Under the pieces are notes generated by a model. That model did no database searches. It was given only the letters and a program-made list of their open reading frames with translations, and was not told the DNA's origin. Both the position numbers and the translations under genes were made by a program. Source: Candidatus Dojkabacteria bacterium (lineage in GTDB: Bacteria > Patescibacteriota > Dojkabacteria > J137). Taken from it: a DNA stretch of 64,000 bases. Where the stretch lies: the NCBI GenBank assembly GCA_040006935.1, contig JBDTVZ010000001.1:18218-82217 (forward strand), given 5' to 3'. Shown piece by piece: positions 1 to 64,000 of this stretch; position 1 is the first letter of the stretch; the number at the start of each line of letters is the position of its first letter.

Positions 1-795
1 GGTCTTCATAAATGCATTGGAAACTTGTAAGAAATTATTATAATCAACTTCCTTTCCCCAAATCGGATATATATAAACACCTAGAGTTATATTCTTAGTT
101 TTTAACTGATCTTTAAGAAGGTTAATTAAATTTAGATAATCTTTAATATATGTAAAGGAAGTGTCCAAATATATTTTCTTAGAACCAGAGGTTGTTGCAT
201 CATTCACTATTACATTTGTAAGCTTAATGTTATCGAAAGCTGAGGTCTCAGTTAATGTTTTTAAAGAAAAGAAATATATTGGCACAAAATCAGGGTTAGT
301 TTTGTCTGAATTTGGAATCGCATGATCGTCAATTGTTAAGTCTTTCGAAATTTCAAAAACCTTTGCTGTTCTATAATTAACAGAAGGATTTTGAACTTGT
401 TCAACTGCAATCGAAGAGTTATATCCAATGATTAATTGGGATTTATCCTTCTGTGCAGTTGCAACATTTTCTAGATTTCTACTTTCGGCTTCAGCTTTAG
501 AGATAGTGTCATCATTGACTGTTGCATTACTATCTACTTTGTTGATCGTAATATCCCTTCGAATAAAAAACACATATGCTAAAACCAGACTAAATGCTAC
601 AAGAACTAGAATTAATATAATTGTAAGAAATTTCAAAAAGGACTTTAATAAATCTCTTTTTTTAGATGTACTCTCAACCTCATTAACCTGTGGTGAAAAT
701 GGGTGTGGAAGAGTCTCTGGTACAGTTTTAACAATAGGAGCTGACACTGGCTCGTCAATAATAGATTGTATTTGTTTATTTTTAAACCCAAACAT
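1..795 (-). CDS. hypothetical membrane-anchored protein (start inside window, 3' end runs off the left edge)
   Basis: My own minus-strand translation. ATG at 795 (MFGFKNKQIQSIIDEP...), one hydrophobic helix (FLTIILILVLVAFSLVLAYVFFI), and the frame stays open for all 265 codons to position 1. Absent from the ORF track because it is open-ended. It starts 1 nt after the rnhA stop. Confidence 0.6.
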   Translation of the reverse strand, partial: MFGFKNKQIQSIIDEPVSAPIVKTVPETLPHPFSPQVNEVESTSKKRDLLKSFLKFLTIILILVLVAFSLVLAYVFFIRRDITINKVDSNATVNDDTISKAEAESRNLENVATAQKDKSQLIIGYNSSIAVEQVQNPSVNYRTAKVFEISKDLTIDDHAIPNSDKTNPDFVPIYFFSLKTLTETSAFDNIKLTNVIVNDATTSGSKKIYLDTSFTYIKDYLNLINLLKDQLKTKNITLGVYIYPIWGKEVDYNNFLQVSNAFMKT

Positions 796-796
796 T

Positions 797-1204
797 TTAT
801 TTTGATTCTATTGTATCTAAAATAGTATTAACTAATTTATCAGCGAATTTATTTTGTTCTCTTGGAACGTGTTTAAATTCAATCTTTTTAAAGTTTTTCT
901 CTAAATATTTCACCTCTTTATGTTGTTCTTTAATTGAATCACTAGATACTTTATAAATCCCAGTAATTTGTTTGATAGCAAGTTCACTATCCATGCAGAC
1001 TAATAAATCATCGATACCATTTTTCACAGCTAGCTTTAATCCATTGATCAATCCTGAGTACTCTGCATTATTATTAGTTACTGTTCCTAAAAATTCACCT
1101 CCAAAATCGGATAATTTCCCTTCGGAGTCCAAAAGAAAGTAAGCACAAGCAGAATTTCCCGGATTACCTCTTGAGCCACCATCTGTAAATAGAGTAAACA
1201 TCAA
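797..1204 (-). CDS. rnhA: ribonuclease HI family protein
   Basis: 135 aa. LFTDGGSRGNPGNSACAY, NNNAEYSGLINGL, MDSELAIKQ and VPREQNKFADKL fit the RNase H fold acidic-residue pattern. Confidence 0.85.
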   Translation of the reverse strand: MMFTLFTDGGSRGNPGNSACAYFLLDSEGKLSDFGGEFLGTVTNNNAEYSGLINGLKLAVKNGIDDLLVCMDSELAIKQITGIYKVSSDSIKEQHKEVKYLEKNFKKIEFKHVPREQNKFADKLVNTILDTIESK

Positions 1205-1207
1205 AGC

Positions 1208-1293
1208 TAGTTAATAATTAATAGTTAAGAGTTAATAATTGAATAAACAGTGAATCTGGACTGTTTAACTATTAACTTTTAGCTCTTAACTAA
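1208..1293. repeat. AT-rich 'TAATAGTTAA'-type hairpin element
   Basis: Core hairpin AAACAGT(1245-1251)/ACTGTTT(1260-1266), flanked by imperfectly complementary arms rich in AATAGTTAAGAGTTAA / TTAACTATTAAC. The same motif family occurs at 12205-12225, 12595-12616 and 55277-55389. Confidence 0.5.
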
Positions 1294-1295
1294 AT

Positions 1296-1967
1296 TTATA
1301 CTTGTGACATAAAGTAGGATACATTTCTTACCCATTGATCTTGATTATCAGATGGGCCTCCATACTTTCTTATTATACAATACAAGTCACCTTTGCAGGG
1401 TGCAATAAATCTTTGGGAAATAACACACGACAGTTTTGTTAAAGATTGTGACCAACCAGTGTATTGAACACCATCTAAATATCCAAAAGGATTATAGATC
1501 TTATACGGAACTTTCCCCAATCCGGATTCGTTTCCGGCTATTCCTACAAGAATTTTATAGTCTCCACCGCATTCAACTGCTTTCCTCACCATTATTCCAC
1601 CATAACCTTTCATTGGCGAGTCATAGCTATTAAAAAGATTTTCAACTCGAGCAGTCCATTCCTCTATATCAGCTTCCTGTTTTGCTTCTGCTACACGTTT
1701 TGCTTTTGCTACTTTTGCTTCTTCTATCTTCTCCTGAGAGGCTAAATGTAGTGCATTTACTACATCAGCTTCTGTTATTTTGATAGTAAATCCCTTATTT
1801 AATGCATTTAAATCCCCAATCCAAATTCCGGAGAGAATAATTAAAACTATAGAAATAGTTACAAGAGAGGAAGCGATAATGTGAGAATCGTAATAATTTA
1901 CGAAGTTCTTGATTTGCTTTACTAATTTCTTTTTATTAAATTTAACTCTGAACTTTATTCTAGCCAT
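1296..1967 (-). CDS. membrane-anchored hypothetical protein, possible lysozyme-like (glucosaminidase/SLT-like) domain
   Basis: 223 aa with an N-terminal TM helix (IIASSLVTISIVLIILSGIWI). GIAGNESGLGK loosely resembles the ESGWG motif of glucosaminidase-type muramidases. The functional call is weak. Confidence 0.45.
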   Translation of the reverse strand: MARIKFRVKFNKKKLVKQIKNFVNYYDSHIIASSLVTISIVLIILSGIWIGDLNALNKGFTIKITEADVVNALHLASQEKIEEAKVAKAKRVAEAKQEADIEEWTARVENLFNSYDSPMKGYGGIMVRKAVECGGDYKILVGIAGNESGLGKVPYKIYNPFGYLDGVQYTGWSQSLTKLSCVISQRFIAPCKGDLYCIIRKYGGPSDNQDQWVRNVSYFMSQV

Positions 1968-2272
1968 TTCAGACTTCCTAATTTAACAATTAGTTCACGA
2001 TCGTCATCTGGAGCTATTATACAGTATGTGAGCTTATTACACTTCCCACACCTGTAAACTATTTGATTTCGACTATTCTTAACTCTAAGTCCAATCGGTT
2101 TTAGTAAACCTTTACAATCATTCGCTCTGTCTCCTGGATTAATATCAACGTGTTGGCTATATAAGCAAAAAATACAATGGTCTCTTGAGCTTGATGGATG
2201 GGCAGGTGTGACTTTCCCACAATTTAAGCAAGTAAAGGACTTGTTGTTCTTTTGAAATTTCTTTTGATCCAT
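1955..2272 (-). CDS. RNHCP domain-containing zinc-ribbon protein
   Basis: 105 aa. CLNCG...SSRDHCIFCLYSQHVDINPGDRANDCKG...CGKC matches the RNHCP-family pattern (RNHCP-like RDHC, HVD..PGDRA). Confidence 0.65.
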   Translation of the reverse strand: MDQKKFQKNNKSFTCLNCGKVTPAHPSSSRDHCIFCLYSQHVDINPGDRANDCKGLLKPIGLRVKNSRNQIVYRCGKCNKLTYCIIAPDDDRELIVKLGSLKWLE

Positions 2273-3616
2273 TTAAATTAAATATATAACTAAACCAGCC
2301 AAGGCAGATCCCATAAGTCCAAGTGTTAAATACTTAGCATATTTTCTTGTTCCAATTGTATAAGCATAAATGCTCTTGGCAACAAAATTAACAAAATTAG
2401 TCAGTAAAAAGGCAATCAGTGCAGTATTAACATCAATAACCCCATTTGTAAGTAATCCGGCAATTGCAATTGTGGGTGCATCTACTCCTATAACTCCCGA
2501 TAAAGCAGTAACTATAATTACAAAACCTGTATTAATATTTATTAATTGCATTGCTTGCACAACTAAACTAAGTACAACAATAATAGAAACAAATTTTAAA
2601 GCTGGTACAACTGAAAAAGCTTGATATTCGACAGTAATGCTTTTGGAAGATCCTCCTCCATATAAAAATATTAATAAACTACCAGTTACAAATCCAAAGA
2701 TTAGAACTACTAAAGTAACTGGAAATGCTGCAATGAATAAATCTTTATTAATTATCAATAGAAGAGTTGTTACAACCACAAAACTTACGGCATTTGAAAC
2801 AATTGCAGCTCCAGATAGAAGGATATCTTCTTTCTTAGTCTCTTTTGACTTTGAAGCGAAAGAAATAATTCCCGAGGTAGAAGAAATAAAACCAGAGAAA
2901 ATTGATGTGAAAAATAATCCTAATTTTTCTCCCGTAAGTCTACTTAAAATATAACCTAAGAGATTAATGCCAGAAATTATTACTACTATTACCCAAATCT
3001 GAAAAGGATTTCCTAAACTAAAATTTTGTAAAGCAGTACTACCAATATTAGTTACTCCAATAAGTGAAAAGAAATCTCCAAGCGTAAATACATGATCGGG
3101 GAAGACAGGTAGAATTACTAATGCAATTAATCCAAAACTAAAAACATCAATAACTTCACGGTGTTGAATTTTCTTAATAAATTTTCCAAAGCCTCTTTTC
3201 TGTGAAAGGAAAAAAGCCATTAAAACTAAAATAACCAACACAACTTCCAATTTTATTATTGAAGATGTTGTTAGAAATCCTAAAACGAAAGTAATTATTA
3301 CTGCGATTTCTGTTGTTATTCCAAAAGCTTCCTTCAATTTTACATTCATAAAGTAAGCTATTAGTAAAAATCCAGCTAATGCAAGAATTAGAAAAAAACT
3401 TAATATTTCTAAATGATTTACAAAAAGAATCCCAGCAATCCCACCCATCAACGATATTAAAGTATAAGTTCTAAATCCTCCAATTCTACTTTTCTCTTCT
3501 TTCTCTGCTTTTTCCACTCCATTTTCTTCAATTTCTCTAGTTTCGGTTTCCAGACCCAATATGGCACCAAATAGTACAGATAATAGAATCTTGGTAAAAA
3601 TATTAAGCTCAATCAT
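2273..3616 (-). CDS. MgtC/SapB family membrane protein with DUF4010-like C-terminal half
   Basis: 447-aa polytopic membrane ORF. The N-terminus LLSVLFGAILGLETETRE...GGFRTYTLISL fits the MgtC motif, followed by a long multi-TM extension. Confidence 0.7.
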   Translation of the reverse strand: MIELNIFTKILLSVLFGAILGLETETREIEENGVEKAEKEEKSRIGGFRTYTLISLMGGIAGILFVNHLEILSFFLILALAGFLLIAYFMNVKLKEAFGITTEIAVIITFVLGFLTTSSIIKLEVVLVILVLMAFFLSQKRGFGKFIKKIQHREVIDVFSFGLIALVILPVFPDHVFTLGDFFSLIGVTNIGSTALQNFSLGNPFQIWVIVVIISGINLLGYILSRLTGEKLGLFFTSIFSGFISSTSGIISFASKSKETKKEDILLSGAAIVSNAVSFVVVTTLLLIINKDLFIAAFPVTLVVLIFGFVTGSLLIFLYGGGSSKSITVEYQAFSVVPALKFVSIIVVLSLVVQAMQLININTGFVIIVTALSGVIGVDAPTIAIAGLLTNGVIDVNTALIAFLLTNFVNFVAKSIYAYTIGTRKYAKYLTLGLMGSALAGLVIYLI

Positions 3617-3668
3617 AAATCTATTATGTACTAATGTTAAAATAAAAAAGTCTTATATAATTTACCAT

Positions 3669-4553
3669 ATGGATAAAAAGAAAGTAATAGTTGTAGGTGG
3701 CCCTACAGCTACTGGTAAAACTCAAACAGCATTTGAAATAGCTAGGTCAATTGGAGGCGAGATAATAAGTGCAGACTCGCGACAAATATATAAATATTTA
3801 GATATTGGAACCAATAAGGAAATCCCAATAGATATTCCAATCCACTTAATAAATTTAATAAATCCTGATGAAAGATTCAATGTCTATGAATTCCAAACCA
3901 TGGCACTTAAAAAGATAGATGAAATTATAAGTAGAGGGAAAGTCCCAATCATTGTAGGAGGAACCGGGTTATATATAGATTCATTAATCAGAAGCTATGA
4001 ACTAAGAACTAAAGATGAGAACTATTCCGGGAGATCTCAATTTGAAACTTTAAGTGTAGCCGAACTTCAGCAACTTATAAATTCTTATGATTCATCAATT
4101 TTATCTCAATTAAACAATAGTGATAAAAATAATCCGCGTCGTCTAATCCGATTATTGGAAAAAACAAATGAAACTGTTGCCAATAATAGGTATAATAACC
4201 TGGATTTCCTTTTTCTTTATCCGGAATATGATTGGGAAAAGCTAAAAGAAAAAATAAATTCAAGAGTAGAAAAAATGTTTGAAAGTGGATTAATTGAAGA
4301 AACTAGGAGAGTTATCCAATTAGGATATTCTAAAAATTGCGATGGTTTAAATATAATGGGATATAAGCAAATAGTAGAATTTCTTGATTCCAAAATAAAT
4401 TTAACAGAGTGCATCGAACAAGTTAAGATTGCACATAAGCAATATGCTAAAAGACAACGAACTTGGTTTGAAGGCAAAGGCAGAGGGTATAAATTAACTA
4501 AGTATAATAATACAAATGAAGCTTTGGATGCTTCAATAAAATTTCTAAAATGA
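3669..4553 (+). CDS. miaA: tRNA dimethylallyltransferase
   Basis: VVGGPTATGKTQTAFEIA (P-loop), ISADSRQIYKYLDIGTNK, VGGTGLYIDSL, AKRQRTWF. ATG at 3669 chosen over the longer ORF-track start. The TGA stop overlaps the next ATG (ATGA). Confidence 0.9.
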   Translation: MDKKKVIVVGGPTATGKTQTAFEIARSIGGEIISADSRQIYKYLDIGTNKEIPIDIPIHLINLINPDERFNVYEFQTMALKKIDEIISRGKVPIIVGGTGLYIDSLIRSYELRTKDENYSGRSQFETLSVAELQQLINSYDSSILSQLNNSDKNNPRRLIRLLEKTNETVANNRYNNLDFLFLYPEYDWEKLKEKINSRVEKMFESGLIEETRRVIQLGYSKNCDGLNIMGYKQIVEFLDSKINLTECIEQVKIAHKQYAKRQRTWFEGKGRGYKLTKYNNTNEALDASIKFLK

Positions 4554-5848
4554 GAGTAGATATAAAAAGTATTTTAAGAAAACTTATTTATTTCTTTTCA
4601 ATCGCGATCACAACTTTAATTCTAGTCGAAATATCAGACAAATCTTTCTTCACCTCAATTAACAATTTCATCGCAAGAGTTTTAAATTTCTATCGAGTAA
4701 GCGAGATAAATATCGTTAGCTTAACTTCTATAAACATTCGGATTGCTAACTTTAGTACAGAAACTAGTTCAGTTATCCTCATTATCATTTTAGGCTTAAT
4801 TGCTGGAGTTATATATTTACTATCTCGAAATTTCATTGTTCAAACTACTTTCTATTTAGTCACACTATCCCTAAACTTGATGGTTTTTGTAATATCAATC
4901 AGCAGTGGGAACCTCTGGCCTTTCTTACAAATTATATTTCTTTCATCCGTAGGCTACATTGCAACAATTTTTCTTAATTACTTTGAGAAAATGCTTAAAA
5001 TCGTGCAAATGCAGCAAGCACTTGGCACATTCGTAAATAAAAAAGTAAGTGAGGATTTACTGAATGGATCAAAATTAAGAGTGAGTGGAGCTGAAAAAGA
5101 TATAAGTGTAATGTTTATAGATATTCGTGAATTTACCAGTTTGACTGAAAATATGAAGGCAAAAGATTTGATTAAATTTTTAAATGGTTATTTATCTTTT
5201 ATGAGTAACCTTATTATTAAAAATGGAGGAACAATAGATAAATATATAGGAGATTCTGTAATGGCACTTTGGAATGCACCAGAAGATATAAAATTTCATG
5301 CTTATAACTCTGTAATTGCAGCTTTAGAAATTGTTCAAAATATGAAGGAGTTTCAAAACAAAAATCCTGATCTGCCTAAAATTCAAATAGGGGTTGGTAT
5401 TAGTACAGGCAAAACAATTGTTGGAAATATTGGAACCGAAGTGAAGCTTAACTATACAGTAATTGGTGACAATGTAAATTTAGCTTCAAGAATAGAAGGT
5501 TTAACAAAAAAATATGGGTTGCCAATGTTACTTGCAGATACTACTTATGAAGAATGTGTAGGATGTCCACTACTTTTTAGGGAAGTGGATACTGTTTTAG
5601 TGAAAGGTCGTAAGAAATCATTAAAATTGTATGAGCCAATGATAAATAATTCAAAAAATAAGAAGATTAAAGAAATATACGAAAAAGCATTAAAGTATTA
5701 TTATCAGAAGAAATTTGACGAGGCTAGGGACCTATTTGTTAAAATAGAAGATAACGATGGTCCATCTAAAACAATGCATAGAAGAATCTTCGAACTTTCT
5801 AAAGACCCTTCCAGCTTTAAAGGAGTTTGGAAATGGAGCGATAAATAA
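4550..5848 (+). CDS. membrane-bound class III adenylate/guanylate cyclase
   Basis: N-terminal TM helices, then VMFIDIREFTSLTE, DKYIGDSVMALWNAP, GNIGTEVKLNYTVIGDNVNLASRIEGLTK. Confidence 0.85.
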   Translation: MRVDIKSILRKLIYFFSIAITTLILVEISDKSFFTSINNFIARVLNFYRVSEINIVSLTSINIRIANFSTETSSVILIIILGLIAGVIYLLSRNFIVQTTFYLVTLSLNLMVFVISISSGNLWPFLQIIFLSSVGYIATIFLNYFEKMLKIVQMQQALGTFVNKKVSEDLLNGSKLRVSGAEKDISVMFIDIREFTSLTENMKAKDLIKFLNGYLSFMSNLIIKNGGTIDKYIGDSVMALWNAPEDIKFHAYNSVIAALEIVQNMKEFQNKNPDLPKIQIGVGISTGKTIVGNIGTEVKLNYTVIGDNVNLASRIEGLTKKYGLPMLLADTTYEECVGCPLLFREVDTVLVKGRKKSLKLYEPMINNSKNKKIKEIYEKALKYYYQKKFDEARDLFVKIEDNDGPSKTMHRRIFELSKDPSSFKGVWKWSDK

Positions 5849-5864
5849 ATATTAATTAATAAAA

Positions 5865-6320
5865 ATGATAATTGAAGGAATAGACAAAGAAGAAATTGAT
5901 ACTGTTCTATATTCACTTAAACAATTAGTAGAAGATGATTATAGAGAAATAAGAGTAATCCACGTTCCTCTTGAAAACATTAATAGTGGTCTGTCAGATC
6001 TATTTCAACAAAATGATCAGCTGCAGGCAAAATACGGCTTTGAAATGAAGAAAGGAAGTATAAGTAATGACGCTAATGGTTTTATGGATCTTGTTGATTT
6101 CTGCAGAGCTATAATAGCTTCAATTGACCTAATGTATTTTGATGAAGGTAAAGTACAGTCTCAAATGAAATTGCAGATTGCCAATTATTTTTCAGGGAAA
6201 GGGAGTGCTATACATTTAACTCATTTAGCTCGCGAATACATTCAAACAACAGCAGATGCTGACCTCGAAGGGAAAATTGTACAACTTGCTTTATTAGTTG
6301 CAAGAAAGACTATAAATTAG
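5865..6320 (+). CDS. hypothetical protein
   Basis: 151-aa ORF with no recognisable motif. Its 3' end overlaps the convergent ORF 6310..6741 by 11 nt. Confidence 0.45.
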   Translation: MIIEGIDKEEIDTVLYSLKQLVEDDYREIRVIHVPLENINSGLSDLFQQNDQLQAKYGFEMKKGSISNDANGFMDLVDFCRAIIASIDLMYFDEGKVQSQMKLQIANYFSGKGSAIHLTHLAREYIQTTADADLEGKIVQLALLVARKTIN

Positions 6321-6741
6321 AGCTTTCAGATTCAAATAACAAGCTATATTGATCCTGAACAAAAGTATTGAAACCATCAAATTCAGGAAATCCATTTTTA
6401 ACCAAACTGTTGAGTATTTCTCTAATATCTATAAGATCAAGCACAGCATTGCTTTTTGCTCTTTCATAAATACTTTTACTGGATTCTGTTGTTCTATCTT
6501 TAAAAAATTCATAAAAGGATTCTGGTGCTCTACTTGAGAAAATAAAAGCAAATATTTCCATTAAAACACTCAGTTCATCCAAGCTTCTATTTCCCTGGAG
6601 AATTTCATAAAACCTATCTTTCAAGGTAAACTCCTTTTGATAAGCTAAATGTAGCAGCGAGTACTGAATGGCATTCATTTTCCTAGAACGTGGGATGTTA
6701 TCGACTGTATGGATATTTATGGCTGTAGCATGATCTGACAT
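6310..6741 (-). CDS. hypothetical protein
   Basis: 143-aa ORF with no recognisable motif. Confidence 0.45.
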   Translation of the reverse strand: MSDHATAINIHTVDNIPRSRKMNAIQYSLLHLAYQKEFTLKDRFYEILQGNRSLDELSVLMEIFAFIFSSRAPESFYEFFKDRTTESSKSIYERAKSNAVLDLIDIREILNSLVKNGFPEFDGFNTFVQDQYSLLFESESSNL

Positions 6742-6890
6742 ATAAAGATAATAAACTTATAAAAACACATGATCTTACCAAATTCACTAATAACTGTCTG
6801 TAAGTATAATATTCTAGGATACTAAATTCTAAAACCATATTAGAAATATTTAGGTATAATAGACTATAAATTAATAATTAATTAAAATTT

Positions 6891-8036
6891 ATGGATATTA
6901 ATCAATTACTTCTAATTGTTCTTATTTTAATACTCATCGTAGGGTTTATCTATATTGCTTCTAAAATAAGCAAACCTCCTGTAAAAGACGACGGAACAGA
7001 GAAACTTTTACAAATGATGATGGTTCAGATGAACAGCGAATCCTCTAAAAATCAAGAAAAGCTAGATAGAACAATCAAAGATTTAAACGACAGATTAAAT
7101 GATCAAAATAGAACTATAAACGATCAGATGAGCAAATCTCAAACAAATATTCTCCAACAGTTTGCAATGTCTCAAAAAAATATGAGAGAAACTAGTGATA
7201 GCGCAGCTAAAATTATTAAGGAAGTTACAGAAAAACTTACTAAACTCGATGATACTAATAAGCAAGTTGTTAATTTCGCAGAACAACTACAAAGTTTAGA
7301 AAATATTCTTAAAAACCCAAAACAAAGAGGAGTTTTAGGTGAATATTTTCTGGAAACTGTTCTTAAAAACGTACTTCCACCCAATGGTTATCAAATGCAG
7401 TATAAATTTTTAAATTCTGAAATAGTTGATGCTGCTGTATTTGTAGGGAAAAAGATAATTCCAATTGATGCAAAATTTTCATTAGAAAACTACAATAGAA
7501 TTCTAGAGGCTAAAGAAGTAGGTGCACGCGAGATTTTAGAGAAAGAATTTAAAAATGACTTGAAGAAAAGAATAGATGAGACTTCTAAATACATTCGACC
7601 AGAAGAAGGCACAATGAGCTTTGCCTTTATGTTTATCCCATCTGAAGGTATTTACTACGATTTATTAATAAACCAGGTTGGAAATGTAAAAACTAATACA
7701 CACGATTTAATTGAATACGCTTTTAAACAAAAGAGTGTGATTATTGTCTCTCCTACATCTTTCCTAGCTTATTTACAAACAGTATTACAAGGTTTAAATG
7801 CACTTAAAATTGAAGAAAAAGCAATTGAGATTAAGGAAAATGTAGAAAAACTGCAAAAGCATATTGCAAGTTTTGATATGAATTTTGCAAAACTTGGGAA
7901 AAATTTATCTACAGTAGTAACAGCTTACGGAGATGCTCGGAGCGAATATAAAAAGATAGATAAAGATTTATATAAAATCACAGATAATACAATAGCAATA
8001 ACCTCGGAAGATATTGAAAGACCTGTTTTAGATTAA
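6891..8036 (+). CDS. rmuC: DNA recombination protein RmuC
   Basis: N-terminal TM helix, long coiled-coil, then NPKQRGVLGEYFLETVL and FMFIPSEGIYYDL typical of RmuC. Confidence 0.85.
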   Translation: MDINQLLLIVLILILIVGFIYIASKISKPPVKDDGTEKLLQMMMVQMNSESSKNQEKLDRTIKDLNDRLNDQNRTINDQMSKSQTNILQQFAMSQKNMRETSDSAAKIIKEVTEKLTKLDDTNKQVVNFAEQLQSLENILKNPKQRGVLGEYFLETVLKNVLPPNGYQMQYKFLNSEIVDAAVFVGKKIIPIDAKFSLENYNRILEAKEVGAREILEKEFKNDLKKRIDETSKYIRPEEGTMSFAFMFIPSEGIYYDLLINQVGNVKTNTHDLIEYAFKQKSVIIVSPTSFLAYLQTVLQGLNALKIEEKAIEIKENVEKLQKHIASFDMNFAKLGKNLSTVVTAYGDARSEYKKIDKDLYKITDNTIAITSEDIERPVLD

Positions 8037-8053
8037 CGTGTTAAAATTAAAAC

Positions 8054-9262
8054 ATGAAAAGAGCTTATCTAATCTTACTAATTATACTTTCCTTGCTTAT
8101 TCCTGCAGAAGGAGTACTTGCTTATAACTTCTACAAAAACCCAGTAAAAGAGACTAGAGTAGAGCAGAATGTACATAAAACGTATATTTCTACAAAAAGA
8201 GATATTGATCTAGAATTTGCAAAATTGGATAAAGTTACTAAGCAACCAAAGAATTTAAATGATGTTTATGTAACTGGCTGGATTCCTGACTGGGACATTC
8301 CTAATGGTTTAACTACTTTAGAAGATCAAAAAGAAGTTTTTGATGGCATAAGTCCTGTTTGGTTTTATGTAAATGAGGATGGAACTTTAGAGGATACGAC
8401 TTATTCAAATGGACCTACGCTTAAATCTTTTGCGAGTGATAATAATCTGGAACTTGTACCTTCAATAGCATTATTTGATGCAGATACAATTAGCAAAGTA
8501 TTAAATTCAGAGGAAAATTTGAATAAGCATATCGACGCAATTGTAAATATGACTGTTGATAATAATTACAAAGGAATTGATTTAGATTATGAATCAGTTT
8601 TCCTTGCAGATAAGACTTTGTTTTTTAAATTTCTTCAAACAGTATCGACAAAGTTAAAGGAAAAAGGGAAACTTTTAAGCTTTACAGTTTTGCCAAAGTG
8701 GGGAGACTACATTGATTATCCTACTCTACCGCAAACCAGAAGAGTAGAGGATTACAAAAAAATTGCAGATCTAGTGGATGAGTTTAGAATCATGACATAT
8801 GACTTTAATGGTCGTGGAAGTAATACAGCTGGCCCAGTAGCGCCTTTGAAGTGGATGGAATCTACAATTAAATATGCTATCAGCTTAGGAATTCCAAGAA
8901 ATAAAATTCTACTGGGCATTCCAACCTACTCATACGATTGGGGTGAAAGACCTCTCGAACCGGACGACGTTGATATAATAAATTGGTACGGGAATTTGAT
9001 AACTGACACTCCGTTAGAGGCTGGTGTTGCTTACTTTAATAAGCAAATAAATCAAGTTAGAAATGGCTACACTTTAACTGAAACATTCAATAATGCTTGG
9101 GGAGAAGTTGTGGGAACTTATAATTATAAAGGAGAGAACAGAATAATAGTTTTTCCTAATGAAGAATCTTGGAAATTGAGAAAGCAACTAGCAGCAGATT
9201 ATGGATTAAAAGGAATTGCATACTGGAGAATTGGTGACGAAGATGGTTTAAAACTACAATAA
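8054..9262 (+). CDS. secreted glycoside hydrolase family 18 (chitinase-like) protein
   Basis: Signal peptide-like N-terminus. KGIDLDYES matches the GH18 DxxDxDxE catalytic motif. MTYDF and AYWRIGDED are also GH18-like. Confidence 0.8.
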   Translation: MKRAYLILLIILSLLIPAEGVLAYNFYKNPVKETRVEQNVHKTYISTKRDIDLEFAKLDKVTKQPKNLNDVYVTGWIPDWDIPNGLTTLEDQKEVFDGISPVWFYVNEDGTLEDTTYSNGPTLKSFASDNNLELVPSIALFDADTISKVLNSEENLNKHIDAIVNMTVDNNYKGIDLDYESVFLADKTLFFKFLQTVSTKLKEKGKLLSFTVLPKWGDYIDYPTLPQTRRVEDYKKIADLVDEFRIMTYDFNGRGSNTAGPVAPLKWMESTIKYAISLGIPRNKILLGIPTYSYDWGERPLEPDDVDIINWYGNLITDTPLEAGVAYFNKQINQVRNGYTLTETFNNAWGEVVGTYNYKGENRIIVFPNEESWKLRKQLAADYGLKGIAYWRIGDEDGLKLQ

Positions 9263-10327
9263 ATGAAAACTTGGCAACTTCTAAAACAAAACCCTGAGTT
9301 ATTCGAAAGATATTTTGTAAAAGAATATATAATAAAAGCCTGCAGAAAATTCTTCGAGAATAAAAATTATCATGAGCTTGAAAGCCCATTGTTAACTCCC
9401 TACTTACCTCAAGAAAGGTACATGGACCCAATGAGAGTCGATTTAGAATTGAAGGGACAGAAATTGAAAAAAGAAGTCTATATCACACCAACAACAGAAA
9501 GATATAATAAAGTTCTATTATCAGCTGGGTTTGGAGAGCATTTTGTAATTACAAAAGTTGCCAGAGATTTAGAGGACATTAGTCCAAATCATGGACCAGA
9601 ATTTACAATGTTGGAATGGTATCACCTAGATGCAAATTATAAAGACATGATGGATGATACTGAAGATTTAATAATAAGCATCTTAGATTATTTAAAAAAA
9701 CATTCAAAATTAGATAAATTCTCAAACGGTTATAAATTAACTTTTCAAGGGCAAGAAATAGATTTTTCAAAAGGTTGGGATAGACTTTCAGTTAGTGACG
9801 CTTTAGAAAAATTTGCAGGATTAAAATTAGAAAGTATTCAAACTTTGGAGCAAATTAAAGAAGCAGCAATTAAAAAAGGACATACTGTGGAAGGTGTGGA
9901 AGATTGGCAAGCTTTGTTTGAGCTTATTTTTATAACTGATATTGAACCTAATTTATCTAAAACAAAACCTACTTTCATTTATAATTATCCAAAAATTTTA
10001 GGACCTTTGACAAAACCAAATGTGGAAAACCCTTTAGTTTGTGAAAAGGTTGAGTTGTATATTGCAGGTAAGGAAATTGCTAATGGATATACAGAATTAA
10101 CCGATGGCAATCTTTTAGAACAAAATTTTAAAGAGGAAGAAGGAGCAAGGAAAAAATTAGGAAAAGACTCAATAACATTTGATAATGATTTAGTAGATGC
10201 TGTGAAATCTGGAATGCCAGAGGTTGGAGGAGTGGGAATGGGATTAGATAGATTGGCAATGATATTTACGGATGCAAAAAATATTGCAGAAGTAAATTTC
10301 TTTCCTGCGACGGAATGGTTTGAATAA
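9263..10327 (+). CDS. epmA: EF-P lysine-lysyltransferase (class II LysRS paralog, EpmA/PoxA/GenX)
   Basis: 354 aa with no anticodon-binding domain. HGPEFTMLEWY, KPTFIYNYP, EIANGYTELTD and GMGLDRLAM parallel E. coli EpmA motifs. Confidence 0.8.
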   Translation: MKTWQLLKQNPELFERYFVKEYIIKACRKFFENKNYHELESPLLTPYLPQERYMDPMRVDLELKGQKLKKEVYITPTTERYNKVLLSAGFGEHFVITKVARDLEDISPNHGPEFTMLEWYHLDANYKDMMDDTEDLIISILDYLKKHSKLDKFSNGYKLTFQGQEIDFSKGWDRLSVSDALEKFAGLKLESIQTLEQIKEAAIKKGHTVEGVEDWQALFELIFITDIEPNLSKTKPTFIYNYPKILGPLTKPNVENPLVCEKVELYIAGKEIANGYTELTDGNLLEQNFKEEEGARKKLGKDSITFDNDLVDAVKSGMPEVGGVGMGLDRLAMIFTDAKNIAEVNFFPATEWFE

Positions 10328-10357
10328 GATTAATAATTATCAATTACTAACTTAAAT

Positions 10358-10570
10358 ATGAATCTAAAAAATAAAATTGCCTTAGTTACGGGTTCTACAT
10401 CAGGTATAGGAAAAGCAGTAGCTCAAAAACTTATGAATGAAGGATGTGTTGTCATTGTTTCGTCAAACGAAAATCTTGATGAAACCACAGTGTTAAGTAT
10501 GTTTGAAAATAGTGATTCATCAAGTTACTTTAAATGTGATATTTCTAAGAGAGTTCATTGCAGACTCTAG
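10358..10570 (+). pseudogene. truncated short-chain dehydrogenase/reductase remnant
   Basis: The 70-aa ORF has only the SDR N-terminus (KIALVTGSTSGIGKAVAQKL...CDISK), paralogous to the N-terminus of the intact SDR at 10710. The rest of the fold is missing and the downstream frame (10503..10700) is not SDR-like. Confidence 0.6.
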
Positions 10571-10709
10571 CGTTGTGATGAAACAAGAAATCGAATTTTA
10601 TAGAAAATATTCACCTTCAATTTTTCATGAAAATACTTATAAAAATATAGAATCGGGTTTGAGAATTTATGATGAATTAGAAAAGTCTTTGAGTAGTTAA
10701 TATTATTTT

Positions 10710-11450
10710 ATGGAATTACAAAATAAGGTTGTACTAATAACAGGATCTTCCAGTGGGATTGGAAGGACAACGGCTATTAGATTTGCGAAAGAAGGCTGTA
10801 AAATAGTTATTAATTACCATATGAATAAAGAAGGTGCTGAAGAAGTAGAAAAAGAAATTAAAAAATTAGGAAATGAATGCATAGTGGTTCAAGCAGATGT
10901 ATCTAAACCCGAAGAGGTGAGAAAAATGTTTGATACAGTTACAGAGAAATTTAAAACAGTAGATATTTTAATAAATAATGCAGCAATTCCAAACGATCAA
11001 GTAGACTATTTTGAAGCAACACCTGATGATATTTCTACACTTGTAGCTACAGATTTAATTGCCCCAATGATTTGTTCTCAGCATGCAATTAAATTAATGC
11101 AGAAACAAGGTTACGGAAAAATTCTTAATACAAGTTCTATAAGAGGAGCTGAACATGGAGGAAGATCTGTGGTTTATGCAGCATCAAAAGCAGGACTAAA
11201 TAGTTTTACAAAAACACTTGCTAAAAAAGTAGCTCCCAATATTCAAGTAAACGCTGTTGCTCCAGGATTTGTAAAGACTAGAAATTATGACAAGATGCAA
11301 CCTGAACAACTTCAGAATTTTCTAGATCAAACATATTTAAAAAGATGGGTGACTGAAGATGAGATTGCAGACGCATTTATTTTTCTTGCTAAGAATGATG
11401 CTATGACAGGACAAGTAATTTATGTTGATGCTGGTTTTACTTTGAAATAA
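10710..11450 (+). CDS. SDR family oxidoreductase (FabG-like)
   Basis: LITGSSSGIGR (TGxxxGIG), NNAA, YAASKAGLNSFTK (YxxxK), PGFVKT. Confidence 0.9.
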   Translation: MELQNKVVLITGSSSGIGRTTAIRFAKEGCKIVINYHMNKEGAEEVEKEIKKLGNECIVVQADVSKPEEVRKMFDTVTEKFKTVDILINNAAIPNDQVDYFEATPDDISTLVATDLIAPMICSQHAIKLMQKQGYGKILNTSSIRGAEHGGRSVVYAASKAGLNSFTKTLAKKVAPNIQVNAVAPGFVKTRNYDKMQPEQLQNFLDQTYLKRWVTEDEIADAFIFLAKNDAMTGQVIYVDAGFTLK

Positions 11451-12208
11451 TGTCCAATCCAAACGATACTACTGCACAACTTTACGACATTATTTCTGCT
11501 CCGGTTAAAGGTCCAGATATAACAGATGAAGAAATCGCGTTAATTTCGAGTTTAGTGCTTCCAGGATCAAGTATCCTAGACATTGGAGCTGGAACTGGAA
11601 GGCATTTAGTTCCTTTAGTTGAACTTGGCTACAAAGTTACGGGAATTGATTCTTCGGAGAAAATGCTTAACGAGCTTCGCACTAAATTACGAATTAAGAA
11701 TGACGAATTACAAATAGAATCCCATGTGATTAATGCAAATATTTTAACTGATAACTCAAAACTGGAAACTTATAACTTGGTGATTCTTATGTGGAATGCT
11801 TTTAACGAAATTGCTCTCACTTTAGAGGGTGCACAACATCTCCTCGGAGTTTTGAGCAGAATCACAGCTTCAGGTGGTAAAGTCCTTATAAATTCTGATG
11901 ATCCTGAGCTGGAAGATATGAAAAGTAAAGACTTTGAGCTTAATTATTCTAAAGATAATATTGATTATAAAATGAAATGGAAAGTAATTAGTTACGATGA
12001 GGAAAGTAATACTTCGACTTCGGAAGAAATCGTTTCTTTTATGGATAATGACAAATTAGTAGAGCATAAAACTCAAATTACACAAAGATGGTGGAGTGAA
12101 GATGAATATAGAAAACTTGCAGAACAAAATGGATTTAAATTTGAAAGAATGAAACTGAAGAGAAATAGTGAGATGTATTTGGTGTTGAATAAAGTGTCAA
12201 GTGCTTAG
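11450..12208 (+). CDS. class I SAM-dependent methyltransferase
   Basis: ILDIGAGTGRH motif I. The start overlaps the previous stop (TAATG). Confidence 0.8.
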   Translation: MSNPNDTTAQLYDIISAPVKGPDITDEEIALISSLVLPGSSILDIGAGTGRHLVPLVELGYKVTGIDSSEKMLNELRTKLRIKNDELQIESHVINANILTDNSKLETYNLVILMWNAFNEIALTLEGAQHLLGVLSRITASGGKVLINSDDPELEDMKSKDFELNYSKDNIDYKMKWKVISYDEESNTSTSEEIVSFMDNDKLVEHKTQITQRWWSEDEYRKLAEQNGFKFERMKLKRNSEMYLVLNKVSSA

Positions 12209-12225
12209 TGTGTAGTGAATAGTTA
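12205..12225. repeat. left inverted-repeat arm bracketing the four-helix-bundle ORF
   Basis: TTAGTGTGTAGTGAATAGTTA is the imperfect reverse complement of 12595..12616 (TAACTATTTCACTTAACACTAA). It overlaps the stop codons of the methyltransferase and of the four-helix-bundle gene. Confidence 0.6.
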
Positions 12226-12582
12226 TTTAAGTCTTTTGATTAGTGTAACTATCATTTTAGATATTTCAATCATATCATTTAAAAGTTCTTCGTATTGTTT
12301 CTCATTGAGGTAGTTTATTTTGAAAGAAATCAATGTTTGTGTTTCCAATTCTGAGAGTGAACCTAATGAAATCCTTAAGAAGTTTATGAAATCTTTAGTA
12401 GTTCTTCTGGATCCTTCCGCAATATTTGAAGGAATCGAAACAGAGGATCTTCTTAATTGGTTTGTAATTCCGTAAACTTCTTTTGCAGGAAAATTTTCTG
12501 TATATTGATAAATTTTTACAGATAAATTAATACTTTTTTTCCAAATAGATAAATCTTTATATGAGGATATTTTGTTTTCCAT
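12223..12582 (-). CDS. four-helix-bundle protein (23S rRNA intervening-sequence protein family)
   Basis: YKDLSIWKKSINLSVKIYQYTENFP..E..GITNQLRRSSVSIPSNIAEGS.R.T.KDFINFL.IS.GSL.ELETQ is the hallmark pattern of this family. ATG at 12582 preferred over GTG at 12591. Confidence 0.85.
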   Translation of the reverse strand: MENKISSYKDLSIWKKSINLSVKIYQYTENFPAKEVYGITNQLRRSSVSIPSNIAEGSRRTTKDFINFLRISLGSLSELETQTLISFKINYLNEKQYEELLNDMIEISKMIVTLIKRLK

Positions 12583-12594
12583 ACTATTCACTAT

Positions 12595-12616
12595 TAACTA
12601 TTTCACTTAACACTAA
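12595..12616. repeat. right inverted-repeat arm bracketing the four-helix-bundle ORF
   Basis: See 12205..12225. It overlaps the efp stop codon. Confidence 0.6.
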
Positions 12617-13173
12617 TTCGCTTTTGAGAAGTATTCCCCGTCCTCGGTGTTTACAATAATCTTTTCTCCTTGTTTTATGAATAATGGAACTTTTACAACA
12701 ACACCTGTTTCTAAGGTAGCGTCTTTTTTAGCACCGGTTGCAGTATCGCCTTTTACAGCATCGTAAGTTTCTGTGATTTCTAGAGTGATTTTTGGTGGTA
12801 ATTGAAGGTAAATAACTTCGTCCTCGTAAACTTTTGCAACATATTTAGCATCTCCATGAAGCCAATCAGTTTTCCCTGGAATTAAATCAAGAGAAATACT
12901 TGTTTGTTCGTATGTGTTTGGATCCATAAAAACAGCATTATTTCCATCTACATAAATAAATTGAACATTTTTTGTAGAAACATCAATTTCCTCAACTTTT
13001 ACACCAGAAGTAATGGTTAAGTTAAAAAATTTACCTGTTTTAATACTTTGAAGTCGAACTCTATTAAATCCCGACCCCTTTCCCATTGATGCGAACTCTT
13101 TCTCAACCATAATGTGAGGTTCTCCATTGTGTTTTATAATCATTCCTCGATACAAATCTGATGTCATTGCCAT
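12613..13173 (-). CDS. efp: elongation factor P
   Basis: MAMTSDLYRGMIIKHNGEP...SMGKGSGFNRVRLQSIKTG parallels E. coli EF-P, including the Lys in the GKG loop (K34 equivalent). ATG at 13173 preferred over GTG at 13179. Confidence 0.9.
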   Translation of the reverse strand: MAMTSDLYRGMIIKHNGEPHIMVEKEFASMGKGSGFNRVRLQSIKTGKFFNLTITSGVKVEEIDVSTKNVQFIYVDGNNAVFMDPNTYEQTSISLDLIPGKTDWLHGDAKYVAKVYEDEVIYLQLPPKITLEITETYDAVKGDTATGAKKDATLETGVVVKVPLFIKQGEKIIVNTEDGEYFSKAN

Positions 13174-13257
13174 ATACACGAACTAATAATTACGAGTAAT
13201 AAGAACCTGAATAACTAAGTATAATAGCATAAATGAAGCAAAGTGAGAAGTTAAAAT

Positions 13258-13749
13258 TTACGCTTCTAGGTTTACACTATCACTTAAATCGTACATAATT
13301 TCCAAAATAATATTAATGGCTGTATTTGTTTTTTCATACATATTAGTTCTACCTAAATAAGGAGTTCTTCTATTCTCATACTCAAGAAAATTATCATTAT
13401 CAGATATGGCTAATGAGATTGACCTAAGATGACTTAGAAAAGTATCAAGAATGTATTTCCTTGTTTCACTTGTAAAAGTTAAATTTCCTATCAATTCTAA
13501 AAAGCCCCTTTCTAAATCACAACTAAACATAGTTATAAACCATGGTGTTATAACTGACTTAGTAGTCTGTGTTGGACTTAAATGATCAGGTGGATTAATT
13601 ATTTTACGGCTAGTAAATTCAGCTAAATTTCTTCTATATGGGTCAGTGATTAGGTTAAGAAGCATTTGAGTTCCAACTTCACTTTTACTAATTTTTGGTA
13701 ATTCTGCATAATTTCCATCACATCCTTGTGTAGGTCCATTTATTTCCAT
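13258..13749 (-). CDS. hypothetical protein, tandem paralog C
   Basis: 163 aa. Shares LLNLITDPYRRNLAEFTSRK and VITPWFITMFSCDLERGF blocks with the two upstream ORFs. Confidence 0.6.
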   Translation of the reverse strand: MEINGPTQGCDGNYAELPKISKSEVGTQMLLNLITDPYRRNLAEFTSRKIINPPDHLSPTQTTKSVITPWFITMFSCDLERGFLELIGNLTFTSETRKYILDTFLSHLRSISLAISDNDNFLEYENRRTPYLGRTNMYEKTNTAINIILEIMYDLSDSVNLEA

Positions 13750-13817
13750 ATATTTTAGAAATAAAAAATATTTACTAAATAATAAAAAATATCCAAAAGA
13801 GAGAAATTTATAGCTGC

Positions 13818-14318
13818 TTAATTTAATATATCTCTACAATTATACAATAGGTTAACTAACTCTTCTAAATATTGCTGAATACAATCATACTTATACTCAA
13901 GTAATAAAAAACTATCTAATTTTACATTTCCACTGTGTTTTATATCTTCTATCTCTTTAACATAAATACTTATGGTATCTACTAGGAATATAAATTGTTC
14001 TAATGTTTGCTTATCAGTAAAGTTTTTGAAAACTAAATATCTTTTTTTAAATCCTTCAATTAAATCTGCAGCAAATTCATTTATAAATTCTGGAGTGATT
14101 ACTTGAGTAATATATTTTAAATAAAAGATCTTCTCTGGTTCGCTTTCTTTAGTTACGATTGAGGTAAGGGGTTTTCTTGTAAATATCTCAGCTCCCAGTT
14201 TTCTCTTTGGATCATTTATCAAATTGAAAAAGAGTTCTATTGAAGAGTAAGCATAGAAACTAACTTCACCATATTTCTTAAAATCATCTGCTCCTTTAGG
14301 GAAGAAGTTATATTCCAT
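13818..14318 (-). CDS. hypothetical protein, tandem paralog B
   Basis: 166 aa. FFNLINDPKRKLGAEIFTRK and VITPEFINEFAADLIEGF blocks. Confidence 0.6.
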   Translation of the reverse strand: MEYNFFPKGADDFKKYGEVSFYAYSSIELFFNLINDPKRKLGAEIFTRKPLTSIVTKESEPEKIFYLKYITQVITPEFINEFAADLIEGFKKRYLVFKNFTDKQTLEQFIFLVDTISIYVKEIEDIKHSGNVKLDSFLLLEYKYDCIQQYLEELVNLLYNCRDILN

Positions 14319-14329
14319 GCAATAAATAT

Positions 14330-14800
14330 TTAATCTAACTCGGAACTATATTCTTTAAGTTCAAATAATATGTGTAAAAGAGGATTTATGATTTTATTGT
14401 CAGCTTTTATTATTAAATCCTTATCTTTAGGTAAACTTAAACTTCCTTCTTCAAACCCATCACTTAATAATCTTGCTGATAAAAGAAATTCATTTACTAG
14501 AGATATTTTGTCTTTTTGTTCACCAGGTTGGAGATTTGTTTTTTTTATAAATTCTATAAATCCATTCTCTATATCCTTGCTAAACGCAGCAATAAACCAA
14601 ACTGTAATTTGATTGTGAAATTTGTATGTAGTTGGTCCTTCAGAAAGCGAAACCATTTGACGACTGCTTAATTCTGCTAGACGCCTTCTTTGCTTATCAG
14701 CAATAAGGGCAACTAGCATTCTAGATCCAACATCTGCCTCTGTTAATTCTGGAAACCTTATATCGTCATCATAACCTTGGTAGATTTCTGTTCTGCTCAT
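14330..14800 (-). CDS. hypothetical protein, tandem paralog A
   Basis: 156 aa. LVALIADKQRRRLAELSSRQ and ITVWFIAAFSKDIENGF blocks. Starts 2 nt after the pheS-fusion stop. Confidence 0.6.
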   Translation of the reverse strand: MSRTEIYQGYDDDIRFPELTEADVGSRMLVALIADKQRRRLAELSSRQMVSLSEGPTTYKFHNQITVWFIAAFSKDIENGFIEFIKKTNLQPGEQKDKISLVNEFLLSARLLSDGFEEGSLSLPKDKDLIIKADNKIINPLLHILFELKEYSSELD

Positions 14801-14802
14801 TC

Positions 14803-16602
14803 TTAATTAGGCTTATAAGCTAAGTTGCCTCCAAGCAATGTTCTAATATCTGTAATTTTATATTTTGCCATCGCCCATCTATCCAGCCCCATTCCAAATG
14901 CATAACCTTGCCATTTACTAGGATCTAATCCACCCATCTTCAAAACATTAGGATGAATAATTCCTGCGCCTCCCATTTCAATCCAACCTCTTCCTTTACA
15001 AATTGCGCAACCTTCACCATGACAGTTAAAGCATCTTAAATCTGGTCCAACTCCTGGTTCAACTTCAGGATAGTATTTACATCTGAATCTTATTTCTACA
15101 TCATCTCCTAAGAAAGTTTTAAACATGTAATTAATAATAGCGAATAATTCAGCCATACTAACCTTCTCTTTCACTGCTGTCATTTGGTATTGATGGAATG
15201 TGAAGTGGTTTGTTCTATTAACTTTCTCATTTCTATAAACTCTTCCTGGCATAACAACTTTGAATGGAGGTTTGAAATCTTCTATAACATGCGCCTCGAT
15301 TGAGGATGTTTGGGTTCTCAATAGAATATTGGGTTCTTCTACAAAAATAGAATCTAATAGATCTCTAGCCGGATGATCCATCGGCAAATTTAGCCTTTGG
15401 AAACTATACTCATCTGTTTCTAACTCCGGTCCATCCATTACGCTAAAACCAATACTTCGAAAAATCGCGTTTAAATCCAGTTCTGTTTGAGTTAAAGGAT
15501 GAAGATGACCTACTTTAGCTTTAGAAAAATTTAATTCTGACTGAGGAATACTTAAGTAACCCTTATTATCAGAATTTTGAATATTTTCTTTTGCCCCATT
15601 AATTAATGCATCGATTGAAGCTTTTAGATTATTAATTGACTGGCCAAAATCTTTTCTTTTATCGTTTGGAACATCTTTAATTGTTTTCATTAATTCAGTT
15701 ACAATACCTTCTTTCCCTAAATACTTTCTCCAAAGATTTGTAAGTTCATCTAATGATGCCGCTTTAGCTACTTCATCATTTACTGTACTTATAATTTCTG
15801 TTTCGTTAACGTATTCAGATTCTACATGTGGCTGTATTTCCTTGACTGTTTTCTCACTCATTTCCTGATTTTTATTAATAGAATAGGACACTTTTAAAGT
15901 ATCTCCTTCTTTTATAATTTCTTCAATAGTAATTCCACCAACTTCAGAAGTTTTTTGCACAATAGTTCCACCATCTGCAAATGACCCAACTCCTTCAAGT
16001 TTCAGCATTCGCAAAGGTTTATTAGAAGGAAGATTTGGTTGTAAATATACTGCTTCTTTAGAAAGCTCATCTAATGTAACAAATCCCCAACTAAATTTTA
16101 AATCTGAGTTTATAAGATCATTTGTAGTGTTTTGAATTTTTTCTTTAAGCTCATTTAAATCACCAACATCTTTTAAAATACTGTATAGGATAAATGGCTT
16201 CTTACCATGATCTGCTTTTAAAGGACTAAGGGAATTAGGAACCAAACCTAATTTCACTAAAGAACAATCAATAATATGTCCTGCAGAATGCATTTTCATG
16301 TTTTGGTACCTTCTTTCCCAATTTATTTCTGCATCAACTTCATCTCCTACTTTTAATTGATTTGTTTTTATACTATGCCAAATTTCTCCATCCTTGATTT
16401 GTACTTGGAAAACTTCAACAAAAGATCCATCGCTAAGCATAAATTTACCTTGATCTGTAGGCTGACCGCCTCCCATAGGGTAAAATACAGTCTTGTCTAA
16501 AATTACTCGCGATTGGTTATCACCTTCTGTAAATACTTCCAAAACTTTAGCTTTGGTAGTTTTTATATATGGTTCTAGAAGGTAGATTGTTTCAGTCTTC
16601 AT
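14803..16602 (-). CDS. pheS: phenylalanine--tRNA ligase alpha subunit fused to an N-terminal AlaX-like (Ala/Thr-tRNA editing-type) domain
   Basis: The C-terminal ~340 aa is canonical PheS (MDHPARDLLDSIF, RTQTSSIE, PGRVYRNE, CHGEGCAICKGRGWIEMGGAGIIHPNVL, AFGMGLDRWAM). The N-terminal ~245 aa resembles AlaX (LDKTVFYPMGGGQPTDQG, W.RRYQNMKMHSAGHII). Confidence 0.85.
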   Translation of the reverse strand: MKTETIYLLEPYIKTTKAKVLEVFTEGDNQSRVILDKTVFYPMGGGQPTDQGKFMLSDGSFVEVFQVQIKDGEIWHSIKTNQLKVGDEVDAEINWERRYQNMKMHSAGHIIDCSLVKLGLVPNSLSPLKADHGKKPFILYSILKDVGDLNELKEKIQNTTNDLINSDLKFSWGFVTLDELSKEAVYLQPNLPSNKPLRMLKLEGVGSFADGGTIVQKTSEVGGITIEEIIKEGDTLKVSYSINKNQEMSEKTVKEIQPHVESEYVNETEIISTVNDEVAKAASLDELTNLWRKYLGKEGIVTELMKTIKDVPNDKRKDFGQSINNLKASIDALINGAKENIQNSDNKGYLSIPQSELNFSKAKVGHLHPLTQTELDLNAIFRSIGFSVMDGPELETDEYSFQRLNLPMDHPARDLLDSIFVEEPNILLRTQTSSIEAHVIEDFKPPFKVVMPGRVYRNEKVNRTNHFTFHQYQMTAVKEKVSMAELFAIINYMFKTFLGDDVEIRFRCKYYPEVEPGVGPDLRCFNCHGEGCAICKGRGWIEMGGAGIIHPNVLKMGGLDPSKWQGYAFGMGLDRWAMAKYKITDIRTLLGGNLAYKPN

Positions 16603-16686
16603 TACTGTTAATTAATATATGCAGTATTTTACCAGAGTTATTAAGTTTTTAGTATTTCTTAATAAAACATTTGAAATATTAACTGA

Positions 16687-17433
16687 ATGTTGGTATTATT
16701 TGGCAACATATTATTGAAAACACAAATGACTACTGCTATGCTTATTCCAAGAGAAGAAATTTTAACTCCAAAAGATTATGATATTGCTCTGACTTTGCTT
16801 CCATTAAATTATAAAGGTAGAGACGAAAGTATGAGAGAATTCTCAATTCATACAAGTTCAATAGCAGATAAATTATTTTCAGATGTACTAGACAAAGAAT
16901 CATTAGATATTCTTGTTAAAACTATTAATGATTGGATGTTTAAATCCAGAGATTTAGTTTTAAAAACTGAGGAAGGTTTTTATTCAGGATTACTAAATAG
17001 CAGGCTTTTTGCTTATAGATTAAATAGCATTTTAAGCCCATTATCAGACGGAAATAAGTACAGTAAAGATAGTTTCTCTACAAACTCTATTGAATTATTA
17101 ACTAAAATTTGTTCATTAACTAGACAGGGAGTAGATGAAATTCTATTGAGTGTTCAACCAGATTGCTTTCCATATTTAAACCCTCAAGGGATACCATATA
17201 GCAATGAAGATAAAATGATAGGATCGAATAGAATTATTAATCCAAACTATGACAATAGAAAAAGGAATATCTATATTGAACTAAACCTACTGAAAAATAC
17301 AACTAACAGACTTTTGTTACTTATCGGGAGACTAGGATCTAAAAAAGAACAAGAATACCTTTTGCACCCTCCTGTTGAAGGTTCACTTAATGGAGATTCT
17401 AATATCCTGCATCCAGGAAGTATAGAAGGTTAA
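16687..17433 (+). CDS. hypothetical protein
   Basis: 248-aa ORF with no recognisable family. Its 3' end overlaps the convergent tgt by ~50 nt. Confidence 0.5.
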   Translation: MLVLFGNILLKTQMTTAMLIPREEILTPKDYDIALTLLPLNYKGRDESMREFSIHTSSIADKLFSDVLDKESLDILVKTINDWMFKSRDLVLKTEEGFYSGLLNSRLFAYRLNSILSPLSDGNKYSKDSFSTNSIELLTKICSLTRQGVDEILLSVQPDCFPYLNPQGIPYSNEDKMIGSNRIINPNYDNRKRNIYIELNLLKNTTNRLLLLIGRLGSKKEQEYLLHPPVEGSLNGDSNILHPGSIEG

Positions 17434-18594
17434 GTTATGGATTGTTGCCAGTCTAAATCCAGCGGGCTCATTCATTCTAATTAAATGTCTAATGTAAGCT
17501 CTGGAATAATTAACGCAAGCTTCACACTTACAATTTTCGTCAATTGGCCTTGAATCCTTAGAATAAATTTCTTTTTTAATTCTCAAAACATCATGAGACA
17601 GCTTTTTATAAATTTTTGTTTCTTCACCTTGACCTTCACTTACATACAAATACCCATGCCTAGCATTTCTTGTTGGTAAAACAGTATCAAATAAATTCCA
17701 TCCAACATCAACACAGTAAGCAATGTCCGTAGGTTGGCCAACTCCCATCGCATATTTACACTTCTTGTCCGGAATTAGGTCGGAAACATATTTGAGCATA
17801 TCGTGAAAGAACCCTTCCTCAGATTCTGTTTTCCATGTCACAGGAGTATGAAGAGGAAGTCCTCCAAAATTATAAATATCAAAATCAAGTTCAACTAATT
17901 CTTCAGCACTTTGCTTTCTTAATTCATAATCATTACCACCTTGAATTACACAACCAAGTAGAGGTTGAACCCCTCTCATCCTCCCTTTTATTAAAGGTGA
18001 TGTGTCACGAAGTGACGAAGGGGTTGACAACTCATCGAATTTTTTCTTAGCTCTTTTTGCCCACACTGTATTAATTCTTACACATTCTTTCCTTTCAGCA
18101 AAACTAGCATCACCTAAAATTGGGTCGTCTAAGACAGTCATTAAGTCCGCTCCTAAGTTAAATTGAATTTGCATTGAAGATTCGGGAGTTAGTAAAAATT
18201 GCTGATTAGTTACTGGATCTAAAAAAGAACAACCTGCCTCCGTGATAAAGTTATCAGTCATCAGTTTTGAGTTTTCAGATCGTTGCTTTTTATCTGAAGA
18301 CTGATTACTGATAACTGACCTCTGTCTATTTATTAAACTAAATACTTGCCATCCACCACTATCTGTAAGAATTGGCCTGTCCCAACCAAAAAATTTATGA
18401 ATACCTCCAAATTCTTTTATGAACTCGCTACCTATATTTTGCTCAATGTGCATAGTCGTAGTCACAATTTCTTTAACACCAGCTGTCTCTGCATCTTTAA
18501 AGCTTATAGATTTAATAGATCCATAAGTTGCGTCGGGCATGAAGGCAGGAAGTAGAATGTCTCCGTGTTGTGTTTTTATTAGTTCTTTTACCAT
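17383..18594 (-). CDS. tgt: tRNA-guanine (queuine) transglycosylase with two insertions
   Basis: LPAFMPDATYGS, LTDSGGWQVFSL, GGLPL, AMGVGQPTDI, and Zn site CKCEACVNYSRAYIRHL. ATG at 18594 preferred over TTG at 18618. Confidence 0.85.
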   Translation of the reverse strand: MVKELIKTQHGDILLPAFMPDATYGSIKSISFKDAETAGVKEIVTTTMHIEQNIGSEFIKEFGGIHKFFGWDRPILTDSGGWQVFSLINRQRSVISNQSSDKKQRSENSKLMTDNFITEAGCSFLDPVTNQQFLLTPESSMQIQFNLGADLMTVLDDPILGDASFAERKECVRINTVWAKRAKKKFDELSTPSSLRDTSPLIKGRMRGVQPLLGCVIQGGNDYELRKQSAEELVELDFDIYNFGGLPLHTPVTWKTESEEGFFHDMLKYVSDLIPDKKCKYAMGVGQPTDIAYCVDVGWNLFDTVLPTRNARHGYLYVSEGQGEETKIYKKLSHDVLRIKKEIYSKDSRPIDENCKCEACVNYSRAYIRHLIRMNEPAGFRLATIHNLTFYTSWMQDIRISIK

Positions 18595-18775
18595 ATGTAA
18601 AACTCTAAACAAATTCAAAATACAAATTTCAAAGTTTAAAACATTTGAGAATTGGTTGATTAGATATTATTTAGTTTTTTTGATATTAGAATTTTAAGAT
18701 TAAATAAAGTTATTTGGAAATGATAATTATTTTCTGATAGACTATTCCTCGCACTTAAACTATTTATTACACCAA

Positions 18776-20416
18776 ATGAAATCTCGTTCAAAAACTTCAT
18801 TTCTTAAATTAGTTATCCCAGTTGTAATTATAGCAGGGATAATGCTTTTTATAACCAAAAGCAGAGCCGAAAACGACTTCAATATTCCAAGTAAGCCGAA
18901 TATTTTACAAGGCTCAGAATGGTGGAATAATGACTTTGCTTTCCGTAAAAAAGTTATTACTTCAAGTGAAATAGATCAGGTAATTAAAATCAATCATTCC
19001 CAAATGGTTATAGATAATAAATCTATCCAGGACGGCAGTGATTTAAGAGTGGTTGCATATGAAGGAACCGAATCAAAAGAAGTTCCAATGGATATTACAA
19101 ACCCAGATACATCCGAAACTTTAATAAATTTCTCAAAATCTAAAAATGTAACAGATGTATATTTATACTATGGTAATAAATCAGATTTACCTGAACCAAC
19201 GATTAGAAGCGAAGACCTCTCAACCTTAAAAGAAAATGCAAGTTTATCGGAAGAAGAAACTCCTGAGTTGCTGGTGACTACTCAAAAAAAATGGAATTTA
19301 AAGGAAAAAGATTCACAGTTAATTCTTCAAGTTGCAGACCAATTAAAGCAAGGAGATACCATTTATTATTATCTTCTTGATAATGAACAAACTCCACGGA
19401 ACATGGAAGTTCAAAATGGTTTTTCGACTATAAATCCAATTGATATTCAGCCTGGTGACCACAATATATTTCTAATCAAAAAATCAGGAGTAAATATTAC
19501 ACGTAGCAATTCTTCTAGATTTATTCTTTCCGAACCTATATATATTGCATGGACTGTTGATTGGGAAGGAATAGACCCAGGAAAACCAAATATAGAAAAT
19601 ATTTCTAAAACTGCTGTTGAGTTTAAAATTCCGATTACACATTTTTTTAGTCCAAGAACAATTATTAGTACAAAAATAACAGAACCAAGAAAAAAGGAAA
19701 TTATAAATTGGATAAAAGATAGAGTAAATAATTTTGGTGATGATCTAGCAATGAATTTACATTTTCAATTTGATTTAGTCGATGCTGCAGGAGTTGACCC
19801 AAAATATTCTGAAAAAACTTGGGATAATGGTATAAGTGGTTACGATATGCCTGGAACAGTTTACGATTATAATGAATATTTAAAAATACTAAATTGGGGA
19901 AAGCAAAAATTAATAGATGCTGGATTACCATCACCAAAAGGTTTTAGAGCAGGCGGTTGGTTTATAAATGATGATAATTTAAGAGCTGTTAAAGATGCAG
20001 GTTTTGTTTATGATTCCTCAGCAATTAAACCCACTGAGCTTGGTGAGAATAAAATGATGCAGGATTGGGAAACAACAAGTATAACCCAACCCTATAAAAT
20101 TTCTCAAAAAGATAAAAATTCTAGCGATGACCCAACCCTAGGAATTCTAGAAGTACCTATAAATGGAGGTGATACCTATATAAATTCTGCTGAGGAAATT
20201 TTACAAAATTTCAAAGATAATTATAGTTACAATACTTACTCGAATACATCGAAATTAATTGTTTATTCTTCAAGCCCAGATTGGTTTGATACTAGTAAAG
20301 ATGGTGTAGAGAATTTATTTGCAACAGTGTCAAATTACAGATATGATAGAGATAGGGGACCAGTTAAATTTATCACGCTAAATGAATGGCTTGATAAAAG
20401 TAATACAGGTAAATAG
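18776..20416 (+). CDS. secreted/anchored protein, possible DUF2341-like N-terminal and polysaccharide-deacetylase-like C-terminal regions
   Basis: N-terminal hydrophobic anchor (FLKLVIPVVIIAGIMLFI). WWNNDFAFRKKVI resembles DUF2341 starts. GFRAGGWFINDDNLRAVKDAGFVYDSS resembles CE4-type deacetylases. Both domain calls are weak. Confidence 0.5.
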   Translation: MKSRSKTSFLKLVIPVVIIAGIMLFITKSRAENDFNIPSKPNILQGSEWWNNDFAFRKKVITSSEIDQVIKINHSQMVIDNKSIQDGSDLRVVAYEGTESKEVPMDITNPDTSETLINFSKSKNVTDVYLYYGNKSDLPEPTIRSEDLSTLKENASLSEEETPELLVTTQKKWNLKEKDSQLILQVADQLKQGDTIYYYLLDNEQTPRNMEVQNGFSTINPIDIQPGDHNIFLIKKSGVNITRSNSSRFILSEPIYIAWTVDWEGIDPGKPNIENISKTAVEFKIPITHFFSPRTIISTKITEPRKKEIINWIKDRVNNFGDDLAMNLHFQFDLVDAAGVDPKYSEKTWDNGISGYDMPGTVYDYNEYLKILNWGKQKLIDAGLPSPKGFRAGGWFINDDNLRAVKDAGFVYDSSAIKPTELGENKMMQDWETTSITQPYKISQKDKNSSDDPTLGILEVPINGGDTYINSAEEILQNFKDNYSYNTYSNTSKLIVYSSSPDWFDTSKDGVENLFATVSNYRYDRDRGPVKFITLNEWLDKSNTGK

Positions 20417-20440
20417 TTTTAAACATTTATCGTTGAAAAG

Positions 20441-20899
20441 GTGATGATTAAATTTATATCAGAATCAAATATATTCGATCTTTTAAACCTGGGCAATCTT
20501 GACGAGGAGAAAAAAAACGACTTATTGCAAAACATGTTAACGATAACTCTAACGAAGAGTGTTTATAATTTCTTCGATGATACAGAGACCTCAATTGCAG
20601 AGTTAAATAGAATAGAAAAGAAAATGGATGAGGCTAAAGACGTAATTAAATTCCAAGAATTCCTACTAAAAAAATACCCTCAATTAAACGACTATATTGC
20701 AGAAGGTACCTACAGCTTTAAAAGAGATGCGTTAGTAAAACAAGTCGAGGCATATATACAAGAGTTGAAACAAGGAGAGCAAAATGAAGATACGACTTAT
20801 AAATTAAAATCTGCGGAGGATTTAGTAAAGTCCATTGATACAGAAAACGAAGAGGAATTCGAAAAGAGTTATCAAATTTATAAACAAGTAAGAAAATAA
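20441..20899 (+). CDS. small acidic helical hypothetical protein (first small gene of giant-protein operon)
   Basis: 152-aa ORF (GTG 20441 or ATG 20444). Lies 24 nt after the upstream gene and 6 nt before the giant ORF. Confidence 0.55.
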   Translation: MMIKFISESNIFDLLNLGNLDEEKKNDLLQNMLTITLTKSVYNFFDDTETSIAELNRIEKKMDEAKDVIKFQEFLLKKYPQLNDYIAEGTYSFKRDALVKQVEAYIQELKQGEQNEDTTYKLKSAEDLVKSIDTENEEEFEKSYQIYKQVRK

Positions 20900-20905
20900 A
20901 ATAAC

Positions 20906-23900
20906 ATGAATAGTGCAATTGCAAAAGCTATCGCAGGACAAGACACTCTTGTTACTCCAGCTAGATTTGATAATAATCAGCAAAAAGACAGAATGAGAAA
21001 TAAAAATGGAGCTGATGGTCGTGGTCTTGTACAAAAGTACGGTATTAATCCTACTGATTTAGCAGCGCTTGAAGCCTATGTTGATGGAAACCTACAACAA
21101 GTACAAATTATAGACCAAGACGCAAATACAATGGAAGCTGATAGATTAAATCAGTCCAGTGGTGGTGAGCAATGGCTTAGAAAACATAAAATTACTAAAT
21201 TTATTGGTAAATTTGGTAAATTTATAGCACCACAAATTGCAGGAATGGGCGTAAGAGCAGCTTTTGGAACAGTAGGTGCAACAGGTGGTCCATTAGTTGC
21301 AGGGGCAATTGGAGGACTTACAGGTGGTTTAAAAGCTGCAGTTGATATTACATTGGCAGGAAGGAATAACACAGACATTGTCGAGTTCTTTGGTAAGAAT
21401 GTAAACGTGGCTGGAGTATTTGAGCAACAGAATAGAGATAAATGGAAAGTAGATAAATTGGCAAGAGGCTGGTTTAATTGGGGAAAAAATTGGGCATTAG
21501 AACCAGTTTATAAATATCAAGAGAGAGAAGATAGGATTTTAAATTTCTTAAGCGATAAAAGGCTAGATTTTTCTAGAGAGGGATATTTCAGAGATCCAAT
21601 GACGGTATTCCCTGTAATGAAGAATCTCCCACTTTCAGATATCCAATTATTTTTGAAAGATTTGTATATACAAGGTACTCTCCTTAGTGCTGTAGGGAGC
21701 AGAAAGGATTTAACACCAGAAGTTAGAAGGATAATCCAAAATTGGATAGACTCATTTTGTGAATTACAACTAATGCTAAATGCTATTTTGTTGAATAGAG
21801 GTTTGCCTTTAACACAAATAGAAGGGATTAGGACTGATGCAACGAAAGAAATAACTTCGTTTAGATCTGCCAAAGGAGAGGCTGCATATGCTCTCAGAAG
21901 AGGCACAACTAATGCAATTCAAAGTGCTGTTTATAATGTAGCATTCCAAACCTTAGTAACAGGTGTTCAAAAATTAGTTACACACTATCAAGGTCTAGTT
22001 ACAATTAATAGAGAGTTAGTTCCAATAAATAACAATGTGGATGCAATGAGGGCAGCTAATCCTCGTTTGGATCAAATAGATCAACAGGTACAGAATTTAC
22101 AGACCCAATTACAACAGACAAACGTAGCTGGTGGGGTTACTAATGTAACCAATCAAGTAGTGCAAAATGTGGCAGGGACTGCAAGAGATAGAGCCCTTTC
22201 ACTCTTTGGTGCAGATTACTTAAATAATGCCGGAATGGGAGAAATGGGAAGGTGGGCAAGAGTTGCAGCAATACAAACTTTTCAAAATCAATATACACCT
22301 CAAGTTGAGAATTTGATTGGAACTTTATCAAGAAACACACACTTAAGCAGAGATGATATCTTAGCCTGGATAATGAATAGAGGGTCTATTGATGGAGCTT
22401 ATCAAGTAGTTGGCGGAGCTTCTATAGTAAATTTAAACGTAACTGATTTACTAACAAGAGCCATAAATGGTCAGTATAATGTTGCATCAATTATTCAAGG
22501 TGCAAATGCAAATGTAGATGCTAGGTGGTTAGATTTAATGAAAAATGGAATGGGACAAATAATTAATCAAGTAACTACTACTAATGTTGCAGGTGCTGGA
22601 TTAACAGATGCTGCACGAGCAAATATTTTTGAGCAAATTGCGAGATTATTAGCTGAGAAAGCTTTAATTGGAGAGAATATTGGGGGAGCTGAATTGCAAA
22701 GAGCAGTAGCTGCTATGGATCCTAACATTTTAAGACAGATATCAGAAGGAAGTGTAAATGTTTTGGATTACTTAATCGATACTGGGTTAATTGTTGCTGG
22801 CGGTGCAATTGGGTTTATAGGTGTTGCAGGTTCTTGGGCAGCAGAAAGTGGGGAATTAGGCACAAGAAGAACTGTTGAAGTTAGAAGAAATATCCCTAAT
22901 CCAAATACTCCTATGCCGCCACCGGTTGGGCCAAATGGTAGACCTTATCCTCAGCCTAACGCGCAACGTGCAGCAGTTTATAATGCAACGCCATATCCAC
23001 AACAAGCTGCGAATCAGCAGCCAGGATTAGCTCCTGTTCCGCAAGGAGGATTAGGTTCAGGTGTTCCAGTTTCAAGCGATGAAACGCTTCATGGTGTCAG
23101 AGCATTGGATGATGCTTCAGCTCAAACAGTCCCATCTGATTTTTTTGCTAACACAAGGCAAAATACCTCCACTCAGCCTATATTAAATAATGCTGTGCCT
23201 CAACAAAATCAACCAGTAGATCAAAATAATCTTGTAGCTAAGATTAATCAAATTATGACTGAGAATTATGACTTGCCTAGAATTATTAATGAGATAATTA
23301 ACAATCCTAGAACAATTACTTTGGACGCTGTTATCCATAACGATAATATATCGAGGCTTTTTGACAAAGCCTTGATCTCGAATTTAGGTATTAAAGAGAA
23401 AGTCTACTATTTAGGAAATGATGGACTAAAAAAAGAAAAAGATATTATGAAATTGATTATTATTAATGACCAATACAATGATATTGTGAAGGATCTAGAC
23501 GCTTGGGGATTAAGTAAAGATCAAATTATCCTTAGACGTATTGTTAATAAACCAGGTGGAGGTGAGGAGGAAGTATTCTACAATATGAAAATAAATAATA
23601 GAAATTATACAATTGAGGAAATAACTGATTCAGGTGTTGAAGTAGGTGGTATTCAATATGGAACACCAAAAGTCACTGACTTAGGCATTGGATTCAATTT
23701 ACTTAGTCAAATAGAAGAAACACAGAAATCTACATCAGTAGGAGAAAATCAAGTAGAAAATAAGGACGAAGATATTATTGCGAGATTTAATATTCCTGAT
23801 TATCCTACTGGAGCTTCTCAGGGTTATCCCGAATCTATAGCAGGAAAAGAAGCAATTATTAATAAAAATTATAAAGAGGAGTATAAATTGCAGCCATATG

Positions 23901-26900
23901 ATGGAGAAGTAGAAAAATATCCACTATTTGATAATGATTACAATGAATTTGACGGAATAATGTTACATAGATTTGAAATTGAAGGTCAAAAATTTGATTT
24001 ATTTATAACTAAAGAAGGTGCAATTTGGTATTTCGATAAAGATAATAATTTTATGAGATTAGAAAATCCTGCAAATGTAGGAGGAACTATTACTTTAGAT
24101 AACGGTGAAGCTTATGAAATAAAATTAGATGCAAATCATAATGTAAGAGTTAAGAAGAACGAAGTTGTTGCAGCACCAGATGTAATTGGTGAGAAGATAA
24201 TTGTAGATGGAGATGAAGTTATCATTAACTCATCAGAAAATTTAAGATTACTTGGCTCTGGAAATAGCTCTATCCCACTTGAATCTTTTGCGATTAAAGA
24301 TGGTAAAGGGAAAATAGAAGAAGACTCAAGGCTATTAGTAATTAATAACCAGAAGTATGTGTTCAGAGATGGGAAAATATATGAAATTAATGGAACAGAG
24401 GTAGTAGAAGATCAAGATGGAACTATCACTATTGAATCATCAAAAGAGCGAGATGTGAAAGTAAAATTATCTAACGGTAAAATAGAAGTATATGAAATTA
24501 TAAAGGGTGATCTTAAATTACCAAAATTGGAAAGAAGAGAATTCCAAGCTAACAGTGTCGAAACGAAGAAACTAAGTTCAGAAGAAAGATTGCAATCACT
24601 AAATGATCAATTAAAAGATAAAAAAATCACTATAGAAAACAAAAATGAGAGTGCAATTACTATTAGTGATTTAGAATTAACACCAGATGAAAAGGCTTTA
24701 CTCCAAGGAAGATTATCTTTGTGGTACGACAGAATTCAAGAAATCAACCCTTTAATCTTAACTGGTCCGTATGATAAAACTTTCAATTTTCAAGAGTATG
24801 GTAATGGTGAAAGTATAGCTGCTGCAATTGTAGAATCTGGTTTTGAAGGAAATAATAATAGTTTAAATCTAGTTGATTTTATAAATAACCCTGACAAATT
24901 GGATATAGCTGATGTAGAAAGAGCTTTGATTAACAAATTTGGATGGAAAGAGGAAAAACAAGCAGAAAATAGAGTGGAAATTATGCTTTATGTTTACCAT
25001 TTAGTTCATGCTGTGGAAGGTGCATTAGGTGGATATTTCGGAGTATATAATCAATTAGAGGCTCTTGATGGTAAAGATATAAAAATTGATATTCAAAATG
25101 ATTCTGGGGCAAATGCTATTCGTTTTGTAGGTAAAGATAATATTAAAGAATTAACACCAGAGAACAAGGCCTTCATTGGCGGTAGAATTACTAAATTATT
25201 TGATATTTCTAGGAAGTTGAATCCTGATATTAGCCCTGAAGACCATCAAACACTTCACTATGACTTTTCAAATGATGGTAATAGGATGCTTAATGCTATT
25301 AGAAAAATTGTTTCTAAAGAGAACGCGGGACCAATATCCTTGTTTAATCTATTAAATGAGATCGAGATTATTGATTTCGGAGAATTATTCCCAACGTTGT
25401 TTATGGAGGGTTGGAAAGACGACAACATGAATGATAATAGAGCAGCAGTTGGTTTAATGCTTTGGCATTTAGCAAATGCAATTGAGGGACAGCTAAGTGA
25501 TAATGAAGTAAAGGGCGAAGACAAAATTTTGGATGTTGACACTGAAATAAAAAAAGACAAGGAATTTGTTGTCAGATTAATCTCTAGCATAAAAGATGTC
25601 ACACCTAAATCTACCTCTGAAGAACGGCTATTCCCGATGGTATTTGAAGCGATTGGCTATAATACTGGAAATAGAGATAACCCAGATTTGCTTGTAACAG
25701 CAATTATTATGGATTCTATTGAGCATTATGCACTTCCAGGATTAGTAAATAGAATAATAGACTTAATGGATATTGATGATGTCGATAGAGAATCCGTGCG
25801 ATTAGGAATTTATACATTTATAGAGGAAAAATTATTAACTAACGATATTGCTGTAGTTCATAAGGACGATGCAAAGACTGCTTTAATTGGACTTGAATCC
25901 AGGAAAACTCTAGAGACACTAGATATTGCTTTAAGTGTCGAAGAAATAAGTAAATTAAATAAAGAAAGTAATGAAGATGAACAAACTAATAATTTAGAAG
26001 TTAACAAGTTCCCGGAGAGTATGGAACTAAACAAGGCATATGAAACTTTAATTCAATGGGATAGAAATCCTTTAAAAGTTGAAATCCCAGTAACTAATGA
26101 GCAAGGGGTAAGTTTTCAGATAAGTTTTAACCATAAAGAATTAGTACCAGCACTTAATGCAGAAGGTCGAATAATGCATAGGGAATTTAACGTTAAGAAC
26201 TCCCAAAATGTTAAGGATTATCCTACTGAGTCTGGGGAATACACGTTGATTTATTCTTTTAGTAAGGTTAAAACATCGGGAGAGGGGATTGAAAGTTTAT
26301 TAATAGAGTATAAAGTTTTAAAGAAAGAAACTCCCGATTCTAAAAATATAGATAAAGTTAAGCTACTAAGAACGATTGAAGAAAAAGAGAAAAACTTAGG
26401 AGAATTACAAGAACAATTACAATCTAATCTAATAAGTAGAGAACTTTATAATGTCAAGAGGAGAGATTTAATGTTTAAAGTAGGAAATGATTGGTTATTA
26501 GTGGGGTTAAAACGATGGCATCTTCATCATCCTGAAAAAGCAGGTACCAAGGACGAATGGGAAATAATTAACCCATACCAAAGGTATCAATTAGAGAGGC
26601 CTATTATTAAAACTAAAGATATTAATGAACCAGACTTTCTTGCCAGCCTAAGTGAGGGTAATGATCAGGTAATCAGAAATCTAGATGCTGAGAAAATAAT
26701 TGGAGAACTTAAGCCAGGAAGACAGTTTGAATCGGATGATAATATCTTTACAGTTATAGAGATTACCCCAAACGGAGTATTTAGAACAAAAAGGCAATCA
26801 AGGAAAGGGGGAATAGAAGTATCTCTAAATTTTGCAAGAGAAAATCTATTGGAATATTTTACAGAAGGAAGGTTGAGAACTATTGAAAATATTAATGTAA

Positions 26901-27463
26901 ACGAAAATAAAAAGAAAGTAGATGAAATTGTTATCTCATTAGAAAAAAATAAAGAACTAATTGAAAGATTAACTATCAATGACAGATTCAGAAGAAAAAC
27001 CACAAATACTACTTACACAATCGAAGATAATGATGGTGATAGTTTGGTAGTAATAGAAAGCACTGCTCGAACAGAAACTCCTATGTTTTTAAGAAAAAGC
27101 ATTTTGCTTGAATGGTTGCTTAACGATGATGTGGAGATGTTAGAGCCAGAAGATAATTCTGAATATGAAAAAACTGTTGAAAACTTAAAGAAAGGGGATG
27201 AATTTACCTACAACGGAAACAAGTACGTGGTTTTACCTAGTATCTCAGGTTATCGTGGGATAGTTGGCGGTAACATAGATAAGCGAAGCGATGTGAAGAG
27301 ATTTCCATCTGGGACCTTTATGAGATTTTTAAAGGAAGGAGTAGTTAAGATTGAAAGTACGAATGAAGAGATAACGCAACAAGTTGCAAAAGGAGTAAAG
27401 GAAGCTCAGAGAAGTCCAACAGCTATTCTAAAGGAAATAGCAGATACTTATGAAGATTTATAA
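20906..27463 (+). CDS. giant protein 1 (2185 aa), unknown family
   Basis: Uninterrupted 6.5-kb ORF. Gly-rich hydrophobic segments at 21221..21362 and 22772..22853, a Pro/Gln-rich linker at ~22885..23230, then a K/E/I/N-rich body with internal duplications (24780-25030 vs 25255-25500) and three C-terminal ~60-aa repeats (26702..27357). Confidence 0.8.
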   Translation: MNSAIAKAIAGQDTLVTPARFDNNQQKDRMRNKNGADGRGLVQKYGINPTDLAALEAYVDGNLQQVQIIDQDANTMEADRLNQSSGGEQWLRKHKITKFIGKFGKFIAPQIAGMGVRAAFGTVGATGGPLVAGAIGGLTGGLKAAVDITLAGRNNTDIVEFFGKNVNVAGVFEQQNRDKWKVDKLARGWFNWGKNWALEPVYKYQEREDRILNFLSDKRLDFSREGYFRDPMTVFPVMKNLPLSDIQLFLKDLYIQGTLLSAVGSRKDLTPEVRRIIQNWIDSFCELQLMLNAILLNRGLPLTQIEGIRTDATKEITSFRSAKGEAAYALRRGTTNAIQSAVYNVAFQTLVTGVQKLVTHYQGLVTINRELVPINNNVDAMRAANPRLDQIDQQVQNLQTQLQQTNVAGGVTNVTNQVVQNVAGTARDRALSLFGADYLNNAGMGEMGRWARVAAIQTFQNQYTPQVENLIGTLSRNTHLSRDDILAWIMNRGSIDGAYQVVGGASIVNLNVTDLLTRAINGQYNVASIIQGANANVDARWLDLMKNGMGQIINQVTTTNVAGAGLTDAARANIFEQIARLLAEKALIGENIGGAELQRAVAAMDPNILRQISEGSVNVLDYLIDTGLIVAGGAIGFIGVAGSWAAESGELGTRRTVEVRRNIPNPNTPMPPPVGPNGRPYPQPNAQRAAVYNATPYPQQAANQQPGLAPVPQGGLGSGVPVSSDETLHGVRALDDASAQTVPSDFFANTRQNTSTQPILNNAVPQQNQPVDQNNLVAKINQIMTENYDLPRIINEIINNPRTITLDAVIHNDNISRLFDKALISNLGIKEKVYYLGNDGLKKEKDIMKLIIINDQYNDIVKDLDAWGLSKDQIILRRIVNKPGGGEEEVFYNMKINNRNYTIEEITDSGVEVGGIQYGTPKVTDLGIGFNLLSQIEETQKSTSVGENQVENKDEDIIARFNIPDYPTGASQGYPESIAGKEAIINKNYKEEYKLQPYDGEVEKYPLFDNDYNEFDGIMLHRFEIEGQKFDLFITKEGAIWYFDKDNNFMRLENPANVGGTITLDNGEAYEIKLDANHNVRVKKNEVVAAPDVIGEKIIVDGDEVIINSSENLRLLGSGNSSIPLESFAIKDGKGKIEEDSRLLVINNQKYVFRDGKIYEINGTEVVEDQDGTITIESSKERDVKVKLSNGKIEVYEIIKGDLKLPKLERREFQANSVETKKLSSEERLQSLNDQLKDKKITIENKNESAITISDLELTPDEKALLQGRLSLWYDRIQEINPLILTGPYDKTFNFQEYGNGESIAAAIVESGFEGNNNSLNLVDFINNPDKLDIADVERALINKFGWKEEKQAENRVEIMLYVYHLVHAVEGALGGYFGVYNQLEALDGKDIKIDIQNDSGANAIRFVGKDNIKELTPENKAFIGGRITKLFDISRKLNPDISPEDHQTLHYDFSNDGNRMLNAIRKIVSKENAGPISLFNLLNEIEIIDFGELFPTLFMEGWKDDNMNDNRAAVGLMLWHLANAIEGQLSDNEVKGEDKILDVDTEIKKDKEFVVRLISSIKDVTPKSTSEERLFPMVFEAIGYNTGNRDNPDLLVTAIIMDSIEHYALPGLVNRIIDLMDIDDVDRESVRLGIYTFIEEKLLTNDIAVVHKDDAKTALIGLESRKTLETLDIALSVEEISKLNKESNEDEQTNNLEVNKFPESMELNKAYETLIQWDRNPLKVEIPVTNEQGVSFQISFNHKELVPALNAEGRIMHREFNVKNSQNVKDYPTESGEYTLIYSFSKVKTSGEGIESLLIEYKVLKKETPDSKNIDKVKLLRTIEEKEKNLGELQEQLQSNLISRELYNVKRRDLMFKVGNDWLLVGLKRWHLHHPEKAGTKDEWEIINPYQRYQLERPIIKTKDINEPDFLASLSEGNDQVIRNLDAEKIIGELKPGRQFESDDNIFTVIEITPNGVFRTKRQSRKGGIEVSLNFARENLLEYFTEGRLRTIENINVNENKKKVDEIVISLEKNKELIERLTINDRFRRKTTNTTYTIEDNDGDSLVVIESTARTETPMFLRKSILLEWLLNDDVEMLEPEDNSEYEKTVENLKKGDEFTYNGNKYVVLPSISGYRGIVGGNIDKRSDVKRFPSGTFMRFLKEGVVKIESTNEEITQQVAKGVKEAQRSPTAILKEIADTYEDL

Positions 27464-27465
27464 CT

Positions 27466-28485
27466 ATGGATCAACCACCTCAAGATTTGGTCAAAAAAAA
27501 GGGGAAAGTACTAGCTAGCCTTAACTTGTATCCAGAGCTTCTAAATCATCCTGATATGCAGGAGGATCGGCTAGCTACATTGAACCAAATTGGAGAAACT
27601 CTTTTAGGTTTGTTTCAAAAATTATTTAGTAACCCTGAGTACTACGGCGATGTATTTTTCATTGGTGGAATAGAAAAATGGCTTTCCGATTTAGAGAATA
27701 TTGAGATATTTGAAGCAGTAGTTCAACAACTTCGAACACTGGAGGAGATAGGGTCTGATCAAGCAGAATGGCATATTAGAAACTTTTTAAATAATGTAGC
27801 AAAAAGAGTTAAAAGTAATGGAGGTCAGTTATCACTACAAACAAATGATAAGTTAGGAATTACGGAAGCCGAAGCTGTTTTTAAGCAAATGGATAAAATT
27901 AGTGCAGAAAGAATTCATATCCCTGAGAATTTAAATATTTTATTGGACCAAAGATTTATAATTTCTGCACGCGAACTAGAAATAGATATGCAAAAGGTTT
28001 TAGCGCGTCCAAAAGTTACAGAAGTATCCTTTTTAGATCAGCCTAGAGCAGATTTCCAAAAAGAGATTGAGATGTACGATAATGATAGCGAAATTGATGG
28101 AGTTCTTTTGTTTATTCTTTCCAACTTAACAGGAGATGCTATGCAATATGTTATCAATCAAATGGTAAATAAATTAAAAAGAACTACTCAAACAGTTGTG
28201 GCAGTTCTTGAAAGGTATAGAACTTCGTTTGAAAGCAGAGTTTTGAGAGGAGAACAAATCTCGGTCTATGGATCGCCAATACGAGATTATGAATTAATTA
28301 TAAATGAAATACTTGATCTTATTAAAGAACAAGAGAAAAAGAATGGAGAGTATTTATTCGGTGCAGTAGATCTACTTAGAACCAAATCACCAGACGGGTT
28401 TGTAGGTATAACTAAAATGTCACAAATACTATTAACCACACATAGAGCAAGGTATAAAAGTAAAATTATAGCCTTACTAAAATAA
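27466..28485 (+). CDS. hypothetical protein between the giant genes
   Basis: 339-aa ORF, 2 nt after giant 1 and 20 nt before giant 2. No recognisable motif. Confidence 0.6.
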   Translation: MDQPPQDLVKKKGKVLASLNLYPELLNHPDMQEDRLATLNQIGETLLGLFQKLFSNPEYYGDVFFIGGIEKWLSDLENIEIFEAVVQQLRTLEEIGSDQAEWHIRNFLNNVAKRVKSNGGQLSLQTNDKLGITEAEAVFKQMDKISAERIHIPENLNILLDQRFIISARELEIDMQKVLARPKVTEVSFLDQPRADFQKEIEMYDNDSEIDGVLLFILSNLTGDAMQYVINQMVNKLKRTTQTVVAVLERYRTSFESRVLRGEQISVYGSPIRDYELIINEILDLIKEQEKKNGEYLFGAVDLLRTKSPDGFVGITKMSQILLTTHRARYKSKIIALLK

Positions 28486-28505
28486 ATCTCTTCTATAGTT
28501 CTAAA

Positions 28506-31500
28506 ATGCAGTACGATGAGATTAAACAAACACAAAATAATAATCTTACCGAAATTCAAAGAGAACGTGAATTAAAAGCTGCACAACTTCGAGCACAAAA
28601 TGCTTCTACAATTTTAAACAAAAAAATTAATCGGTCTTCATTTTCTAATTCTGCTAAAGAAGTTAAACCATTTGATTATCTTGAACGGCTAGAATGTTCC
28701 ATGACATTAGATAGAGTTGATTCAGAAAGAAATGGTACTAATATCAATACTCAAATTATAAATTGTGATTACTCTACAGAAATAGATTCTAAAGGTAGAG
28801 AAATAATTAAAATGACAGTGCCCCATCGGCTGGATTTTTTAGCACTAAATTTAAACCCAGGATCAGTTTTTATTTTTGATAGGTCTAACTATAGATTGCT
28901 ATCTATAGAACAAAAAGATCAGCAGAAAGTAGTAAATTCTGTTGAAGTTTGGCCTCATGTTGAAATACTATCTATAGATAAAATACTTTTCACATTCTCA
29001 GATTTACTTAATAAAGAGAAAATCGTAGCCTTTGAAAGTTTAGAAAATAATGTAATGCGTCTCAAAAAAGGTCCTTTTGATGGCTTCCCAAATAAAATTT
29101 ATTTCCAAAAATATAACCTTGAGAACCCAATATTTATTGAAGACTATGATGAAATTAAAAAAGCCTACCATGCTCCTGGGCAAGGGTCTTTTATTGATGT
29201 TGATTATAATATGGCTATTAAAGCGTTTAACCAAGCATCGAACATATTAGAAACCGAAGACAGAACTGCTGATTTTCAATACCCAGAAGTATTAAGATTA
29301 TTTTCTAAATTAAAAATAGCATTTGCTAAAGATTTAATTCCTAATGAAAATCCTCATGACACTGTTTTTGAATTGAGATTAAGAAACGAATTAAATATTG
29401 ATGGTGTACATATTTACGCAGGGGCAGTAATGAAAATTGATGTGAATGATCCAGAATTTTTTACAATAAAGTATCCTCCTCAAAATGGTGTCCAGATTGA
29501 GTTTATAGAAATAAATGGCACAAAATTATATGCACCAGGGGAAATTTTGTGTAGAAATACCTCCGAAGATCTCCAAATAACCTCAATAAATGGTGGCCAA
29601 CTCGAGAATATGGGAAGCGAAAGAGTTATTAAAATTATAAAAGCAAATAATGGATTTATTGGCTTGGTAGCAAATGATGAAGTAATTAAATTCACGAAAG
29701 ATCATAAAGTTTTAACTTTACTAAGTAATGTGGACCCATCAGTACAAATACTAATAAGTGATATTATGAAAAATAGATACTTTTTACATGATATTTACTC
29801 TGATAATTACCTAGAAGGGGCAATTGAACTTGTAAGTAATCACACAGGTTCTCTTGCTACAATAATATTTGAAGATGAACAACCTGGGAATATAATTATT
29901 CCAAACTATCCAAACATTCATCCATCGTTACACGGTCTTGCAATAGGCCAATTTGACAGATTAATTTTAGATAAAAAAGGTGAATTTGCAATCTTTGGCG
30001 TTGCTACTGAAAGATACGATATGCATTTTCGTGGAGTATGGTACGAAAGAATAGAACGAATTTTTATAAATTTTCGAACTGGAGAGGTTAGGTTTAGGTG
30101 TGATAGCTATTTTGAAGGTGGCAAAAGATACGGTCAAACTAAGTACAGTGAGAATACTTATATTATTGTCGATAATTTAGGCCTTAAACAAACAGGAGAT
30201 GGTATATTTTCTGAAGTCGAAAACAATGTGCCAAAGGGAGATGATTATAAGGACCACATTTCAAGGACGCTTAAAATTAAAGAAATAAGAATAGGAGATA
30301 TGAGACAGTTAAATGAAGATAGGATTGATATAACTGCATCATTTGACTCAATAGTATTAAATAACCAAGAAAACCCCACATTACATAACTGGATATACGC
30401 ACAGGCTCCATTTGGAAGTATTGTTAACTTTAATAGTAAAAATTCTATAATTGAAAGCATTGAAGTACCCTACGATACCTATATAAAATCTGGTGGGATA
30501 CGCGCATCACTAGGATCTAGCTTTAAAATAAGTGGTATAAGAAAAGTTTTATTTGAGGAAGATTCTCAGAATTTTCCATTAGATGTAAAGGAATTAAAAG
30601 GTGAAATTACTATTACATTAAATAATAAAATTTATAGGGCAAAAGATATTAGTGTTAATAGTTTAGGTTTAAAATTGGACAAATTCCCTTTAATTACTTG
30701 GGAGGTTATTTACAATGGTGCTACAGAATTACCTGATGAGTTATTAGTGGAAAATAATAGTGTAAATATACCAACAAAGAACGAAATTCTTTATCTTGCA
30801 AATCGATTAACTGTGCAGGTTAATAATAGGAAACCTGAAGATGACTTTGATCTAGAACAAAATGTAAATAGTTTAATCGGGCTAACAAGATGGCTATATG
30901 AATCTGCAAATAAATTAGGTGGCCCATTCAATCTAGCGGAATGGGTTACAATCTATAAACCATTACTTTATTATTACTATAACGACCCTGAGGCAGTAAT
31001 ATTGCTAATAATGGGCTTTATACCTAATTCAAACGGTAATATAGATCCAATAGATTACATGTTTCTTTATGCAACATACCTTGAGATTTTTAAACAAAGA
31101 TATCCGGAGGTAGAAAGTGAATTAATTTTACTATTGAGTAGTTTAAACCCCGATCTTAAATTTATATATAAGAATGAAATTAAAGATATTATAAGTAATT
31201 TTGAAATACTCGAAGATGAGAATAAGCAACATTTCCTAGACGAGTTAGATAGCATAAATATGGATACGCCTAGTCATATCCCAGTCCCAGTAAGTCACTC
31301 TCAAGTAGAAGGCTTCAAAGCAGACCAATTCTCAATAGAAAAAGGTTTTCTCAAATTTAATGAAGAACCTAAAGCAATCGATCTTTTACAAAGAATAGGT
31401 AACCTTCGAGAACTTTCAACTAGCTCTGAGCTTGACAAGCAAATAGAAATAATTAAAGAAAACGGTTCGAGAATTGATATGAATGTTGTTGGTCAGATTT

Positions 31501-33941
31501 CTCAAATCCTTGAAACAATAATAGGCTTTAAGATCGAAGGTTTAGATCTAGCTAAGAACTTTGTTGTATTTGGAATGATAATAAACTTTGCAAATAACTT
31601 ACGCGAATTAAAGAACAAAAGGTCTAAAGACTCTCAAGAAGAAATAAATATTGCTATAACTGAACTGCAGAATAAAATAAATAGAATTAAATCTGGCGAA
31701 TTAACAGAAGAAGAAATGCAATTTGAAATGTCTAATGAAAATGTATTGAAGATTTTAATGCACATGACCTCCGGAACTTTACCCAAAGAATATCTAGTAT
31801 TTACAATATTGATGTTGATTACTTCTGGTGTTGAAATTGCTGGAGTTAGAAACGTTTTAAAACTTGATCAAATTATAAAAAACCAAAGAGGAGATGATAT
31901 TGGAGTTCCGTATTTAAAGTATAGAGAGGAAATACTTGAAGTAAAAGCCACAGGAAATGTGATGGCACTACAAGAAGTTATTATAAAAAACGTAAGCATG
32001 TTAATCAACTACATGAGAAATTTTCATAATTACGAGGATTACTCCGAAGATTTTTTAGTAATGTGTAAATTATTGAACCTTAAAGAAGGTGAGTTCTCTA
32101 CCAACTGTTTTGGTATAGGGCTAATTTATCAAGCCATACTTGACTTAATGATTGGTGATATTTGTGAGATTAATTATGCAACTCTCCATCACGAATTAGG
32201 TAATGATATTGAAGACTGGTTTAAAAATCTGGGTGAAATAGTTATGGCGGGTCATGCTGTATTCATTATTAAACTTCCACTTATAGATGGAGAGGAAAAT
32301 AAATATATCATTGGAGATCCACTAAGTGTGATTAACAGCTTAGCTCAAAAAAATAAAAGAAAACCTTTAGACAAACATCATAATTGCATGGTTGTAAAGG
32401 AGTCCGAACTTATGCTAGACAATGAGATTAATTCTGTTCTTGAAAATACAAAATTCGTTACTATAGATCCTAATAAAAAAATCCGAATAGTTCAGAAAGA
32501 TAATAAAGAAATACAAATGAAGATAGATCCTAATGATGTTTATCAAGTATATAAAGACAGGAATTCTATTTTAACCTATGCAATGATTAGTTCCTTCAGA
32601 GATTTAAATGGCTACTTAACAACCATAGCGCCAGATGAAGGTGAAGTATTAATGGATATGATTACAGATTCAAAATATAAAGGAGATAGAAACAAAGCAT
32701 TTGAGAAGTATATGCTTTTATATAATAGATATTCAGGATTTGAATATAGATCTACAAACTCTAATCAAGTAATAGCATCGAATATAATATTATTAAATTT
32801 TGCTCTTGAAAATGATTATTATATTGAAGCTTTGTTCCTGGCCAATGTAAATAAAATAAAATTAGCCAAACTATATCCAGACAAAGACGACTACGATGAA
32901 TCTTTAATTTTCGATACGCAAAAAGCATTTATACTTACAAAAATAGCCAATCTCGATGAGACAGAAATCCTAAAATTAATTGAAGATAAAAAATATCTTT
33001 TAAGAAAAGAAGATATTACACTTATCTGGGAAAATGTCTCCTTTATAAATTTAACATTGCGTTTATTTAATGAAACAAAAGAGGATCAAAAAAGAACTCT
33101 AAAATTACTATCTTCTGAGTCACTTTACTATTTGATTTTTGATCCACTAAGATACAATAATATCCAGGAAATGAAAGACTTATGTAAAGAGATATTAAAA
33201 GTTGCTTTGGAAAATGATTATTTACCATATTCAGCTTATATTATAGAAAAACTAGTTAAGTTAAGTCCCGAAGACGAAACTCTGAAATTAGTAGAAGATA
33301 AGATTATAAAATTCATTGCTAAAACCGATAACTATATAATACTTACACAACTAAATCCACATTTAATTTTCTCAAAATTTATAGACAAAATTCATAAAGT
33401 TTTAGAAGTTAGTTTTGAGATACCAACTATCCAATCAATTTTAAACATATTGAATGGAGTGAAGGATGATAAAGTTATTGATGATCAATACGAAAGTCTT
33501 CACAAAGTATTAAGTAGTAATCACACTGCACTTGATAGAGCTGCTTATCGACATAAAGTTGAAGAAGAAAAAAGAATAGTTGCAGCTGTAGAGGCAAACA
33601 CTCATAGAATTGAGGAGATAAATAATCAAGTAAAAACTGAAGTGAGGTCAGGAGGGCAATCCTACCAATCCCTGCATCAAGAAGAAAAACCCCTTGAACT
33701 TGGAGACAACTATATAAAAATAACTGAAGAGGCTGTTTTCGGATCGATTGATCTACTCGTGAGTAAATATGGTGAACTCTCAGGAGACATAATGGCTCTA
33801 TTTCTTCGAGGAGCTGATGAAACAGTAATTCGTCTAGCAGAGAATAATTTGAGGAAGAAAGGAATATTACTTCCATCACCCGAAAATGCAGCTAAAAGGT
33901 TACAAGGACAAAATCTCCCATTGTTACAATCGAATTCTTAA
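28506..33941 (+). CDS. giant protein 2 (1811 aa), unknown family, no obvious TM or signal peptide
   Basis: Uninterrupted 5.4-kb ORF. Candidate papain-like Cys..His..Asp arrangement at ~32100..32335. C-terminal helical repeats (ALENDYYIEALF / ALENDYLPYSAYI). Confidence 0.8.
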   Translation: MQYDEIKQTQNNNLTEIQRERELKAAQLRAQNASTILNKKINRSSFSNSAKEVKPFDYLERLECSMTLDRVDSERNGTNINTQIINCDYSTEIDSKGREIIKMTVPHRLDFLALNLNPGSVFIFDRSNYRLLSIEQKDQQKVVNSVEVWPHVEILSIDKILFTFSDLLNKEKIVAFESLENNVMRLKKGPFDGFPNKIYFQKYNLENPIFIEDYDEIKKAYHAPGQGSFIDVDYNMAIKAFNQASNILETEDRTADFQYPEVLRLFSKLKIAFAKDLIPNENPHDTVFELRLRNELNIDGVHIYAGAVMKIDVNDPEFFTIKYPPQNGVQIEFIEINGTKLYAPGEILCRNTSEDLQITSINGGQLENMGSERVIKIIKANNGFIGLVANDEVIKFTKDHKVLTLLSNVDPSVQILISDIMKNRYFLHDIYSDNYLEGAIELVSNHTGSLATIIFEDEQPGNIIIPNYPNIHPSLHGLAIGQFDRLILDKKGEFAIFGVATERYDMHFRGVWYERIERIFINFRTGEVRFRCDSYFEGGKRYGQTKYSENTYIIVDNLGLKQTGDGIFSEVENNVPKGDDYKDHISRTLKIKEIRIGDMRQLNEDRIDITASFDSIVLNNQENPTLHNWIYAQAPFGSIVNFNSKNSIIESIEVPYDTYIKSGGIRASLGSSFKISGIRKVLFEEDSQNFPLDVKELKGEITITLNNKIYRAKDISVNSLGLKLDKFPLITWEVIYNGATELPDELLVENNSVNIPTKNEILYLANRLTVQVNNRKPEDDFDLEQNVNSLIGLTRWLYESANKLGGPFNLAEWVTIYKPLLYYYYNDPEAVILLIMGFIPNSNGNIDPIDYMFLYATYLEIFKQRYPEVESELILLLSSLNPDLKFIYKNEIKDIISNFEILEDENKQHFLDELDSINMDTPSHIPVPVSHSQVEGFKADQFSIEKGFLKFNEEPKAIDLLQRIGNLRELSTSSELDKQIEIIKENGSRIDMNVVGQISQILETIIGFKIEGLDLAKNFVVFGMIINFANNLRELKNKRSKDSQEEINIAITELQNKINRIKSGELTEEEMQFEMSNENVLKILMHMTSGTLPKEYLVFTILMLITSGVEIAGVRNVLKLDQIIKNQRGDDIGVPYLKYREEILEVKATGNVMALQEVIIKNVSMLINYMRNFHNYEDYSEDFLVMCKLLNLKEGEFSTNCFGIGLIYQAILDLMIGDICEINYATLHHELGNDIEDWFKNLGEIVMAGHAVFIIKLPLIDGEENKYIIGDPLSVINSLAQKNKRKPLDKHHNCMVVKESELMLDNEINSVLENTKFVTIDPNKKIRIVQKDNKEIQMKIDPNDVYQVYKDRNSILTYAMISSFRDLNGYLTTIAPDEGEVLMDMITDSKYKGDRNKAFEKYMLLYNRYSGFEYRSTNSNQVIASNIILLNFALENDYYIEALFLANVNKIKLAKLYPDKDDYDESLIFDTQKAFILTKIANLDETEILKLIEDKKYLLRKEDITLIWENVSFINLTLRLFNETKEDQKRTLKLLSSESLYYLIFDPLRYNNIQEMKDLCKEILKVALENDYLPYSAYIIEKLVKLSPEDETLKLVEDKIIKFIAKTDNYIILTQLNPHLIFSKFIDKIHKVLEVSFEIPTIQSILNILNGVKDDKVIDDQYESLHKVLSSNHTALDRAAYRHKVEEEKRIVAAVEANTHRIEEINNQVKTEVRSGGQSYQSLHQEEKPLELGDNYIKITEEAVFGSIDLLVSKYGELSGDIMALFLRGADETVIRLAENNLRKKGILLPSPENAAKRLQGQNLPLLQSNS

Positions 33942-35911
33942 ACTTGCGGTGGAACAGCTGAAACTTCTGTAGTAACAGGTTGTTCAATAGGCTGTGCTTG
34001 AGGAGTTACATTATCTGTTGGTAGAACTGTTCCTGGTTGTTCTAATGGTGGAGCCGAAGAAATATCTAACTGATCTCCTTCTTCATTTTCTACTTTCTGT
34101 TGAAGTAACTCATTAGGGTTTGTAGTTATCAAATTATGCTCATTTTGACTTGCAACAATTTGTATAGCAACATGATTAGCCCCAGCAAAAAATAATCCTT
34201 GTCCAATTCCTGCAGACATTAAAAAAGACTTTTCACCATCTGTAAGATAGAATACTTTCTTTAATTTATCTATCGCAGCTGGTGCTTGCTTCAATAATAT
34301 CTGCATGGATGAGTTATTAATTATTGCTTTACCATAATCTGAAGCTAAGAAGTCATCAACATCTTGTGTAATAGTTGTTAGACCTAATGCATATTTTCTA
34401 GCTCTCTTAGCAATTGAGTATACAAACTTGGCAGCATCTTCGTATTGCATCATAATCCAAGCTTCATCAATTATTAATAATCTTTTCCTCTTATCTCTTT
34501 TAATCTTGGTCCAAATGTAATCAAGCATTACATACATGGCCATTGGTCTTAAATCATCAGCTAAATCACGAATTGAAAATACTGTAAATGTATTGTGAAT
34601 GTTAACCGTGGATTTCCTATCAAACACACCAGATGCGGAACCTTTTAAATATTTTTCTAATCTACGAGCCATTGAATGGGATTCATCTTCCGACATTGCA
34701 TTTAAAATCTTATACAAATCTTCTAACAAAGGAGCTTCGTTTGAATGTGTTGATGGATCGGGTGTGATACCTTTTTCTTTGTACGTTAATATTAAAGCTC
34801 TATCTAAAATTGCTGCTTCCTCTGCAGTTACTGTTCCACCCAACATCATTCTAATTAATCCAGAGAGAGTTAAAATTTTAAATCGGAGTTCATCTTCATC
34901 AGCGTTAAATATCCCAGATAATTCAAAGGGATTCAATTTCTGAGCACCGTCTTGCGAGAATGATATATATTCTCCACCAACTGCATCACATAATCTATCA
35001 AATTCTTTTTCTGGGTCTATAATAATAATGTCAATTCCAAGCATTAAGGACCTCACAGCTTCCAATTTAACTGCATAGGATTTACCAGCTCCGGATGTAG
35101 CCAAAACGACTGAGTTAGCATTAGGAAGTGAAAATCTATCGAAAATAACTAAAGAATTATTATGAAGATTAACCCCATATAAAACTCCTTTATCCATTGT
35201 TAACTCACTACTGACGAATGGGAAAGTTGTAGCAATGGCAGTAGTATCCAAGTTTCTGGTCATATTTATTTTATCAAGACCATATGGAATTGTGCTTTGG
35301 AAACATTCTTCTTGTTGAAGTGTAGCAACTTTAATAATAATTCCAATCGTTGCCATTGTGCTCTCCAGATTCTTTGAAATTTTATCTAACTCTTCCATAG
35401 TATCTGCATGCAATGTTACGTACAAGGCATATTGGAAGAATTTTTCGTTCCCAGCGGCAAGCTGTTCTTGCAAAGTTAATGCATCTTTAAGTTGTACTGC
35501 AACAATAGGATCTCCTTGTCTACCTGCTTCAATTTCAATATTTATTGTTGCCTGAAACTCTGCAATTTTTCTTTTTAAGATTTTTAATATTTCACCAGTT
35601 TCAAAAGGATAATAATAAGTGCTGATGTCTACGGGATATTCAAAGTTAATTAATGGTTCTAACCAACTAGGAGAAACAACACTAGGAAAGCCGATAGCAA
35701 AATATGATCTAAAATACTTATTCCCTATTATTAAATTACTGAAGTTAACCTCAATGGCACTTGGTGCAATAATGTCTTTAACATCAATTAATCCTTGAGC
35801 AAATTTCTGAATAGATTGGTTCTCTCGAGCCAAAGCAGCAGCTTCTTGAGGGTTTATAGGTTTTGTACCTTTTTTAGGTTTTGCGTCTGGTATTAATCCG
35901 AATAAAGCCAT
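33938..35911 (-). CDS. virB4: VirB4/TrbE-class type IV secretion ATPase (C-terminal ~3/4 of a typical VirB4)
   Basis: YFRSYFAIGFPSVVSPSWLEPL, Walker A VVLATSGAGKSYAVK, IIIDPEKEF, NPFEL, Walker B RLLIIDEAWIMM, RKYALGLTTITQDVDDF, NSSMQILLKQ. Pro/Gln-rich C-terminal tail. Confidence 0.85.
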   Translation of the reverse strand: MALFGLIPDAKPKKGTKPINPQEAAALARENQSIQKFAQGLIDVKDIIAPSAIEVNFSNLIIGNKYFRSYFAIGFPSVVSPSWLEPLINFEYPVDISTYYYPFETGEILKILKRKIAEFQATINIEIEAGRQGDPIVAVQLKDALTLQEQLAAGNEKFFQYALYVTLHADTMEELDKISKNLESTMATIGIIIKVATLQQEECFQSTIPYGLDKINMTRNLDTTAIATTFPFVSSELTMDKGVLYGVNLHNNSLVIFDRFSLPNANSVVLATSGAGKSYAVKLEAVRSLMLGIDIIIIDPEKEFDRLCDAVGGEYISFSQDGAQKLNPFELSGIFNADEDELRFKILTLSGLIRMMLGGTVTAEEAAILDRALILTYKEKGITPDPSTHSNEAPLLEDLYKILNAMSEDESHSMARRLEKYLKGSASGVFDRKSTVNIHNTFTVFSIRDLADDLRPMAMYVMLDYIWTKIKRDKRKRLLIIDEAWIMMQYEDAAKFVYSIAKRARKYALGLTTITQDVDDFLASDYGKAIINNSSMQILLKQAPAAIDKLKKVFYLTDGEKSFLMSAGIGQGLFFAGANHVAIQIVASQNEHNLITTNPNELLQQKVENEEGDQLDISSAPPLEQPGTVLPTDNVTPQAQPIEQPVTTEVSAVPPQV

Positions 35912-35926
35912 ATTTTTAATTCTTAA

Positions 35927-36601
35927 TTAGCTGGATCTAACAATTCCAGTAGAAACATCAGAATCTCTAAGATTAAGTATCTCAAGACCCAATTTATCTG
36001 GTTCGTACACAGAGTAATATAGTTTTATTAATTCATCATTTGTTAATTGTTTTGCTGCTACACCCATATTCTGATATTGTTTAATTATCGAATCCCTTTT
36101 TGGATATAACTCCTCTTTAGCCTTTTCTACAATTCTTGTTACATGGGCAATTCTTTCAGGTGTTCCAAAAGTTTCTTTAAACCAGTTATTTTTTATAACA
36201 GGTAAATTTAAACTTGGAATCACAGTATAAAATCTTTTATCTAGAATCTGAGTTGTTTGTGTTAGGTTATTTATGAAGTCCTGGTACAAAGAAACCTGTT
36301 CTGTTACAGCAGTCGAAGTAATTTTCGATTTATAACTTTCTAGAAGTTTTAAATAATTTGCAATGTCAGTTCTTTGAGTTTTAATTACAATTTGTACTGG
36401 GAAATTTGTAGCATTTAAAAATGCAGCAAAAGATCCGATTTTAGCATCTTGTTCCGGTCCATCAAGTAAATCAAAATTAAGCGAAGTAGTTTCTATCACA
36501 ATAGACACTTTTCCACTTTTCAGTACAACCATATCATCTTTAATATCTGCGATATCTAAATGCTCCTGCGTGCTAATTCTTTTTGGATCGAAAATACCCA
36601 T
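35927..36601 (-). CDS. stand-alone VirB4 N-terminal-domain-like protein (apparent split VirB4, part 1)
   Basis: TQEHLDIADIKDDMVVLKSGKVSIVIETTSLNFDLLDGPEQDAKIGSFAAFLNATNFPVQIVIKTQRTDIANYL follows my recollection of the N-terminal pattern of Gram-positive VirB4 homologues. Lies 15 nt upstream of the ATPase ORF. ATG 36601 preferred over TTG 36622. Confidence 0.5.
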   Translation of the reverse strand: MGIFDPKRISTQEHLDIADIKDDMVVLKSGKVSIVIETTSLNFDLLDGPEQDAKIGSFAAFLNATNFPVQIVIKTQRTDIANYLKLLESYKSKITSTAVTEQVSLYQDFINNLTQTTQILDKRFYTVIPSLNLPVIKNNWFKETFGTPERIAHVTRIVEKAKEELYPKRDSIIKQYQNMGVAAKQLTNDELIKLYYSVYEPDKLGLEILNLRDSDVSTGIVRSS

Positions 36602-36761
36602 AATACAATTAAAAGTTCTCAATTAAAAATTAAAAGATTTCTCCTTCAACTATAACAGTATATAGTAAATAGCTGAAAGGATACAATAGGAAATTATTAA
36701 GGACCTATAGCATTAGTCAATAGAAGTTAATCAAAGAATCTAAAAATTTGGGACTGGTTAT

Positions 36762-36789
36762 TTGCCATTGGTTATTATAAGGGTATAAT
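36762..36789 (+). promoter_or_regulatory. sigma70-like promoter (TTGCCA-16-TATAAT)
   Basis: TTGCCA at 36762-36767, a 16-nt spacer, and TATAAT at 36784-36789, upstream of the HD-domain gene. Confidence 0.5.
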
Positions 36790-36800
36790 CCTTTAAGCAT

Positions 36801-36825
36801 ACCTGATGGCGCAGGTTATTTTTTT
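36801..36825 (+). terminator. short hairpin plus T-tract between promoter and HD gene (possible attenuator)
   Basis: ACCTG(36801-36805)/CAGGT(36812-36816) followed by TTATTTTTTT. The stem is only 5 bp. Confidence 0.3.
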
Positions 36826-36834
36826 AATTTTTAA

Positions 36835-37383
36835 TTGAAATGTATGCCTTCTCCAGAAGAATCAGAAAAATTATTATTAGAATATATACAAAATGAGTCA
36901 TTGTTGAATCATTGCAGAATGGTTGCGAAAGCAATGGGAGCTTATGCAAAATCTTTAAATCTTTCCGAAAATGAAGTAGAGGAATGGTACACAGCAGGAT
37001 TATTACACGACTTAGATTGGGAAAAATTTCCTGATGAACACCCGAATAAGGCTGTAAACGAAATACTTCCAGCAAAAGGTTATCCTGAGAATGTAATTCT
37101 TGCTGTTAAAGCACACGGACCTCAAAGAACTGGTAAATATCCAGAAACTAAAATCGAAAAATACTTATTTGCATGCGATGAACTATCTGGATTTCTAAAT
37201 GCATCGTCCTTAATGAGGCCTACAAAATTCGAAGGTATGGAAGTTAAATCGGTAAAGAAAAAATTAAAAGATAAGCATTTTGCAGCTAATGTAAGCAGAG
37301 AGGATATAGAAGAAGGAGCAAGATTAATTGAGAGACCAATTGAGGAGCATATTCAGTTTTTGATAAATGTGTTTAATAATTAA
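36835..37383 (+). CDS. HD domain-containing phosphohydrolase
   Basis: NHCRMVAKAM...AGLLHDLDWEKFPDEHP (H..HD motif), then KAHGP. Confidence 0.75.
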   Translation: MKCMPSPEESEKLLLEYIQNESLLNHCRMVAKAMGAYAKSLNLSENEVEEWYTAGLLHDLDWEKFPDEHPNKAVNEILPAKGYPENVILAVKAHGPQRTGKYPETKIEKYLFACDELSGFLNASSLMRPTKFEGMEVKSVKKKLKDKHFAANVSREDIEEGARLIERPIEEHIQFLINVFNN

Positions 37384-37392
37384 AACTATTAT

Positions 37393-37463
37393 GGACCGCC
37401 GAACTATTGCGCGAGAATTGGCGGTATGACCTCACCCTAACCCTCTCCTTGAAAGGAGAGGGA
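37393..37463 (+). repeat. GC-rich two-hairpin dispersed repeat, copy A
   Basis: GGACCGCC-loop-GGCGGTATGACCTCACCCTAACCCTCTCCTTGAAAGGAGAGGG. Homologous copies at 46885..46956 and 62216..62288 (opposite orientation) and a diverged copy at 63673..63764. Confidence 0.8.
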
Positions 37464-37700
37464 ATTGGTCCCTCTTGTAATGACAAGTGCACCTGAGATT
37501 CATAAGGTACACAGATTTACCCTGTCGAAGGCATGGTCTGCGCCCCTGTTATTCGTATGGGGTCCAGCCACCTGCCTGACTGCGCACACAGGCACGGTGA
37601 CTGGACCTTCATTAAGTGCCAAGTTAAAGAGTGTTGTAACATCATGCAGTAATAAACTGCCACGATCAAAAGATGAGGTGGTAAGGTCAACATAAAACTA
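37464..37700. ncRNA. GC-rich structured non-coding block (candidate RNA or element remnant, unknown class)
   Basis: Visibly GC-rich in an AT-rich genome. Near-perfect long hairpin GGTCCAGCCACCTGCCTG-actgcgcaca-CAGGCACGGTGACTGGACC, plus smaller hairpins (CCCC...GGGG, GGTA...TACC). The 76-aa ORF here has no protein-like features. Confidence 0.3.
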
Positions 37701-37742
37701 AAGCTAATAAATTCGCTAAGATTTATAGCAGTATAGCAATAA

Positions 37743-37770
37743 CAAAAAAAACTGGATTTTACTCCAGTCT
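37743..37770 (-). terminator. Rho-independent terminator of 37791..38156
   Basis: Minus strand reads GACTGGAgtaaaaTCCAGT followed by TTTTTTTT. Confidence 0.75.
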
Positions 37771-37790
37771 TTTAAACTTCTAAAAAGAAA

Positions 37791-38156
37791 TTATGCAGTC
37801 ACAGGTGTTTTTCCTTTGGTAGCTTCTGCTCTTGGAACTAGGAAGTAAATCAAGATTCCAATAATATTAAAGAAGAAACATAATACTGCCCATAATCCAG
37901 CGTTTTCAATTTTATGCTTAGTAGCATCTTTGTAAACCAAATAAGCTATTACAGAATCGATTAGTAATGGAACACAACAAACGCAAAGTAACCAAACAAA
38001 GCTAAACCCTAAACCTGCTGCACTTGCTGCTGCTGCATCTGCTGCTGTAGTCGTAGTGTATGGATAGTATGTTTGTGCAAATGCTGGTGTTGCAAGAAGT
38101 GTGAATCCAACAACTGCTGTTATCGCTGCAAGCGCTCTTGAGAAAATTTTTCTCAT
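37791..38156 (-). CDS. small membrane protein with signal peptide
   Basis: 121 aa. Signal-like N-terminus (...LLATPAFAQ), an Ala/Thr-rich stretch, then two TM helices with YKDATKHKIENAGLWAVLCFFFNIIGILIYFLV. Confidence 0.6.
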   Translation of the reverse strand: MRKIFSRALAAITAVVGFTLLATPAFAQTYYPYTTTTAADAAAASAAGLGFSFVWLLCVCCVPLLIDSVIAYLVYKDATKHKIENAGLWAVLCFFFNIIGILIYFLVPRAEATKGKTPVTA

Positions 38157-38287
38157 ATTGAATAAAAATAAAAAATAATAGATATACCGAAATAAGGTTT
38201 ACTTATAATATAACCATATAAGTAATTCCATGTCAAAAAAAACTGCACCCATAAATGAGTGCAGTATAATATCATATTCAATTGTAC

Positions 38288-38599
38288 TTAGCCTATCATT
38301 TTCTTTCTTTTAGAAATGATTTGCGATTTAAGCTTATGGGCAGCTGTTCCTATAGCTTTTCTCAAATCATGATCCTTAATGATAACAACAGGATTCTCTC
38401 TTTTAAAGTCTAGTACTTCTACATTTATTCTAAATATATTCCCGTGACCTTCTTTGGAGACTGAGATCTTAATTGTGCATTCAGTTTCATTAATTTTTTT
38501 TAGAATTTCTTCAACTTTCTTGAACATCCTAAAGCTAACTTCTTGAAGTGTTTCGAATGTAGGCTGTGTTAAATTTGGTGCGACAAATAAATATCTCAT
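38288..38599 (-). CDS. ribosome hibernation/ribosome-associated inhibitor (HPF/RaiA-like)
   Basis: 103 aa. The beta-alpha-beta pattern and C-terminal AIGTAAHKLKSQIISKRKK resemble the S30EA/RaiA family. Moderate confidence. Confidence 0.5.
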   Translation of the reverse strand: MRYLFVAPNLTQPTFETLQEVSFRMFKKVEEILKKINETECTIKISVSKEGHGNIFRINVEVLDFKRENPVVIIKDHDLRKAIGTAAHKLKSQIISKRKKMIG

Positions 38600-38908
38600 G
38601 GTATCGTCATTAAAAATTAAAATACCGTTTGAGAAGCTCCTCTAAATTAAGTATACTACCGAGTACTATATCGGGCAAATATAATCTCTATCATCAGTGT
38701 AGTATTAAGGATAGAAAAAATAGAGAGTTCGTGAAATCTGATCGTGAAAACATAGAGCCAGTAATCTTTAGTTGATTTAGCTAACATTCATCGGAAATTC
38801 ACAAATGCTAAAAAACTATAATGTTTAAAGTTACAAAGTTTGAATAACCTTTTAACATTTTAACTTTTGAGCATTGCAACATATTTCTTAATTTTTAATT
38901 AATTTATA

Positions 38909-39295
38909 ATGAGTAACACAAAAAACGATGACTTATTAACAAATGAGAATCTGGATAAAGTAGAGGAATACTTTAAACTTAAAGGAGTTATTAAGACTTT
39001 GAGAAACGACTTAAAAGATATTAAAGACTCTTTAGAAGCTCAAATAGAATTAGAAAAGATAAATAAGAAAGTAAAAGAACTTAGAGATAAAGTAAAAGGA
39101 GACGAGACTGTTTTTGAACTATCCGAAAAGCTTTCCACTACAAGAGAAAGATTAGATTTAATTAAAGAATTAATCAGAATTGATTTAATTGAAACTGCTC
39201 AAGAAGAAGTAAAACGAGATGGGAAAAAATTAAAGTTAGTACATGTTTTAAAAGAAGTCAAAGACGATGGGAAAGATGAGAAAAAGAAATCCTAA
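38909..39295 (+). CDS. coiled-coil hypothetical protein
   Basis: 128 aa, K/E/L-rich heptad-like sequence. Confidence 0.5.
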   Translation: MSNTKNDDLLTNENLDKVEEYFKLKGVIKTLRNDLKDIKDSLEAQIELEKINKKVKELRDKVKGDETVFELSEKLSTTRERLDLIKELIRIDLIETAQEEVKRDGKKLKLVHVLKEVKDDGKDEKKKS

Positions 39296-39409
39296 GCACT
39301 AAACTCTAAATCCTAAACAAATTATAATAACCAAATGTTTTAAATTTAAAATATTTGAATTTTGGAAATTGTTTAGTATTTAGTAATTAGATTTTATAGC
39401 TTAATTAAT

Positions 39410-40207
39410 ATGCGTAAATTCACTCCTTACGAAATTAATCAATTAATAAAATTTGGATTTGATCCATTTGAACTAGCTTCCGAAGTAGATGCAAATATTC
39501 CTGTAGAATACATAACTGGTAAAGCAGAATTTCGAGGGGAAATCTATGAAGTATCAAAAGATGTATTAATTCCAAGAGTAGAGACAGAAGGAATTATTAA
39601 TATTGCATTAAATAAAATTGAAGATCGAAGTCGTAAATACGAAAAAATTACTTTTGCTGATGTAGGAACTGGTTCTGGTGCAATAGGAATTAGTTTTGCA
39701 CTTGAGTTAGAAAAATTAATTATTCCATACAATTGCTACTTATCAGATAAATCACAAAAAGCACTTGATGTTGCGAGAAAGAATGTTGAAGAAATGCTGG
39801 TTAAAAGAAAAGTAAATTGTTTTACATATCAAAAAGAAGAAAGTTCTGTAAAGATTGTAGAGTCAGATTTGTTAAGTAATTACCCAAAGAAAATCCAGTT
39901 TGATGTTATCTTTGCTAATCTTCCGTATATTCCTTCTTCACGAATAGATACGTTAGATTCCAGTGTAAAAGATTATGAACCTATGATTGCTCTTGATGGC
40001 GGAACAGATGGTTTAAAGTTTATAAGAGAACTATTACAACAGGCAGAGTTAAAATTAGCCAATCACGGAATCATACTTCTTGAAGTTGATGATAATCATG
40101 ATGAAGAATTTTTAAAGTCTCAAGAATCTATTCTTCATAAATTTAATACCGAACTAAAGAAAGATCAATTCGGAAGAACTAGATTCTGGATCTGTACTCT
40201 AAAATAA
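39410..40207 (+). CDS. prmC: release-factor glutamine N5-methyltransferase (PrmC/HemK family)
   Basis: VLIPRVETE, DVGTGSGAIGISFA, ANLPYIP (NPPY variant), YEPMIALDGGTDGL. Confidence 0.8.
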   Translation: MRKFTPYEINQLIKFGFDPFELASEVDANIPVEYITGKAEFRGEIYEVSKDVLIPRVETEGIINIALNKIEDRSRKYEKITFADVGTGSGAIGISFALELEKLIIPYNCYLSDKSQKALDVARKNVEEMLVKRKVNCFTYQKEESSVKIVESDLLSNYPKKIQFDVIFANLPYIPSSRIDTLDSSVKDYEPMIALDGGTDGLKFIRELLQQAELKLANHGIILLEVDDNHDEEFLKSQESILHKFNTELKKDQFGRTRFWICTLK

Positions 40208-40208
40208 C

Positions 40209-40964
40209 TTACTCGAGAAACGTAAGTGCATACATCAGTGCAAACCCTATCACAAACATTGATATCTCAATCACATATTTTTTTACTCCAGACTTTTCGT
40301 GTATTTCAGGTAAAAGATCAGCCAATGCAATATAAATAAATTGGCCAGCAGCTAAAGGGATTAGAAACTTCTGTGCACCTTGAACATAATTACTTAATAT
40401 TAAAGTGAACACGGCTCCGGCCACAGCTGTTAACGCAGTCAGAAAATTTACTATTAAAACTTTCTTTTTAGACCAGCCAGAATACAAAAGGATTCCGACA
40501 TCAGCAAATTCTTGTGGAATCTCATGAACAATAATGGCAATAGTACTTGCTACTCCAGCAATCGGACTTACCAAAAAACTTGCTGCAATTGCAATTCCAT
40601 CTAAAAAATTATGTATTCCATCTCCAAATGTATTTAAATTTGCTAAAACTGATTTTTTAACATGCTCATGCTTATATTCATCTGAAGTATCATGGCTACA
40701 ATGAAAATATGCCTCTATCACTAACATTAATAAAATTCCTGCAAAAACAAAAACCATTGCTTCAATACTATAGCCATTTTCCGAAATACTTTCTCCTATC
40801 AAATGAAGGAAAGCGTCACCCAACAAGGCTCCCGCAGCAAATGCAATTAAAGAAGTTATAAAATTACTTTTTTCAGAAATTTTTCTAAAAAATAATAAAA
40901 CGCCTACAAATGAGATTAAACTCACAATAAAAGTTGCAAGCAGAGAATATAATAAAGTTTCCAT
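40209..40964 (-). CDS. zupT: ZIP family zinc/metal transporter (ZupT-like)
   Basis: Polytopic. HNFLDGIAIA, HEIPQEFADVGILL, and a His-rich loop SHDTSDEYKHEH. ATG 40964 preferred over the longer ORF. Confidence 0.8.
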   Translation of the reverse strand: METLLYSLLATFIVSLISFVGVLLFFRKISEKSNFITSLIAFAAGALLGDAFLHLIGESISENGYSIEAMVFVFAGILLMLVIEAYFHCSHDTSDEYKHEHVKKSVLANLNTFGDGIHNFLDGIAIAASFLVSPIAGVASTIAIIVHEIPQEFADVGILLYSGWSKKKVLIVNFLTALTAVAGAVFTLILSNYVQGAQKFLIPLAAGQFIYIALADLLPEIHEKSGVKKYVIEISMFVIGFALMYALTFLE

Positions 40965-41002
40965 ATTACAATTTAATAAATAAATTTCTTTCCTGCCTAC
41001 CA

Positions 41003-41359
41003 TTAGGCATGGCAATCTTCACATTTTCCTTTTAAATTAAGTTCAAAATTTTCAAGACTAGCACCATTAGGAATAACTTGTTTTAAGAATTTATCATCTA
41101 CTTCTACATGCACAACCTTTTCGCAATTATTACAAATAAAATGTTGATGATGATCTCCAATTTTGCTTAATTCATAACTCATAACACCTTTTTTTACATT
41201 AACTTCCCTCAAAATGCCTTGCTCTACAAATAAAGATAAGTTTCTATAAATAGTTGCCCTGTCTATATCTGGAATTAAACCACAGACTTGGCTAGCTGTT
41301 AAAAGGAAACCATTAGAAAATAATTTTAATATTCTGTCTCTTTTCTTCGAATTTTTCAT
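41003..41359 (-). CDS. zur: Fur family transcriptional regulator (Zur-like)
   Basis: 118 aa. Winged helix (ATIYRNLSLFVEQGIL), HHQHFICNNCEKV...CEDC metal sites. Directly upstream of the ZIP transporter. Confidence 0.8.
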   Translation of the reverse strand: MKNSKKRDRILKLFSNGFLLTASQVCGLIPDIDRATIYRNLSLFVEQGILREVNVKKGVMSYELSKIGDHHQHFICNNCEKVVHVEVDDKFLKQVIPNGASLENFELNLKGKCEDCHA

Positions 41360-41389
41360 ATATAAATGCGATTAAGTTGCGAAGATAAT

Positions 41390-41408
41390 AATGCAACATT
41401 GTCGCATT
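41390..41408. promoter_or_regulatory. candidate Fur/Zur operator palindrome
   Basis: AATGCAACATTGTCGCATT is an imperfect 8-3-8 palindrome, 31 nt upstream of the zur start. A related half-site-like TGCGA-N6-TGCGA lies at 41367-41383. Confidence 0.4.
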
Positions 41409-41498
41409 GTCAAATATTACTTATAGTTATTTTTAATTGAGTAAAATTGTTCTCTGTATACAATTATTTATCACGAAACTACAGCATATAGTATTTCC

Positions 41499-41527
41499 TT
41501 GACTTACTTATCACAACTTTCTAAAGT
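41499..41527 (+). promoter_or_regulatory. sigma70-like promoter (TTGACT-17-TAAAGT)
   Basis: TTGACT 41499-41504, a 17-nt spacer, and TAAAGT 41522-41527. Heads the long leader of 41867..43858. Confidence 0.4.
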
Positions 41528-41555
41528 ATAAGTTACAGCATTCTAAATATTTAGA

Positions 41556-41790
41556 AATTGGGAAAGAGGAGTAACTCAATTAAAAATTATAAATTTAAAG
41601 ATGAATAGCAAATGAGATTCTCTTTAATTGATTACTTTTAATTTTTAATTGTAAAATCTCCCACTGTGCCGCAACTGTGATGAGAGAGCTTGAGTTTATG
41701 AGAGGATAAGTTACGAATGAAAAATTCCCGTAACACAATTACTCATCATCTCATTCTCTATCTAAGTCAGAAAACCAATCTGTGCCTACA
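41556..41790 (+). promoter_or_regulatory. cobalamin-riboswitch-like aptamer (candidate)
   Basis: GTAAAATCTCCCACTGTGCCGCAACTGTGA (41651-41680) resembles the conserved GGTGAAAATCC...GCCCGCCACTGTGA core. AAGTCAGAAAACC (41764-41776) resembles the B12 box. TGGGAAAGAGGAGTAACTC is at 41559. Intervening hairpins TGATGAG/CTCATCA and GTTACG/CGTAAC. Confidence 0.4.
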
Positions 41791-41834
41791 AAGAATTTCT
41801 TTGGAGTCTACGAGCAATAGACATTAGTTTTTAG

Positions 41835-41861
41835 CAGTTGTACGCTCACAGCTGTTTTTTT
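41835..41861 (+). terminator. leader terminator (putative riboswitch expression platform)
   Basis: CAGTTGT-acgctc-ACAGCTG followed by TTTTTTT, ending 6 nt before the TTG start at 41867. Confidence 0.6.
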
Positions 41862-41866
41862 ACAAT

Positions 41867-43858
41867 TTGGAAGAGTTATTAGGTACAATAAATATAGATA
41901 GTCTAGAAGGAGAAAACTTTAATCAGGAAATCTTTAGTATTCTTGAAAAATACAATTCTCTTATAAATACTCTTCAAACCGAAGGGTTAGAATCTATAGA
42001 AATTATAGGGCATGAAATGGCTACCGTAACACTTTACAAAAACCTCTTCCGCGTACAACTAGAAAAGTTGTTGCAAACTCTACTAATAAAAGAAATAGAT
42101 AAACTGAGTAATGTGAACGAAAGGCAATTGCTTTCATCTATTACATTAGAAAATATTTCCATATTTTTAGAAAATGATTTGTTTCTTGATGGAAGTTCTA
42201 TTTCGAATACACTCAAAAATATTGTGGTGAATATAATGAATAAAGTAAACATTATTTCGGAGAATTGGACTTTCCTTTTAAACACAGACACCAGCGTTAG
42301 CCCAATTTTAAATAATATAAATAAGGAAGTTGAGTATTTATTTGCAGATAATGTTAATACTTTCTTAGGTGAAAACTTAATTTTAAGAGAAGATTTGTTT
42401 AAGGATAAGTTAAAAAATTTTGGTGTTGACGATCAAATTAAATTAATGGACTTAATAAAAGTAAATGGAGCGAGAAAGATTGAGTTTGGTTATGACATGG
42501 ATTTTGGAATGATTAAATACCTTATTGATTCTGCAATTAGGTGTAAGAATCAATTACATAACGAAAGAGAAGATATTGAGCTATTCAATTTAATTACAAT
42601 TCTAATTACTTTTTTTAGAAATAATTTAGGTACTCAGAAAATATTAGATGAAGTAATTAATATTTATGAGGATAGGCCGGAAGTAATCGCTCATTTAAAA
42701 TATTTAATGAATCTGGAGTTATTACCAAAACTAATAATAGAAAATAGTCCTCCTATATACAAGAAAGTCCAAAAAAATTTGATGTTTAGAATTTATGAAC
42801 ATACCGATGGTGGAGTAAAAGTACATATTCATTCCATACCTTACAGCCAAATTGATGCAGAAAAATCTATTGATGATTTTATAATTAATAATGGATTAGA
42901 AATACAATCATTTCCTAATAGTGTGAATAGACAAACTGAAAATAAAATACTTTCAAGACTAGTTGCAACTAATTTAAGTTTTGAAGAGGCCGTTAAGATG
43001 CACACAAGTATAAGTAAAATAGGGTTACAAACCATTAAAAATAACGACTCTTTATTAGATCCAATTCTCGAAAAACTAAACCATTCATTAAAACCTTTTG
43101 TAAAAGAGGTAGCACAAATACTTCCACAATTAATTAATGATCAACGACTAAGAGCACAGTATGTGGATCAATACGAAAGCAGAATTAAAGGAATTCATTT
43201 TCACCATGCACCAAAATCTAGTATTGAAACAGATTTAAGCGAAGCAGAACTCACGGATCTTCAAGAAAAAATTATGAAAAGAGTTATGGAAGGGCAAAGT
43301 TTCGAAGCAGCAATTGGAGATATTGTAGATAGAGAGGATTTTAATTTAAGAGTGGGATCTCAAGGGGATTGTGTTCAATTTGAGACAAAAATTGAGCAGG
43401 TCGCAGTAGTAGCACAAAAAAGTGAGGATTTATCTGGATATAAAGATGGCACAGTCCTAACTAGCAAGAAAGTGGAAGGAAATGGTTTTCAAAGTACAAT
43501 TAGAGAAAAGGTAATTGATGGGAAGAAGATTAATACAGTAACTTGTCTAGTTTGCCAAAAAGAATTTGATACTTGTAATGACAAATGCCCTGAATGTGAT
43601 ACATCTAGAGAAATGCAATATAACGCTATCTATAACGGGAATACTAGATTAGGGAAGGAGGCTATTAAGACTATTCAGGAAAGAATAGATCAAAAGAGAT
43701 CAGAAGTTGAGTCTCAACTAAATGACAATGTTGTAAAAGAAACTAACCAATCTATGGACCCTTGGCTTGGGAAAAAAGTTGAAGGAGTTTTTAGCCAGTT
43801 AATTTCTGTAGTAACATTTGGTGCTGTGAAGGAAAGCCCTAAATATTATGAGAATTAA
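41867..43858 (+). CDS. hypothetical protein with C-terminal zinc ribbon
   Basis: 663-aa ORF (TTG start in the track; first in-frame ATG ~50 codons in). CLVCQKEFDTCNDKCPECD near the C-terminus. No recognisable family. Confidence 0.55.
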   Translation: MEELLGTINIDSLEGENFNQEIFSILEKYNSLINTLQTEGLESIEIIGHEMATVTLYKNLFRVQLEKLLQTLLIKEIDKLSNVNERQLLSSITLENISIFLENDLFLDGSSISNTLKNIVVNIMNKVNIISENWTFLLNTDTSVSPILNNINKEVEYLFADNVNTFLGENLILREDLFKDKLKNFGVDDQIKLMDLIKVNGARKIEFGYDMDFGMIKYLIDSAIRCKNQLHNEREDIELFNLITILITFFRNNLGTQKILDEVINIYEDRPEVIAHLKYLMNLELLPKLIIENSPPIYKKVQKNLMFRIYEHTDGGVKVHIHSIPYSQIDAEKSIDDFIINNGLEIQSFPNSVNRQTENKILSRLVATNLSFEEAVKMHTSISKIGLQTIKNNDSLLDPILEKLNHSLKPFVKEVAQILPQLINDQRLRAQYVDQYESRIKGIHFHHAPKSSIETDLSEAELTDLQEKIMKRVMEGQSFEAAIGDIVDREDFNLRVGSQGDCVQFETKIEQVAVVAQKSEDLSGYKDGTVLTSKKVEGNGFQSTIREKVIDGKKINTVTCLVCQKEFDTCNDKCPECDTSREMQYNAIYNGNTRLGKEAIKTIQERIDQKRSEVESQLNDNVVKETNQSMDPWLGKKVEGVFSQLISVVTFGAVKESPKYYEN

Positions 43859-44901
43859 TTATTTATCTCATACTTAATCTTATCTTTCAAAGTATCAATT
43901 ATAGATTTCTTTCCTTTAGTTTCAGTAGACTTTAAGGATTCTAAGATACTCTTTTTATTTAAATCTTTCCCAAGAATCAAAAGTGCAGTTATTTTTTCTT
44001 CACCATTATCCCATTCTTTATAAGTGTAATCTTTTCTAGATACAACATATTGAAGAAGGTATTTCTTTGAATTATTCCTAGTATCTTTAATAGGTGCATT
44101 GTCAAAATATAAAAACCCTTTTGCCCTAATAACGTTTTTTGGAAACTTTCTTAAGACTTCTTCAAATTTATAAAAATCTAAGGGTACTTCAGATTTAAAG
44201 AAAATTTCGTCAATATTTTCATGATGATGCTCCACTTCACCTTCATGATCATGCGATTCATGACCTCCTTCCTCAACAATCTTCTGAAACTCTTCCAAAG
44301 TTTTTAAATCACTCATAGATCTATCTATTAAAATGGACATATCTAAATCATCATTAATTTCGTAAACTAATGCTTTTGGATTTAAACTGGTGACCAAATC
44401 CTTCAGTTGCTCTATCTTTTCTGGTCTGGATTTATTTATCTTAGAAATAAGAATTATATTAGCAGTTGAGACTTGAATCCTTGCGATGTCGTAATTATCA
44501 AATTGTTCTTCAAAATTAACAGCGTCTACCACACAAATCACGGCATCTAATTTAAAATCTTTCTCAAGGCTGGGATTATAAAAGGTTAAACCTAAAGCTA
44601 GAGGATCCGATAAACCTGAGGCTTCAAGAATAATATAGTTAGTTTCTGGATTTGCTTTCATTACTTTATTAAAAGCTGAAATTAAATCTCCTCTTGCAAC
44701 ACAGCAAACGCAACCATTGCTTAGTTCCACGACTTCATCTTCAGTTGGCACAAGAAATTGGCTTTCTAGCGAAACATCGCCGAATTCGTTTAAAATAACT
44801 CCTAGCTTTAAGTCCTTGTTATTTTCAATTATTTTGTTTAAAAAAGAGGTTTTACCTGCTCCTAAGAACCCTGTTATTAATGTTATTGGAATTCTAGACA
44901 C
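43855..44901 (-). CDS. COG0523/CobW-family GTPase metallochaperone (ZigA/YeiR-like)
   Basis: ITGFLGAGKTSFLNKI (P-loop), NGCVCCVARGDL (CxCC), EASGLSDP, His-rich HESHDHEGEVEHHHEN. Confidence 0.85.
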   Translation of the reverse strand: MSRIPITLITGFLGAGKTSFLNKIIENNKDLKLGVILNEFGDVSLESQFLVPTEDEVVELSNGCVCCVARGDLISAFNKVMKANPETNYIILEASGLSDPLALGLTFYNPSLEKDFKLDAVICVVDAVNFEEQFDNYDIARIQVSTANIILISKINKSRPEKIEQLKDLVTSLNPKALVYEINDDLDMSILIDRSMSDLKTLEEFQKIVEEGGHESHDHEGEVEHHHENIDEIFFKSEVPLDFYKFEEVLRKFPKNVIRAKGFLYFDNAPIKDTRNNSKKYLLQYVVSRKDYTYKEWDNGEEKITALLILGKDLNKKSILESLKSTETKGKKSIIDTLKDKIKYEINN

Positions 44902-45085
44902 GAAAAACTATTAAAAATTAAAAGAGATAATAGAATTATTATACATTATTAAAAATAGTCAAAAAAATAACTAATTACTAAATATGAAAACTTACGGATT
45001 GATTATTGGCTATTTGTTATTCGGCATTAATTAGCACTCGGGCTAACCTCTTGCTAAAATTAAAATCTGGTGATATTATGTCTGA

Positions 45086-46837
45086 ATGCGTAAAAAAGAT
45101 TCATCTCAAAAAGATACAACTAAAAAGCAGGATTCAACATTTAAGAATTTCCTACAAACTCTAAAGCCATATACTTTATATTTAGTAATTATCTTGGCGT
45201 TAACAGCTGCTTTGAATAGTTATAACTTAGAAATACCTAAGGTAATTTCTAGGGCTATTGATGCTTACGCAAGAGGTACCTATAATCAAAACACAACTTT
45301 AAACGAGTTTATAGTGATTGTTGCTGCTGTGTTAATACTTTCAATTCTTCAAGTAGTAATTGGAAGTTACACTGCTGAAAGAGTTGCAAAAGATTTAAGA
45401 TTAAAATTATCAAGAAAAATTGCTGGAGGTTCATTTAGATTTGTACAAGATCAAACTTCATCTAAATTATTAACTAATATAACTTCTGATGTAGATGGAG
45501 TTAAAACATTTGTTTCTCAAGCAGCACCAACTTTATTCTCATCCATCTACCTAGCAATTGGAGCTGCGTGGAATATGTTTCAGTTAAATGGAAGTTTAGC
45601 TTTATTCACAATTGCATTTATCCCTGTAATAATTTTTGCATTTACTTATATTTTCGGGAAAATTCAAAAATTATTTACAAAAGGACAGGAAAATATTGAT
45701 GCCTTAAACAAAAAAATATCTGAGACAATCGAAGGAAGTGCATTAATAAGAGTTCTAAATTCACAAAAATACGAAACTGCAAGATTTGATGTTTTAAATA
45801 TAGTTACAAGAGATATAGGGAAAGGAATTCTTACAGGATTTGCGACTATATTCCCTTTAATAGGAGTTCTATTTAATGCAATGATTATTGGAATTATATG
45901 GTTTGGTGGGAATCAAGTTATTACAGGTGATTTATCAATTGGTAATTTTGGAGCATTTTACTCCTATGTTGCTATTTTAATAATGCCCATTATTACCTTA
46001 GGATTCATTAGTACATTAATTTCTAGATCTTTCTCAACATTTGTTAGAGTTTCTAGTGTCCTAAGTTCTAAAGACGAGGGACCTCAAGGAACGATTGTAA
46101 AAGATATTAAAGGTGATATTGAATTTAAGAAAGTACACTTAAAAATAGGTGAAAAAGAAATATTAAAGGATATTAACCTTAAAATTAAAGCTGGTACACG
46201 AAATGCAATAGTTGGACCAACAGCCTCAGGAAAAACTCAATTACTTTATATAATAGCTGGATTAGTGGAGCCAACAGATGGAGAAGTATTAGTTGATGGA
46301 GAAAATATTGAAAAGATAGAACCTAAAAGTCTTTATGGACAAATGGGTATCGTTTTTCAGGACAGCATTATCTTTAATACAACTTTAGAAGAGAATATAG
46401 CATTTAATAGCGAGGTAGATAAAGAATCTACAGATAAAGCAATTAATACAGCAGAGCTTGACGAATTTATTTCCAAACAACCAGAAGGTTTGAAAACGCA
46501 AGTTTCAGAAAGAGGAACAAGCTTATCCGGAGGACAAAAACAGAGATTGACTTTGGCAAGAGCTTTAACTTTAAATCCTAAAATATTACTACTAGACGAC
46601 TTTACTGCGAGAGTGGATCAACGGACAGAAAAATCAATTTCTGATAATCTAGTTAAGAATTATCCTGATACTACAGTTATTTCTATTACACAGAAAGTAA
46701 ATTCAATCACTGATTACGATCAAATATTTTTAATTATGGAAGGAGAATTACTAGCAAGTGGAACTCATCAAGAATTATTAAAGAATAGTTTCGAATATAA
46801 ACAAATTTTTGAATCACAAAAATCAACTGATAGATAA
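45086..46837 (+). CDS. ABC transporter permease/ATP-binding protein (type I exporter half, partner 1)
   Basis: Six-TM domain followed by GPTASGKTQ (Walker A), LSGGQKQRLTLARAL (signature), LLLDDFTARVD (Walker B with degenerate catalytic position). Confidence 0.85.
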   Translation: MRKKDSSQKDTTKKQDSTFKNFLQTLKPYTLYLVIILALTAALNSYNLEIPKVISRAIDAYARGTYNQNTTLNEFIVIVAAVLILSILQVVIGSYTAERVAKDLRLKLSRKIAGGSFRFVQDQTSSKLLTNITSDVDGVKTFVSQAAPTLFSSIYLAIGAAWNMFQLNGSLALFTIAFIPVIIFAFTYIFGKIQKLFTKGQENIDALNKKISETIEGSALIRVLNSQKYETARFDVLNIVTRDIGKGILTGFATIFPLIGVLFNAMIIGIIWFGGNQVITGDLSIGNFGAFYSYVAILIMPIITLGFISTLISRSFSTFVRVSSVLSSKDEGPQGTIVKDIKGDIEFKKVHLKIGEKEILKDINLKIKAGTRNAIVGPTASGKTQLLYIIAGLVEPTDGEVLVDGENIEKIEPKSLYGQMGIVFQDSIIFNTTLEENIAFNSEVDKESTDKAINTAELDEFISKQPEGLKTQVSERGTSLSGGQKQRLTLARALTLNPKILLLDDFTARVDQRTEKSISDNLVKNYPDTTVISITQKVNSITDYDQIFLIMEGELLASGTHQELLKNSFEYKQIFESQKSTDR

Positions 46838-46840
46838 GTT

Positions 46841-46861
46841 TCTCCCCTTCATAAGGGGAGA
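46841..46861. repeat. GC-rich hairpin TCTCCCCTTCATAAGGGGAGA
   Basis: Perfect 8-bp stem immediately after the ABC gene stop. Adjoins repeat copy B. Confidence 0.6.
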
Positions 46862-46884
46862 TGGCGAAGCCGAGGGGTTTGGCT

Positions 46885-46956
46885 CCCTCTCCTTTTAAGG
46901 AGAGGGTTGGGGTGAGGTCATACCGCCGCAAAACCACGTACTAGTTAGGGCGGTCC
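46885..46956 (-). repeat. GC-rich two-hairpin dispersed repeat, copy B
   Basis: CCCTCTCCTTTTAAGGAGAGGGTTGGGGTGAGGTCATACCGCC-loop-GGCGGTCC is the reverse-complement orientation of copy A. It sits between the two ABC half-transporter genes. Confidence 0.8.
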
Positions 46957-46975
46957 AAATTAATATACAACAAAT

Positions 46976-48742
46976 ATGAGATACAAATTAACTCAAAAAA
47001 AAGAAGGTGAAGTTGAGAAAAAAAGTAATATACTTTCTATCCTTATAGCATTCTCTCCTTTTTTAAGAACAGAGAAATTAAGAATTACCTTAGGCTTTAT
47101 TGCTATTGTAATCAACTCAGCAGTATCCATAGTTGCACCTTTTATTTTAGGATCAGTAATCGATGATTATATTCTTAAGAGAGATGTGGATGGTTTACTA
47201 CGCATTGTACTAGTTTTAATTGCCATGTACGCTGTTGCTTTCGTAACTAGCTACTTGCAAATATATTTAATGGGTATTGTAGGCCAGAACGTATTGTTTA
47301 AATTAAGAGATAAAATATTTAGAAAAATACAATCACTTCCCCTAGAGTTCTTTAACGATAATAAATCCGGAGATTTGATCTCAAGAATTAATAATGATAC
47401 AGACAAGCTAAATCAATTATTTTCAGAAGTTTTAGTAAGGCTTACAGGTAGTGTATTTACAATTGTAGGAATTGGTATTTTTATAATTTTTGTTAATGCA
47501 AAACTTGCCGCTGCTACATTAATTGGAGTTGTAGCCTTGTTTGTTATTACAACACTACTGGGACCGCTAATTAGGAAAGCAAATAAGAAAAGTTTAGATG
47601 CTTTGGGTAATTTCTCAGCGGAAATACAAGAAAGTTTAAGCAACTTTAAAGTTATCATAGCTTTTAATAGAAGAGATTATTTTAAAGAGAAATTTCAAGA
47701 AGCTCAACAGAAGAACTACTTGGCAGCAGTTTGGGCAGCAGTAGCAAATGGAGTAATTGCGCCAATCTATGATTTCGCTGGGAATATTGCTCAATTATTG
47801 ATATTGATTTACGGTATCTACTTAATTGGAACTGGAGAAGTTACAATAGGTTTATTAATAAGTTTTATTTCATATGCCGATAGATTCTATCAACCATTAA
47901 GAATTATGGCTTCTTTAATTGCGACCCTACAGTCTTCTTTGGCAGCATGGACTAGAGTAAATGAAATCTTAACGGCAGAAAGTAATTTAATAGAAGCAGA
48001 CGAAAAAACTATTGATGAGAAGAAATCTATTTTAAAATTCGATAATGTTTCTTTTGGTTATTTAGAAGGGTCAGATGTGCTTAAAGATATAAATATTGAT
48101 TTAGATTACGGTAAAACATACGCATTGGTAGGGCCAACTGGGGGAGGAAAAAGTACATTAGCATCTTTAATTGCAAGACTTTTTGACGCGAGAGCAGGAG
48201 AAATATATTTAGAAGGGAAAAATCTAAAATCTATAGCACCATCAGAAATAGCTAAAGAAATAGGGTTTATTTTACAAGATCCTTACCTGTTTGGTGGTAC
48301 CTTAGCAGACAATATTAAATATGGTAACGATGAGTTGCAAAATCTAAACTCAGAAGAATTAGCAACTAGAATAAAAGAATTAGGCTTAGAGAAAGTTCTA
48401 GAAAGATTCAATTCAGGTTTGGATGTTAAAGTAAGTTCAGATTCTGAAAATATTAGTCTTGGACAAAAGCAACTAATTGCATTCTTAAGAACTATTTTAA
48501 GAAAGCCGAAGTTACTAATATTAGATGAGGCTACTGCCAACATAGATACAATTACTGAGGCACTGCTTGAGGAAATTATTGATAAGCTTCCAAAAGATAC
48601 TACAAAAATTATCATTGCACACAGGCTTAATACCATTAAGAAAGCTGATCAAATCTTCTTTATTGCTAATGGGGAAGTTACACAAGCTAAAAACCTAAAA
48701 GGAGCTGTGGAAATGATTGAAAATGTTAAACGAAGCTCCTAA
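46976..48742 (+). CDS. ABC transporter permease/ATP-binding protein (type I exporter half, partner 2)
   Basis: TM domain followed by GPTGGGKST, SLGQKQLIAFLRTIL, LILDEATANID, AHRL. Confidence 0.85.
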   Translation: MRYKLTQKKEGEVEKKSNILSILIAFSPFLRTEKLRITLGFIAIVINSAVSIVAPFILGSVIDDYILKRDVDGLLRIVLVLIAMYAVAFVTSYLQIYLMGIVGQNVLFKLRDKIFRKIQSLPLEFFNDNKSGDLISRINNDTDKLNQLFSEVLVRLTGSVFTIVGIGIFIIFVNAKLAAATLIGVVALFVITTLLGPLIRKANKKSLDALGNFSAEIQESLSNFKVIIAFNRRDYFKEKFQEAQQKNYLAAVWAAVANGVIAPIYDFAGNIAQLLILIYGIYLIGTGEVTIGLLISFISYADRFYQPLRIMASLIATLQSSLAAWTRVNEILTAESNLIEADEKTIDEKKSILKFDNVSFGYLEGSDVLKDINIDLDYGKTYALVGPTGGGKSTLASLIARLFDARAGEIYLEGKNLKSIAPSEIAKEIGFILQDPYLFGGTLADNIKYGNDELQNLNSEELATRIKELGLEKVLERFNSGLDVKVSSDSENISLGQKQLIAFLRTILRKPKLLILDEATANIDTITEALLEEIIDKLPKDTTKIIIAHRLNTIKKADQIFFIANGEVTQAKNLKGAVEMIENVKRSS

Positions 48743-48752
48743 ATCTACAATT

Positions 48753-48788
48753 GTCATTGCGAGCGAACGAAGTGAGCGTGGCAATCCC
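48753..48788. repeat. GC-rich 'GTCATTGCGAGCGAACGAAGTGAGCGTGGCAATCC' element
   Basis: A GC-rich island just after the ABC stop. A related GTCATTCGTAGGGTCCGTCGATCGACGAACC lies at 63609..63639. Confidence 0.4.
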
Positions 48789-49007
48789 GTATTAAAAGCA
48801 AATCTATTAAAGATACACGACGAAATCTGTATGGCAGGCAGGTTAAAAAGAGGGGAATGAATAACAACTCATAGCAATAACACTTTTCATTATTTGAAAA
48901 TTAAATACTGATTATTTGTCAGTGGTTATTATAAAAACCTATAACATTTTTTTTCTTGCAGTCTGTTTACGAATTTATTAAACTGGACTCATTTGGTAAA
49001 TTTTTCT

Positions 49008-50681
49008 ATGAAGACAAAGTATATTTTTATATCAGGGGGTGTGATCTCGGGCATTGGCAAGGGAGTAACCGCATCCTCTTTAGGACTTCTTCTCAAATCC
49101 CGCGGATTTAAAATTAGTGTCATTAAGTGTGAAACCTATCTAAATGTAGACTCCGGAACCATTAACCCCATTGAACATGGGGATCCTTTTTTATGCGCGG
49201 ATGGGCTAGAAGCTGACATGGATTTAGGAACATATGAAAGATTTCTTGAAATAGAAGTGGGACATAAAAATTTCTGTACAATGGGACAGGTGTACAAGAC
49301 CATTATTGATAAGGAAAGATCTATGGGTTACCATGGGAAAACCGTGGATGCTATACCAGAAATTCCAAATGAAATAATAAGAAGAATAAAGGAAGCAGGA
49401 AAAGGTTCAGAAATATGTTTGGTAGAACTGGGTGGCACAGCAGGTGAATATCAAAATATTTACAACTACGAGGCAGCTAGAATGATGAAGTTAGAAATGC
49501 CTGATGATTGTGTACATATTCATATTAGTTATGTTCCAATTCCAGAACACATTGGTGAGCCTAAAACAAAACCTACGCAGTTATCTATGAGATTTTTGAA
49601 CATGGCTGGAATACAGCCTGATTTTCTAGTTTTAAGAAGCAGCAAAGTTGTTGATTCGCTCAGGCTATCTAAAGTTGCAATTCAATGCAATATCCATCCT
49701 GATAGAATAATAATGAATTCTAATGTTAAGAGTATTTACGAACTACCTTTAAAATTTCAGTCACAAAATATGGATATTAAGGTTTTAAGTCTACTTAAGC
49801 TTAAAAGGAAGCCCTTAAATCTAAAAAGATGGCAGAAATTGGTAAAAATTATTACTACTGAAAGAAAAAAACGTGTTCTAATAGCTGTTGTTGGCAAATA
49901 TATTGCAACTGGATCTTTCCAATTACCTGACTCTTATAATTCTTTATCACACGCTCTAAAACATGCAAGTTGGGGTACGAATATTGGAGTAGACATAATG
50001 TTTATAAACGCAGAAGACCTTGAGGATAGCCACAAAGCCAGTGATCTACTCAAGCACGCAAATGGAATAATTGTTCCAATTGGATGGGGTAGCAGAGGAG
50101 TAGAAGGTAAAATTAAAGCAATAGAGTATGCTAGAAAGAATAAAGTTCCATATTTAGGTCTTTGTTATGGTATGCAACTTGCATGCGTAGAATTTGCAAG
50201 AGATGTTTTGGGTTGGAAGGATGCTAATTCTGAAGAAGTTAATCCTAAAACGAATCATAAAATAATACATACGATCCCTTTTGATCCAAAATACCAAACA
50301 ATAAAAGGAGAAGGCACTTCGATGAGGCTAGGAACTTACCCTTGTGTTGTAAAGAAAGGAAGCCTAGCATACGATATATATTCTAAAGACGCGCAATTGC
50401 GCGTCTCAAAAAAGAACAAAGATATGATTGTTTATGAGAGACATCGTCATAGGTTTGAATTTAATAATGAATATAGAAAAGCCTTAGAAGATAAAGGAAT
50501 GGTATTTAGTGGAACTTCACCTGATGACTTTTTTGTAGAAATTATAGAACTTCCAAAGAAACTACATCCATTTTTTATTGCTACACAAGCGCATCCAGAA
50601 TATAAATCTAAGCCTTTGGAACCTCATCCAGTTTTCGTAGAATTTGTTAAAGCCTCTATGAAATTCACTCCAAAAAAATAA
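49008..50681 (+). CDS. pyrG: CTP synthase
   Basis: KYIFISGGVISGIGKGVTASSLG, DSGTINPIEHGDPF, glutaminase domain GLCYGMQLA and HRHRFEFN. ATG 49008 preferred over TTG 48993. Confidence 0.9.
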   Translation: MKTKYIFISGGVISGIGKGVTASSLGLLLKSRGFKISVIKCETYLNVDSGTINPIEHGDPFLCADGLEADMDLGTYERFLEIEVGHKNFCTMGQVYKTIIDKERSMGYHGKTVDAIPEIPNEIIRRIKEAGKGSEICLVELGGTAGEYQNIYNYEAARMMKLEMPDDCVHIHISYVPIPEHIGEPKTKPTQLSMRFLNMAGIQPDFLVLRSSKVVDSLRLSKVAIQCNIHPDRIIMNSNVKSIYELPLKFQSQNMDIKVLSLLKLKRKPLNLKRWQKLVKIITTERKKRVLIAVVGKYIATGSFQLPDSYNSLSHALKHASWGTNIGVDIMFINAEDLEDSHKASDLLKHANGIIVPIGWGSRGVEGKIKAIEYARKNKVPYLGLCYGMQLACVEFARDVLGWKDANSEEVNPKTNHKIIHTIPFDPKYQTIKGEGTSMRLGTYPCVVKKGSLAYDIYSKDAQLRVSKKNKDMIVYERHRHRFEFNNEYRKALEDKGMVFSGTSPDDFFVEIIELPKKLHPFFIATQAHPEYKSKPLEPHPVFVEFVKASMKFTPKK

Positions 50682-50723
50682 TTATCTGCTAAAATAGATT
50701 TCTAAGATTGTTTCCATAAACTG

Positions 50724-51158
50724 ATGTTACTTCAAATTGATAAAGCTTTTACCCGTTTTGCTTATAAACTAGGGGTTGAATCTGCATATATTGCTGCGAA
50801 AGGGAAAAAGAACGCTCTGGAATCCTCAAATGATTTACCTATCTCAATGGCAGTTCTTGTAGATAAATGCAATAGTTTCAATCAACTCCCAGCAAACAGA
50901 GCAATTTACTTTATAGCTTTATTAGAGCAGCTCCAAAAACAAAACTATAGTGGATTTATTATTTCCAGTGAGAATTATAATTACTTTTTATCAAACTCTA
51001 ATAGCCCTTATCTTTCCAAAGATATTCAAATACTAAATAACTGGAAAAGCATAGATACGGAGACAGTCACTAAAGCCTATATTAGGACTTTAATGACTGT
51101 TAAATACGGCGAGAATCATCATGGAAGAGAGTTCCGAGTTGTTATATCAGAGTCTTAA
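50724..51158 (+). CDS. hypothetical protein
   Basis: 144-aa ORF with no recognisable motif. Confidence 0.45.
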   Translation: MLLQIDKAFTRFAYKLGVESAYIAAKGKKNALESSNDLPISMAVLVDKCNSFNQLPANRAIYFIALLEQLQKQNYSGFIISSENYNYFLSNSNSPYLSKDIQILNNWKSIDTETVTKAYIRTLMTVKYGENHHGREFRVVISES

Positions 51159-51164
51159 GAGTAA

Positions 51165-51587
51165 TTACTTAATTGCTATCTTTTTAGGCATTATTTCAGG
51201 TTGTTTTGGAAGTTTAAGAGTCAATACTCCACTGTCCAGAGTAGCTTCAACACTATCTGTGTCCACTTTCCCAGGAAGGGCCACACTTCTTTTAAAACTA
51301 CCTTCTCTGTATTCTTGCATTACAAAATTATTTTCTTCTGTATTTGATTTCTCGCTCATTTTTCCCTCCAAAATAAGCATATTTTCTTGAAAAGCAATTT
51401 CAATATTTTCCTTTGTATAACCTGGAACTTGTGCAGTAACTTCAAATCTATCTGGAAGGTCTTTAATATTCACGCTTATGGATGATCCTAGATTCGGCAT
51501 TCCAACGTCACTTATAAAGTTTGACATAGAATCTTCAAAAACTCTAAACATCTCCGATGGTCTTACTAATGTTATTTTTCTAGTCAT
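51165..51587 (-). CDS. Hsp20/alpha-crystallin family small heat-shock protein
   Basis: FEVTAQVPGYTKENIEIAFQENMLILEGK...GSFKRSVALPGKVDTDSVEATLDSGVLTLKLPK. Confidence 0.85.
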   Translation of the reverse strand: MTRKITLVRPSEMFRVFEDSMSNFISDVGMPNLGSSISVNIKDLPDRFEVTAQVPGYTKENIEIAFQENMLILEGKMSEKSNTEENNFVMQEYREGSFKRSVALPGKVDTDSVEATLDSGVLTLKLPKQPEIMPKKIAIK

Positions 51588-51702
51588 AAATTTATTTTTA
51601 ATAAATATTTGGCAGACTCTTATTTACTCTGCTAATAGTATTTTATTACCTAAGTAGTTTTTCTGTCAAGAATTAGTATAATTACTTAATAATATTTAGT
51701 AA

Positions 51703-52110
51703 ATGACCATGGCAGAACTAAAAACAAAAGCTACAACTGTAAGCGTAGCTGACTTTATAAATTCAATAGAAGATGAAATAAAAAAGAATGATTGTAAAGA
51801 AATCTTAAAAATGATGGCAGAAGTTACAGGTGATAAAGGTAAAATGTGGGGATCAAGCATAGTTGGATTTGTTGATGTACATTTAAAATACGAAAGTGGA
51901 AGAGAGCTAGACTGGTTTAAAATTGGATTTTCTCCTAGAAAACAGAACCTGACTCTTTATGGTTTATTAAACAACTTAGGTGACTCTTCAAATTTGCTAG
52001 ATAAACTAGGAAAATACACAACAAGTAAAGGATGTTTATACATCAAAAAACTTTCGGAAGTAAATAAAGATATCTTAAAAGAAATCATAAAGAAGGCTTT
52101 AACAGTATAG
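51703..52110 (+). CDS. DUF1801 (YdhG-like) domain protein
   Basis: 135 aa. VADFINSIEDE...MWGSSIVGF...FSPRKQNLTLY pattern. Confidence 0.6.
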   Translation: MTMAELKTKATTVSVADFINSIEDEIKKNDCKEILKMMAEVTGDKGKMWGSSIVGFVDVHLKYESGRELDWFKIGFSPRKQNLTLYGLLNNLGDSSNLLDKLGKYTTSKGCLYIKKLSEVNKDILKEIIKKALTV

Positions 52111-52200
52111 CTTTATAAGAATTAAATGTTTTACTAATTTGTTATAATAATTTCCTAAAAATATCTAGTCATAATTTTTACGATGTGACATAATTGTCAC

Positions 52201-53220
52201 ATGGACAAAAATGAACAAAAAAATATCAAATATTTCCAGTTAGCTTCTATAATATTTAGTATTATCTTTTTCATATTAGTTTTTCAAGCAATTTACCCGC
52301 ACTACATATTTGGTGTTTGTGACTATACTCGGTGGTTGACAATTCCGATGGTTCTTTTTGCCATACTAAGTTTCTTAACATTTTTACCTAACTTTATTAT
52401 CCGATTTAAACAAAGATCACAAACTAAATTATTTTTAGTTAATCTAATCTTCATTTTGCTTACAGTTTCTATACTGTTTATTTCAATTTTAAGTAACCTT
52501 TGTGGTGGTTCTACAGGTATAACTGGAGCCACTGGTTTAAACGGGACAATTGGAGTATCAGGGAATATTGGTGGAACGGGTGAACAAGGAAAACCAGGAT
52601 CAACTGGATCAAAAGGGATTTCTGGGCAAACTGGTACCCAGGGTAACTCCGGTGAAGCAGGTGCAGTTGGAGCTGGTGGAACACCTGGATCTGTAGGATC
52701 TACTGGAAGCAATGGGATACCCGGAACAAACGGTTTAGTTGGAGGTTTAGGGTTACAAGGGCCACCAGGTCCACAGGGAGATCCAGGAGCTGCTGGTACT
52801 CCAGGAACAAGTGCTAATATTAACTATGGGTACATTTATAATACTGGTGCCCAATCAGTAGCAATTGATGCTCCTATTCTTTTCAGCTCGTCCGGACCAA
52901 TGGTTGGAGTCACACATACTGCTGGAACATCTACAATTACTATTACTAATGCTGGAGTATATTCAATTAATTTTTCAGTATCAGGGGCAGAAGCTAATCA
53001 ATTTACTGTATATATAAATGGCACACCATCTCCTACAACTACTTATGGCTCAGCAGCTGGTATCCAACAGAATAATGGACAAGCAATTCTTATACTCGGT
53101 GCTGGTGATGTTTTAACTGTTGTAAATCATTCTTCTGCAGCTGCTGTAACTCTTACAGCTCTAGTTGGAGGGACACAATCAACAGTAAGTGCTTCAGTAC
53201 TTATTAGACGATTAGATTAA
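52201..53220 (+). CDS. membrane-anchored collagen-like triple-helix repeat protein with BclA/C1q-like C-terminal domain
   Basis: Three N-terminal TM helices, ~34 uninterrupted G-X-Y triplets (52504..52810), then a beta-rich C-terminal domain (YIYNTGAQSVAIDAPILF...ITNAGVYSINFSVSG...VLTVVNHS). Confidence 0.8.
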   Translation: MDKNEQKNIKYFQLASIIFSIIFFILVFQAIYPHYIFGVCDYTRWLTIPMVLFAILSFLTFLPNFIIRFKQRSQTKLFLVNLIFILLTVSILFISILSNLCGGSTGITGATGLNGTIGVSGNIGGTGEQGKPGSTGSKGISGQTGTQGNSGEAGAVGAGGTPGSVGSTGSNGIPGTNGLVGGLGLQGPPGPQGDPGAAGTPGTSANINYGYIYNTGAQSVAIDAPILFSSSGPMVGVTHTAGTSTITITNAGVYSINFSVSGAEANQFTVYINGTPSPTTTYGSAAGIQQNNGQAILILGAGDVLTVVNHSSAAAVTLTALVGGTQSTVSASVLIRRLD

Positions 53221-53630
53221 GGTATAGGTTTAGTATACTTTTCAATTGCTACTTCTAAATGTTTCTTAATCCAAGGTTGTAGCTCTTCTTTCGCAAGATC
53301 TTGGAAAGCAACCCATTTATAACCTTCATGTTCATAAGATAATTTAACCTCACCGCTCTTATAGTCAAGAATATAAAAAAGTGCTAAAGCTGGCTCACCT
53401 TTTCTCTCAAAAATTGTATTCGACATTAAAGCAGAGTTTTCAACTTCCAAGCCAGTTTCCTCTTGAACTTCTCTTAAAACAGCATCGTCAGGAAGCTCAT
53501 TATCATCAACTAAACCACCCGGTAAATCCCAGGTTAAAGGAAAAGTAGGAGCAGTGGACCCACGTTTAACAAGAAGGATTTTGCCTTCTTTTAAAATTAA
53601 AGCTTTTACACCAAGTAGAAATTTGTTCAT
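53217..53630 (-). CDS. NUDIX hydrolase
   Basis: GGLVDDNELPDDAVLREVQEETGLE matches the Nudix box GX5EX7REUXEEXGU. Confidence 0.85.
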   Translation of the reverse strand: MNKFLLGVKALILKEGKILLVKRGSTAPTFPLTWDLPGGLVDDNELPDDAVLREVQEETGLEVENSALMSNTIFERKGEPALALFYILDYKSGEVKLSYEHEGYKWVAFQDLAKEELQPWIKKHLEVAIEKYTKPIP

Positions 53631-53646
53631 AAATATATATAAATAA

Positions 53647-54217
53647 TTATTTACTAATCTTCTTTATCATCCCCTCTATTTTTGGTAATAGATCAGTGTC
53701 TATAAATTTGATTAATTCAGATCCTTTATCCGGTGAATTCGATACGTCTATTGTGCAGGCATATTTAATACCATATTCAGCACCCGGAGGAAGTTTAGAT
53801 AGGTAATCTGCTAATTCAGACTCCTTAAGTGTGATAACTTCTACAGGTCGATCTAAGTGGGAGAGCTCAATTAGAATTTTATAACCTGGTAAATCTTTAA
53901 AAAACCTTGCCAAAAATCGTGTTGGAGTCTTCAGTTCAGTCTTTGAAGGTATAAATATTTGATCATGAAGAATTAACCCTTTCAGATTATTTAATCCTAA
54001 AGATATATCCTCCAGTGTATTTATTAGTTTATCCTTAGTAGGTGCAAATGTGGATCCTAACAATACTTCTTCATATAGCCCCCCCAAAGTGAAACTGTGC
54101 CCGATCTTCTACTGTATTAATTACCATATTTAGCCCCGGAGAGAGAGTAACAGATAGCGTATCCTTGCCTAGACTGCCGATTTTTTCAATTATAGGAGTA
54201 AATAATGTTGGGTTCAT
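53647..54217 (-). pseudogene. hypothetical gene split by a frameshift at a G7 (plus-strand C7) homopolymer
   Basis: ATG at 54217 opens a 48-codon frame (MNPTLFTPIIEKIGSLGKD...AQFHFGGAI*). The 146-aa ORF 53647..54087 continues in the adjacent frame. The frames meet at CCCCCCC 54079-54085, and loss of one G would fuse them. Confidence 0.55.
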
Positions 54218-54241
54218 AATTTAGAGTTAAAATTTATATAT

Positions 54242-54592
54242 TTAGTAAGTTAACATTTTATTAATCAATCCAGACAGCATCTTCCCTATTATAACTAATG
54301 AACTATAAATATTGCTATACTCGATTTCGTTTATTTTATCTTCGATCTTTAGAAGCTTTATTATTGCTACACATTCCTGCGTGGAACCACGAGCTATTAT
54401 ATAAAAGTTCTTCTTATCTTTACTACTATATTTACCAGCTCCCTCTGCAATATTTAACAAAATACTTGAAGACGCACGATATAACTGGTCTCTTAGGCTA
54501 TTATGTATCAATCTATTTTTTAGAAAAGGTTGTAGAGAAGTTATTAAGTCTTCAGTTTTCAAATACACAGGAAATTTTTCGAAATCAAACAT
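54242..54592 (-). CDS. four-helix-bundle protein (23S rRNA intervening-sequence protein family)
   Basis: MFDFEKFPVYLKTEDL...LRDQLYRASSSILLNIAEGAGKYSSKDKKNFYIIARGSTQECVAIIKL. Confidence 0.85.
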   Translation of the reverse strand: MFDFEKFPVYLKTEDLITSLQPFLKNRLIHNSLRDQLYRASSSILLNIAEGAGKYSSKDKKNFYIIARGSTQECVAIIKLLKIEDKINEIEYSNIYSSLVIIGKMLSGLINKMLTY

Positions 54593-54725
54593 TACTATTA
54601 TGGTAAATGTTTGATTATAGCAAAAAGAGAAATCTTGAAAAAGAAATTCCTAAATTCTTAATCTTTGCCTTTATCTTAATTCTTAGAATTTAGATAAAGA
54701 ATTGAGTATTAGAATTAAGAAGAAT

Positions 54726-54969
54726 AGCAGGTAGGGGGAATCGAACCCCCCTCATCAGTTTGCCTGCCCGCCTAAGGTAAAGTCAGGTTGCAATAAAGAA
54801 TGTGAATACAGCGGGTAGAGGGAATCGAACCCTCCTCTTCAGTTTGGAAAACTGACATAATAACCGATATACTATACCCGCTGTATTCACACTAATTATT
54901 TTTAATACCAGTTAAGTTTACTATGGCAGGCGGGGGAAACTGGCATAATAACCGATATACTATACCTGC
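54726..54969 (-). tRNA. tRNA-Gly(CCC) gene interrupted in the anticodon loop by a 172-nt insert (exon 1 54934..54969, exon 2 54726..54761)
   Basis: Joined halves give a 71-nt cloverleaf plus U73: GCAGGTA TA GTAT ATCGGTTA TTAT G CCAGT TTCCC|AA ACTGA TGAG GGGGG TTCGATT CCCCC TACCTGC T. All stems pair except C27.A43. Confidence 0.7.
54810..54881 (-). tRNA. tRNA-Gly(UCC), located inside the interruption of tRNA-Gly(CCC)
   Basis: GCGGGTA TA GTAT ATCGGTTA TTAT G TCAGT TTTCCAA ACTGA AGAG GAGGG TTCGATT CCCTC TACCCGC T. Clean cloverleaf with a 7-bp acceptor stem, U8, A14, GG in the D loop, U33 and a TTCGATT T loop; the D stem has a G10.U25 wobble and a U13/U22 mismatch. No encoded CCA. Confidence 0.95.
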
Positions 54970-54984
54970 ATTAATTACTCCACA

Positions 54985-55012
54985 ATTATAGCAAGTAACT
55001 CAAAATTTTCAA
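54985..55012 (-). promoter_or_regulatory. promoter of the tRNA transcription unit (TTGAAA-16-TATAAT)
   Basis: On the minus strand, TTGAAA (55012-55007), a 16-nt spacer, and TATAAT (54990-54985), 15 nt upstream of the outer tRNA 5' end. Confidence 0.65.
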
Positions 55013-55149
55013 GAATAACAATAATGGCTATGCTACTCATAAACCGACATTTTGAAAAGGCCGTGCCACCTCCTATTCAGTTTTCCGTCAAACTTTAGCG
55101 ACACATCGAATTATCGTTACCAGGTAAGCACTTAGATGTATTCTGATGA

Positions 55150-55178
55150 TTGACAAAAGTATATTTCTGTTATATAAT
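55150..55178 (+). promoter_or_regulatory. perfect consensus sigma70 promoter (TTGACA-17-TATAAT)
   Basis: TTGACA 55150-55155, exactly 17 nt of spacer, and TATAAT 55173-55178. Divergent from the tRNA promoter, ~530 nt upstream of the next ORF. Confidence 0.7.
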
Positions 55179-55276
55179 TAAATAGTTAAAAATCAATTAC
55201 AGATCGCGTGTTTACAAGACGGGATGGTCAAGGGAAAGTACGTGAGTCCCAAAACAACCACAAAACTCCCCAACCC

Positions 55277-55389
55277 TAGTTAATAGTTAAAAATTAATAG
55301 TTAAAAGAAGGAAATATCTTCTTGTTCAATTTCAATAAATGGTTATTAATAGTGCACTTAACTCTTCACTATTAAATCTTAACTATTTA
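55277..55389. repeat. 'TAATAGTTAA'-type inverted repeat pair forming a large hairpin with no ORF in the loop
   Basis: The left arm TAGTTAATAGTTAAAAATTAATAGTTAAAAG (55277-55307) pairs imperfectly with the right arm CTTAACTCTTCACTATTAAATCTTAACTATTTA (55357-55389). Confidence 0.5.
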
Positions 55390-55573
55390 TGGGCATTGAA
55401 CCATCTTATTTTCGTAAGAATTTAAGACTCATGCTTAATTCTACTTTATTGTAGAAGAACCTTAAAAACTCAAAAGAAGAAATTCTTTTGGGTTTCGTGA
55501 TTAACAATACACATGCTAACGCTGTGTGTTAATTGCAAAAACCCAATAGAAAGCTTAATAATTCGATTTAACT

Positions 55574-55641
55574 CTAGTTTACAACTGGACGCATATTGCC
55601 TATAAAATTTGTAGGTAATATGCGTATTCAGTTGTAACTAG
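55574..55641 (+). promoter_or_regulatory. long near-perfect hairpin in the leader of 55707..56696
   Basis: CTAGTTTACAACTGGACGCATATTGCCTA (55574-55602) pairs with TAGGTAATATGCGTATTCAGTTGTAACTAG (55612-55641), ~25 bp of pairing. Confidence 0.55.
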
Positions 55642-55706
55642 GGTGCACGTAGATGCAACTGAAGAAAGAAGTCCCGATACGCTAGGGCAATATAGGAGGG
55701 TCTTAA

Positions 55707-56696
55707 ATGACCGCAACTACAACAAGCCCTGTAACCCGGGCTTCCAATTCGGGTTGGTTCTGGATATATTTGATACTTTTTATGTTCGCTTGTATTGGTT
55801 TAAGCGGTCTCGCGCTACGATACACCAATGGCAACGGAGCAATCAAGAACAGTGCAGCAAGCGTAAGCTTGACAATGCAGCCACTGAACACTAACTACGG
55901 AGCCGGTGGTGTAAATGATTCACCAACGGCAACGCCTTATTGGCAACCTTCGACTATTTCGACGCAGACAGCAGTTCCAAACACATTGATTAACGACTCG
56001 ACATTCGGTTGGGTATATCAAAGTGATGTAACATGTATTCGCAATACATTTGAAGCAATGCATGTTACTCGCATCGTCAACATCGGACAGTCTGTCGGAA
56101 CTGACGGTTCGCCTTCACCAACCCTTGCTTTAATTGGCGTAATCAGCGAAGGCTCTTTTGTGTCTGAATTTGACAACACCAATGGACGGTCATTGACCTT
56201 TCGAGGTGGCGAGGAAGAACAAATCACTCCTACAAGTCCGACACAAATTATCCTCGTAATACTCAATCAAAATGTGGTCAATTTCGCAAATTTCTACTCA
56301 CAACCCTTGCAAGGGGTTGTTGCTGAAGGCGGAGTACCGCTGCTGTCTGTGGGTATAGAAATTAATCAAGGTCAAGGGAATGTTAGCGAAAATCTCTACT
56401 GGGGTAATTCTCTTATTGGTTACGTTAACGGACCTGTAACAATTGTACAGGATATTGGATCAGTATTCACCAACTACACTATGTCGGAGCTGGGCAATCA
56501 CTTGACTTTCAATGACTTTTCTCCTGATAACCTCAGAGGAATCGGTATACCTGTTGAAATGCTTGGAAATGACTGCTGGTCAATCAGCCTAGCTGTCACA
56601 GTCCCAACAAATCAAATACTCAGCTTTGGTGTGGGAACTTTTCAGTATCCACACTATACAGCTATCGCAGACTACCTGATGGTTCACAGCCAGTAA
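55707..56696 (+). CDS. N-terminally anchored extracytoplasmic hypothetical protein in a higher-GC island
   Basis: 329 aa. AGGAGG Shine-Dalgarno 8 nt upstream. TM anchor WFWIYLILFMFACIGLSGLAL. T/S/N/G-rich, beta-looking body. Composition is visibly more GC-rich than the neighbours. Confidence 0.7.
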   Translation: MTATTTSPVTRASNSGWFWIYLILFMFACIGLSGLALRYTNGNGAIKNSAASVSLTMQPLNTNYGAGGVNDSPTATPYWQPSTISTQTAVPNTLINDSTFGWVYQSDVTCIRNTFEAMHVTRIVNIGQSVGTDGSPSPTLALIGVISEGSFVSEFDNTNGRSLTFRGGEEEQITPTSPTQIILVILNQNVVNFANFYSQPLQGVVAEGGVPLLSVGIEINQGQGNVSENLYWGNSLIGYVNGPVTIVQDIGSVFTNYTMSELGNHLTFNDFSPDNLRGIGIPVEMLGNDCWSISLAVTVPTNQILSFGVGTFQYPHYTAIADYLMVHSQ

Positions 56697-56724
56697 ATCG
56701 CCATGTTAAGCTTCTATTGGCTCT

Positions 56725-56767
56725 TTGCCCCGACCCTCAAAAAGTCGGGGCAAATCCCTTTTTTTTC
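56725..56767 (+). terminator. Rho-independent terminator
   Basis: TTGCCCCGAC (56725-56734) / GTCGGGGCAA (56744-56753) followed by a T8 run. Confidence 0.85.
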
Positions 56768-56841
56768 AGATCAAATTTAATAAGATAACACATTGTCTTA
56801 ATAAATTTGCTTTGTATACAAATTTATAGAACAATATATTT

Positions 56842-58764
56842 ATGTTTAGATACAGAATACTAACAACTCTCATACAAATCGCAGTACTTTCTCTAATTCT
56901 TTTTTTAGGGTTTACTAATCCAAATTATTCTACAAATTACTTTATTATTGGCTACATTTGGCTAATCCTATTCACTTTCCCAAGCTTACTTTCTAAAATT
57001 ATTTTTAATAAGTCTTATTTTAGTTTAACTTCCGCACTTTGCTTTCTTTATTATCCAATTACTTATCTATTTGTATTTTTTGTAGCAAAGGTCTTTGCAA
57101 TTGATATAAATATATTAATACTTACATTGAGTATATTAGTAGTTCTACTTTGGAACCTTGCATTAATTAGTATTACTTTTACTCAAAAGGCTCATGAAAC
57201 CAGGCAAATAATCACGTTTGCACTTGGAGTACTAATTTTGAGTGTAACGTTATTTGGATTTTTAACAATTGCAGGTAGGTCTGTAAATTCAGTAGTAGCA
57301 AACGATTACCTTGTACACAAAACAGTTGTCTTCCCCATGGCTAATAGCGCAGAAACACTTTGCTTTCTACCAAGCCAGTGTTCAAATTTATTTCTATTAG
57401 ATTCCTATACAAGCTTTTACCATACTTTCATAATAATTCCTCTTGGAGGATTTAAATTTGATCCTATAATCTCAAGTTATATCTTAGACATTGTTTTTTC
57501 ATCTTTTATTATAATTTTAAGCTACATAACAGCCAGAAAGTTTGGCCTAAAAGTCAATTATGCAATTTTTGCAGGATTAATTTCACTAGTGGTTTTCGAT
57601 TCTGGAGCATTTACCGCCACAATATTCATTCCTCAAACTATGGCCTTTATGCTTACATTGTTTATTATTAACTCTCAAAAGCTAAATTTAAAATCACTCC
57701 TAATATCACTTATAGTGCTAATTCCAATACATTTTATAATGGGAATTTATTGTTTTGGAATTATGCTGCTTTACTATTTAATTGTAGAAAAAGAAATTTT
57801 AGAAAAATTTGAAATTAGAAAAAGATTACTAATAATACTGTCACTTTCAGCTACTTTATTAGTTTTATTGCTCAGTATTTCAGGCTTTGGAATAGAAAAG
57901 ATCTTTCAAGCAGAAGAAATTAAAAAACTTGGGTTTGCTACAAACTACTACTTTCCTGACAATTTAAAATTTCTATTCGAAATGGTCGGTTTAGGGAGTT
58001 TTATTTTTATAGCATGTCTTATTTATTACTATATCAAGGGAAAAGAAGATAAATATAATAATTTCCTAATAACAATAATTACTTGTGAACTGGTAGCATT
58101 TTTACTTGCACCAATATATGCAAATAAGTTTTTAATTGGCATTGGTGTATTTTTAGCAATTTTTATAATCAAAATTATTGCTAACCTAAAACAAAATGAA
58201 ATTAATAAATTATTTTATTGTTTTTATACCCTAATTTTAATCGCAATAAGTTTTGTTACACAATATAGATTCTTTCTTCTATTTTATACTCAGAGTAATG
58301 GTGAAACTTCGGCAATAGTTCAGAAAGACTTACCTATGGTTAACTTTGTAAAAAATAGCAAATTAAATTGCTTTTATGTTTCAGACCCACAAACACAACT
58401 CACAATCAGTGCTTTAGGCGATAAAATAACAGCAAGTGGGCACTATATGAGCTTAGACTCTCGAAGAGTATTATTTGAATTAATAAAATCTCCAAACGAT
58501 TTAAGGCTAAGTAAATTATATTCATTAGAAGAGTTCAAAGGAGTACGAACAGATATCTGCTTTGTTTACTCTGCAAGGTTAAAGGAATACGTAGCAAATG
58601 ATAACCAAAACTGGACGTTTAATATCTACAACTATATTGTAGATTATCAAAGAGAGATTGACCCAACAGACAATATTGAGAGGTATATGGTAAGTAAAAA
58701 TATCCACAGTGTCTACAATGACAAATACTATTCAATATACTTACTTCCTAAAAGTAGTAACTAA
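56842..58764 (+). CDS. large polytopic membrane protein (possible GT-C-type glycosyltransferase or polymerase-like)
   Basis: 640 aa with more than 12 predicted TM helices and a C-terminal soluble domain. Sits next to GT4/GT2/flippase genes. The functional call rests on context only. Confidence 0.5.
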   Translation: MFRYRILTTLIQIAVLSLILFLGFTNPNYSTNYFIIGYIWLILFTFPSLLSKIIFNKSYFSLTSALCFLYYPITYLFVFFVAKVFAIDINILILTLSILVVLLWNLALISITFTQKAHETRQIITFALGVLILSVTLFGFLTIAGRSVNSVVANDYLVHKTVVFPMANSAETLCFLPSQCSNLFLLDSYTSFYHTFIIIPLGGFKFDPIISSYILDIVFSSFIIILSYITARKFGLKVNYAIFAGLISLVVFDSGAFTATIFIPQTMAFMLTLFIINSQKLNLKSLLISLIVLIPIHFIMGIYCFGIMLLYYLIVEKEILEKFEIRKRLLIILSLSATLLVLLLSISGFGIEKIFQAEEIKKLGFATNYYFPDNLKFLFEMVGLGSFIFIACLIYYYIKGKEDKYNNFLITIITCELVAFLLAPIYANKFLIGIGVFLAIFIIKIIANLKQNEINKLFYCFYTLILIAISFVTQYRFFLLFYTQSNGETSAIVQKDLPMVNFVKNSKLNCFYVSDPQTQLTISALGDKITASGHYMSLDSRRVLFELIKSPNDLRLSKLYSLEEFKGVRTDICFVYSARLKEYVANDNQNWTFNIYNYIVDYQREIDPTDNIERYMVSKNIHSVYNDKYYSIYLLPKSSN

Positions 58765-59880
58765 CGTATAGTATTGCTCAAAGAGAACTTTATCTGAAAG
58801 CTTTTCAAAAGCCTTAGTCGAAACTTCTTGGTTTAATTTAAAGTTAGTTTTCTCACAAAGTTTAATTGCCTCAGAAACTTTATTAACTAAATCAACAATA
58901 TTTTTTCTTTCAAATACCAAATTATCAATTCCCAAAGTTTTAGCCATTTCAATATTACTTTCAGCATTAGAAAACACTCCTACATTGCCTAAAGCACTAG
59001 CTTCTTGATTAGCAAGAGAAAACCCCTCACTTAGTGAAGAATTGATGAAAATAGAGCTTGTAGAGAGCAAACTAAATACTTCCTCTTGCGGTAACAACCG
59101 ATTCTGAACTGATACATTGGAAGGGTAACTATAATCACCTGGTTTTATTTCAAAATCCCCTTTACCTATTAACTGAAACTTCCAATTTGGATATTTTGTA
59201 CTTAAAATTTCATATGCTTTTGCTACAGTTTCAGGATCCTTCACGATGGATATTCTAGATATGAAAGATATTGTTTTCTCTTTCTTTGTAATATCGTATT
59301 TACTGACTTTATCGCTATTAAAACCTGTATTTATCACAATAACTCTATCTTTAATCTTTGGATGAAGGTTAATTAATATGTTCTTAGTATATTCCGAAAT
59401 TGCAACGACAGCTTTTGCTTTAAATACTATGCTTCCAAATACAAATTTATCTAAAAAAGCCATCAATTTATTTGCACCTCCAGATTTGAAGATATTTGGC
59501 TGAAAACCACTATCAATATAGATGTAATTTATTCTCATTAATACACAAAGTACAAAAGCAATATAACTTGTAGTGAAATGCCTACCATTAATAATTACAA
59601 CTTTATTCTTAGTTTTAAGAAAAAACTTTAAAACAGTAAAAAAGAACTTTAAAGTTACAAATGGATATAACCCTCCAAAAAGCATCTTAGCCCTAATTGA
59701 CATTTTTAAAATCCCATTCTCTTGCCTGGTGTAATTTTCACTTGAACAAAAAATAGCAGTAGTTTTAATATGTGGCTTAGATACTAAAAAACTTAGTAAA
59801 TTATATGCAAAGGTTTCAACACCACCTACATGAGGAAGAAAAAGGTGGGAAATTGAGATTACATTTATTTCTTGTTCCAT
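58741..59880 (-). CDS. glycosyltransferase family 4
   Basis: PHVGGVETFAYNL N-terminus and C-terminal SLSEGFSLANQEASALGNVGV (the EX7E region of GT4). Confidence 0.8.
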   Translation of the reverse strand: MEQEINVISISHLFLPHVGGVETFAYNLLSFLVSKPHIKTTAIFCSSENYTRQENGILKMSIRAKMLFGGLYPFVTLKFFFTVLKFFLKTKNKVVIINGRHFTTSYIAFVLCVLMRINYIYIDSGFQPNIFKSGGANKLMAFLDKFVFGSIVFKAKAVVAISEYTKNILINLHPKIKDRVIVINTGFNSDKVSKYDITKKEKTISFISRISIVKDPETVAKAYEILSTKYPNWKFQLIGKGDFEIKPGDYSYPSNVSVQNRLLPQEEVFSLLSTSSIFINSSLSEGFSLANQEASALGNVGVFSNAESNIEMAKTLGIDNLVFERKNIVDLVNKVSEAIKLCEKTNFKLNQEVSTKAFEKLSDKVLFEQYYTLVTTFRK

Positions 59881-59913
59881 AACTTTGTAAAGTAATACAA
59901 TGATATTGTATAC

Positions 59914-60612
59914 TTATGCCTTCAAAGATGCGAATCTATTAGAGATTAACCAGCCTAAGTGACTTAAACCAGTTTTTAGATATTGTTGTTTAGAGTTACC
60001 TTTAGATCTTCTGTTTTGTCTAATTGAATACTCACCCATTTTCAAATCTTTATTTTTTGCAACGTTAATTTTTATTTGAGGGCTTAAGTTCCAATCTCCT
60101 TGAGTTAAATTAAGTTGAGATTTAACCTCTTTTCTAATAAACCACATACCGGAGAGTATGTCGTTAAAGTACTTTCCATAAAGTATAAAGGCAGTGATAT
60201 TAAGCACATAAACTCCTAACTTTTGTATAGCACTAATTTTAGAACCTTTAGCTGGAGGAAGTCTATGGCAATACATAAAGTCGTACTTAGAATCTATAAA
60301 TTTATCCAACATTACGGTTAAATTATCTAACGGGTGTTCTGCATCTCCGTCTATAGAAAGAATTATATCTCCCGTAGCTTTTTCTATACCAGTCATATGG
60401 GCAAAACCATAACCTATTCCATTTAACTCTCTGTCATCTTTGAATGCTTTAAATCCAAGCGATAAGGCTTTCTCATAGGTATCATCTGTAGATCTATTGC
60501 TTACCACAATAATCTCATCTACAAAACTAGGTATAGAAGATTTAATCGTTTCCAGATTATTAGATTCATTCCTACAAGGAATATAGATTGTTACTTTGTT
60601 ATTTCTATACAT
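59914..60612 (-). CDS. glycosyltransferase family 2 (polyprenol-phosphate sugar transferase-like)
   Basis: VTIYIPCRNESNNL, IIVVSNRSTDDT, ILSIDGDAEHP (DxD-type motif). Confidence 0.8.
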   Translation of the reverse strand: MYRNNKVTIYIPCRNESNNLETIKSSIPSFVDEIIVVSNRSTDDTYEKALSLGFKAFKDDRELNGIGYGFAHMTGIEKATGDIILSIDGDAEHPLDNLTVMLDKFIDSKYDFMYCHRLPPAKGSKISAIQKLGVYVLNITAFILYGKYFNDILSGMWFIRKEVKSQLNLTQGDWNLSPQIKINVAKNKDLKMGEYSIRQNRRSKGNSKQQYLKTGLSHLGWLISNRFASLKA

Positions 60613-60718
60613 ATGATGCTATTAGTATATACTAATTATATCATAAATAGAGCAAAAACTCAATTTTGAGGAGACCAACAATGCTTTACTGTAGATCCAA
60701 TCGAAGAGATTACTAGAA

Positions 60719-60997
60719 TTATTGTACGCTGCTGACTTCCAGTCCCTTATCTTCTAAACACAATTGATAAAGGTAAGTAGAAGGTTCCGTTCTAGTCACT
60801 CCATTGGCAGTATTAGTTACTGTTGCACTCTTAAAACAGCCGTCAATTGCATCGTTTTTTGTCTTTTGTACTTCAAGAGAGTACGTATCTTGAGCTATTT
60901 TTAGGTAATCTGCTGACCTTATGAATGCAACATAAGCAAGGATACCTATAGCTATAATGAATGCGATTCCTAGTAGAAAATTTATAAATACCTTCAT
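60719..60997 (-). CDS. small membrane-anchored hypothetical protein
   Basis: 92 aa with an N-terminal TM helix and two Cys in the exported part. Confidence 0.5.
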   Translation of the reverse strand: MKVFINFLLGIAFIIAIGILAYVAFIRSADYLKIAQDTYSLEVQKTKNDAIDGCFKSATVTNTANGVTRTEPSTYLYQLCLEDKGLEVSSVQ

Positions 60998-61054
60998 AGT
61001 GATAACTTAATAAATATATGATGATTATATATTAAGGATGAATTTATCTCAAAT

Positions 61055-61086
61055 AAAAAGGCGACAATTTATATTGCCGCCTTTTA
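61055..61086 (-). terminator. bidirectional-looking Rho-independent terminator
   Basis: AAAAAGGCGACAATttatATTGCCGCCTTTT. On the minus strand the stem is followed by TTTTTATTT, downstream of 61110..61388. Confidence 0.7.
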
Positions 61087-61109
61087 AATACTTTAGAAGT
61101 TCTGTAAAC

Positions 61110-61388
61110 TTACTTTTTAAGTTTGTTCTTAATATATTTACCGTTTAGTATAAGTACTAAGCCCGCATTGAATGCTGCTCCAATAGCTATTACATCAAAT
61201 GCTCCTATCTGACCGGGATTATCATCTTGAAAAATAATACCAGTATTTGCGCATGTAGTAATACCATATGCTCCAACTGTACAAGTTTGACCACCAGCTG
61301 CTGAAACAGTATTTATATTACTAAATACAAATGTAAATAGGAACATTGATATTGCTACTATTATTAATTTTATTATATTTTTTGTCAT
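61110..61388 (-). CDS. small secreted protein with C-terminal hydrophobic segment plus basic tail (candidate sortase substrate)
   Basis: 92 aa. Signal peptide ending VSA|AGG, a two-Cys core (CTVGAYGITTC), then NPGQIG, AFDVIAIGAAFNAGLVLIL and KYIKNKLKK. Confidence 0.6.
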   Translation of the reverse strand: MTKNIIKLIIVAISMFLFTFVFSNINTVSAAGGQTCTVGAYGITTCANTGIIFQDDNPGQIGAFDVIAIGAAFNAGLVLILNGKYIKNKLKK

Positions 61389-61456
61389 ATTATTTTTATA
61401 TAAAACTATTGTTTTAATATATAAGCATTATACACTCAATATACCAATTTGTCAAG

Positions 61457-62134
61457 TTATCTAATCAAAGTGGCATAGACAATTATCCTTTCTGGTGAAT
61501 AATAATCTATACATGTGTACATTATTAAGTCTGCTAATTTTGAGACATGATTAGAAGTCTCAATTGCATTAACCTGATACCTATATTGTTTACCATTCCA
61601 ATTTATTGTGACTATTTCTCCACCTTTTAATTGATCGAATTCCGTGAATAAGTTGGCATTTCTCCAATCCCAAGATATGTTATTTTCACCCCATCTATGA
61701 GCTGCGAGAACAATAGGTAGCTCATTATTGTCTGGAGTACCATAATTCGGATCTCTCCAAACACCTGCAGCTAAAGCAGCCTCTTGGTTTGTAGATTCGT
61801 AGATTGTTGTATTTATTTTGATTCCGCTTACTTGTACAGTAGCACCTGTAGTAGTTACCGTATTCCCTACGACAAACTGTAATGGTTTTACCTTAGTTTC
61901 ATTAACAACTGTAGCTGTAAATGGATCTTTAAAGGTATATTTTGGAGTAGGTTTTACATCTGATTGTGCAAAAATAGCTGTTGATAGGATTTTATCTTCT
62001 TTTTGAGCCTCAAAAACATTAGTTTCAGCTTTAGGTGCAAAATTGATAAAAGACAAGAAAGCTATCGGGATTATCATCAGAATAATTCCGATCAAAATAT
62101 TTATATTGGCAAAGGTTTTTAGCACTTTTTTCAT
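61457..62134 (-). CDS. sortase family transpeptidase
   Basis: N-terminal TM anchor, LAAHRWG (His), LIMYTCIDY (TxxTC-type Cys), ERIIVYATL (Arg). Confidence 0.8.
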   Translation of the reverse strand: MKKVLKTFANINILIGIILMIIPIAFLSFINFAPKAETNVFEAQKEDKILSTAIFAQSDVKPTPKYTFKDPFTATVVNETKVKPLQFVVGNTVTTTGATVQVSGIKINTTIYESTNQEAALAAGVWRDPNYGTPDNNELPIVLAAHRWGENNISWDWRNANLFTEFDQLKGGEIVTINWNGKQYRYQVNAIETSNHVSKLADLIMYTCIDYYSPERIIVYATLIR

Positions 62135-62215
62135 ATACCAATTATATCACAAAACGAAGTGTTTTACGAGGCATCAGGATTGTGGATCATGCTAAGAGTG
62201 ATGTGAGAAGAAGTT

Positions 62216-62288
62216 CCCTCTCCTTTCAAGGAGAGGGCTAGGGTGAGGTCATACCGCCCCAAAACCATGACATACATCTGGGCGGTCC
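62216..62288 (-). repeat. GC-rich two-hairpin dispersed repeat, copy C
   Basis: CCCTCTCCTTTCAAGGAGAGGGCTAGGGTGAGGTCATACCGCC-loop-GGCGGTCC. Same orientation as copy B. Confidence 0.8.
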
Positions 62289-62313
62289 ATATTTAGATTT
62301 GCTTATTGATTGT

Positions 62314-63543
62314 TTACCGCCTTAACTCTAAATCTCTCAAACTAAATCTTAAGTTTAGTATATTCAAGAATAAGAAAAGTATATTAGCTAGAAGTAACAA
62401 AATCGGAAGTAATGAAATCCCAAATATATTTATTAAAAGTACTGAAAGCACTAGGAACGAAATACTTTGAATTAAAGCAGCATTTCTATATCTATTTTCG
62501 AAACCTAAAGCCATTAAAGCCGATAATATAGGTGAAGTAACAATGTAGATCAAAACACCCCCAAGAATAGGGTAAAAGTACTGTAAGCCATTATCTGCAA
62601 TTTCCTGGTTATAGACAATTCTTAGGGCTAACCCAGCTAGAGGAATACTTAAAAGGAAGATTGCGACACAGAATGCAGATAATATTTTTATATACCTAAA
62701 CATCGACTCAACAAGCTCTTTCATTTTACCCTGCGCAACTAAGTGACTAAATTCCGGTAAGAGTTTCGTTTGTAATATTACGGATAGCACTATTGGTACA
62801 GTTGCCAAAGTACTTACAGATTTATAAATTCCGTTTTCATAATTACCAGCATAGTTGGTCACAAGTATTGAATCCCATTGTCCCATAATCACATAGGCCA
62901 TTATAGAAATTAATACATTTGCTGCAAAAATAACAAAGCGCTTATCGTATTTAGCTTTTGAAAAGTCTATTAGCTTATCTTTAAATAACTTTTGAAGAGG
63001 AATTATTGAGAATAAGAGCCAAGCAAAGGCTCTACTTAATAGGAAAGCATTTATTACATCTGTGATTTTCAAGAAGTATAGAACAAAAGTAAGTCCAATA
63101 AATATTAATGAAGAAATTGTAAAGTAGAGACTGGTTCGAAAATCGTCTCTAAGTCCATTAAAAATGAGAATAAATACGTTGCTCGCAGAAAATATTAGTA
63201 TTAAAGCCATTTGCCAACCATAACCGAAGGAGATTCTATAACCAGTAGCCCAATCAAGTAGTAGAAACAAAACTCCACCAATTAAAACTAGCACAATCTC
63301 TGCATAAACCGAGAACGAAATTCTCTCAACTCTGTCTGTATTTTGAGCAACAAACTTTTGAGCAGCTTCTGGTAAGCCAAAATCCGTTAAAACTCCAACA
63401 ATAGTAATCAAAGCAATAAAGTAATTTAATAATCCTATCTCGTCTGTACGAGCAAATTTACTCAATACAAAAAGAATAATTACGGGACTTGTGCTTGATA
63501 GTACTCGAGAGATTCCGGGAAGAACAGATTTTATAAATTTCAT
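62314..63543 (-). CDS. oligosaccharide/polysaccharide flippase (Wzx/MOP superfamily-like)
   Basis: 409 aa with ~12 TM helices. N-terminal ...DEIGLLNYFIALITIVGVLTDFGLPEAAQKFVAQ resembles the polysaccharide biosynthesis protein family. Confidence 0.65.
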   Translation of the reverse strand: MKFIKSVLPGISRVLSSTSPVIILFVLSKFARTDEIGLLNYFIALITIVGVLTDFGLPEAAQKFVAQNTDRVERISFSVYAEIVLVLIGGVLFLLLDWATGYRISFGYGWQMALILIFSASNVFILIFNGLRDDFRTSLYFTISSLIFIGLTFVLYFLKITDVINAFLLSRAFAWLLFSIIPLQKLFKDKLIDFSKAKYDKRFVIFAANVLISIMAYVIMGQWDSILVTNYAGNYENGIYKSVSTLATVPIVLSVILQTKLLPEFSHLVAQGKMKELVESMFRYIKILSAFCVAIFLLSIPLAGLALRIVYNQEIADNGLQYFYPILGGVLIYIVTSPILSALMALGFENRYRNAALIQSISFLVLSVLLINIFGISLLPILLLLANILFLFLNILNLRFSLRDLELRR

Positions 63544-63672
63544 ATGTTTTAAGTTAAATAAGCTGCTTAATTATATATGAACCTCGAGGGAAGAGCTAGA
63601 AGGAAGATGTCATTCGTAGGGTCCGTCGATCGACGAACCTAGAGATTCATATTCATATGCAAAGCTAAACAA

Positions 63673-63764
63673 GGACCGCACAAAGAAATATCCTGCTTTC
63701 GGTGCGGTAGAAACCCCTCCGGCTACACCACCTCCCCTTTGATCAAAGGGGAGGGTGGGTGGAG
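63673..63764 (+). repeat. GC-rich two-hairpin dispersed repeat, diverged copy D
   Basis: GGACCGCA-loop-GGTGCGGTAG...CCACCTCCCCTTTGATCAAAGGGGAGGGTGG has the same two-hairpin architecture and orientation as copy A. A 20-nt palindrome GGTCCGTCGATCGACGAACC lies at 63620-63639. Confidence 0.55.
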
Positions 63765-63861
63765 TTAGTTATTCTCAACCCTTAATCACAAAATCCATTT
63801 TCTCATTCCTTCATTTTTCTGATAGAATATTTTTGCACAATAACTTTTACTAAATTCCTCA

Positions 63862-64000
63862 ATGGGAAAATTAAATTCTCTTTTTAATCCTAAAAGTGTA
63901 GCAATAGTCGGAGTTTCCGAAGATCCCGCAAAATTAGGTTCCGTAATGCTTTCTAATTTGAACGAAGGCAAATATAAAGGTGAAATCTACCCTGTAAATC
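63862..64000 (+). CDS. ADP-forming acetyl-CoA synthetase / CoA-binding domain protein (N-terminal fragment, runs off the window)
   Basis: My own translation from ATG 63862: MGKLNSLFNPKSVAIVGVSEDPAKLGSVMLSNLNEGKYKGEIYPVN, the typical N-terminus of the CoA-binding (succinyl-CoA-synthetase-like flavodoxin) domain family. Confidence 0.65.
   Translation, partial: MGKLNSLFNPKSVAIVGVSEDPAKLGSVMLSNLNEGKYKGEIYPVN

What the first reader, a model, noticed from the sequence alone, without database searches (positions are those of the whole stretch)
14803..16602. PheRS alpha subunit fused to an AlaX-like editing-type domain with a degenerate zinc site, and no adjacent pheT
- The 599-aa ORF is a full PheS, including the N-terminal coiled coil (LDELTNLWRKYLGKEG...), preceded by ~245 aa with AlaX / AlaRS-ThrRS second-additional-domain features (FYPMGGGQPTDQG, W.RRYQNMKMHSAGHII).
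- The first zinc motif HxxxH is intact (H105, H109). The position of the canonical CxxxH motif reads ADGGTI (aa 209-214), so Cys and His are replaced. Hydrolytic editing may therefore be lost or altered.
- In bacteria, PheRS proofreading normally resides in the beta subunit, and pheT usually follows pheS. Here pheS is instead followed (2-nt gap) by three small paralogous unknown ORFs.
- Possible meanings: a tRNA-binding appendage, a trans-editing activity recruited to PheRS, or compensation for a reduced beta subunit.
Basis: partly seen in the sequence, partly recalled or inferred. Interest (0 to 1): 0.55.

Follow-up and report, generated by a model that had tools for sequence, protein, structure and literature searches.

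The report
PheRS alpha subunit carrying AlaX-type domain
A bacterium of the candidate phyla radiation has a tRNA-proofreading module, normally found on alanine and threonine tRNA synthetases, tethered to its phenylalanine tRNA synthetase; this pairing recurs in three gene arrangements and I found no paper describing it.

Summary
The ORF at 14803-16602 lies on the minus strand and encodes 599 aa. It consists of an AlaX-M/AlaRS-type beta-barrel plus editing domain (aa 1-244), a disordered linker, and a complete PheS. HxxxH is intact, and the CxxxH position reads D210...I214.

The fusion is real. At least 28 protein clusters from independent assemblies share the architecture.

The "degenerate zinc site" reading is not supported. 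Asp210 is invariant, and every other position conserved across the family is kept, so the site looks remodelled (His-His-Asp) rather than decayed.

The missing pheT neighbour is not tied to the fusion. Unfused Dojkabacteria relatives have the same tgt-pheS-X-efp order, while fused genes in other lineages sit directly upstream of pheT.

The same domain family is also found fused to the C-terminus of PheT, and as a separate gene immediately upstream of pheS-pheT. This argues for a functional link with PheRS.

In the PheT partners I could test, the B3/4 editing residues are mostly intact, so simple compensation for a lost editing site is not supported in general.

Best reading: a tethered second deacylase site on PheRS whose substrate is unknown. 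This genome's own pheT could not be located.

The parts
14803..16602 (-). Complete ORF, 599 aa: AlaX-M-like domain, linker, PheS (PheRS alpha subunit)
15871..16602 (-). N-terminal AlaX-M/AlaRS-type module (aa 1-244): beta-barrel plus editing core
   Evidence: NCBIfam AlaXM over aa 3-235. AlphaFold2 pLDDT is above 87 throughout this part. Foldseek matches AlaRS 2zze/2zzf at rmsd 2.3-2.5 A over about 250 columns, and AlaX-M 9iuw (target TM 0.85) and 3kew (0.84)
16447..16485 (-). Gly-rich loop FYPMGGGQPTDQG (aa 40-52), conserved across the family
   Evidence: Invariant in A1. Conserved in both the Asp-type and the Cys-type relatives
16276..16290 (-). First metal motif H105-SAG-H109 (HxxxH)
   Evidence: Invariant
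15961..15978 (-). Second metal motif position, A209-D-G-G-T-I214: the canonical Cys is Asp210 and the canonical His is Ile214
   Evidence: Aligns with ACGGTH of 2zze. D210, G211, G212 and T213 are invariant in the 29 fused proteins
15757..15870 (-). Disordered, hypervariable linker (aa 245-282)
   Evidence: pLDDT below 50 for aa 245-263. Mean pairwise identity 15%, length 34-93 aa among homologs
15553..15756 (-). PheS N-terminal coiled-coil arm (aa 283-350)
   Evidence: Pfam PF02912, 65 bits. Long helices in the model
14806..15528 (-). PheS class II catalytic core (aa 359-599), with motif 2 (GRVYRNE...FHQ) and motif 3 (GYAFGMGLDR) intact
   Evidence: Pfam PF01409, 234 bits. Foldseek matches bacterial PheS at target TM about 0.8. 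Alignment with E. coli PheS
14998..15033 (-). Four-Cys knuckle insertion (C524, C527, C532, C535) within the catalytic core
   Evidence: Nearly invariant in A1. Absent from E. coli PheS
13258..14800 (-). Three tandem paralogous small ORFs directly downstream. Context only; there is no evidence that they belong to the PheRS function

Best explanation
The gene encodes a CPR-type PheRS alpha subunit. An AlaX-M-type aminoacyl-tRNA deacylase module is tethered to its N-terminus by a flexible linker of about 40 residues. I infer three things:
- The module is still a metal-dependent ester hydrolase whose metal site uses His105, His109 and Asp210 in place of the canonical His-His-Cys-His.
- Being tied to PheRS, it acts on aminoacyl-tRNA made by that enzyme, as a second, trans-like resampling proofreading site. 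It would work alongside the beta subunit's B3/4 site rather than replacing it.
- Proximity, rather than tRNA sequence read-out, supplies the specificity.

Shown here: the fold, the residue conservation, the reality of the fusion, and the recurrent genomic linkage to pheS and pheT.
Inferred: catalysis, metal binding by Asp210, tRNAPhe as the carrier, and the identity of the amino acid removed (unknown).
For: 1. The domain has the AlaX-M/AlaRS editing fold, modelled with high confidence.
2. Every position conserved across the wider family is invariant or nearly so: T3, Y7, F40-Y-P, G44-G-G-Q, D50, G52, H76, R98, H105, H109, R198, G211-G212, E220, Y240. Only Cys to Asp, the last His to I/Q/L, and Met102 differ from the canonical type.
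3. The domain is 53% identical on average within the Dojkabacteria clade. That compares with 47% for the coiled-coil arm and 15% for the linker, so it is under purifying selection.
4. The family is linked to PheRS in three independent ways:
   - fused to the N-terminus of PheS, on two PheS types that are only 33% identical to each other (window type and P0115/L097 type);
   - fused to the C-terminus of PheT (P0225/L007, P0243, P0251, P0298, L033);
   - as a separate gene directly upstream of pheS-pheT (L023, L060).
   Seven of the 80 best genome loci are PheRS-linked.
5. The PheT partners I could test keep the B3/4 residues, so the module is an addition rather than a replacement.
6. The linker is long and variable, and the domain is attached at either subunit. 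This fits a tethered trans-acting factor. Published work reports that AlaX-S and human AlaX have relaxed tRNA specificity (PMC11295145; PMC11260482).
Against: - No biochemical data exist.
- In human AlaX the Cys of CxxxH is required (C209A is inactive; PMC11260482). Whether Asp substitutes functionally is untested.
- Pfam tRNA_SAD does not hit, and NCBIfam AlaXM scores 145 against a cutoff of 300.
- The one described precedent for an AlaX-like domain on another synthetase (apicomplexan TrpRS) is non-catalytic and aids tRNA binding (PMC3680381).
- Both attachment points (the alpha coiled-coil N-terminus and the beta C-terminus) lie, from my recollection of the Thermus PheRS-tRNA structure, near the tRNA elbow and anticodon, not the acceptor end.
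- Free-standing copies at 50-52% identity occur away from pheST, in Chloroflexota and in Patescibacteria (L015-L020). The family is therefore not exclusive to PheRS.
- Fused and unfused PheS are interleaved in the tree, so the domain is dispensable for aminoacylation.
- The model gives no confident inter-domain geometry (pTM 0.45).
Confidence: 0.5

Rival explanations
1. The AlaX-like domain is a non-catalytic tRNA-binding appendage that helps PheRS bind tRNAPhe. It might substitute for the B1/B2 (OB-fold) region missing from many CPR beta subunits. This is how the AlaX-like domain of apicomplexan TrpRS is thought to work.
For: - Precedent: Plasmodium TrpRS has an AlaX-like domain on a 72-residue linker that is needed for tRNA binding (PMC3680381).
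- CPR PheTs of 600-700 aa lack the N-terminal B1/B2 region.
- In some CPR PheTs a tRNA_bind domain occupies the same C-terminal position where the AlaX-like domain is found in others (P0237, P0243).
- The canonical Cys and His are gone.
Against: - In Plasmodium all four metal ligands are lost. Here HxxxH, Asp210, the Gly-rich loop, R98, R198 and E220 are invariant across more than 40 clusters. That pattern is typical of an active site, not of an RNA-binding surface alone.
- Unfused relatives with 83-87% identical PheS do without the domain.
- In P0243 both tRNA_bind and the AlaX-like domain are present, so they are not simple alternatives.
Confidence: 0.2
2. The domain is an ordinary AlaX. It clears Ser- or Gly-tRNAAla, or has broad specificity, and is merely co-expressed with or physically parked on PheRS, with no role in phenylalanine fidelity.
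For: - It is closest to AlaX-M and the archaeal AlaRS editing domain.
- Free-standing Asp-type copies occur in Chloroflexota, Patescibacteria and DPANN archaea with no pheST nearby.
- Some PheRS-linked copies are fully canonical CGGTH types (L060, P0295).
Against: - Linkage to PheRS recurs in three architectures and on two non-orthologous PheS types. That is hard to explain without a functional connection.
- No comparable linkage to alaS was seen in the 80 loci, although this was not searched for systematically.
Confidence: 0.2
3. The protein is not the housekeeping alpha subunit but an orphan PheS paralog, with or without the AlaX-like domain, that has a different job. The real PheRS would be a separate pheS-pheT pair elsewhere in the genome.
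For: - Contigs labelled Dojkabacteria (L095, L096) carry a pheS-pheT operon whose pheS is only 33-35% identical to the window's PheS part.
- In six loci of this group (L001, L002, L003, L012, L013, L014) the window-type pheS never has pheT beside it.
- The window protein scores just under the NCBIfam pheS cutoff.
- The Phe-pocket motifs differ from E. coli.
Against: - The same PheS type sits in the classical thrS-infC-rplT-pheS-pheT operon in Microgenomates (L004-6) and next to pheT in L007 and L033.
- Its catalytic core is 76% identical within the clade, with motifs 2 and 3 intact.
- The unfused close relative P0021 passes the pheS cutoff.
- No contig was seen carrying both types.
- Genomes of this group are small.
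Confidence: 0.07
4. The fusion is an assembly or frameshift artefact joining two genes.
For: None found.
Against: - It is a single uninterrupted ORF.
- The same architecture occurs in at least 28 clusters from independent NCBI, JGI, ENA and Logan assemblies, with a conserved MKT start.
Confidence: 0.01

Closest known systems
AlaX-M trans-editing proteins (Pyrococcus AlaX-M, PDB 2e1b and 9iuw) and the beta-barrel plus editing domains of archaeal AlaRS (2zze, 2ztg)
   Same: - Same two-subdomain fold (rmsd 2.3-2.5 A against 2zze; target TM 0.85 against 9iuw).
- Same Gly-rich loop and HxxxH.
- The same family-conserved Arg, Glu and His positions.
   Different: - The Cys of CxxxH is Asp and the His is Ile.
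- Met102 is fixed.
- It is not free-standing and not on AlaRS; it is fused to PheS.
- It scores 145 against a cutoff of 300 on the NCBIfam AlaXM model, and Pfam tRNA_SAD does not hit.
[quoted passage not shown]
   Same: An AlaX-family module appended to the N-terminus of a synthetase other than AlaRS or ThrRS, through a long flexible linker.
   Different: - There the module is the AlaX-S type, all four metal ligands are replaced, and it acts in tRNA binding.
- Here it is the AlaX-M type with three of the four ligand positions still able to bind metal and an otherwise intact active site.
- The host enzyme here (PheRS) already has its own editing domain, and the organism is bacterial.
Bacterial PheRS (alpha-beta)2 with B3/4 editing in the beta subunit (E. 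coli, Thermus thermophilus, M. tuberculosis structures)
   Same: - The C-terminal 340 aa are a complete bacterial-type PheS: coiled coil plus class II core, target TM about 0.8.
- The beta subunits encoded beside related fused or domain-linked pheS genes keep the B3/4 residues.
   Different: - An extra N-terminal editing-type domain.
- CPR-specific changes in the Phe-pocket motifs (KYYPEVEPG for SYFPFTEPS; HQYQM for HQMEG).
- A 4-Cys insertion.
- pheT is not adjacent in this lineage.
Editing modules that occur both fused and free-standing: ProXp-ala fused to ProRS, the INS/YbaK family, and the ThrRS N2 domain
   Same: The general principle of one deacylase fold occurring free-standing, in an operon, or fused to a synthetase in different lineages (PMC11295145).
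   Different: Those modules edit products of the synthetase family they are ancestrally related to. Here an AlaRS/ThrRS-lineage module is attached to an unrelated synthetase.

Membership tests
PheRS alpha subunit (PheS) | Class II catalytic core of the PheS type (Pfam PF01409), with motifs 2 and 3 | tested here: met
   PF01409 scores 234 bits against a cutoff of 19.8. GRVYRNE...FHQ and GYAFGMGLDR align with E. coli. Foldseek target TM about 0.8 to bacterial PheS
PheRS alpha subunit (PheS) | N-terminal coiled-coil arm (PF02912) | tested here: met
   65 bits, aa 283-344. Long helices at aa 300-350 in the model
PheRS alpha subunit (PheS) | Passes the curated equivalog threshold (TIGR00468) | tested here: inconclusive
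   221 bits against a cutoff of 237.45. The 83% identical unfused relative P0021 scores 243.9 and passes
PheRS alpha subunit (PheS) | A partner beta subunit (pheT) in the same genome | not testable with these tools
Related fused genes in other lineages have pheT directly downstream
PheRS alpha subunit (PheS) | Canonical Phe-binding pocket residues (the FPF motif and the Glu of HQMEG; their roles are recalled from the Thermus structures) | tested here: not met
   The motifs read KYYPEVEPG and HQYQM. The same is true of all CPR PheS of this type, including those in pheS-pheT operons, so this is a lineage trait and not evidence against PheRS function
AlaX-M trans-editing protein | Beta-barrel plus editing-core fold | tested here: met
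AlaX-M trans-editing protein | Gly-rich loop and HxxxH motif | tested here: met
   G44-G-G-Q47 and H105/H109 are invariant
AlaX-M trans-editing protein | CxxxH motif (third and fourth zinc ligands) | tested here: not met
   D210 and I214 occupy these positions. Asp is invariant; the last position is I, Q, L or H among relatives
AlaX-M trans-editing protein | Passes the curated threshold (NF040865), or hits Pfam tRNA_SAD | tested here: not met
   145 bits against a cutoff of 300. No PF07973 hit
AlaX-M trans-editing protein | Free-standing protein | tested here: not met
   It is fused to PheS. Free-standing relatives of the same Asp type do exist (P0241, L015-L020)
AlaX-M trans-editing protein | Hydrolysis of Ser- or Gly-tRNAAla | not testable with these tools
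   Needs a biochemical assay

The most novel reading that the evidence does not exclude
CPR bacteria and their relatives have a previously undescribed PheRS-associated proofreading factor. It is an AlaX-M-derived hydrolase with a His-His-Asp metal site, delivered to PheRS either as an operon partner, fused to the alpha subunit, or fused to the beta subunit. It would remove a mischarged species from tRNAPhe that the B3/4 site does not handle, giving PheRS two chemically different editing sites.
Probability: 0.35. Interest if true: 0.75.

Novelty: new variant of a known kind. Interest (0 to 1): 0.58.

Why it matters
PheRS is the textbook case of a synthetase whose proofreading sits in its own B3/4 domain. 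AlaX-type domains are known as editors for AlaRS and ThrRS products. Finding an AlaX-type module recruited to PheRS repeatedly and by three routes, with its active site conserved but its metal ligands changed, would have two consequences:
- It would extend the known range of this editing fold to a third synthetase system.
- It would give a natural test of whether tethering alone sets the tRNA specificity of a promiscuous deacylase.

It also affects annotation. NCBI names this protein "alanine--tRNA ligase-related protein", although it is most likely the PheRS alpha subunit.

The Cys-to-Asp variant, which also occurs in free-standing copies in Chloroflexota, CPR bacteria and DPANN archaea, is a defined and testable variant of the AlaX metal site.

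Tried and rejected
**Locating this genome's pheT failed**
- There is no pheT in the window.
- The window protein itself is not on record for contig look-up.

**The genome-contig scan was cut short**
It therefore gave architectures, not a census.

**Ideas rejected**
- His132 as a replacement fourth metal ligand: the same His is common in canonical Cys-type AlaX-M relatives (71%), so it is not a compensating change.
- The three downstream small ORFs, or the 316-aa neighbour in relatives, as a reduced beta subunit: they have no similarity to PheT or to each other's families.
- A leader or T-box upstream: Rfam finds nothing, and the promoter scan is at background level.

**Not pursued**
- An Arg reading G3:U70: no conserved Arg is visible at the expected place in either subfamily, and the mapping rests on my memory only.

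**Literature**
- Five full-text searches found no description of an AlaX-PheRS fusion.
Full report
**1. The observation**

The ORF lies on the minus strand at 14803-16602. It runs from ATG to TAA and encodes 599 aa. The window is about 32% G+C. The identical protein is in NCBI from a Candidatus Dojkabacteria MAG (candidate phyla radiation, CPR), on a contig of 516,739 bp, where it is named "alanine--tRNA ligase-related protein".

Domain hits:
- Pfam finds the C-terminal beta-barrel piece of the AlaRS model (aa 24-97), the PheS N-terminal domain (aa 283-344) and the PheS class II core (aa 359-595, 234 bits). It does not find tRNA_SAD.
- NCBIfam finds AlaXM over aa 3-235 (145 bits, cutoff 300) and pheS (221 bits, cutoff 237).

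Motifs and neighbours:
- H105 and H109 are present.
- Residues 209-214, ADGGTI, align with ACGGTH of Pyrococcus horikoshii AlaRS.
- The stop codon is followed by two bases and then the next start codon.
- The three downstream ORFs are paralogs of one another.

Every factual element of the finding holds.

**2. The fusion is real, and it is one of several arrangements**

Nineteen full-length homologs (52-66% identity) and about ten more distant ones (38-45%) share the architecture. The distant group includes a protein from Microgenomates bacterium GW2011_GWA2_44_7.

An exhaustive profile-free search with the N-terminal 250 aa found the same domain in three settings:
- at the N-terminus of PheS-sized proteins;
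- at the C-terminus of PheT-sized proteins (P0225, 909 aa; P0243, 1089 aa; P0251; P0298; P0250);
- free-standing, at about 240 aa.

A scan of species-representative genomes added more cases:
- fused genes directly followed by pheT (L021, L022, L024, L029);
- a PheT carrying the domain (L033);
- two loci where the domain is a separate gene immediately upstream of pheS-pheT (L023, L060).

Seven of the 80 best loci are PheRS-linked, far more than chance adjacency would give. P0115 (L097) carries a Dojkabacteria-like domain (49% identity, ADGGTI) on a PheS that is only 32% identical to the window's PheS part. It too is followed by pheT. The association therefore persists across two non-orthologous PheS types.

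**3. Structure**

The AlphaFold2 model, built on the 29-sequence alignment, has block-mean pLDDT of 87 or higher for aa 1-240 and is disordered across aa 245-263. The PheS half is modelled well. The pTM is low (0.45), so there is no confident inter-domain packing.

Foldseek results:
- The N-terminal part matches archaeal AlaRS beta-barrel plus editing domains (2zze, 2zzf; rmsd 2.3-2.5 A over about 250 columns).
- It also matches AlaX-M (9iuw, target TM 0.85; 3kew, 0.84).
- The C-terminal part matches bacterial PheS (target TM about 0.8).

**4. The metal site is remodelled, not decayed**

In the 29 fused proteins the following are invariant: F40, Y41, P42, G44-G46, Q47, D50, G52, W95, R98, M102, H105, G108, H109, H132, K195, R198, D210, G211, G212, T213 and E220.

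I compared 23 Asp-type sequences with 102 canonical Cys-type AlaX-M-like sequences. The two groups share all family-conserved positions. The only differences are:
- Cys to Asp at position 210;
- the final His (to Gln, Ile or Leu; a third group keeps DGGTH);
- Met102.

His132 is also common in canonical sequences, so it is not a replacement ligand.

Within the Dojkabacteria clade the mean pairwise identities are:

| Region | Mean identity |
|---|---|
| AlaX-like domain | 53% |
| Coiled coil | 47% |
| Catalytic core | 76% |
| Linker (34-93 aa long) | 15% |

This is the signature of a functional domain on a flexible tether. Asp is a competent metal ligand (general knowledge). Whether it works in this site is untested. 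In human AlaX the Cys-to-Ala mutant is inactive (PMC11260482).

**5. pheT**

The order tgt-pheS-X-efp is shared by a fused relative (L002) and by an unfused relative whose PheS is 83% identical (L001). pheT is absent from both neighbourhoods, and also from L003 and L012-14. The missing neighbour is therefore a lineage gene-order trait.

In Microgenomates the fused gene sits in thrS-infC-rplT-pheS-pheT. Its PheT (P0121, 636 aa) lacks the B1/B2 region but keeps N254, H265, G318, E334, T354 and A356 (E. coli numbering). The same is true of the PheT proteins that carry the domain themselves.

A different clade linked to the domain (L021, L022, L023, L024, L029, L060) has E334 replaced by Phe or Trp and R359 replaced by Leu. 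This is interesting, but there is no same-clade control.

PheT proteins labelled Dojkabacteria (P0410, P0414; about 800 aa, with tRNA_bind) have intact editing residues. However, they sit next to a very different pheS, only 33-35% identical to the window's. Two questions therefore stay open: which beta subunit pairs with the window protein, and whether its genome has a second pheS.

**6. Evolutionary dynamics**

In a neighbour-joining tree of the PheS parts, fused and unfused forms are interleaved. The window protein's closest relatives (P0020-24) are unfused. In L001 only 66 bp separate tgt from pheS, so the domain is truly absent there. The domain is thus gained or lost often and is not needed for aminoacylation. 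That fits an accessory quality-control module.

**7. Mechanism**

The best-supported reading is a tethered AlaX-M-type deacylase with a His-His-Asp site that resamples PheRS products, in addition to B3/4 editing (confidence 0.5).

Rivals:
- A non-catalytic tRNA-binding appendage, as in apicomplexan TrpRS (PMC3680381), where however all four ligands are lost (0.2).
- An ordinary AlaX merely parked on PheRS (0.2).
- An orphan PheS paralog (0.07).
- An artefact (0.01).

The amino acid removed cannot be inferred from sequence.

**8. Novelty**

Five full-text literature searches found no description of an AlaX-PheRS fusion. Reviews list AlaX only as free-standing or as part of AlaRS and ThrRS (PMC11580382; PMC11295145).

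The proteins themselves are in public databases, variously annotated. I rate this a new variant of a known kind, of moderate to good interest. Its main value is the recurrent three-way linkage, which makes a specific biochemical hypothesis testable.

Noticed in passing
window 13258-14800 (-): Three tandem small ORFs (156, 166 and 163 aa) follow pheS with gaps of 2, 11 and 68 nt. They are paralogous only to each other and hit no Pfam or NCBIfam family. The slot between pheS and efp holds unrelated genes in relatives: a 316-aa protein in L001, its homolog near pheS in L003, and a 306-aa ORF on the opposite strand in L002.
   Followed up: partly
window 9263-10327 (+), 12613-13179 (-), 12223-12591 (-): An EpmA/GenX-like truncated LysRS paralog (253.6 bits against a cutoff of 286.9) lies near efp. 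In relatives efp and this gene are adjacent (L001, L002). A 23S rRNA intervening-sequence protein gene sits between them here.
   Followed up: partly
window 14806-15528 (-), aa 509-517 and about 470-474: The CPR-type PheS, including this one, reads KYYPEVEPG where E. coli has SYFPFTEPS, and HQYQM (HQYQG in most relatives) where E. coli has HQMEG. From memory of the Thermus structures these positions line the phenylalanine pocket. The Glu appears to have moved from one motif to the other, which suggests a rewired pocket across this whole PheS type.
   Followed up: partly
window 14998-15033 (-), aa 524-535: A four-cysteine CxxCx4CxxC insertion sits in the PheS catalytic core. It is nearly invariant in both CPR PheS types and absent from E. 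coli PheS and from P0115.
   Followed up: partly
L021, L022, L023, L024, L029, L060 (PheT genes): The beta subunits of one clade linked to the AlaX-like domain have the B3/4 residue E334 (E. coli numbering) replaced by Phe or Trp and R359 replaced by Leu, while H265, N254, G318, T354 and A356 are kept. No same-clade control lacking the AlaX-like domain was available.
   Followed up: partly
P0121, P0134 and others; P0237, P0243, P0389-P0405: Many CPR PheT proteins (600-700 aa) lack the N-terminal B1/B2 region. A subgroup carries a tRNA_bind OB-fold at the C-terminus instead, and in P0243 and P0391 the AlaX-like domain follows it.
   Followed up: partly
L095, L096 versus the window: Contigs labelled Dojkabacteria carry a second, E. 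coli-like PheS type (33-35% identical to the window's) in a pheS-pheT operon with a full-length PheT. Whether both types ever coexist in one genome is unknown.
   Followed up: partly
window 20906-27463 (+), 28506-33941 (+), 33938-35911 (-): Two giant ORFs (2185 and 1811 aa) have no Pfam match. They lie next to a TraG/VirB4-like P-loop ATPase.
   Followed up: no
window 16687-17433 (+): A 248-aa ORF with no family hit lies between tgt and pheS on the opposite strand and overlaps the 3' end of tgt by about 50 nt. The fused relative L002 has an unannotated 213-aa ORF in the same slot.
   Followed up: no
L009-L011 (P0241): A free-standing Asp-type copy, 51% identical to the window domain (ADGGTI), sits among GNAT acetyltransferase genes, a peptidase S66 gene and an H+-pyrophosphatase gene. 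This context does not look like CPR and suggests horizontal spread of the subfamily.
   Followed up: no

Follow-up and report, generated by a model that had tools for sequence, protein, structure and literature searches.

In an uncultured Candidatus Dojkabacteria bacterium (CPR/Patescibacteria), two back-to-back gene units of apparently different age and status meet end to end, one a conserved pair of ATPase genes and the other a lineage-specific island that encodes two giant proteins, G1 and G2. The TrsD-like and VirB4 proteins would constitute the split energising ATPase of a chromosomal, non-conjugative Patescibacteria type IV secretion system (T4SS), and the p152-G1-p339-G2 segment would be an accessory island, situated between p546 and virB4 and composed of two units that each join a small partner to a giant protein. 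The giants have no Sec signals, a native codon usage and a much higher rate of divergence than their neighbors; they may be factors, specific to the strain or species, through which an episymbiont interacts with its host (as surface, attachment or effector proteins) and which evolve under diversifying or relaxed selection. Taken as a whole, that is, the island together with a role in host interaction outside the T4SS machine itself, this explanation lies in our judgement a little beyond the balance of probability. The TrsD-VirB4 pair is an already known system; the giants and their restricted distribution are what is added here.

The analysed stretch (the window, meaning the whole of it) comprises 64,000 nt (GCA_040006935.1 JBDTVZ010000001.1:18218-82217), and positions are counted from its first letter (Table 1). 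The original prediction had described five densely packed plus-strand genes, of 546, 152, 2185, 339, and 1811 aa, and the ORF coordinates proved exact; the spacers between them are, in order, 24, 6, 2, and 20 nt. The proposed sharing of a TTAA tetranucleotide by two stop codons was also found to be correct, TAA at 33939-33941 being the G2 stop and TTA at 33938-33940, read on the minus strand, that of virB4, and a terminator scan detected no terminator-like site at this junction. The island genes converge on virB4 and are therefore not co-transcribed with it. Both giants are considered to be real genes because ORFs of 5.4-6.6 kb at 32% GC cannot be due to chance and because G2 has a full-length homologue. 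Together they occupy 18.7% of the window ((6558+5436)/64000), in agreement with the share of ∼19% given previously.

Table 1. Features of the virB4 region and of the adjoining island, with positions in the 64,000-nt window.
Feature	Position	Strand	Description
p546	18776-20416	+	ORF, 546 aa
Accessory island (proposed)	20441-33941	+	p152-G1-p339-G2
p152	20441-20899	+	ORF, 152 aa
G1	20906-27463	+	ORF, 2185 aa
G1 strongest hydrophobic segment	22763-22843	+	aa 620-646, Gly-rich, transmembrane-like, LIDTGLIVAGGAIGFIGVAGSWAA
G1 Pro/Gln-rich linker	22868-23245	+	∼aa 655-780, after the hydrophobic segment, read from the translation
G1 internal tandem duplication	24572-25606	+	∼170-aa module, aa 1223-1402 and 1392-1567
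p339	27466-28485	+	ORF, 339 aa
G2	28506-33941	+	ORF, 1811 aa
G2 conserved core	31353-32405	+	aa ∼950-1300, conservation versus P0003
G2 invariant Cys1201	32106-32108	+	G2/P0003 alignment, two sequences
G2 invariant His1250	32253-32255	+	G2/P0003 alignment, two sequences
G2 invariant Asp1271	32316-32318	+	G2/P0003 alignment, two sequences
Overlapping stops	33938-33941	both	TTAA, G2 (+) and virB4 (-)
virB4	33938-35911	-	657 aa, VirB4-family T4SS ATPase
TrsD-like gene	35927-36622	-	231 aa

The VirB4 and TrsD-like pair

The 657-aa protein matches the NCBIfam model NF045971 conju_CD1110 (E 4.8e-118; 395.5 bits, above the cut-off of 325) and, among PDB sequences, the VirB4 C-terminal domain 4AG5 (E 1.7e-45) and TrwK (E 1e-06). 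A Walker A motif (ATSGAGKS), a Walker B motif (LLIIDEAW) and the sequence TQDVDDF are all present in its translation, so that profile, PDB match and motifs alike confirm the VirB4-class ATPase that had been proposed, and homology assigns the protein to the T4SS ATPases of the monoderm MPF_FATA/CD1110 type. It covers positions 281-893 of the 894-position VirB4_plasma model, the usual N-terminal domain being absent, and the product of the gene directly upstream matches positions 110-279 (E 1e-9). Since they match successive parts of one VirB4 model, the two genes appear to represent a split VirB4 in which the TrsD-like protein would be equivalent to the detached N-terminal domain; its match to the NCBIfam TrsD model NF041427 (E 2.5e-6) falls below the cut-off.

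Of 54 VirB4 relatives from GTDB genomes, nearly all bear Patescibacteria/CPR or unclassified labels, and three bear others. VirB4 identity is 72-94% across 39 Dojkabacteria-type loci, and a TrsD homologue (56-87% identity) is found directly upstream of virB4 in every such locus that reaches that far. All Dojkabacteria-type loci retrieved follow the pattern of an isolated TrsD-VirB4 pair amid housekeeping genes; neighbors of virB4 elsewhere include genes for UvrA, Mfd, DsbA, a tRNA methyltransferase, M16 and M42 peptidases, MurG, DnaE and an IS200 transposase, and in the window virB4 is flanked by housekeeping genes that collinear genomes conserve.

Pfam and NCBIfam scans, which covered most other ORFs of the window, recovered only housekeeping genes and no relaxase, T4CP, VirB6, VirB3, VirB2, or VirB1 family, bearing out the earlier statement that the window holds no relaxase, coupling protein, VirB6, pilin or VirB1-type hydrolase. 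A conjugative element (ICE or plasmid T4SS) was considered and rejected, there being no relaxase or VirD4/TcpA-type coupling protein in the window. The proposal of a non-conjugative VirB4 unit thus stands as far as a recognizable conjugative element is lacking in the window, but the ATPase pair is not new: relaxase-less chromosomal Patescibacteria T4SS built around VirB4 and a TrsD-like partner have already been published (PMC12102498; PMC12857230), TrsD being the commonest VirB4 partner in these systems (PMC12102498).

The locus resembles such systems (Quinonero-Coronel et al. 2025, PMC12102498) in its MPF_FATA-type VirB4, in the TrsD-like gene directly upstream, and in being chromosomal with no relaxase nearby, so that a non-conjugative role is presumed. 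It differs from them in that VirB3/PrgI, VirB6, a VirB2 array, a VirB1-like hydrolase (Pfam, NCBIfam) and a T4CP are not recognised near virB4 within the 64-kb window. Giant neighbors are not mentioned in that paper, in which both "giant" and "large protein" have 0 occurrences. The pair also recalls TrsD-TrsE of the staphylococcal plasmids pGO1/pSK41, the MPF_FATA prototype, in which a separate small homologue of the VirB4 N-terminus is likewise encoded just before the VirB4 gene; those plasmids, however, are conjugative and possess a relaxase, a T4CP and a full trs operon, whereas here the pair stands alone amid housekeeping genes.

The giant proteins and their small partners

The giants had been described as outside any known family, and this remains the case, full-length proteins and tiles giving no significant match in Pfam or NCBIfam, and PADLOC and PDB sequences no credible one; nor did Pfam/NCBIfam (full proteins and tiles) or PADLOC reveal adhesin, RHS, LXG or polymorphic-toxin domains in either. 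None of the five proteins reaches a curated cut-off or an E-value below 0.005 in Pfam/NCBIfam, PHROGs (best E 0.079) and PADLOC yielded no credible match for any of them, and PDB sequences yielded none for the three proteins searched (p546, G1, and G2). The island genes are also without matches in PADLOC, 50,697 phage records, 72,556 plasmids and IMG/VR. A Sec signal peptide is absent from both giants, and their codon usage is native (GC3 0.22; codon-frequency r 0.94-0.945), lying inside the range of background genes; for G1, GC3 is 0.220 against a background of 0.225 (r = 0.94).

A word-index search of 5.8 billion clusters returned G1 only as itself ([quoted passage not shown]). Relatives of G1 may have escaped detection, because this tool, its sole homology search across a large collection, missed a 32%-identical relative of G2 in the same collection; the Pfam, NCBIfam, PDB, PHROG, PADLOC, phage, plasmid and viral searches also gave no match for G1. 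The protein has at most two to three hydrophobic segments, the strongest of which reaches a Kyte-Doolittle peak of 1.89 (19-aa window), and these Gly-rich segments probably seat it in the membrane. Its internal duplication is apparent from tile self-alignment scores of 76 and 63 (shuffled maximum 49) at 28% identity, and contains a DNA direct repeat at 24673 and 25147 (spacing 474 nt). The p152 protein, encoded 6 nt upstream of G1, is acidic, as had been noted (D+E 20.4% versus K+R 14.5%), and its single-sequence AF2 model is all helix with a mean pLDDT of only 57. It has no credible family match (best Pfam E 0.007, below the cut-off) and could be a partner or chaperone of G1.

The word-index search likewise returned G2 only as itself. 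An exhaustive HMMER search with G2 aa 612-1811 against 1.84 billion representatives yielded one relative, P0003 (1796 aa, E 1.9e-211), which is 32% identical over the full length; by this search G2 and P0003 appear to form a two-member family among those representatives. Identity within the conserved core peaks at 64% (aa 1201-1250). The invariant Cys1201, His1250, and Asp1271 are candidates for a papain/transglutaminase-like catalytic triad, and in a low-confidence AF2 model of the core (pLDDT 40) a helix begins at the Cys and a strand at the His. The core may carry a hydrolase-type active site. Pfam at up to E 10 gave no peptidase family for the core and a PDB profile search gave no peptidase, and Foldseek produced no match below E 0.5 with a query model too poor for this to count. 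Within the otherwise poorly conserved C-terminal tail, the motif LPSPE-A...PLL is kept in P0003. The ORF upstream of the P0003 gene matches p339 aa 210-337 (25% identity, E 4e-4), suggesting that p339 is a weakly conserved partner of G2; p339 has no credible family match (best Pfam E 0.024, below the cut-off).

Gene content beside virB4 in related genomes

In other genomes 10 kb on each side of virB4 were examined, and all five proteins were searched by tblastn and phmmer against 54, later 86, loci. The only matches across the 86 loci were a p546 homologue in locus L056 and homologues of G2 and p339 in L055. In 29 of the 31 informative loci (VirB4 72-86% identical) none of the five genes has a homologue within 10 kb, and in none of these 29, all of Dojkabacteria type, does a giant adjoin virB4; its place there is taken by housekeeping genes or by different small ORFans. 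Only 2/31 have virB4 bordered by a convergent ORF of 700 aa or more, exactly the loci in which VirB4 is at least 89% identical. In L055, 8 nt separate the end of the P0003 gene from the stop of a virB4 with 89% identity, so that the sole G2 homologue found again adjoins virB4, and no common occurrence of giant homologues away from it was found; in L001, an informative close relative, a convergent giant next to virB4 is not detectably similar to G1, G2, or P0003. The three informative closest-clade genomes each have a giant terminating between -4 and +31 nt from the virB4 stop, the giants themselves being different. The synteny of giants and VirB4, which the original prediction proposed to check across relatives, is seen only in this clade (n = 3). 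Every contig from the closest relatives is interrupted at the virB4-adjacent locus, a sign of strain heterogeneity.

Two collinear genomes, L010 and L026, share the order p128-p103-TrsD-VirB4-[one ORFan]-tgt-pheS, their ORFans being unrelated, and L056 has TrsD-VirB4 converging with the p546 homologue, followed by tgt. At the corresponding position L011 has an IS200-type transposase. The convergent virB4-p546 gap would thus be a hot spot of gene content in related genomes. The p546 homologue (44% identity over 535 aa) is alone between virB4 and tgt, and because it stands there without giants, p546 is taken, from gene order, to be a backbone gene of the virB4-tgt slot and not specific to the giant module. 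A single N-terminal hydrophobic segment (aa 9-27) accords with the anchored or secreted protein originally proposed. The L056 homologue matches Pfam DUF2334 (E 1e-4; 22.4 bits, below the cut-off of 26) and p546 itself has no Pfam/NCBIfam match; p546 possibly adopts a DUF2334/NodB-like carbohydrate-esterase fold.

Divergence is unequal along the L055 contig, on which G2 is 32% and p339 ∼25% identical to the window versus 89% for VirB4; a further 19 comparisons of window genes with their orthologs, in relatives about as distant by VirB4, gave 48-93%. Distribution and divergence together indicate that the giants are a lineage-specific, rapidly diverging orphan add-on and not parts of the T4SS machine.

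Roles considered for the giants

The original prediction envisaged the giants as structural parts of a VirB4-powered surface apparatus, a view with which adjacency and the stop-codon overlap agree and for which the hydrophobic segments and Pro/Gln-rich linker of G1 could span the envelope. The distribution already largely refutes it, VirB4 and TrsD being conserved in the 29 informative loci that have no giant or island homologue within 10 kb. Partners of a conserved ATPase would moreover not be 32% identical, or replaced, while the ATPase stays at 89-90%, and the few hydrophobic segments of G1 are unlike those of polytopic VirB6; this role is highly improbable. The giants could instead be lineage-specific T4SS substrates (effectors), with p152 and p339 as chaperones or adaptors and the slot as a variable effector locus, in which case VirB4 and TrsD would drive the giants, which have no signal peptide, to the cell surface or into a host bacterium. 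In the absence of Sec signals an extracellular role needs a dedicated route, each giant is preceded by a small protein (p152 being acidic and, at low confidence, helical), and the retained tail motif and enzyme-like core of G2 also fit an effector. We know of no secretion signal for monoderm T4SS effectors. That giants abut virB4 in 3/3 closest-clade genomes, including the one with the sole known G2 homologue, is not predicted by a pure hot-spot view, and a functional tie to the T4SS could account for it; common descent combined with an insertion hot spot explains this linkage equally well, and in one narrow clade it may be inherited. The convergent orientation, which precludes co-transcription with virB4, the 29 virB4 loci without giants, the unrelated slot ORFans of L010 and L026, and the lack of a T4CP or other T4SS gene in the window also speak against substrates, and we regard this role as rather unlikely. 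In Southlakia epibionticum ML1 the T4SS is cited as essential (Wang et al. 2023, as cited in PMC12102498); the substrates of this essential T4SS are not known, and effector delivery has been proposed (PMC11665869). That the virB4-abutting slot is a hypervariable effector locus of that non-conjugative system is unlikely. If it were, G1 and G2 would be its first candidate substrates, each with a dedicated small partner, and the rapid turnover of giants would reflect host-range arms races.

The missing signal peptides are also compatible with cytoplasmic or membrane-associated scaffolds unrelated to secretion and adjacent to virB4 by coincidence, such as an attachment-organelle cytoskeleton by analogy with the Mycoplasma HMW proteins. 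Very large size, internal duplications, probably helical C-terminal repeats and the Pro/Gln-rich region of G1 would suit this function, and the positive-inside rule, applied to the hydrophobic segments of G1, would put its C-terminal 1500 aa in the cytoplasm; a scaffold of cell architecture, however, would be expected class-wide, whereas the giants are confined to a narrow clade and replaced in L001, and the invariant Cys/His/Asp core suggests an enzyme, making scaffolds an unlikely explanation. As for cargo of a mobile element, a prophage remnant, a defence system or a polymorphic-toxin cassette, the insertion relative to collinear genomes, the variable slot content and the transposase of L011 point in that direction. 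Against it, integrase, transposase and tRNA are missing from the borders of the island, direct or inverted repeats do not flank it, and its native codon usage, the lack of phage, plasmid, PHROGs, PADLOC or IMG/VR matches and the lack of RHS, LXG, adhesin or toxin domains render such an origin very unlikely. Host interaction, by giants that are not parts of the T4SS machine, is preferred and is probably their role.

Firmicute type VIIb loci carry hypervariable LXG effector modules, with small helical partners, downstream of essC. These modules differ in belonging to another secretion system, in lying on the same strand as essC, where the giants converge on virB4, and in having LXG/WXG domains and immunity genes that are absent here; common to both are a hypervariable block next to a secretion ATPase gene and large signal-less proteins that each follow a small helical protein. 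The term "giant proteins" is reportedly used in a paper on Omnitrophota. G1 and G2 share no domains with the giant orphan proteins and flexible genomic islands of ultra-small host-dependent prokaryotes, and differ from them in their small upstream partners, lack of a signal peptide and fixed position relative to virB4. Like those orphan giants, they are very large, lineage-restricted and fast-evolving, have no recognised fold, account for much of a reduced genome, and are presumed to act in host contact.

A split VirB4 ATPase of a published type

The 657-aa product of the minus-strand two-gene unit is, as originally predicted, a VirB4 ATPase: it exceeds the NCBIfam conju_CD1110 cut-off (E 4.8e-118; 395.5 bits, cut-off 325), matches 4AG5, the solved VirB4 C-terminal domain (E 1.7e-45), and also TrwK, and its translation contains the Walker motifs quoted in the prediction. 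The accompanying 231-aa protein matches TrsD under the cut-off (E 2.5e-6). On an 894-position VirB4 model the shorter protein occupies positions 110–279 and the longer one positions 281–893, a complementary coverage from which the unit is recognized as a split VirB4.

A Patescibacteria-specific clade of VirB4 proteins, related to the monoderm MPF_FATA class, has been described (Quinonero-Coronel et al., 2025; PMC12102498). Its members are chromosomal and usually lack a relaxase, and TrsD is the commonest associated component, 1,664 of its 2,272 homologues adjoining virB4 (PMC12102498). For Southlakia epibionticum, the sole cultivated species tested, this T4SS of Patescibacteria is described as essential, its role and substrates being unknown (FEMS review, PMC12857230; PNAS perspective, PMC11665869); the PNAS article calls the role “completely unknown” (PMC11665869), and no substrate has yet been named.

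With the window VirB4 as query, 54 loci were retrieved from one genome per GTDB species and 31 more from JGI metagenomes. A TrsD homologue (56–87% identical) lies directly upstream of virB4 in every Dojkabacteria-type locus that reaches that far (VirB4 72–93%), and the virB4 neighbours in the other Dojkabacteria-type loci are housekeeping genes with no relation to it: UvrA, Mfd, DsbA, a tRNA methyltransferase, M16 and M42 peptidases, MurG and DnaE. Families of relaxase, T4CP, VirB6, VirB3, VirB2 and VirB1 were searched for in the 64-kb window, by Pfam and NCBIfam scans of most of its ORFs, and none was found, in agreement with the predicted absence of a relaxase, coupling protein, VirB6, pilin or VirB1. 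The idea that an isolated VirB4 module is a peculiarity of the window was rejected, isolation being the class-wide norm in the fetched loci. Large ORFs upstream of virB4 in four loci (L004 and L006–L008) were likewise rejected as T4SS genes: those of L007, the only one of the four scanned, encode UvrA, Mfd, DsbA and a tRNA methyltransferase, and in the rest the ORFs agree with these in size and order. Nothing sets the ATPase unit apart from other members of the published system. Exact-protein record look-ups with the window VirB4 and with the 1811-aa giant G2 returned nothing on record.

A 121-aa protein with a signal peptide, two hydrophobic helices and a Pfam PLDc_N match (E 1.5e-6) is kept near TrsD-virB4 in three other loci (L001, L023 and L086; 57–65% identity); its size and layout are pilin-like, but it is no recognized T4SS pilin. 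Three tandem paralogous ORFs of ∼160 aa, without a Pfam or NCBIfam match, were rejected as a pilin array; lacking hydrophobic segments, they resemble cytoplasmic paralogues instead. A metagenomic VirB4 fragment (L083; JGI Ga0207686_10145015), 94% identical to that of the window, ends at residue 582 and adjoins high-GC ORFs unlike Dojkabacteria; either the contig is chimeric or foreign DNA has entered the 3′ end of virB4.

The plus-strand genes and the divergence of the giants

Five plus-strand genes face the ATPase unit, and the ORF list reproduces their predicted close packing, with spacers of 24, 6, 2 and 20 nt, in order. The giants G1 and G2, both of which NCBI annotates as hypothetical in a “Candidatus Dojkabacteria bacterium” MAG (516,739-bp contig), together make up 18.7% of the window, close to the ∼19% first estimated. 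The tetranucleotide TTAA at 33938–33941 contains the TAA stop of G2 and the opposite-strand TAA stop of the 657-aa gene, an overlap already noted in the original prediction, and a terminator scan found no terminator-like hairpin at this junction, so whichever unit is transcribed, its transcription must continue antisense into the opposite one; each may thereby interfere with expression of its neighbour.

Coordinates of features in the window and in three fetched virB4 loci
Feature	Sequence	Position	Strand	Remark
Three tandem ORFs (163, 166, 156 aa)	window	13258-14800	-	common N-terminal motif L-x-L-I-x-D-x-x-R-R/K-x-L-A-E
248-aa ORFan	window	16687-17433	+	
p546	window	18776-20416	+	ORF list
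p152	window	20441-20899	+	ORF list
G1 (2185 aa)	window	20906-27463	+	ORF list
p339	window	27466-28485	+	ORF list
G2 (1811 aa)	window	28506-33941	+	ORF list
ORF-free region	window	37384-37790		
121-aa PLDc_N protein	window	37791-38156	-	
Collagen-repeat protein (339 aa)	window	52201-53220	+	
Sortase-domain protein	window	60719-62134	-	
Slot ORFan (492 aa)	L010	11866-13341	-	
Slot ORFan (279 aa)	L026	11883-12719	+	
VirB4 fragment	L083	2-1646		

All matches of the five proteins in Pfam and NCBIfam fell far under the curated cut-offs (best E 0.007), PHROGs gave nothing better than E 0.079, PADLOC gave nothing, and PDB sequences gave nothing below E 0.9 with p546, G1 or G2; none of the five thus has a credible family match in these collections, consistent, for the giants, with the prediction that they lie outside any known family. 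A word-index search of 5.8 billion clusters returned the query only for G1, for G2 and for an alignment of G2 with a relative, P0003. The latter (1796 aa, E 1.9e-211) was the one relative found when G2 aa 612–1811 were run through HMMER exhaustively against 1.84 billion representatives, and is encoded on a single 6,751-bp Logan contig (L055; run SRR28413659). G1 was searched by the word-index tool alone; as this tool missed P0003, although present in the same collection, the “no homologue” result for G1 is weak and its orphan status provisional. A scan of JGI metagenomes with the G2 family as query gave no relative.

G2 and P0003 align end to end at 32% identity. On L055 a p339-like ORF (25% identity over 130 aa, E 4e-4) accompanies the G2 homologue, and 8 nt on, on the opposite strand, lies the 3′ part of a virB4 89% identical to that of the window, a layout which indicates that the p339-G2 unit and its convergent position relative to virB4 are conserved in a second genome. 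Judged by protein identity, G2 has diverged far more than VirB4 between the two (32% versus 89%); 19 other orthologue pairs, compared between the window and L001, from MAG JBDSRX01, or L023, from MAG JBLGEO01 (VirB4 90–93%), are 48–93% identical. For the convergent ORF of L001, which the contig end cuts off after at least 745 aa, similarity to G1, to G2 and to P0003 was sought and not detected. A link between it and G1 was rejected: the one BLASTP segment joining them (E 0.002, single comparison) was not reproduced on repetition, and the L001 ORF was not matched by an HMM built from the internal repeat of G1. The giants would represent two new protein families, that of G2 with two known members and that of G1, provisionally, with one so far.

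Neither giant has a signal peptide. G1 contains a Gly-rich hydrophobic stretch at about aa 100–150, a stronger transmembrane-like segment at aa 620–646 (Kyte-Doolittle 1.89) followed by a Pro/Gln-rich linker at about aa 655–780, and a ∼170-aa module tandemly duplicated at aa 1223–1567. Through much of the N-terminal half of G2 its identity to P0003 is 12–30%, climbing to 50–64% at aa 1050–1300, where Cys1201 (TNCFGIGLI), His1250 (GHA) and Asp1271 (IIGDPLSVI), invariant in these two sequences, could form a papain/transglutaminase-like triad. In a two-sequence AF2 model of this core (pLDDT 40), a helix begins at the Cys and a strand at the His. Pfam, PDB profile searching and Foldseek, for which the model is too poor to be meaningful, give no support for a peptidase, for which reason the triad is put forward as a candidate. 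The C-terminal tail of G2 (LPSPE-A...PLL) is kept inside a poorly conserved region. The p152 protein is acidic, as predicted, and modeled by AF2 from its own sequence it is all helix at low confidence (pLDDT 57).

The virB4-tgt slot and the nature of the island

In L010 and L026, whose VirB4 is 82% identical to that of the window, the gene order (p128-p103-TrsD-VirB4-ORFan-tgt-pheS) is collinear with the window on both sides, and the slot between virB4 and tgt holds one ORFan, whereas in the window it spans 15 kb. The slot of L056 (VirB4 86%) contains a p546 homologue alone (44% identical), convergent on virB4 and followed by tgt, so that p546 can be regarded as a backbone gene and p152-G1-p339-G2 as the added module. 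A sub-threshold DUF2334 match of this homologue (E 1e-4) suggests a possible extracytoplasmic carbohydrate-esterase-like fold for p546. No homologues of the five proteins beyond those reported were found by tblastn and phmmer in any fetched locus.

The L010 ORFan is acidic, with a weak SseC-like Pfam match (E 0.03), and that of L026 has a Gly-rich hydrophobic hairpin recalling G1 aa 95–150. A relationship between the latter and the G1 N-terminus was rejected: in both the hairpin follows “KITK”, but the BLASTP match is not significant. A 248-aa ORFan, overlapping the tgt 3′ end by 51 nt in the window, has no homologue in L010 or L026 and no family match; it is either a further accessory gene, bordering the variable region, or spurious.

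Codon usage of the island is native (GC3 0.22 versus a background of 0.225; codon r 0.91–0.945 for all but the short p152, at 0.76, with a background range of 0.76–0.95). Neither flanking repeats, nor an integrase, nor a tRNA was found at the island, and no phage, plasmid, viral or defence-system relatives were detected (PHROGs, PADLOC, phage and plasmid tblastn, IMG/VR). Mobile-element, phage and defence readings were rejected on these negative database searches and the lack of border repeats, and there is no positive evidence for a mobile-element or toxin-cassette origin. The contigs of the nearest relatives all break at this locus (L023 inside virB4, L086 at the virB4 start, L001 2.2 kb into its giant, L055 being a fragment only), which suggests strain- or population-level heterogeneity defeating short-read assembly.

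In the favored explanation, the conserved and already described split VirB4 ATPase is one part of the picture, and beside it would lie a lineage-specific, fast-diverging accessory island of two “small partner plus giant” units, long resident in the lineage and occupying a slot whose content varies between related genomes. The giants would be strain-specific host-interaction proteins, G1 probably membrane-anchored and G2 with a hydrolase-like core. In appearance the island is a flexible one of the ordinary sort, in a genome that is reduced and of episymbiont type.

The original prediction instead made the giants cargo or structural parts of a VirB4-powered, non-conjugative apparatus, and synteny with VirB4 across related genomes was examined in the 31 Dojkabacteria-type loci whose sequence continues at least 2 kb downstream of virB4. 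In two of these, L001 and L055, a convergent ORF of 700 aa or more, taken as a giant, lies next to virB4; they have the highest VirB4 identity among the informative loci (90 and 89%). The other 29 (72–86%) have none, which essentially refutes the structural half of the proposal. On this distribution, the giants are not part of the T4SS machine. The cargo half survives as an unlikely reading. Sec signals are missing from the giants, units are laid out as partner plus giant, and convergent adjacency to virB4 is seen in all three informative members of the closest clade, though the giants differ; against this stand the orientation, convergent on virB4, and a phylogenetic spread so narrow that the linkage may be merely inherited. 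Quite unlikely too is the most novel of the readings, in which the slot would serve the Patescibacteria T4SS as a hypervariable effector locus. A role as a cytoplasmic scaffold is possible, although it fits poorly with the turnover of giants, and this reading, like the structural and mobile-element or toxin-cassette ones, is weaker than that of cargo.

Were the giants T4SS cargo, the locus would offer concrete candidates together with a rule, namely to search the variable slot beside virB4. Secure are the known ATPase unit, the place of the giants outside the machine, and a narrow-clade, fast-evolving orphan island of ∼19% of the window. The VirB4/TrsD part was already known, the giants as orphan families are new, and nothing in the evidence points to a system of a new kind; what the locus contributes is two new protein families and, in G2, a conserved enzyme-like core open to biochemistry.

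Other features of the window

In a 339-aa protein encoded elsewhere in the window, membrane segments at the N terminus are combined with collagen triple-helix repeats (Pfam E 1e-13) and with a BclA C-terminal domain (E 5.5e-11), which marks it as a Dojkabacteria example of a BclA/exosporium-like collagen filament protein. An ORF-free region of ∼400 nt (43% GC versus a background of ∼32%) holds the perfect hairpin CCCTCTCC-TTGAAA-GGAGAGGG. It matched no Rfam family at the gathering score or at E <0.1, nor by blastn any fetched locus, including L001 and L023, where the flanking genes are conserved; it may represent an ncRNA peculiar to the lineage, or a relic. The gene for a sortase-domain protein (Pfam E 5e-12) adjoins those of two 92-aa proteins whose N termini contain hydrophobic segments; one of the two also carries a hydrophobic tail at its C terminus, with KNKLKK at the end, and may, from this arrangement, be a sortase substrate without the canonical LPXTG motif.

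Follow-up and report, generated by a model that had tools for sequence, protein, structure and literature searches.

We propose, tentatively and with a probability of roughly 0.4, that a giant protein of an uncultured Dojkabacteria bacterium (candidate phyla radiation, CPR) and the small acidic protein encoded directly upstream of it make up a two-gene module, in which the large protein would be exported to the envelope or host interface and the small one would be its cytoplasmic, chaperone-like partner. Giant protein 1 is a real gene: the single open reading frame called in an earlier, sequence-only reading of this 64,000-nt stretch (the window) holds, and its translation is identical to a protein annotated in a Candidatus Dojkabacteria MAG (Table 1). 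It has no match in Pfam, PHROGs, NCBIfam or the PDB sequences, and searches against families, the PDB and folds revealed neither an export signal or secretion-system motif nor any chaperone fold that is known.

The large protein would leave the cytoplasm, and its site of action is probably the cell envelope or host interface. Its moderately hydrophobic helices would embed in the cell's own membrane or in the host's, the Pro- or Gly-rich spacer would traverse the wall, and the fast-changing, variable, acidic, cysteine-free C-terminal arm would be the contact part. The translationally coupled partner would act as a chaperone or targeting factor, holding the hydrophobic N-domain soluble and away from the SRP/Sec route until export.

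Table 1. Giant protein 1, its segments and its neighbours, in window coordinates
Feature	Position	Strand	Remarks
546-aa protein	18776..20416	+	First gene of same-strand block; N-terminal signal-anchor-type segment
Partner gene	20441..20899	+	152 aa; acidic, pI 4.7; helical by composition; no hydrophobic segment
Giant protein 1	20906..27463	+	2185 aa; NCBI locus tag ABI721_00240, 'hypothetical protein', Candidatus Dojkabacteria MAG
N-terminal tail	20906..21220	+	aa 1-105; basic, pI 9.3; weakly conserved; no signal peptide
Glycine-zipper segment	21221..21361	+	aa 106-152; A/G-rich; two lobes around invariant Pro129
Helical N-terminal domain	21362..22759	+	aa 153-618; conserved; HMMER matches to P0002/P0003, alignments A1 and A2
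Second hydrophobic helix	22760..22846	+	aa 619-647; core LIVAGGAIGFIGVAGSWAA; sole borderline transmembrane candidate
Low-complexity linker	22886..23230	+	aa 661-775; P/Q/N-rich (41.7% P+Q+N)
Beta-hairpin-motif-rich region	23906..24550	+	aa 1001-1215; motif enrichment
Duplicated module, copy A	24659..25066	+	aa 1252-1387; C-terminal end NRVEIMLYVYHLVHAVEGAL
Duplicated module, copy B	25127..25519	+	aa 1408-1538; C-terminal end NRAAVGLMLWHLANAIEGQL
C-terminal region	25520..27460	+	aa 1539-2185; acidic, Cys-free
339-aa ORF	27466-28485	+	Gap of 2 nt from giant protein 1; orphan, singleton cluster
Giant protein 2	28506-33941	+	1811 aa; gap of 20 nt from 339-aa ORF; orphan, singleton cluster
Split VirB4	33938..36622	-	Convergent; TrsD-like N-terminal domain 35927-36622, VirB4 ATPase 33938-35911

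A rare, fast-evolving family with a linked partner

The family to which giant protein 1 belongs, as its expanded member, is very rare and known so far from Dojkabacteria and one low-GC lineage. HMMER, run exhaustively over 1.84 billion representatives, returned only two relatives, P0002 and P0003, which align to the N-terminal domain over query residues 88-416 and 88-718, respectively. All relatives have an N-terminal domain of ~650-700 aa followed by a low-complexity linker; their C-terminal parts can be as short as about 120 aa (P0003 and locus L059) or as long as about 1470 aa. Further along the chain, aa 1101-1442 are homologous to P0002 (E 3e-30). Members of the second lineage retain the C-terminal domain (78% identity) instead of swapping it.

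A partner homologue of ~152-155 aa lies directly 5′ of the family member in each of the four contexts, 1-9 nt away; here, 6 nt separate the partner stop from the start of giant protein 1, and the partner itself likely starts at the ATG at 20444. The homologues at L055:972-1439 and L056:9535-9999 are 32% (E 7e-19) and 28% (E 9e-16) identical, respectively, and that at L059:6987-7451 was detected by the profile of the partner alignment (A3), in which an FDLL.L motif is invariant and the members have pI values of 4.6-5.5. Family databases and the PDB gave no match to the partner. The gene does not feature in the sequence-only reading. A conserved small acidic partner is more typical of specialised-export substrates than of Sec-inserted membrane proteins.

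Between the two Dojkabacteria, the N-domain is only 23% identical (22% over aa 142-416 by BLASTP) and the partner 32%, compared with 68% for the upstream 546-aa gene. Values of dN/dS are 0.16 (large protein) and 0.13 (partner) versus 0.03-0.06 in ClpC, ADK, SWIB and RibD_C; the family, although under purifying selection, changes several times as fast as the genes around it.

Domain architecture

The three-part layout read from the sequence, in which a low-complexity spacer joins an N-terminal domain bearing the hydrophobic segments to a modular, acidic arm, is kept in the relatives; the topology attached to it fared less well (see below). Residues 1-770 are rich in G/A/Q/N/V, as described (43.6% versus 27.4% in the remainder). 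Conservation of the N-terminal domain is highest at aa ~160-420, with the motifs GKNxALE and ERED (alignments A1 and A2). AF2 places helices at aa ~201-320 with pLDDT 70-87, and its models are unusable overall (pLDDT 33 and 49). The Pro/Gln linker is present as proposed, its position in P0002, P0003 and L059 being likewise taken by a P-rich or G/P-rich linker, and the C-terminal part is K/E/I/N-rich, as claimed, and acidic.

Several internal repeat families had been proposed for the arm, and one significant duplication remains. This module (Smith-Waterman score 146, z = 20.9, matched by 0/500 shuffles) has a unit of about 130 aa, not the ~80 aa first given, and occurs also in P0002, at aa 1133-1269 as numbered in the open frame L055:1440-5426, whose start precedes that of P0002 by 3 codons. 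What had been called beta-hairpin repeats proved to be an enriched pattern (9 observed versus 2.0 expected; 6/1000 shuffles) and not a repeat family, the best off-diagonal score within aa 1001-1215 being 34 against 29.2 +/- 4.6 in shuffles, which is not significant; the AF2 model has strands of low confidence in this region, which is homologous to P0002 from aa 1101 onward. Three supposed C-terminal repeats of ~60 aa were not significant, with pairwise z values of -0.6, 1.6 and -0.1 and nothing remarkable in an all-against-all window scan. For aa 1539-2185 as a whole, no homologue was detected and no repeats were significant.

Marginal hydrophobicity and cysteine depletion

Both glycine-rich hydrophobic stretches of the earlier description exist: FIAPQ...TLAG corresponds to the glycine-zipper segment, and LIDTGL...AAE lies at aa 623-647 (22772-22846). 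Five overlapping [GAS]xxxGxxx[GAS] motifs fall within aa 124-145 of the first, a clustering common to all homologues, and I107, P109, G113, P129, A134 and G136 are invariant in alignment A1; pLDDT here is about 26 in the AF2 model. As transmembrane segments, the two stretches are less convincing. We scored them by additive Hessa sums over 19-residue and short 12-17-residue windows, a simple approximation rather than a trained topology predictor, by which the Gly segment looks cytoplasmic-like (+6.1 kcal/mol over 19 residues, +1.88 over 13; KD maximum 1.36) and the second helix only borderline (+2.1 kcal/mol for aa 628-646 over 19 residues, -0.11 over 13; KD 1.89); aa 628-646 are the most hydrophobic stretch of the protein. 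In short windows, genuine membrane proteins encoded in the same stretch of genome score -1.1 to -6.5 and cytoplasmic enzymes at least +1.08. Both segments are only marginally hydrophobic, lying between the cytoplasmic and the genuine membrane proteins of the same genome. Secreted transmembrane effectors of T3SS and T4SS that escape SRP have an intermediate range of hydrophobicity, and chaperones can prevent their mistargeting (reviewed in PMC12981334); the segments of giant protein 1 fall in that reported range, which we count for export.

The counterpart of the second helix in the closest homologue, P0002, reads ILALGTEPAKFIEALALFG and is not hydrophobic; those in P0003 and L059 are. Net charge is +5 over the 20 residues preceding the Gly segment; on the flanks of the second helix it is -2 before and +1 after, with an RR..RR pattern. 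Judged by these flank charges, an N-in/C-out anchor is not favoured.

Of the 2185 residues of giant protein 1, 1 is Cys (P about 1e-5 versus the window background), and P0002 contains 0 in 1326 aa; giant protein 2, with 9 in 1811 aa, is at background level. This strong depletion resembles that of membrane or exported proteins encoded in the window, where the proteins with no Cys at all include MgtC, RmuC, both ABC transporters and the 546-aa protein with its signal anchor. Cysteine exclusion fits an extracytoplasmic location for much of giant protein 1; as a sign of location it is suggestive and not specific. The claim of a membrane-inserted N terminus with an extracellular arm agrees with this exclusion and sits poorly with the marginal hydrophobicity, the unfavourable charges and the N terminus itself, at which no signal peptide was found.

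Gene neighbourhood

The 546-aa protein, whose hydrophobic segment at aa 9-27 has a Hessa score of -0.01, found no family match; its homologue (L055:2-955) precedes the partner-giant pair in the second Dojkabacteria MAG too. Neither the 339-aa ORF nor giant protein 2 gave a family, PDB or locus match. The split VirB4 matches NF045971 (CD1110 family; E 4.8e-118), TrsD (E 2.5e-6) and PF19044, is conserved in 54 CPR loci and has a VirB2-pilin-like gene nearby (37791-38156). The block fills a variable slot between tgt and virB4: in L010 and L026 the syntenic position lacks all 15 kb of it (18776-33941) and contains a single unrelated gene.

VirB4 adjacency is not conserved, and we treat it as suggestive context only. 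Short family members have SWIB on one side and adenylate kinase on the other and lack a VirB4 gene within 10 kb, and in most Dojkabacteria TrsD-VirB4 is flanked by unrelated housekeeping genes. In the closest relative, L001, a giant ORF is convergent on virB4 and has a very weak module-like match (5.7 bits). Pfam and NCBIfam profiles of T4SS components gave no match to giant protein 1, and the window contains no recognisable T4SS signal or coupling protein and no T3SS or T6SS genes.

Comparison with known systems

Small dedicated chaperones are encoded upstream of the T3SS translocators IpaB, SipB and YopB (IpgC, SicA and SycD), and T6SS prePAAR effectors pair with Eag chaperones; these secretion-system substrates, whose transmembrane hairpins are moderately hydrophobic, are the nearest known parallel. 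Giant protein 1 resembles these proteins in its tightly coupled, ~150-aa acidic partner directly upstream, its bilobed hydrophobic region of intermediate hydrophobicity, its long helical regions and its fast evolution. It is, however, several times larger; searches gave no similarity in sequence or fold to any of these families, and T3SS and T6SS genes are missing from the window.

LXG, Rhs and CdiA-type toxins combine a conserved N-terminal trafficking region with a variable C terminus. Giant protein 1 likewise has a conserved N-domain, a C terminus that varies in length and sequence and closely linked small genes. Unlike the toxins, it has no recognisable toxin, PAAR, LXG, Rhs or FHA domain and no identifiable immunity gene nearby, and the C-terminal domain of the second lineage is conserved rather than exchanged.

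Alternative explanations

It is doubtful that giant protein 1 is an integral membrane protein inserted by Sec/YidC, with a cytoplasmic N terminus, the Gly-zipper and second helix spanning the membrane, the spacer spanning the wall and an adhesin arm of ~1500 aa outside. The conserved order of hydrophobic helix, Pro/Gly-rich spacer and outer domain would suit such a protein, as would the acidic, Cys-free, fast-evolving arm and the hydrophobicity peak at aa 628-646, and surface adhesins are essential for cultivated Saccharibacteria (PMC10633639). Yet there is no signal peptide, the segment scores of -0.11 and +1.88 lie outside the range of real transmembrane segments here (-1.1 or lower), the second helix of P0002 is not hydrophobic, and basic residues follow the second helix rather than precede it; a weak anchor 620 residues in would have to drive about 1540 residues across, and a dedicated cytoplasmic partner is unexpected for a Sec substrate. 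The missing signal peptide and the cytoplasmic-range Hessa score of the Gly segment would also suit a soluble cytoplasmic giant (for instance a scaffold, or a protein associated with nucleic acids or the cytoskeleton) with its A/G-rich stretches buried and its linker as a flexible tether. Such a protein could have long helical regions and an N-terminal part as basic as this one (pI about 9), and the second-lineage neighbours are cytoplasmic housekeeping genes, but we consider it unlikely given a strong Cys exclusion unlike that of the window's cytoplasmic proteins and giant protein 2, the conserved glycine-zipper hairpin, the Pro-rich spacer, the high evolutionary rate and the C terminus of variable length.

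For the export that we prefer, T4SS is only a candidate route. The chromosomal T4SS of Patescibacteria is of MPF-FATA type, with TrsD and VirB4, VirB2-like pilins and no relaxase, and protein export has been proposed for it (PMC12102498; PMC10633639). The specific account in which giant protein 1 is a substrate or translocator of this system, delivered to the host envelope with the 152-aa protein as secretion chaperone or adaptor, is quite unlikely. The TrsD-VirB4 pair, convergent, and the pilin-like gene adjoin the block, the relaxase-less CPR systems have no known substrates, the moderate transmembrane hydrophobicity and two-lobed hairpin recall T3SS/T4SS transmembrane effectors (PMC12981334), and L001 repeats the convergent arrangement. 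Against this, the window lacks a recognisable signal or coupling protein, the VirB4 linkage is not conserved in the second lineage, housekeeping genes flank TrsD-VirB4 in most Dojkabacteria, and the L001 match amounts to 5.7 bits. Highly improbable is mobile-element cargo inserted adjacent to virB4, whether a tape-measure-like phage protein accompanied by its chaperone or, from a conjugative element, a 'polyvalent protein'. Tape-measure proteins have an A/G/Q-rich composition, hydrophobic Gly-rich segments and a small acidic chaperone encoded upstream, and giant protein 1 resembles them in being very long, in its helical, A/G/Q/N-rich composition, in its Gly-rich hydrophobic segments and in the small acidic gene upstream; the absence of the block from L010 and L026 would also agree. 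However, no PHROG tape-measure family was matched, with E values of up to 1 allowed, tblastn against 50,697 phage and 72,556 plasmid records gave nothing, and IMG/VR gave no match either; no ORF of the block matches an integrase, relaxase or phage structural family, no phage genes lie nearby, GC3 and codon usage are those of host genes, and the second-lineage synteny, with housekeeping genes, is stable and vertical.

Base composition

The N-terminal part is higher in GC, as had been observed (0.384 for aa 1-770 versus 0.319 for the remainder), which had hinted at a mosaic origin. Comparison of the two parts gave GC3 values of 0.212 and 0.224, respectively, and equal synonymous codon usage (chi-square p = 0.78). 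Because these agree, the GC excess is an amino-acid effect, and the idea of a mosaic origin is therefore refuted; the GC3 of giant protein 1 is that of its housekeeping neighbours.

A giant orphan gene in a five-gene block

Giant 1 is a real gene and, with respect to known families, an orphan. Its open reading frame is intact, encodes 2185 residues and is an exact match to the NCBI 'hypothetical protein' ABI721_00240, which a Candidatus Dojkabacteria MAG (candidate phyla radiation (CPR), Patescibacteria) carries on a contig of 516,739 bp. The window, with a GC content of about 31%, is cellular DNA, and the neighbouring genes are ordinary chromosomal ones: pheS, tgt, asnS/aspS-like, miaA, CTP synthase and ABC transporters. 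Five same-strand genes, with giant 1 as the third, form a block with intergenic gaps of 24, 6, 2 and 20 nt. The 3′ end of this block is convergent with a split VirB4, made up of a 231-aa TrsD-like N-domain and a CD1110-family VirB4 ATPase (E 4.8e-118). A promoter and terminator scan of this AT-rich DNA gave counts equal to those from shuffled sequence.

Neither giant 1 nor its four block neighbours returned anything meaningful in Pfam, PHROGs or NCBIfam, at strict and lax thresholds and with single proteins as well as alignment members, and PDB sequence and profile searches returned nothing for any of them. The 546-aa protein that opens the block is signal-anchored, free of cysteine and without a known domain; it also precedes the partner–giant pair in a second Dojkabacteria MAG. 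The 339-aa ORF and giant 2 form singleton clusters without family, PDB or locus match, and a genome-collection scan with the 339-aa ORF found nothing. Giant 1 and giant 2 have no similarity to each other.

Coordinates of the features discussed (window nucleotides unless a locus or residues are named)
Feature	Position	Strand	Remark
Block gene 1, 546-aa protein	18776–20416	+	signal-anchored
Block gene 2, partner, 152 aa	20441–20899	+	acidic
Block gene 3, giant 1, 2185 aa	20906–27463	+	
Block gene 4, 339-aa ORF	27466–28485	+	
Block gene 5, giant 2, 1811 aa	28506–33941	+	
Split VirB4	33938–36622	−	231-aa TrsD-like gene and 657-aa ATPase gene
Intergenic stretch	37392–37695		between HD-domain and pilin-like genes
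Pilin-like protein, 121 aa	37791–38156	−	
pheS	14803–16602	−	599 aa
Collagen-repeat protein	52201–53220	+	
Giant 1, Gly segment	aa 106–152		A/G-rich, two lobes
Giant 1, second helix	aa 619–647		
Giant 1, linker	aa 661–775		41.7% P+Q+N
Giant 1, duplicated module	aa 1252–1387 and 1408–1538		Smith–Waterman 146, z = 20.9
Partner homologue	L055:972–1439		32% identity, E 7e-19
Partner homologue	L056:9535–9999		28% identity, E 9e-16
Partner homologue	L059:6987–7451		
K/E/N/D-rich ORF, at least 745 aa	L001:8571–10807	−	cut by contig end

Composition and internal repeats

The sequence-only reading had described giant 1 as a mosaic with a GC-richer, G/A/Q/N/V-rich first part of about 770 residues, two hydrophobic segments, a P/Q/N linker and several internal repeat families, and this description is partly correct. 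The compositional split holds: the G/A/Q/N/V share is 43.6% in aa 1–770 against 27.4% in the remainder, and GC is 0.384 against 0.319. Both hydrophobic segments and the linker also lie where they had been placed. The suspected mosaic origin fell. The GC excess of aa 1–770 is confined to codon positions 1 and 2, with GC3 (0.212 versus 0.224) and synonymous codon usage (p = 0.78) the same in the two parts, so that the GC step reflects amino-acid content. Across the whole block, GC3 equals that of pheS, virB4 and other housekeeping genes. GC3 and codon usage thus rule out a mosaic or foreign origin.

The proposed repeat families reduce to one. Significant internal similarity is limited to a single duplication of about 130 aa, whereas the three supposed C-terminal units of about 60 aa behave like shuffled sequence (z = −0.6, 1.6 and −0.1). 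The region read as beta-hairpin repeats is enriched in a hairpin-type pattern (9 observed, 2.0 expected) without any repeated sequence.

A rare family defined by an N-domain and a partner

An exhaustive HMMER search of 1.84 billion representatives with aa 1–1200 of giant 1 yielded two relatives and no more. One, P0002 (1326 aa, cut by the contig end; E 5.7e-13 over query aa 88–416), comes from another Dojkabacteria MAG; the other, P0003 (819 aa; E 4.8e-8 over query aa 88–718), is encoded on Logan/ENA contigs that reach 48.7 kb. A 465-kb contig (locus L059) encodes a protein of 822 aa closely related to P0003. Word-index homologue searches with the whole of giant 1 recovered only itself, and those with aa 1–660 and with the N-terminal alignment A2 recovered nothing; low-complexity words probably interfere. 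Neither A2 nor the partner alignment retrieved anything from the metagenome collection, and an IMG/VR scan with the N-terminal alignment A1 and tblastn against phage and plasmid records were likewise negative.

All members have in common an N-terminal part of about 650–700 aa, in which an A/G hairpin with six invariant residues (I107, P109, G113, P129, A134 and G136) and the motifs GKNxALE and ERED are accompanied by a long helical region and then by a Pro- or Gly/Pro-rich linker. The length after the linker varies from about 120 aa (P0003 and the L059 protein) through at least 590 aa (P0002) to about 1470 aa (giant 1). Residues 1101–1442 of giant 1, including the duplicated module, are also present in P0002 (E 3e-30).

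Directly upstream of every family member lies a homologue of the 152-aa partner, and so what is conserved is a module of two genes and not just the giant gene. The partners are acidic (pI 4.6–5.5), lack hydrophobic segments, are rich in helix-forming residues and have a common FDLL.L motif. The partner stop lies 6 nt before the giant 1 start, and the gap is 1 nt in L056, a locus that encodes a short member; no obvious Shine–Dalgarno sequence is present at the partner–giant 1 junction. The definition of this rare module of partner and N-domain is a new result; its function is an inference.

This module evolves fast under purifying selection. Between two Dojkabacteria, the 546-aa gene product is 68% identical, the partner 32% and the N-domain 23% (alignment A1; 22% by BLASTP over aa 142–416). 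Between the two loci with short members, L056 and L059, the large protein is 75% identical (dN/dS 0.16) and the partner 82% (dN/dS 0.13), compared with 90–98% for ClpC, ADK, SWIB and RibD_C (dN/dS 0.03–0.06). Within the large protein, change is fastest in the linker and the N-tail.

Hydrophobic segments, cysteine content and structure

On an additive Hessa scale calibrated on proteins of the same window, which is not a trained predictor, the segments of giant 1 are intermediate in hydrophobicity. With windows of 12–17 residues, genuine membrane or signal-anchored proteins (MgtC, ZIP, ABC transporter, RmuC, pilin-like and 546-aa proteins) score −1.1 to −6.5 kcal/mol and cytoplasmic enzymes +1.08 kcal/mol or higher. 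The second helix (best at aa 628–646) scores −0.11 kcal/mol in a 13-residue window and +2.1 in a 19-residue window; the Gly segment scores +1.88 kcal/mol in 12–17-residue windows and +6.1 in a 19-residue window. The corresponding helix of P0003 and the L059 protein is hydrophobic; that of the closest homologue, P0002, is not. The proposed glycine-zipper character of the first segment is genuine as a motif cluster, with five overlapping [GAS]xxxGxxx[GAS] matches in aa 124–145, and P0002, P0003 and the L059 protein have corresponding clusters. A motif match of this kind is no proof of membrane insertion.

Giant 1 has no N-terminal signal peptide. The Gly segment is preceded by a net charge of +5 and the second helix by one of −2, and the second helix is followed by a net charge of +1 (RR..RR); basic residues follow this helix in homologues as well. 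Under the positive-inside rule, such flanking charges lend no support to an N-in/C-out anchor.

Monoderm bacteria are known to exclude cysteine from their exported proteins. Giant 1 has a single cysteine among its 2185 residues, located within the first 300, against a window background of 0.65% (P ~1e-5), and P0002 has none in 1326 residues. Cysteine-free proteins of the window include MgtC, RmuC, two ABC transporters and the signal-anchored 546-aa protein. Giant 2, by contrast, has nine cysteines, the background level. This pattern supports an extracytoplasmic fate for giant 1, not for giant 2. Giant 2 also has no convincing hydrophobic segment and, unlike giant 1, is probably cytoplasmic.

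Structure prediction added little. An AF2 model of aa 986–2185 from a single sequence was unusable (pLDDT 33), and a model of aa 88–364 from three sequences (pLDDT 49) was confident only at aa ~201–320, a helical bundle; the Gly hairpin reached a pLDDT of about 26. In a Foldseek search of the PDB the best match had an E of 0.13, with TM-scores below 0.3.

The chromosomal slot beside virB4

Across 54 VirB4 loci, VirB4 identity is 72–93% in Dojkabacteria and 43–47% across other CPR, and none of these loci holds relatives of the five block genes. At two fetched CPR loci (L010 and L026), only one gene, an unrelated one, separates virB4 from tgt/pheS, which places the 15-kb block in a variable slot. 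The closest relative (L001, VirB4 90% identical) has a different K/E/N/D-rich ORF, convergent on virB4, that is not similar to giant 2 and resembles giant 1 in only one 5.7-bit module-like stretch. This comparison suggests that virB4 adjoins a hypervariable slot for giant genes.

Elsewhere in Dojkabacteria, TrsD–VirB4 lies among uvrA, mfd, dsbA-like, trmA-like, murG and vanW-like genes. The genes for the short members are flanked by a SWIB gene and adenylate kinase, and within 10 kb of them no VirB4 is encoded. The link of the family to a T4SS is circumstantial, since adjacency to VirB4 is present in the window and absent in this second lineage. Giant 1, the partner, the 339-aa ORF and giant 2 gave no Pfam or NCBIfam match to the T4SS components VirB6/TrbL/PrgH, VirB8/PrgL, VirB1/PrgK and VirB3/PrgI or to the adhesin PrgB.

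The split VirB4 pair itself is kept in at least 33 of the fetched CPR loci, and in Dojkabacteria it stands among housekeeping genes, not in a compact T4SS cluster. Near it, the 121-aa pilin-like protein has a signal-peptide-like N terminus (…TPAFA/QT) and two strongly hydrophobic helices, the layout of VirB2-like pilins reported near virB4 in Patescibacteria, and matches no family.

Interpretation

The best-supported reading is that giant 1 would be an exported, membrane-active protein of the envelope or host interface with a dedicated cytoplasmic partner. It draws on the hydrophobic-hairpin N-domain, the wall-spanner-like linker, the variable, acidic, Cys-free arm, the obligatory partner, the intermediate hydrophobicity and the fast evolution. 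The model of the sequence-only reading, a simple transmembrane anchor carrying an extracellular arm, is a less probable alternative; against it stand the marginal hydrophobicity, the distribution of charges, the second helix that is not conserved and the very existence of the partner. The strong exclusion of cysteine makes a purely cytoplasmic role less likely. If giant 1 were nonetheless just a lineage-specific cytoplasmic orphan, it would be an ordinary finding, CPR genomes being full of unannotated large genes.

A phage or mobile-element origin is rejected given the lack of any PHROG, phage, plasmid or IMG/VR match and the host-like GC3 and codon usage, and a phage tape-measure protein given the lack of a PHROG tape-measure match even at E up to 1 and the neighbours tgt, pheS and virB4. 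The variable C-terminal length of the family is compatible with polymorphic toxin systems; giant 1 has no toxin or trafficking domain, and the 339-aa ORF downstream belongs to no known family.

For an exported giant 1, a T4SS route is the most interesting possibility, although the evidence points to it weakly. The T4SS of Patescibacteria is chromosomal, relaxase-less and of the MPF-FATA type; Southlakia cannot grow as an epibiont without it, neither its function nor its substrates are known, and no secretion signal for it has been defined in the literature (PMC12102498; PMC10633639; PMC11665869). The partner and giant 1 could form the first recognisable chaperone–substrate (or translocator) pair of such a system, a proposal that we regard as a long shot. 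In the cytoplasm, the small acidic partner would keep the glycine-zipper hairpin covered. Export driven by VirB4 would then bring the N-domain into the host-cell membrane, where it might form an anchor or conduit, and the hypervariable arm would fix host specificity.

Episymbiotic CPR bacteria need physical contact with a host, and the proteins that make this contact are, like the substrates of relaxase-less T4SS, largely unknown. With its specific organisation of a membrane-active-looking N-domain, an obligatory small partner and a length-variable Cys-free arm, the giant 1 family is a concrete candidate for an envelope or host-interface function in a lineage without a cultured member. The short form (~820 aa with a 154-aa partner) is far easier for biochemistry than the 2185-aa protein.

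Other features of the window

The pheS product, the PheRS alpha subunit, has an extra N-terminal region that matches the C-terminal part of the class II AlaRS family (PF01411, aa 24–97); the pheS open frames of L010 and L026 encode only 341 aa. A further gene encodes collagen triple-helix repeats together with a BclA C-terminal domain, an exosporium-type glycoprotein architecture, here in a CPR genome.

Finally, the intergenic stretch of about 300 nt is by eye markedly GC-richer than the genome (the 1-kb bin 37001–38000 has a GC of 0.374). It belongs to no Rfam family, is not a tmRNA and was not matched by blastn in the syntenic loci L001 and L023. On both strands its predicted folding is much more stable than that of shuffled sequence (z = −5.2 on the minus strand and −4.0 on the plus strand), and it is a candidate for an unclassified structured RNA.
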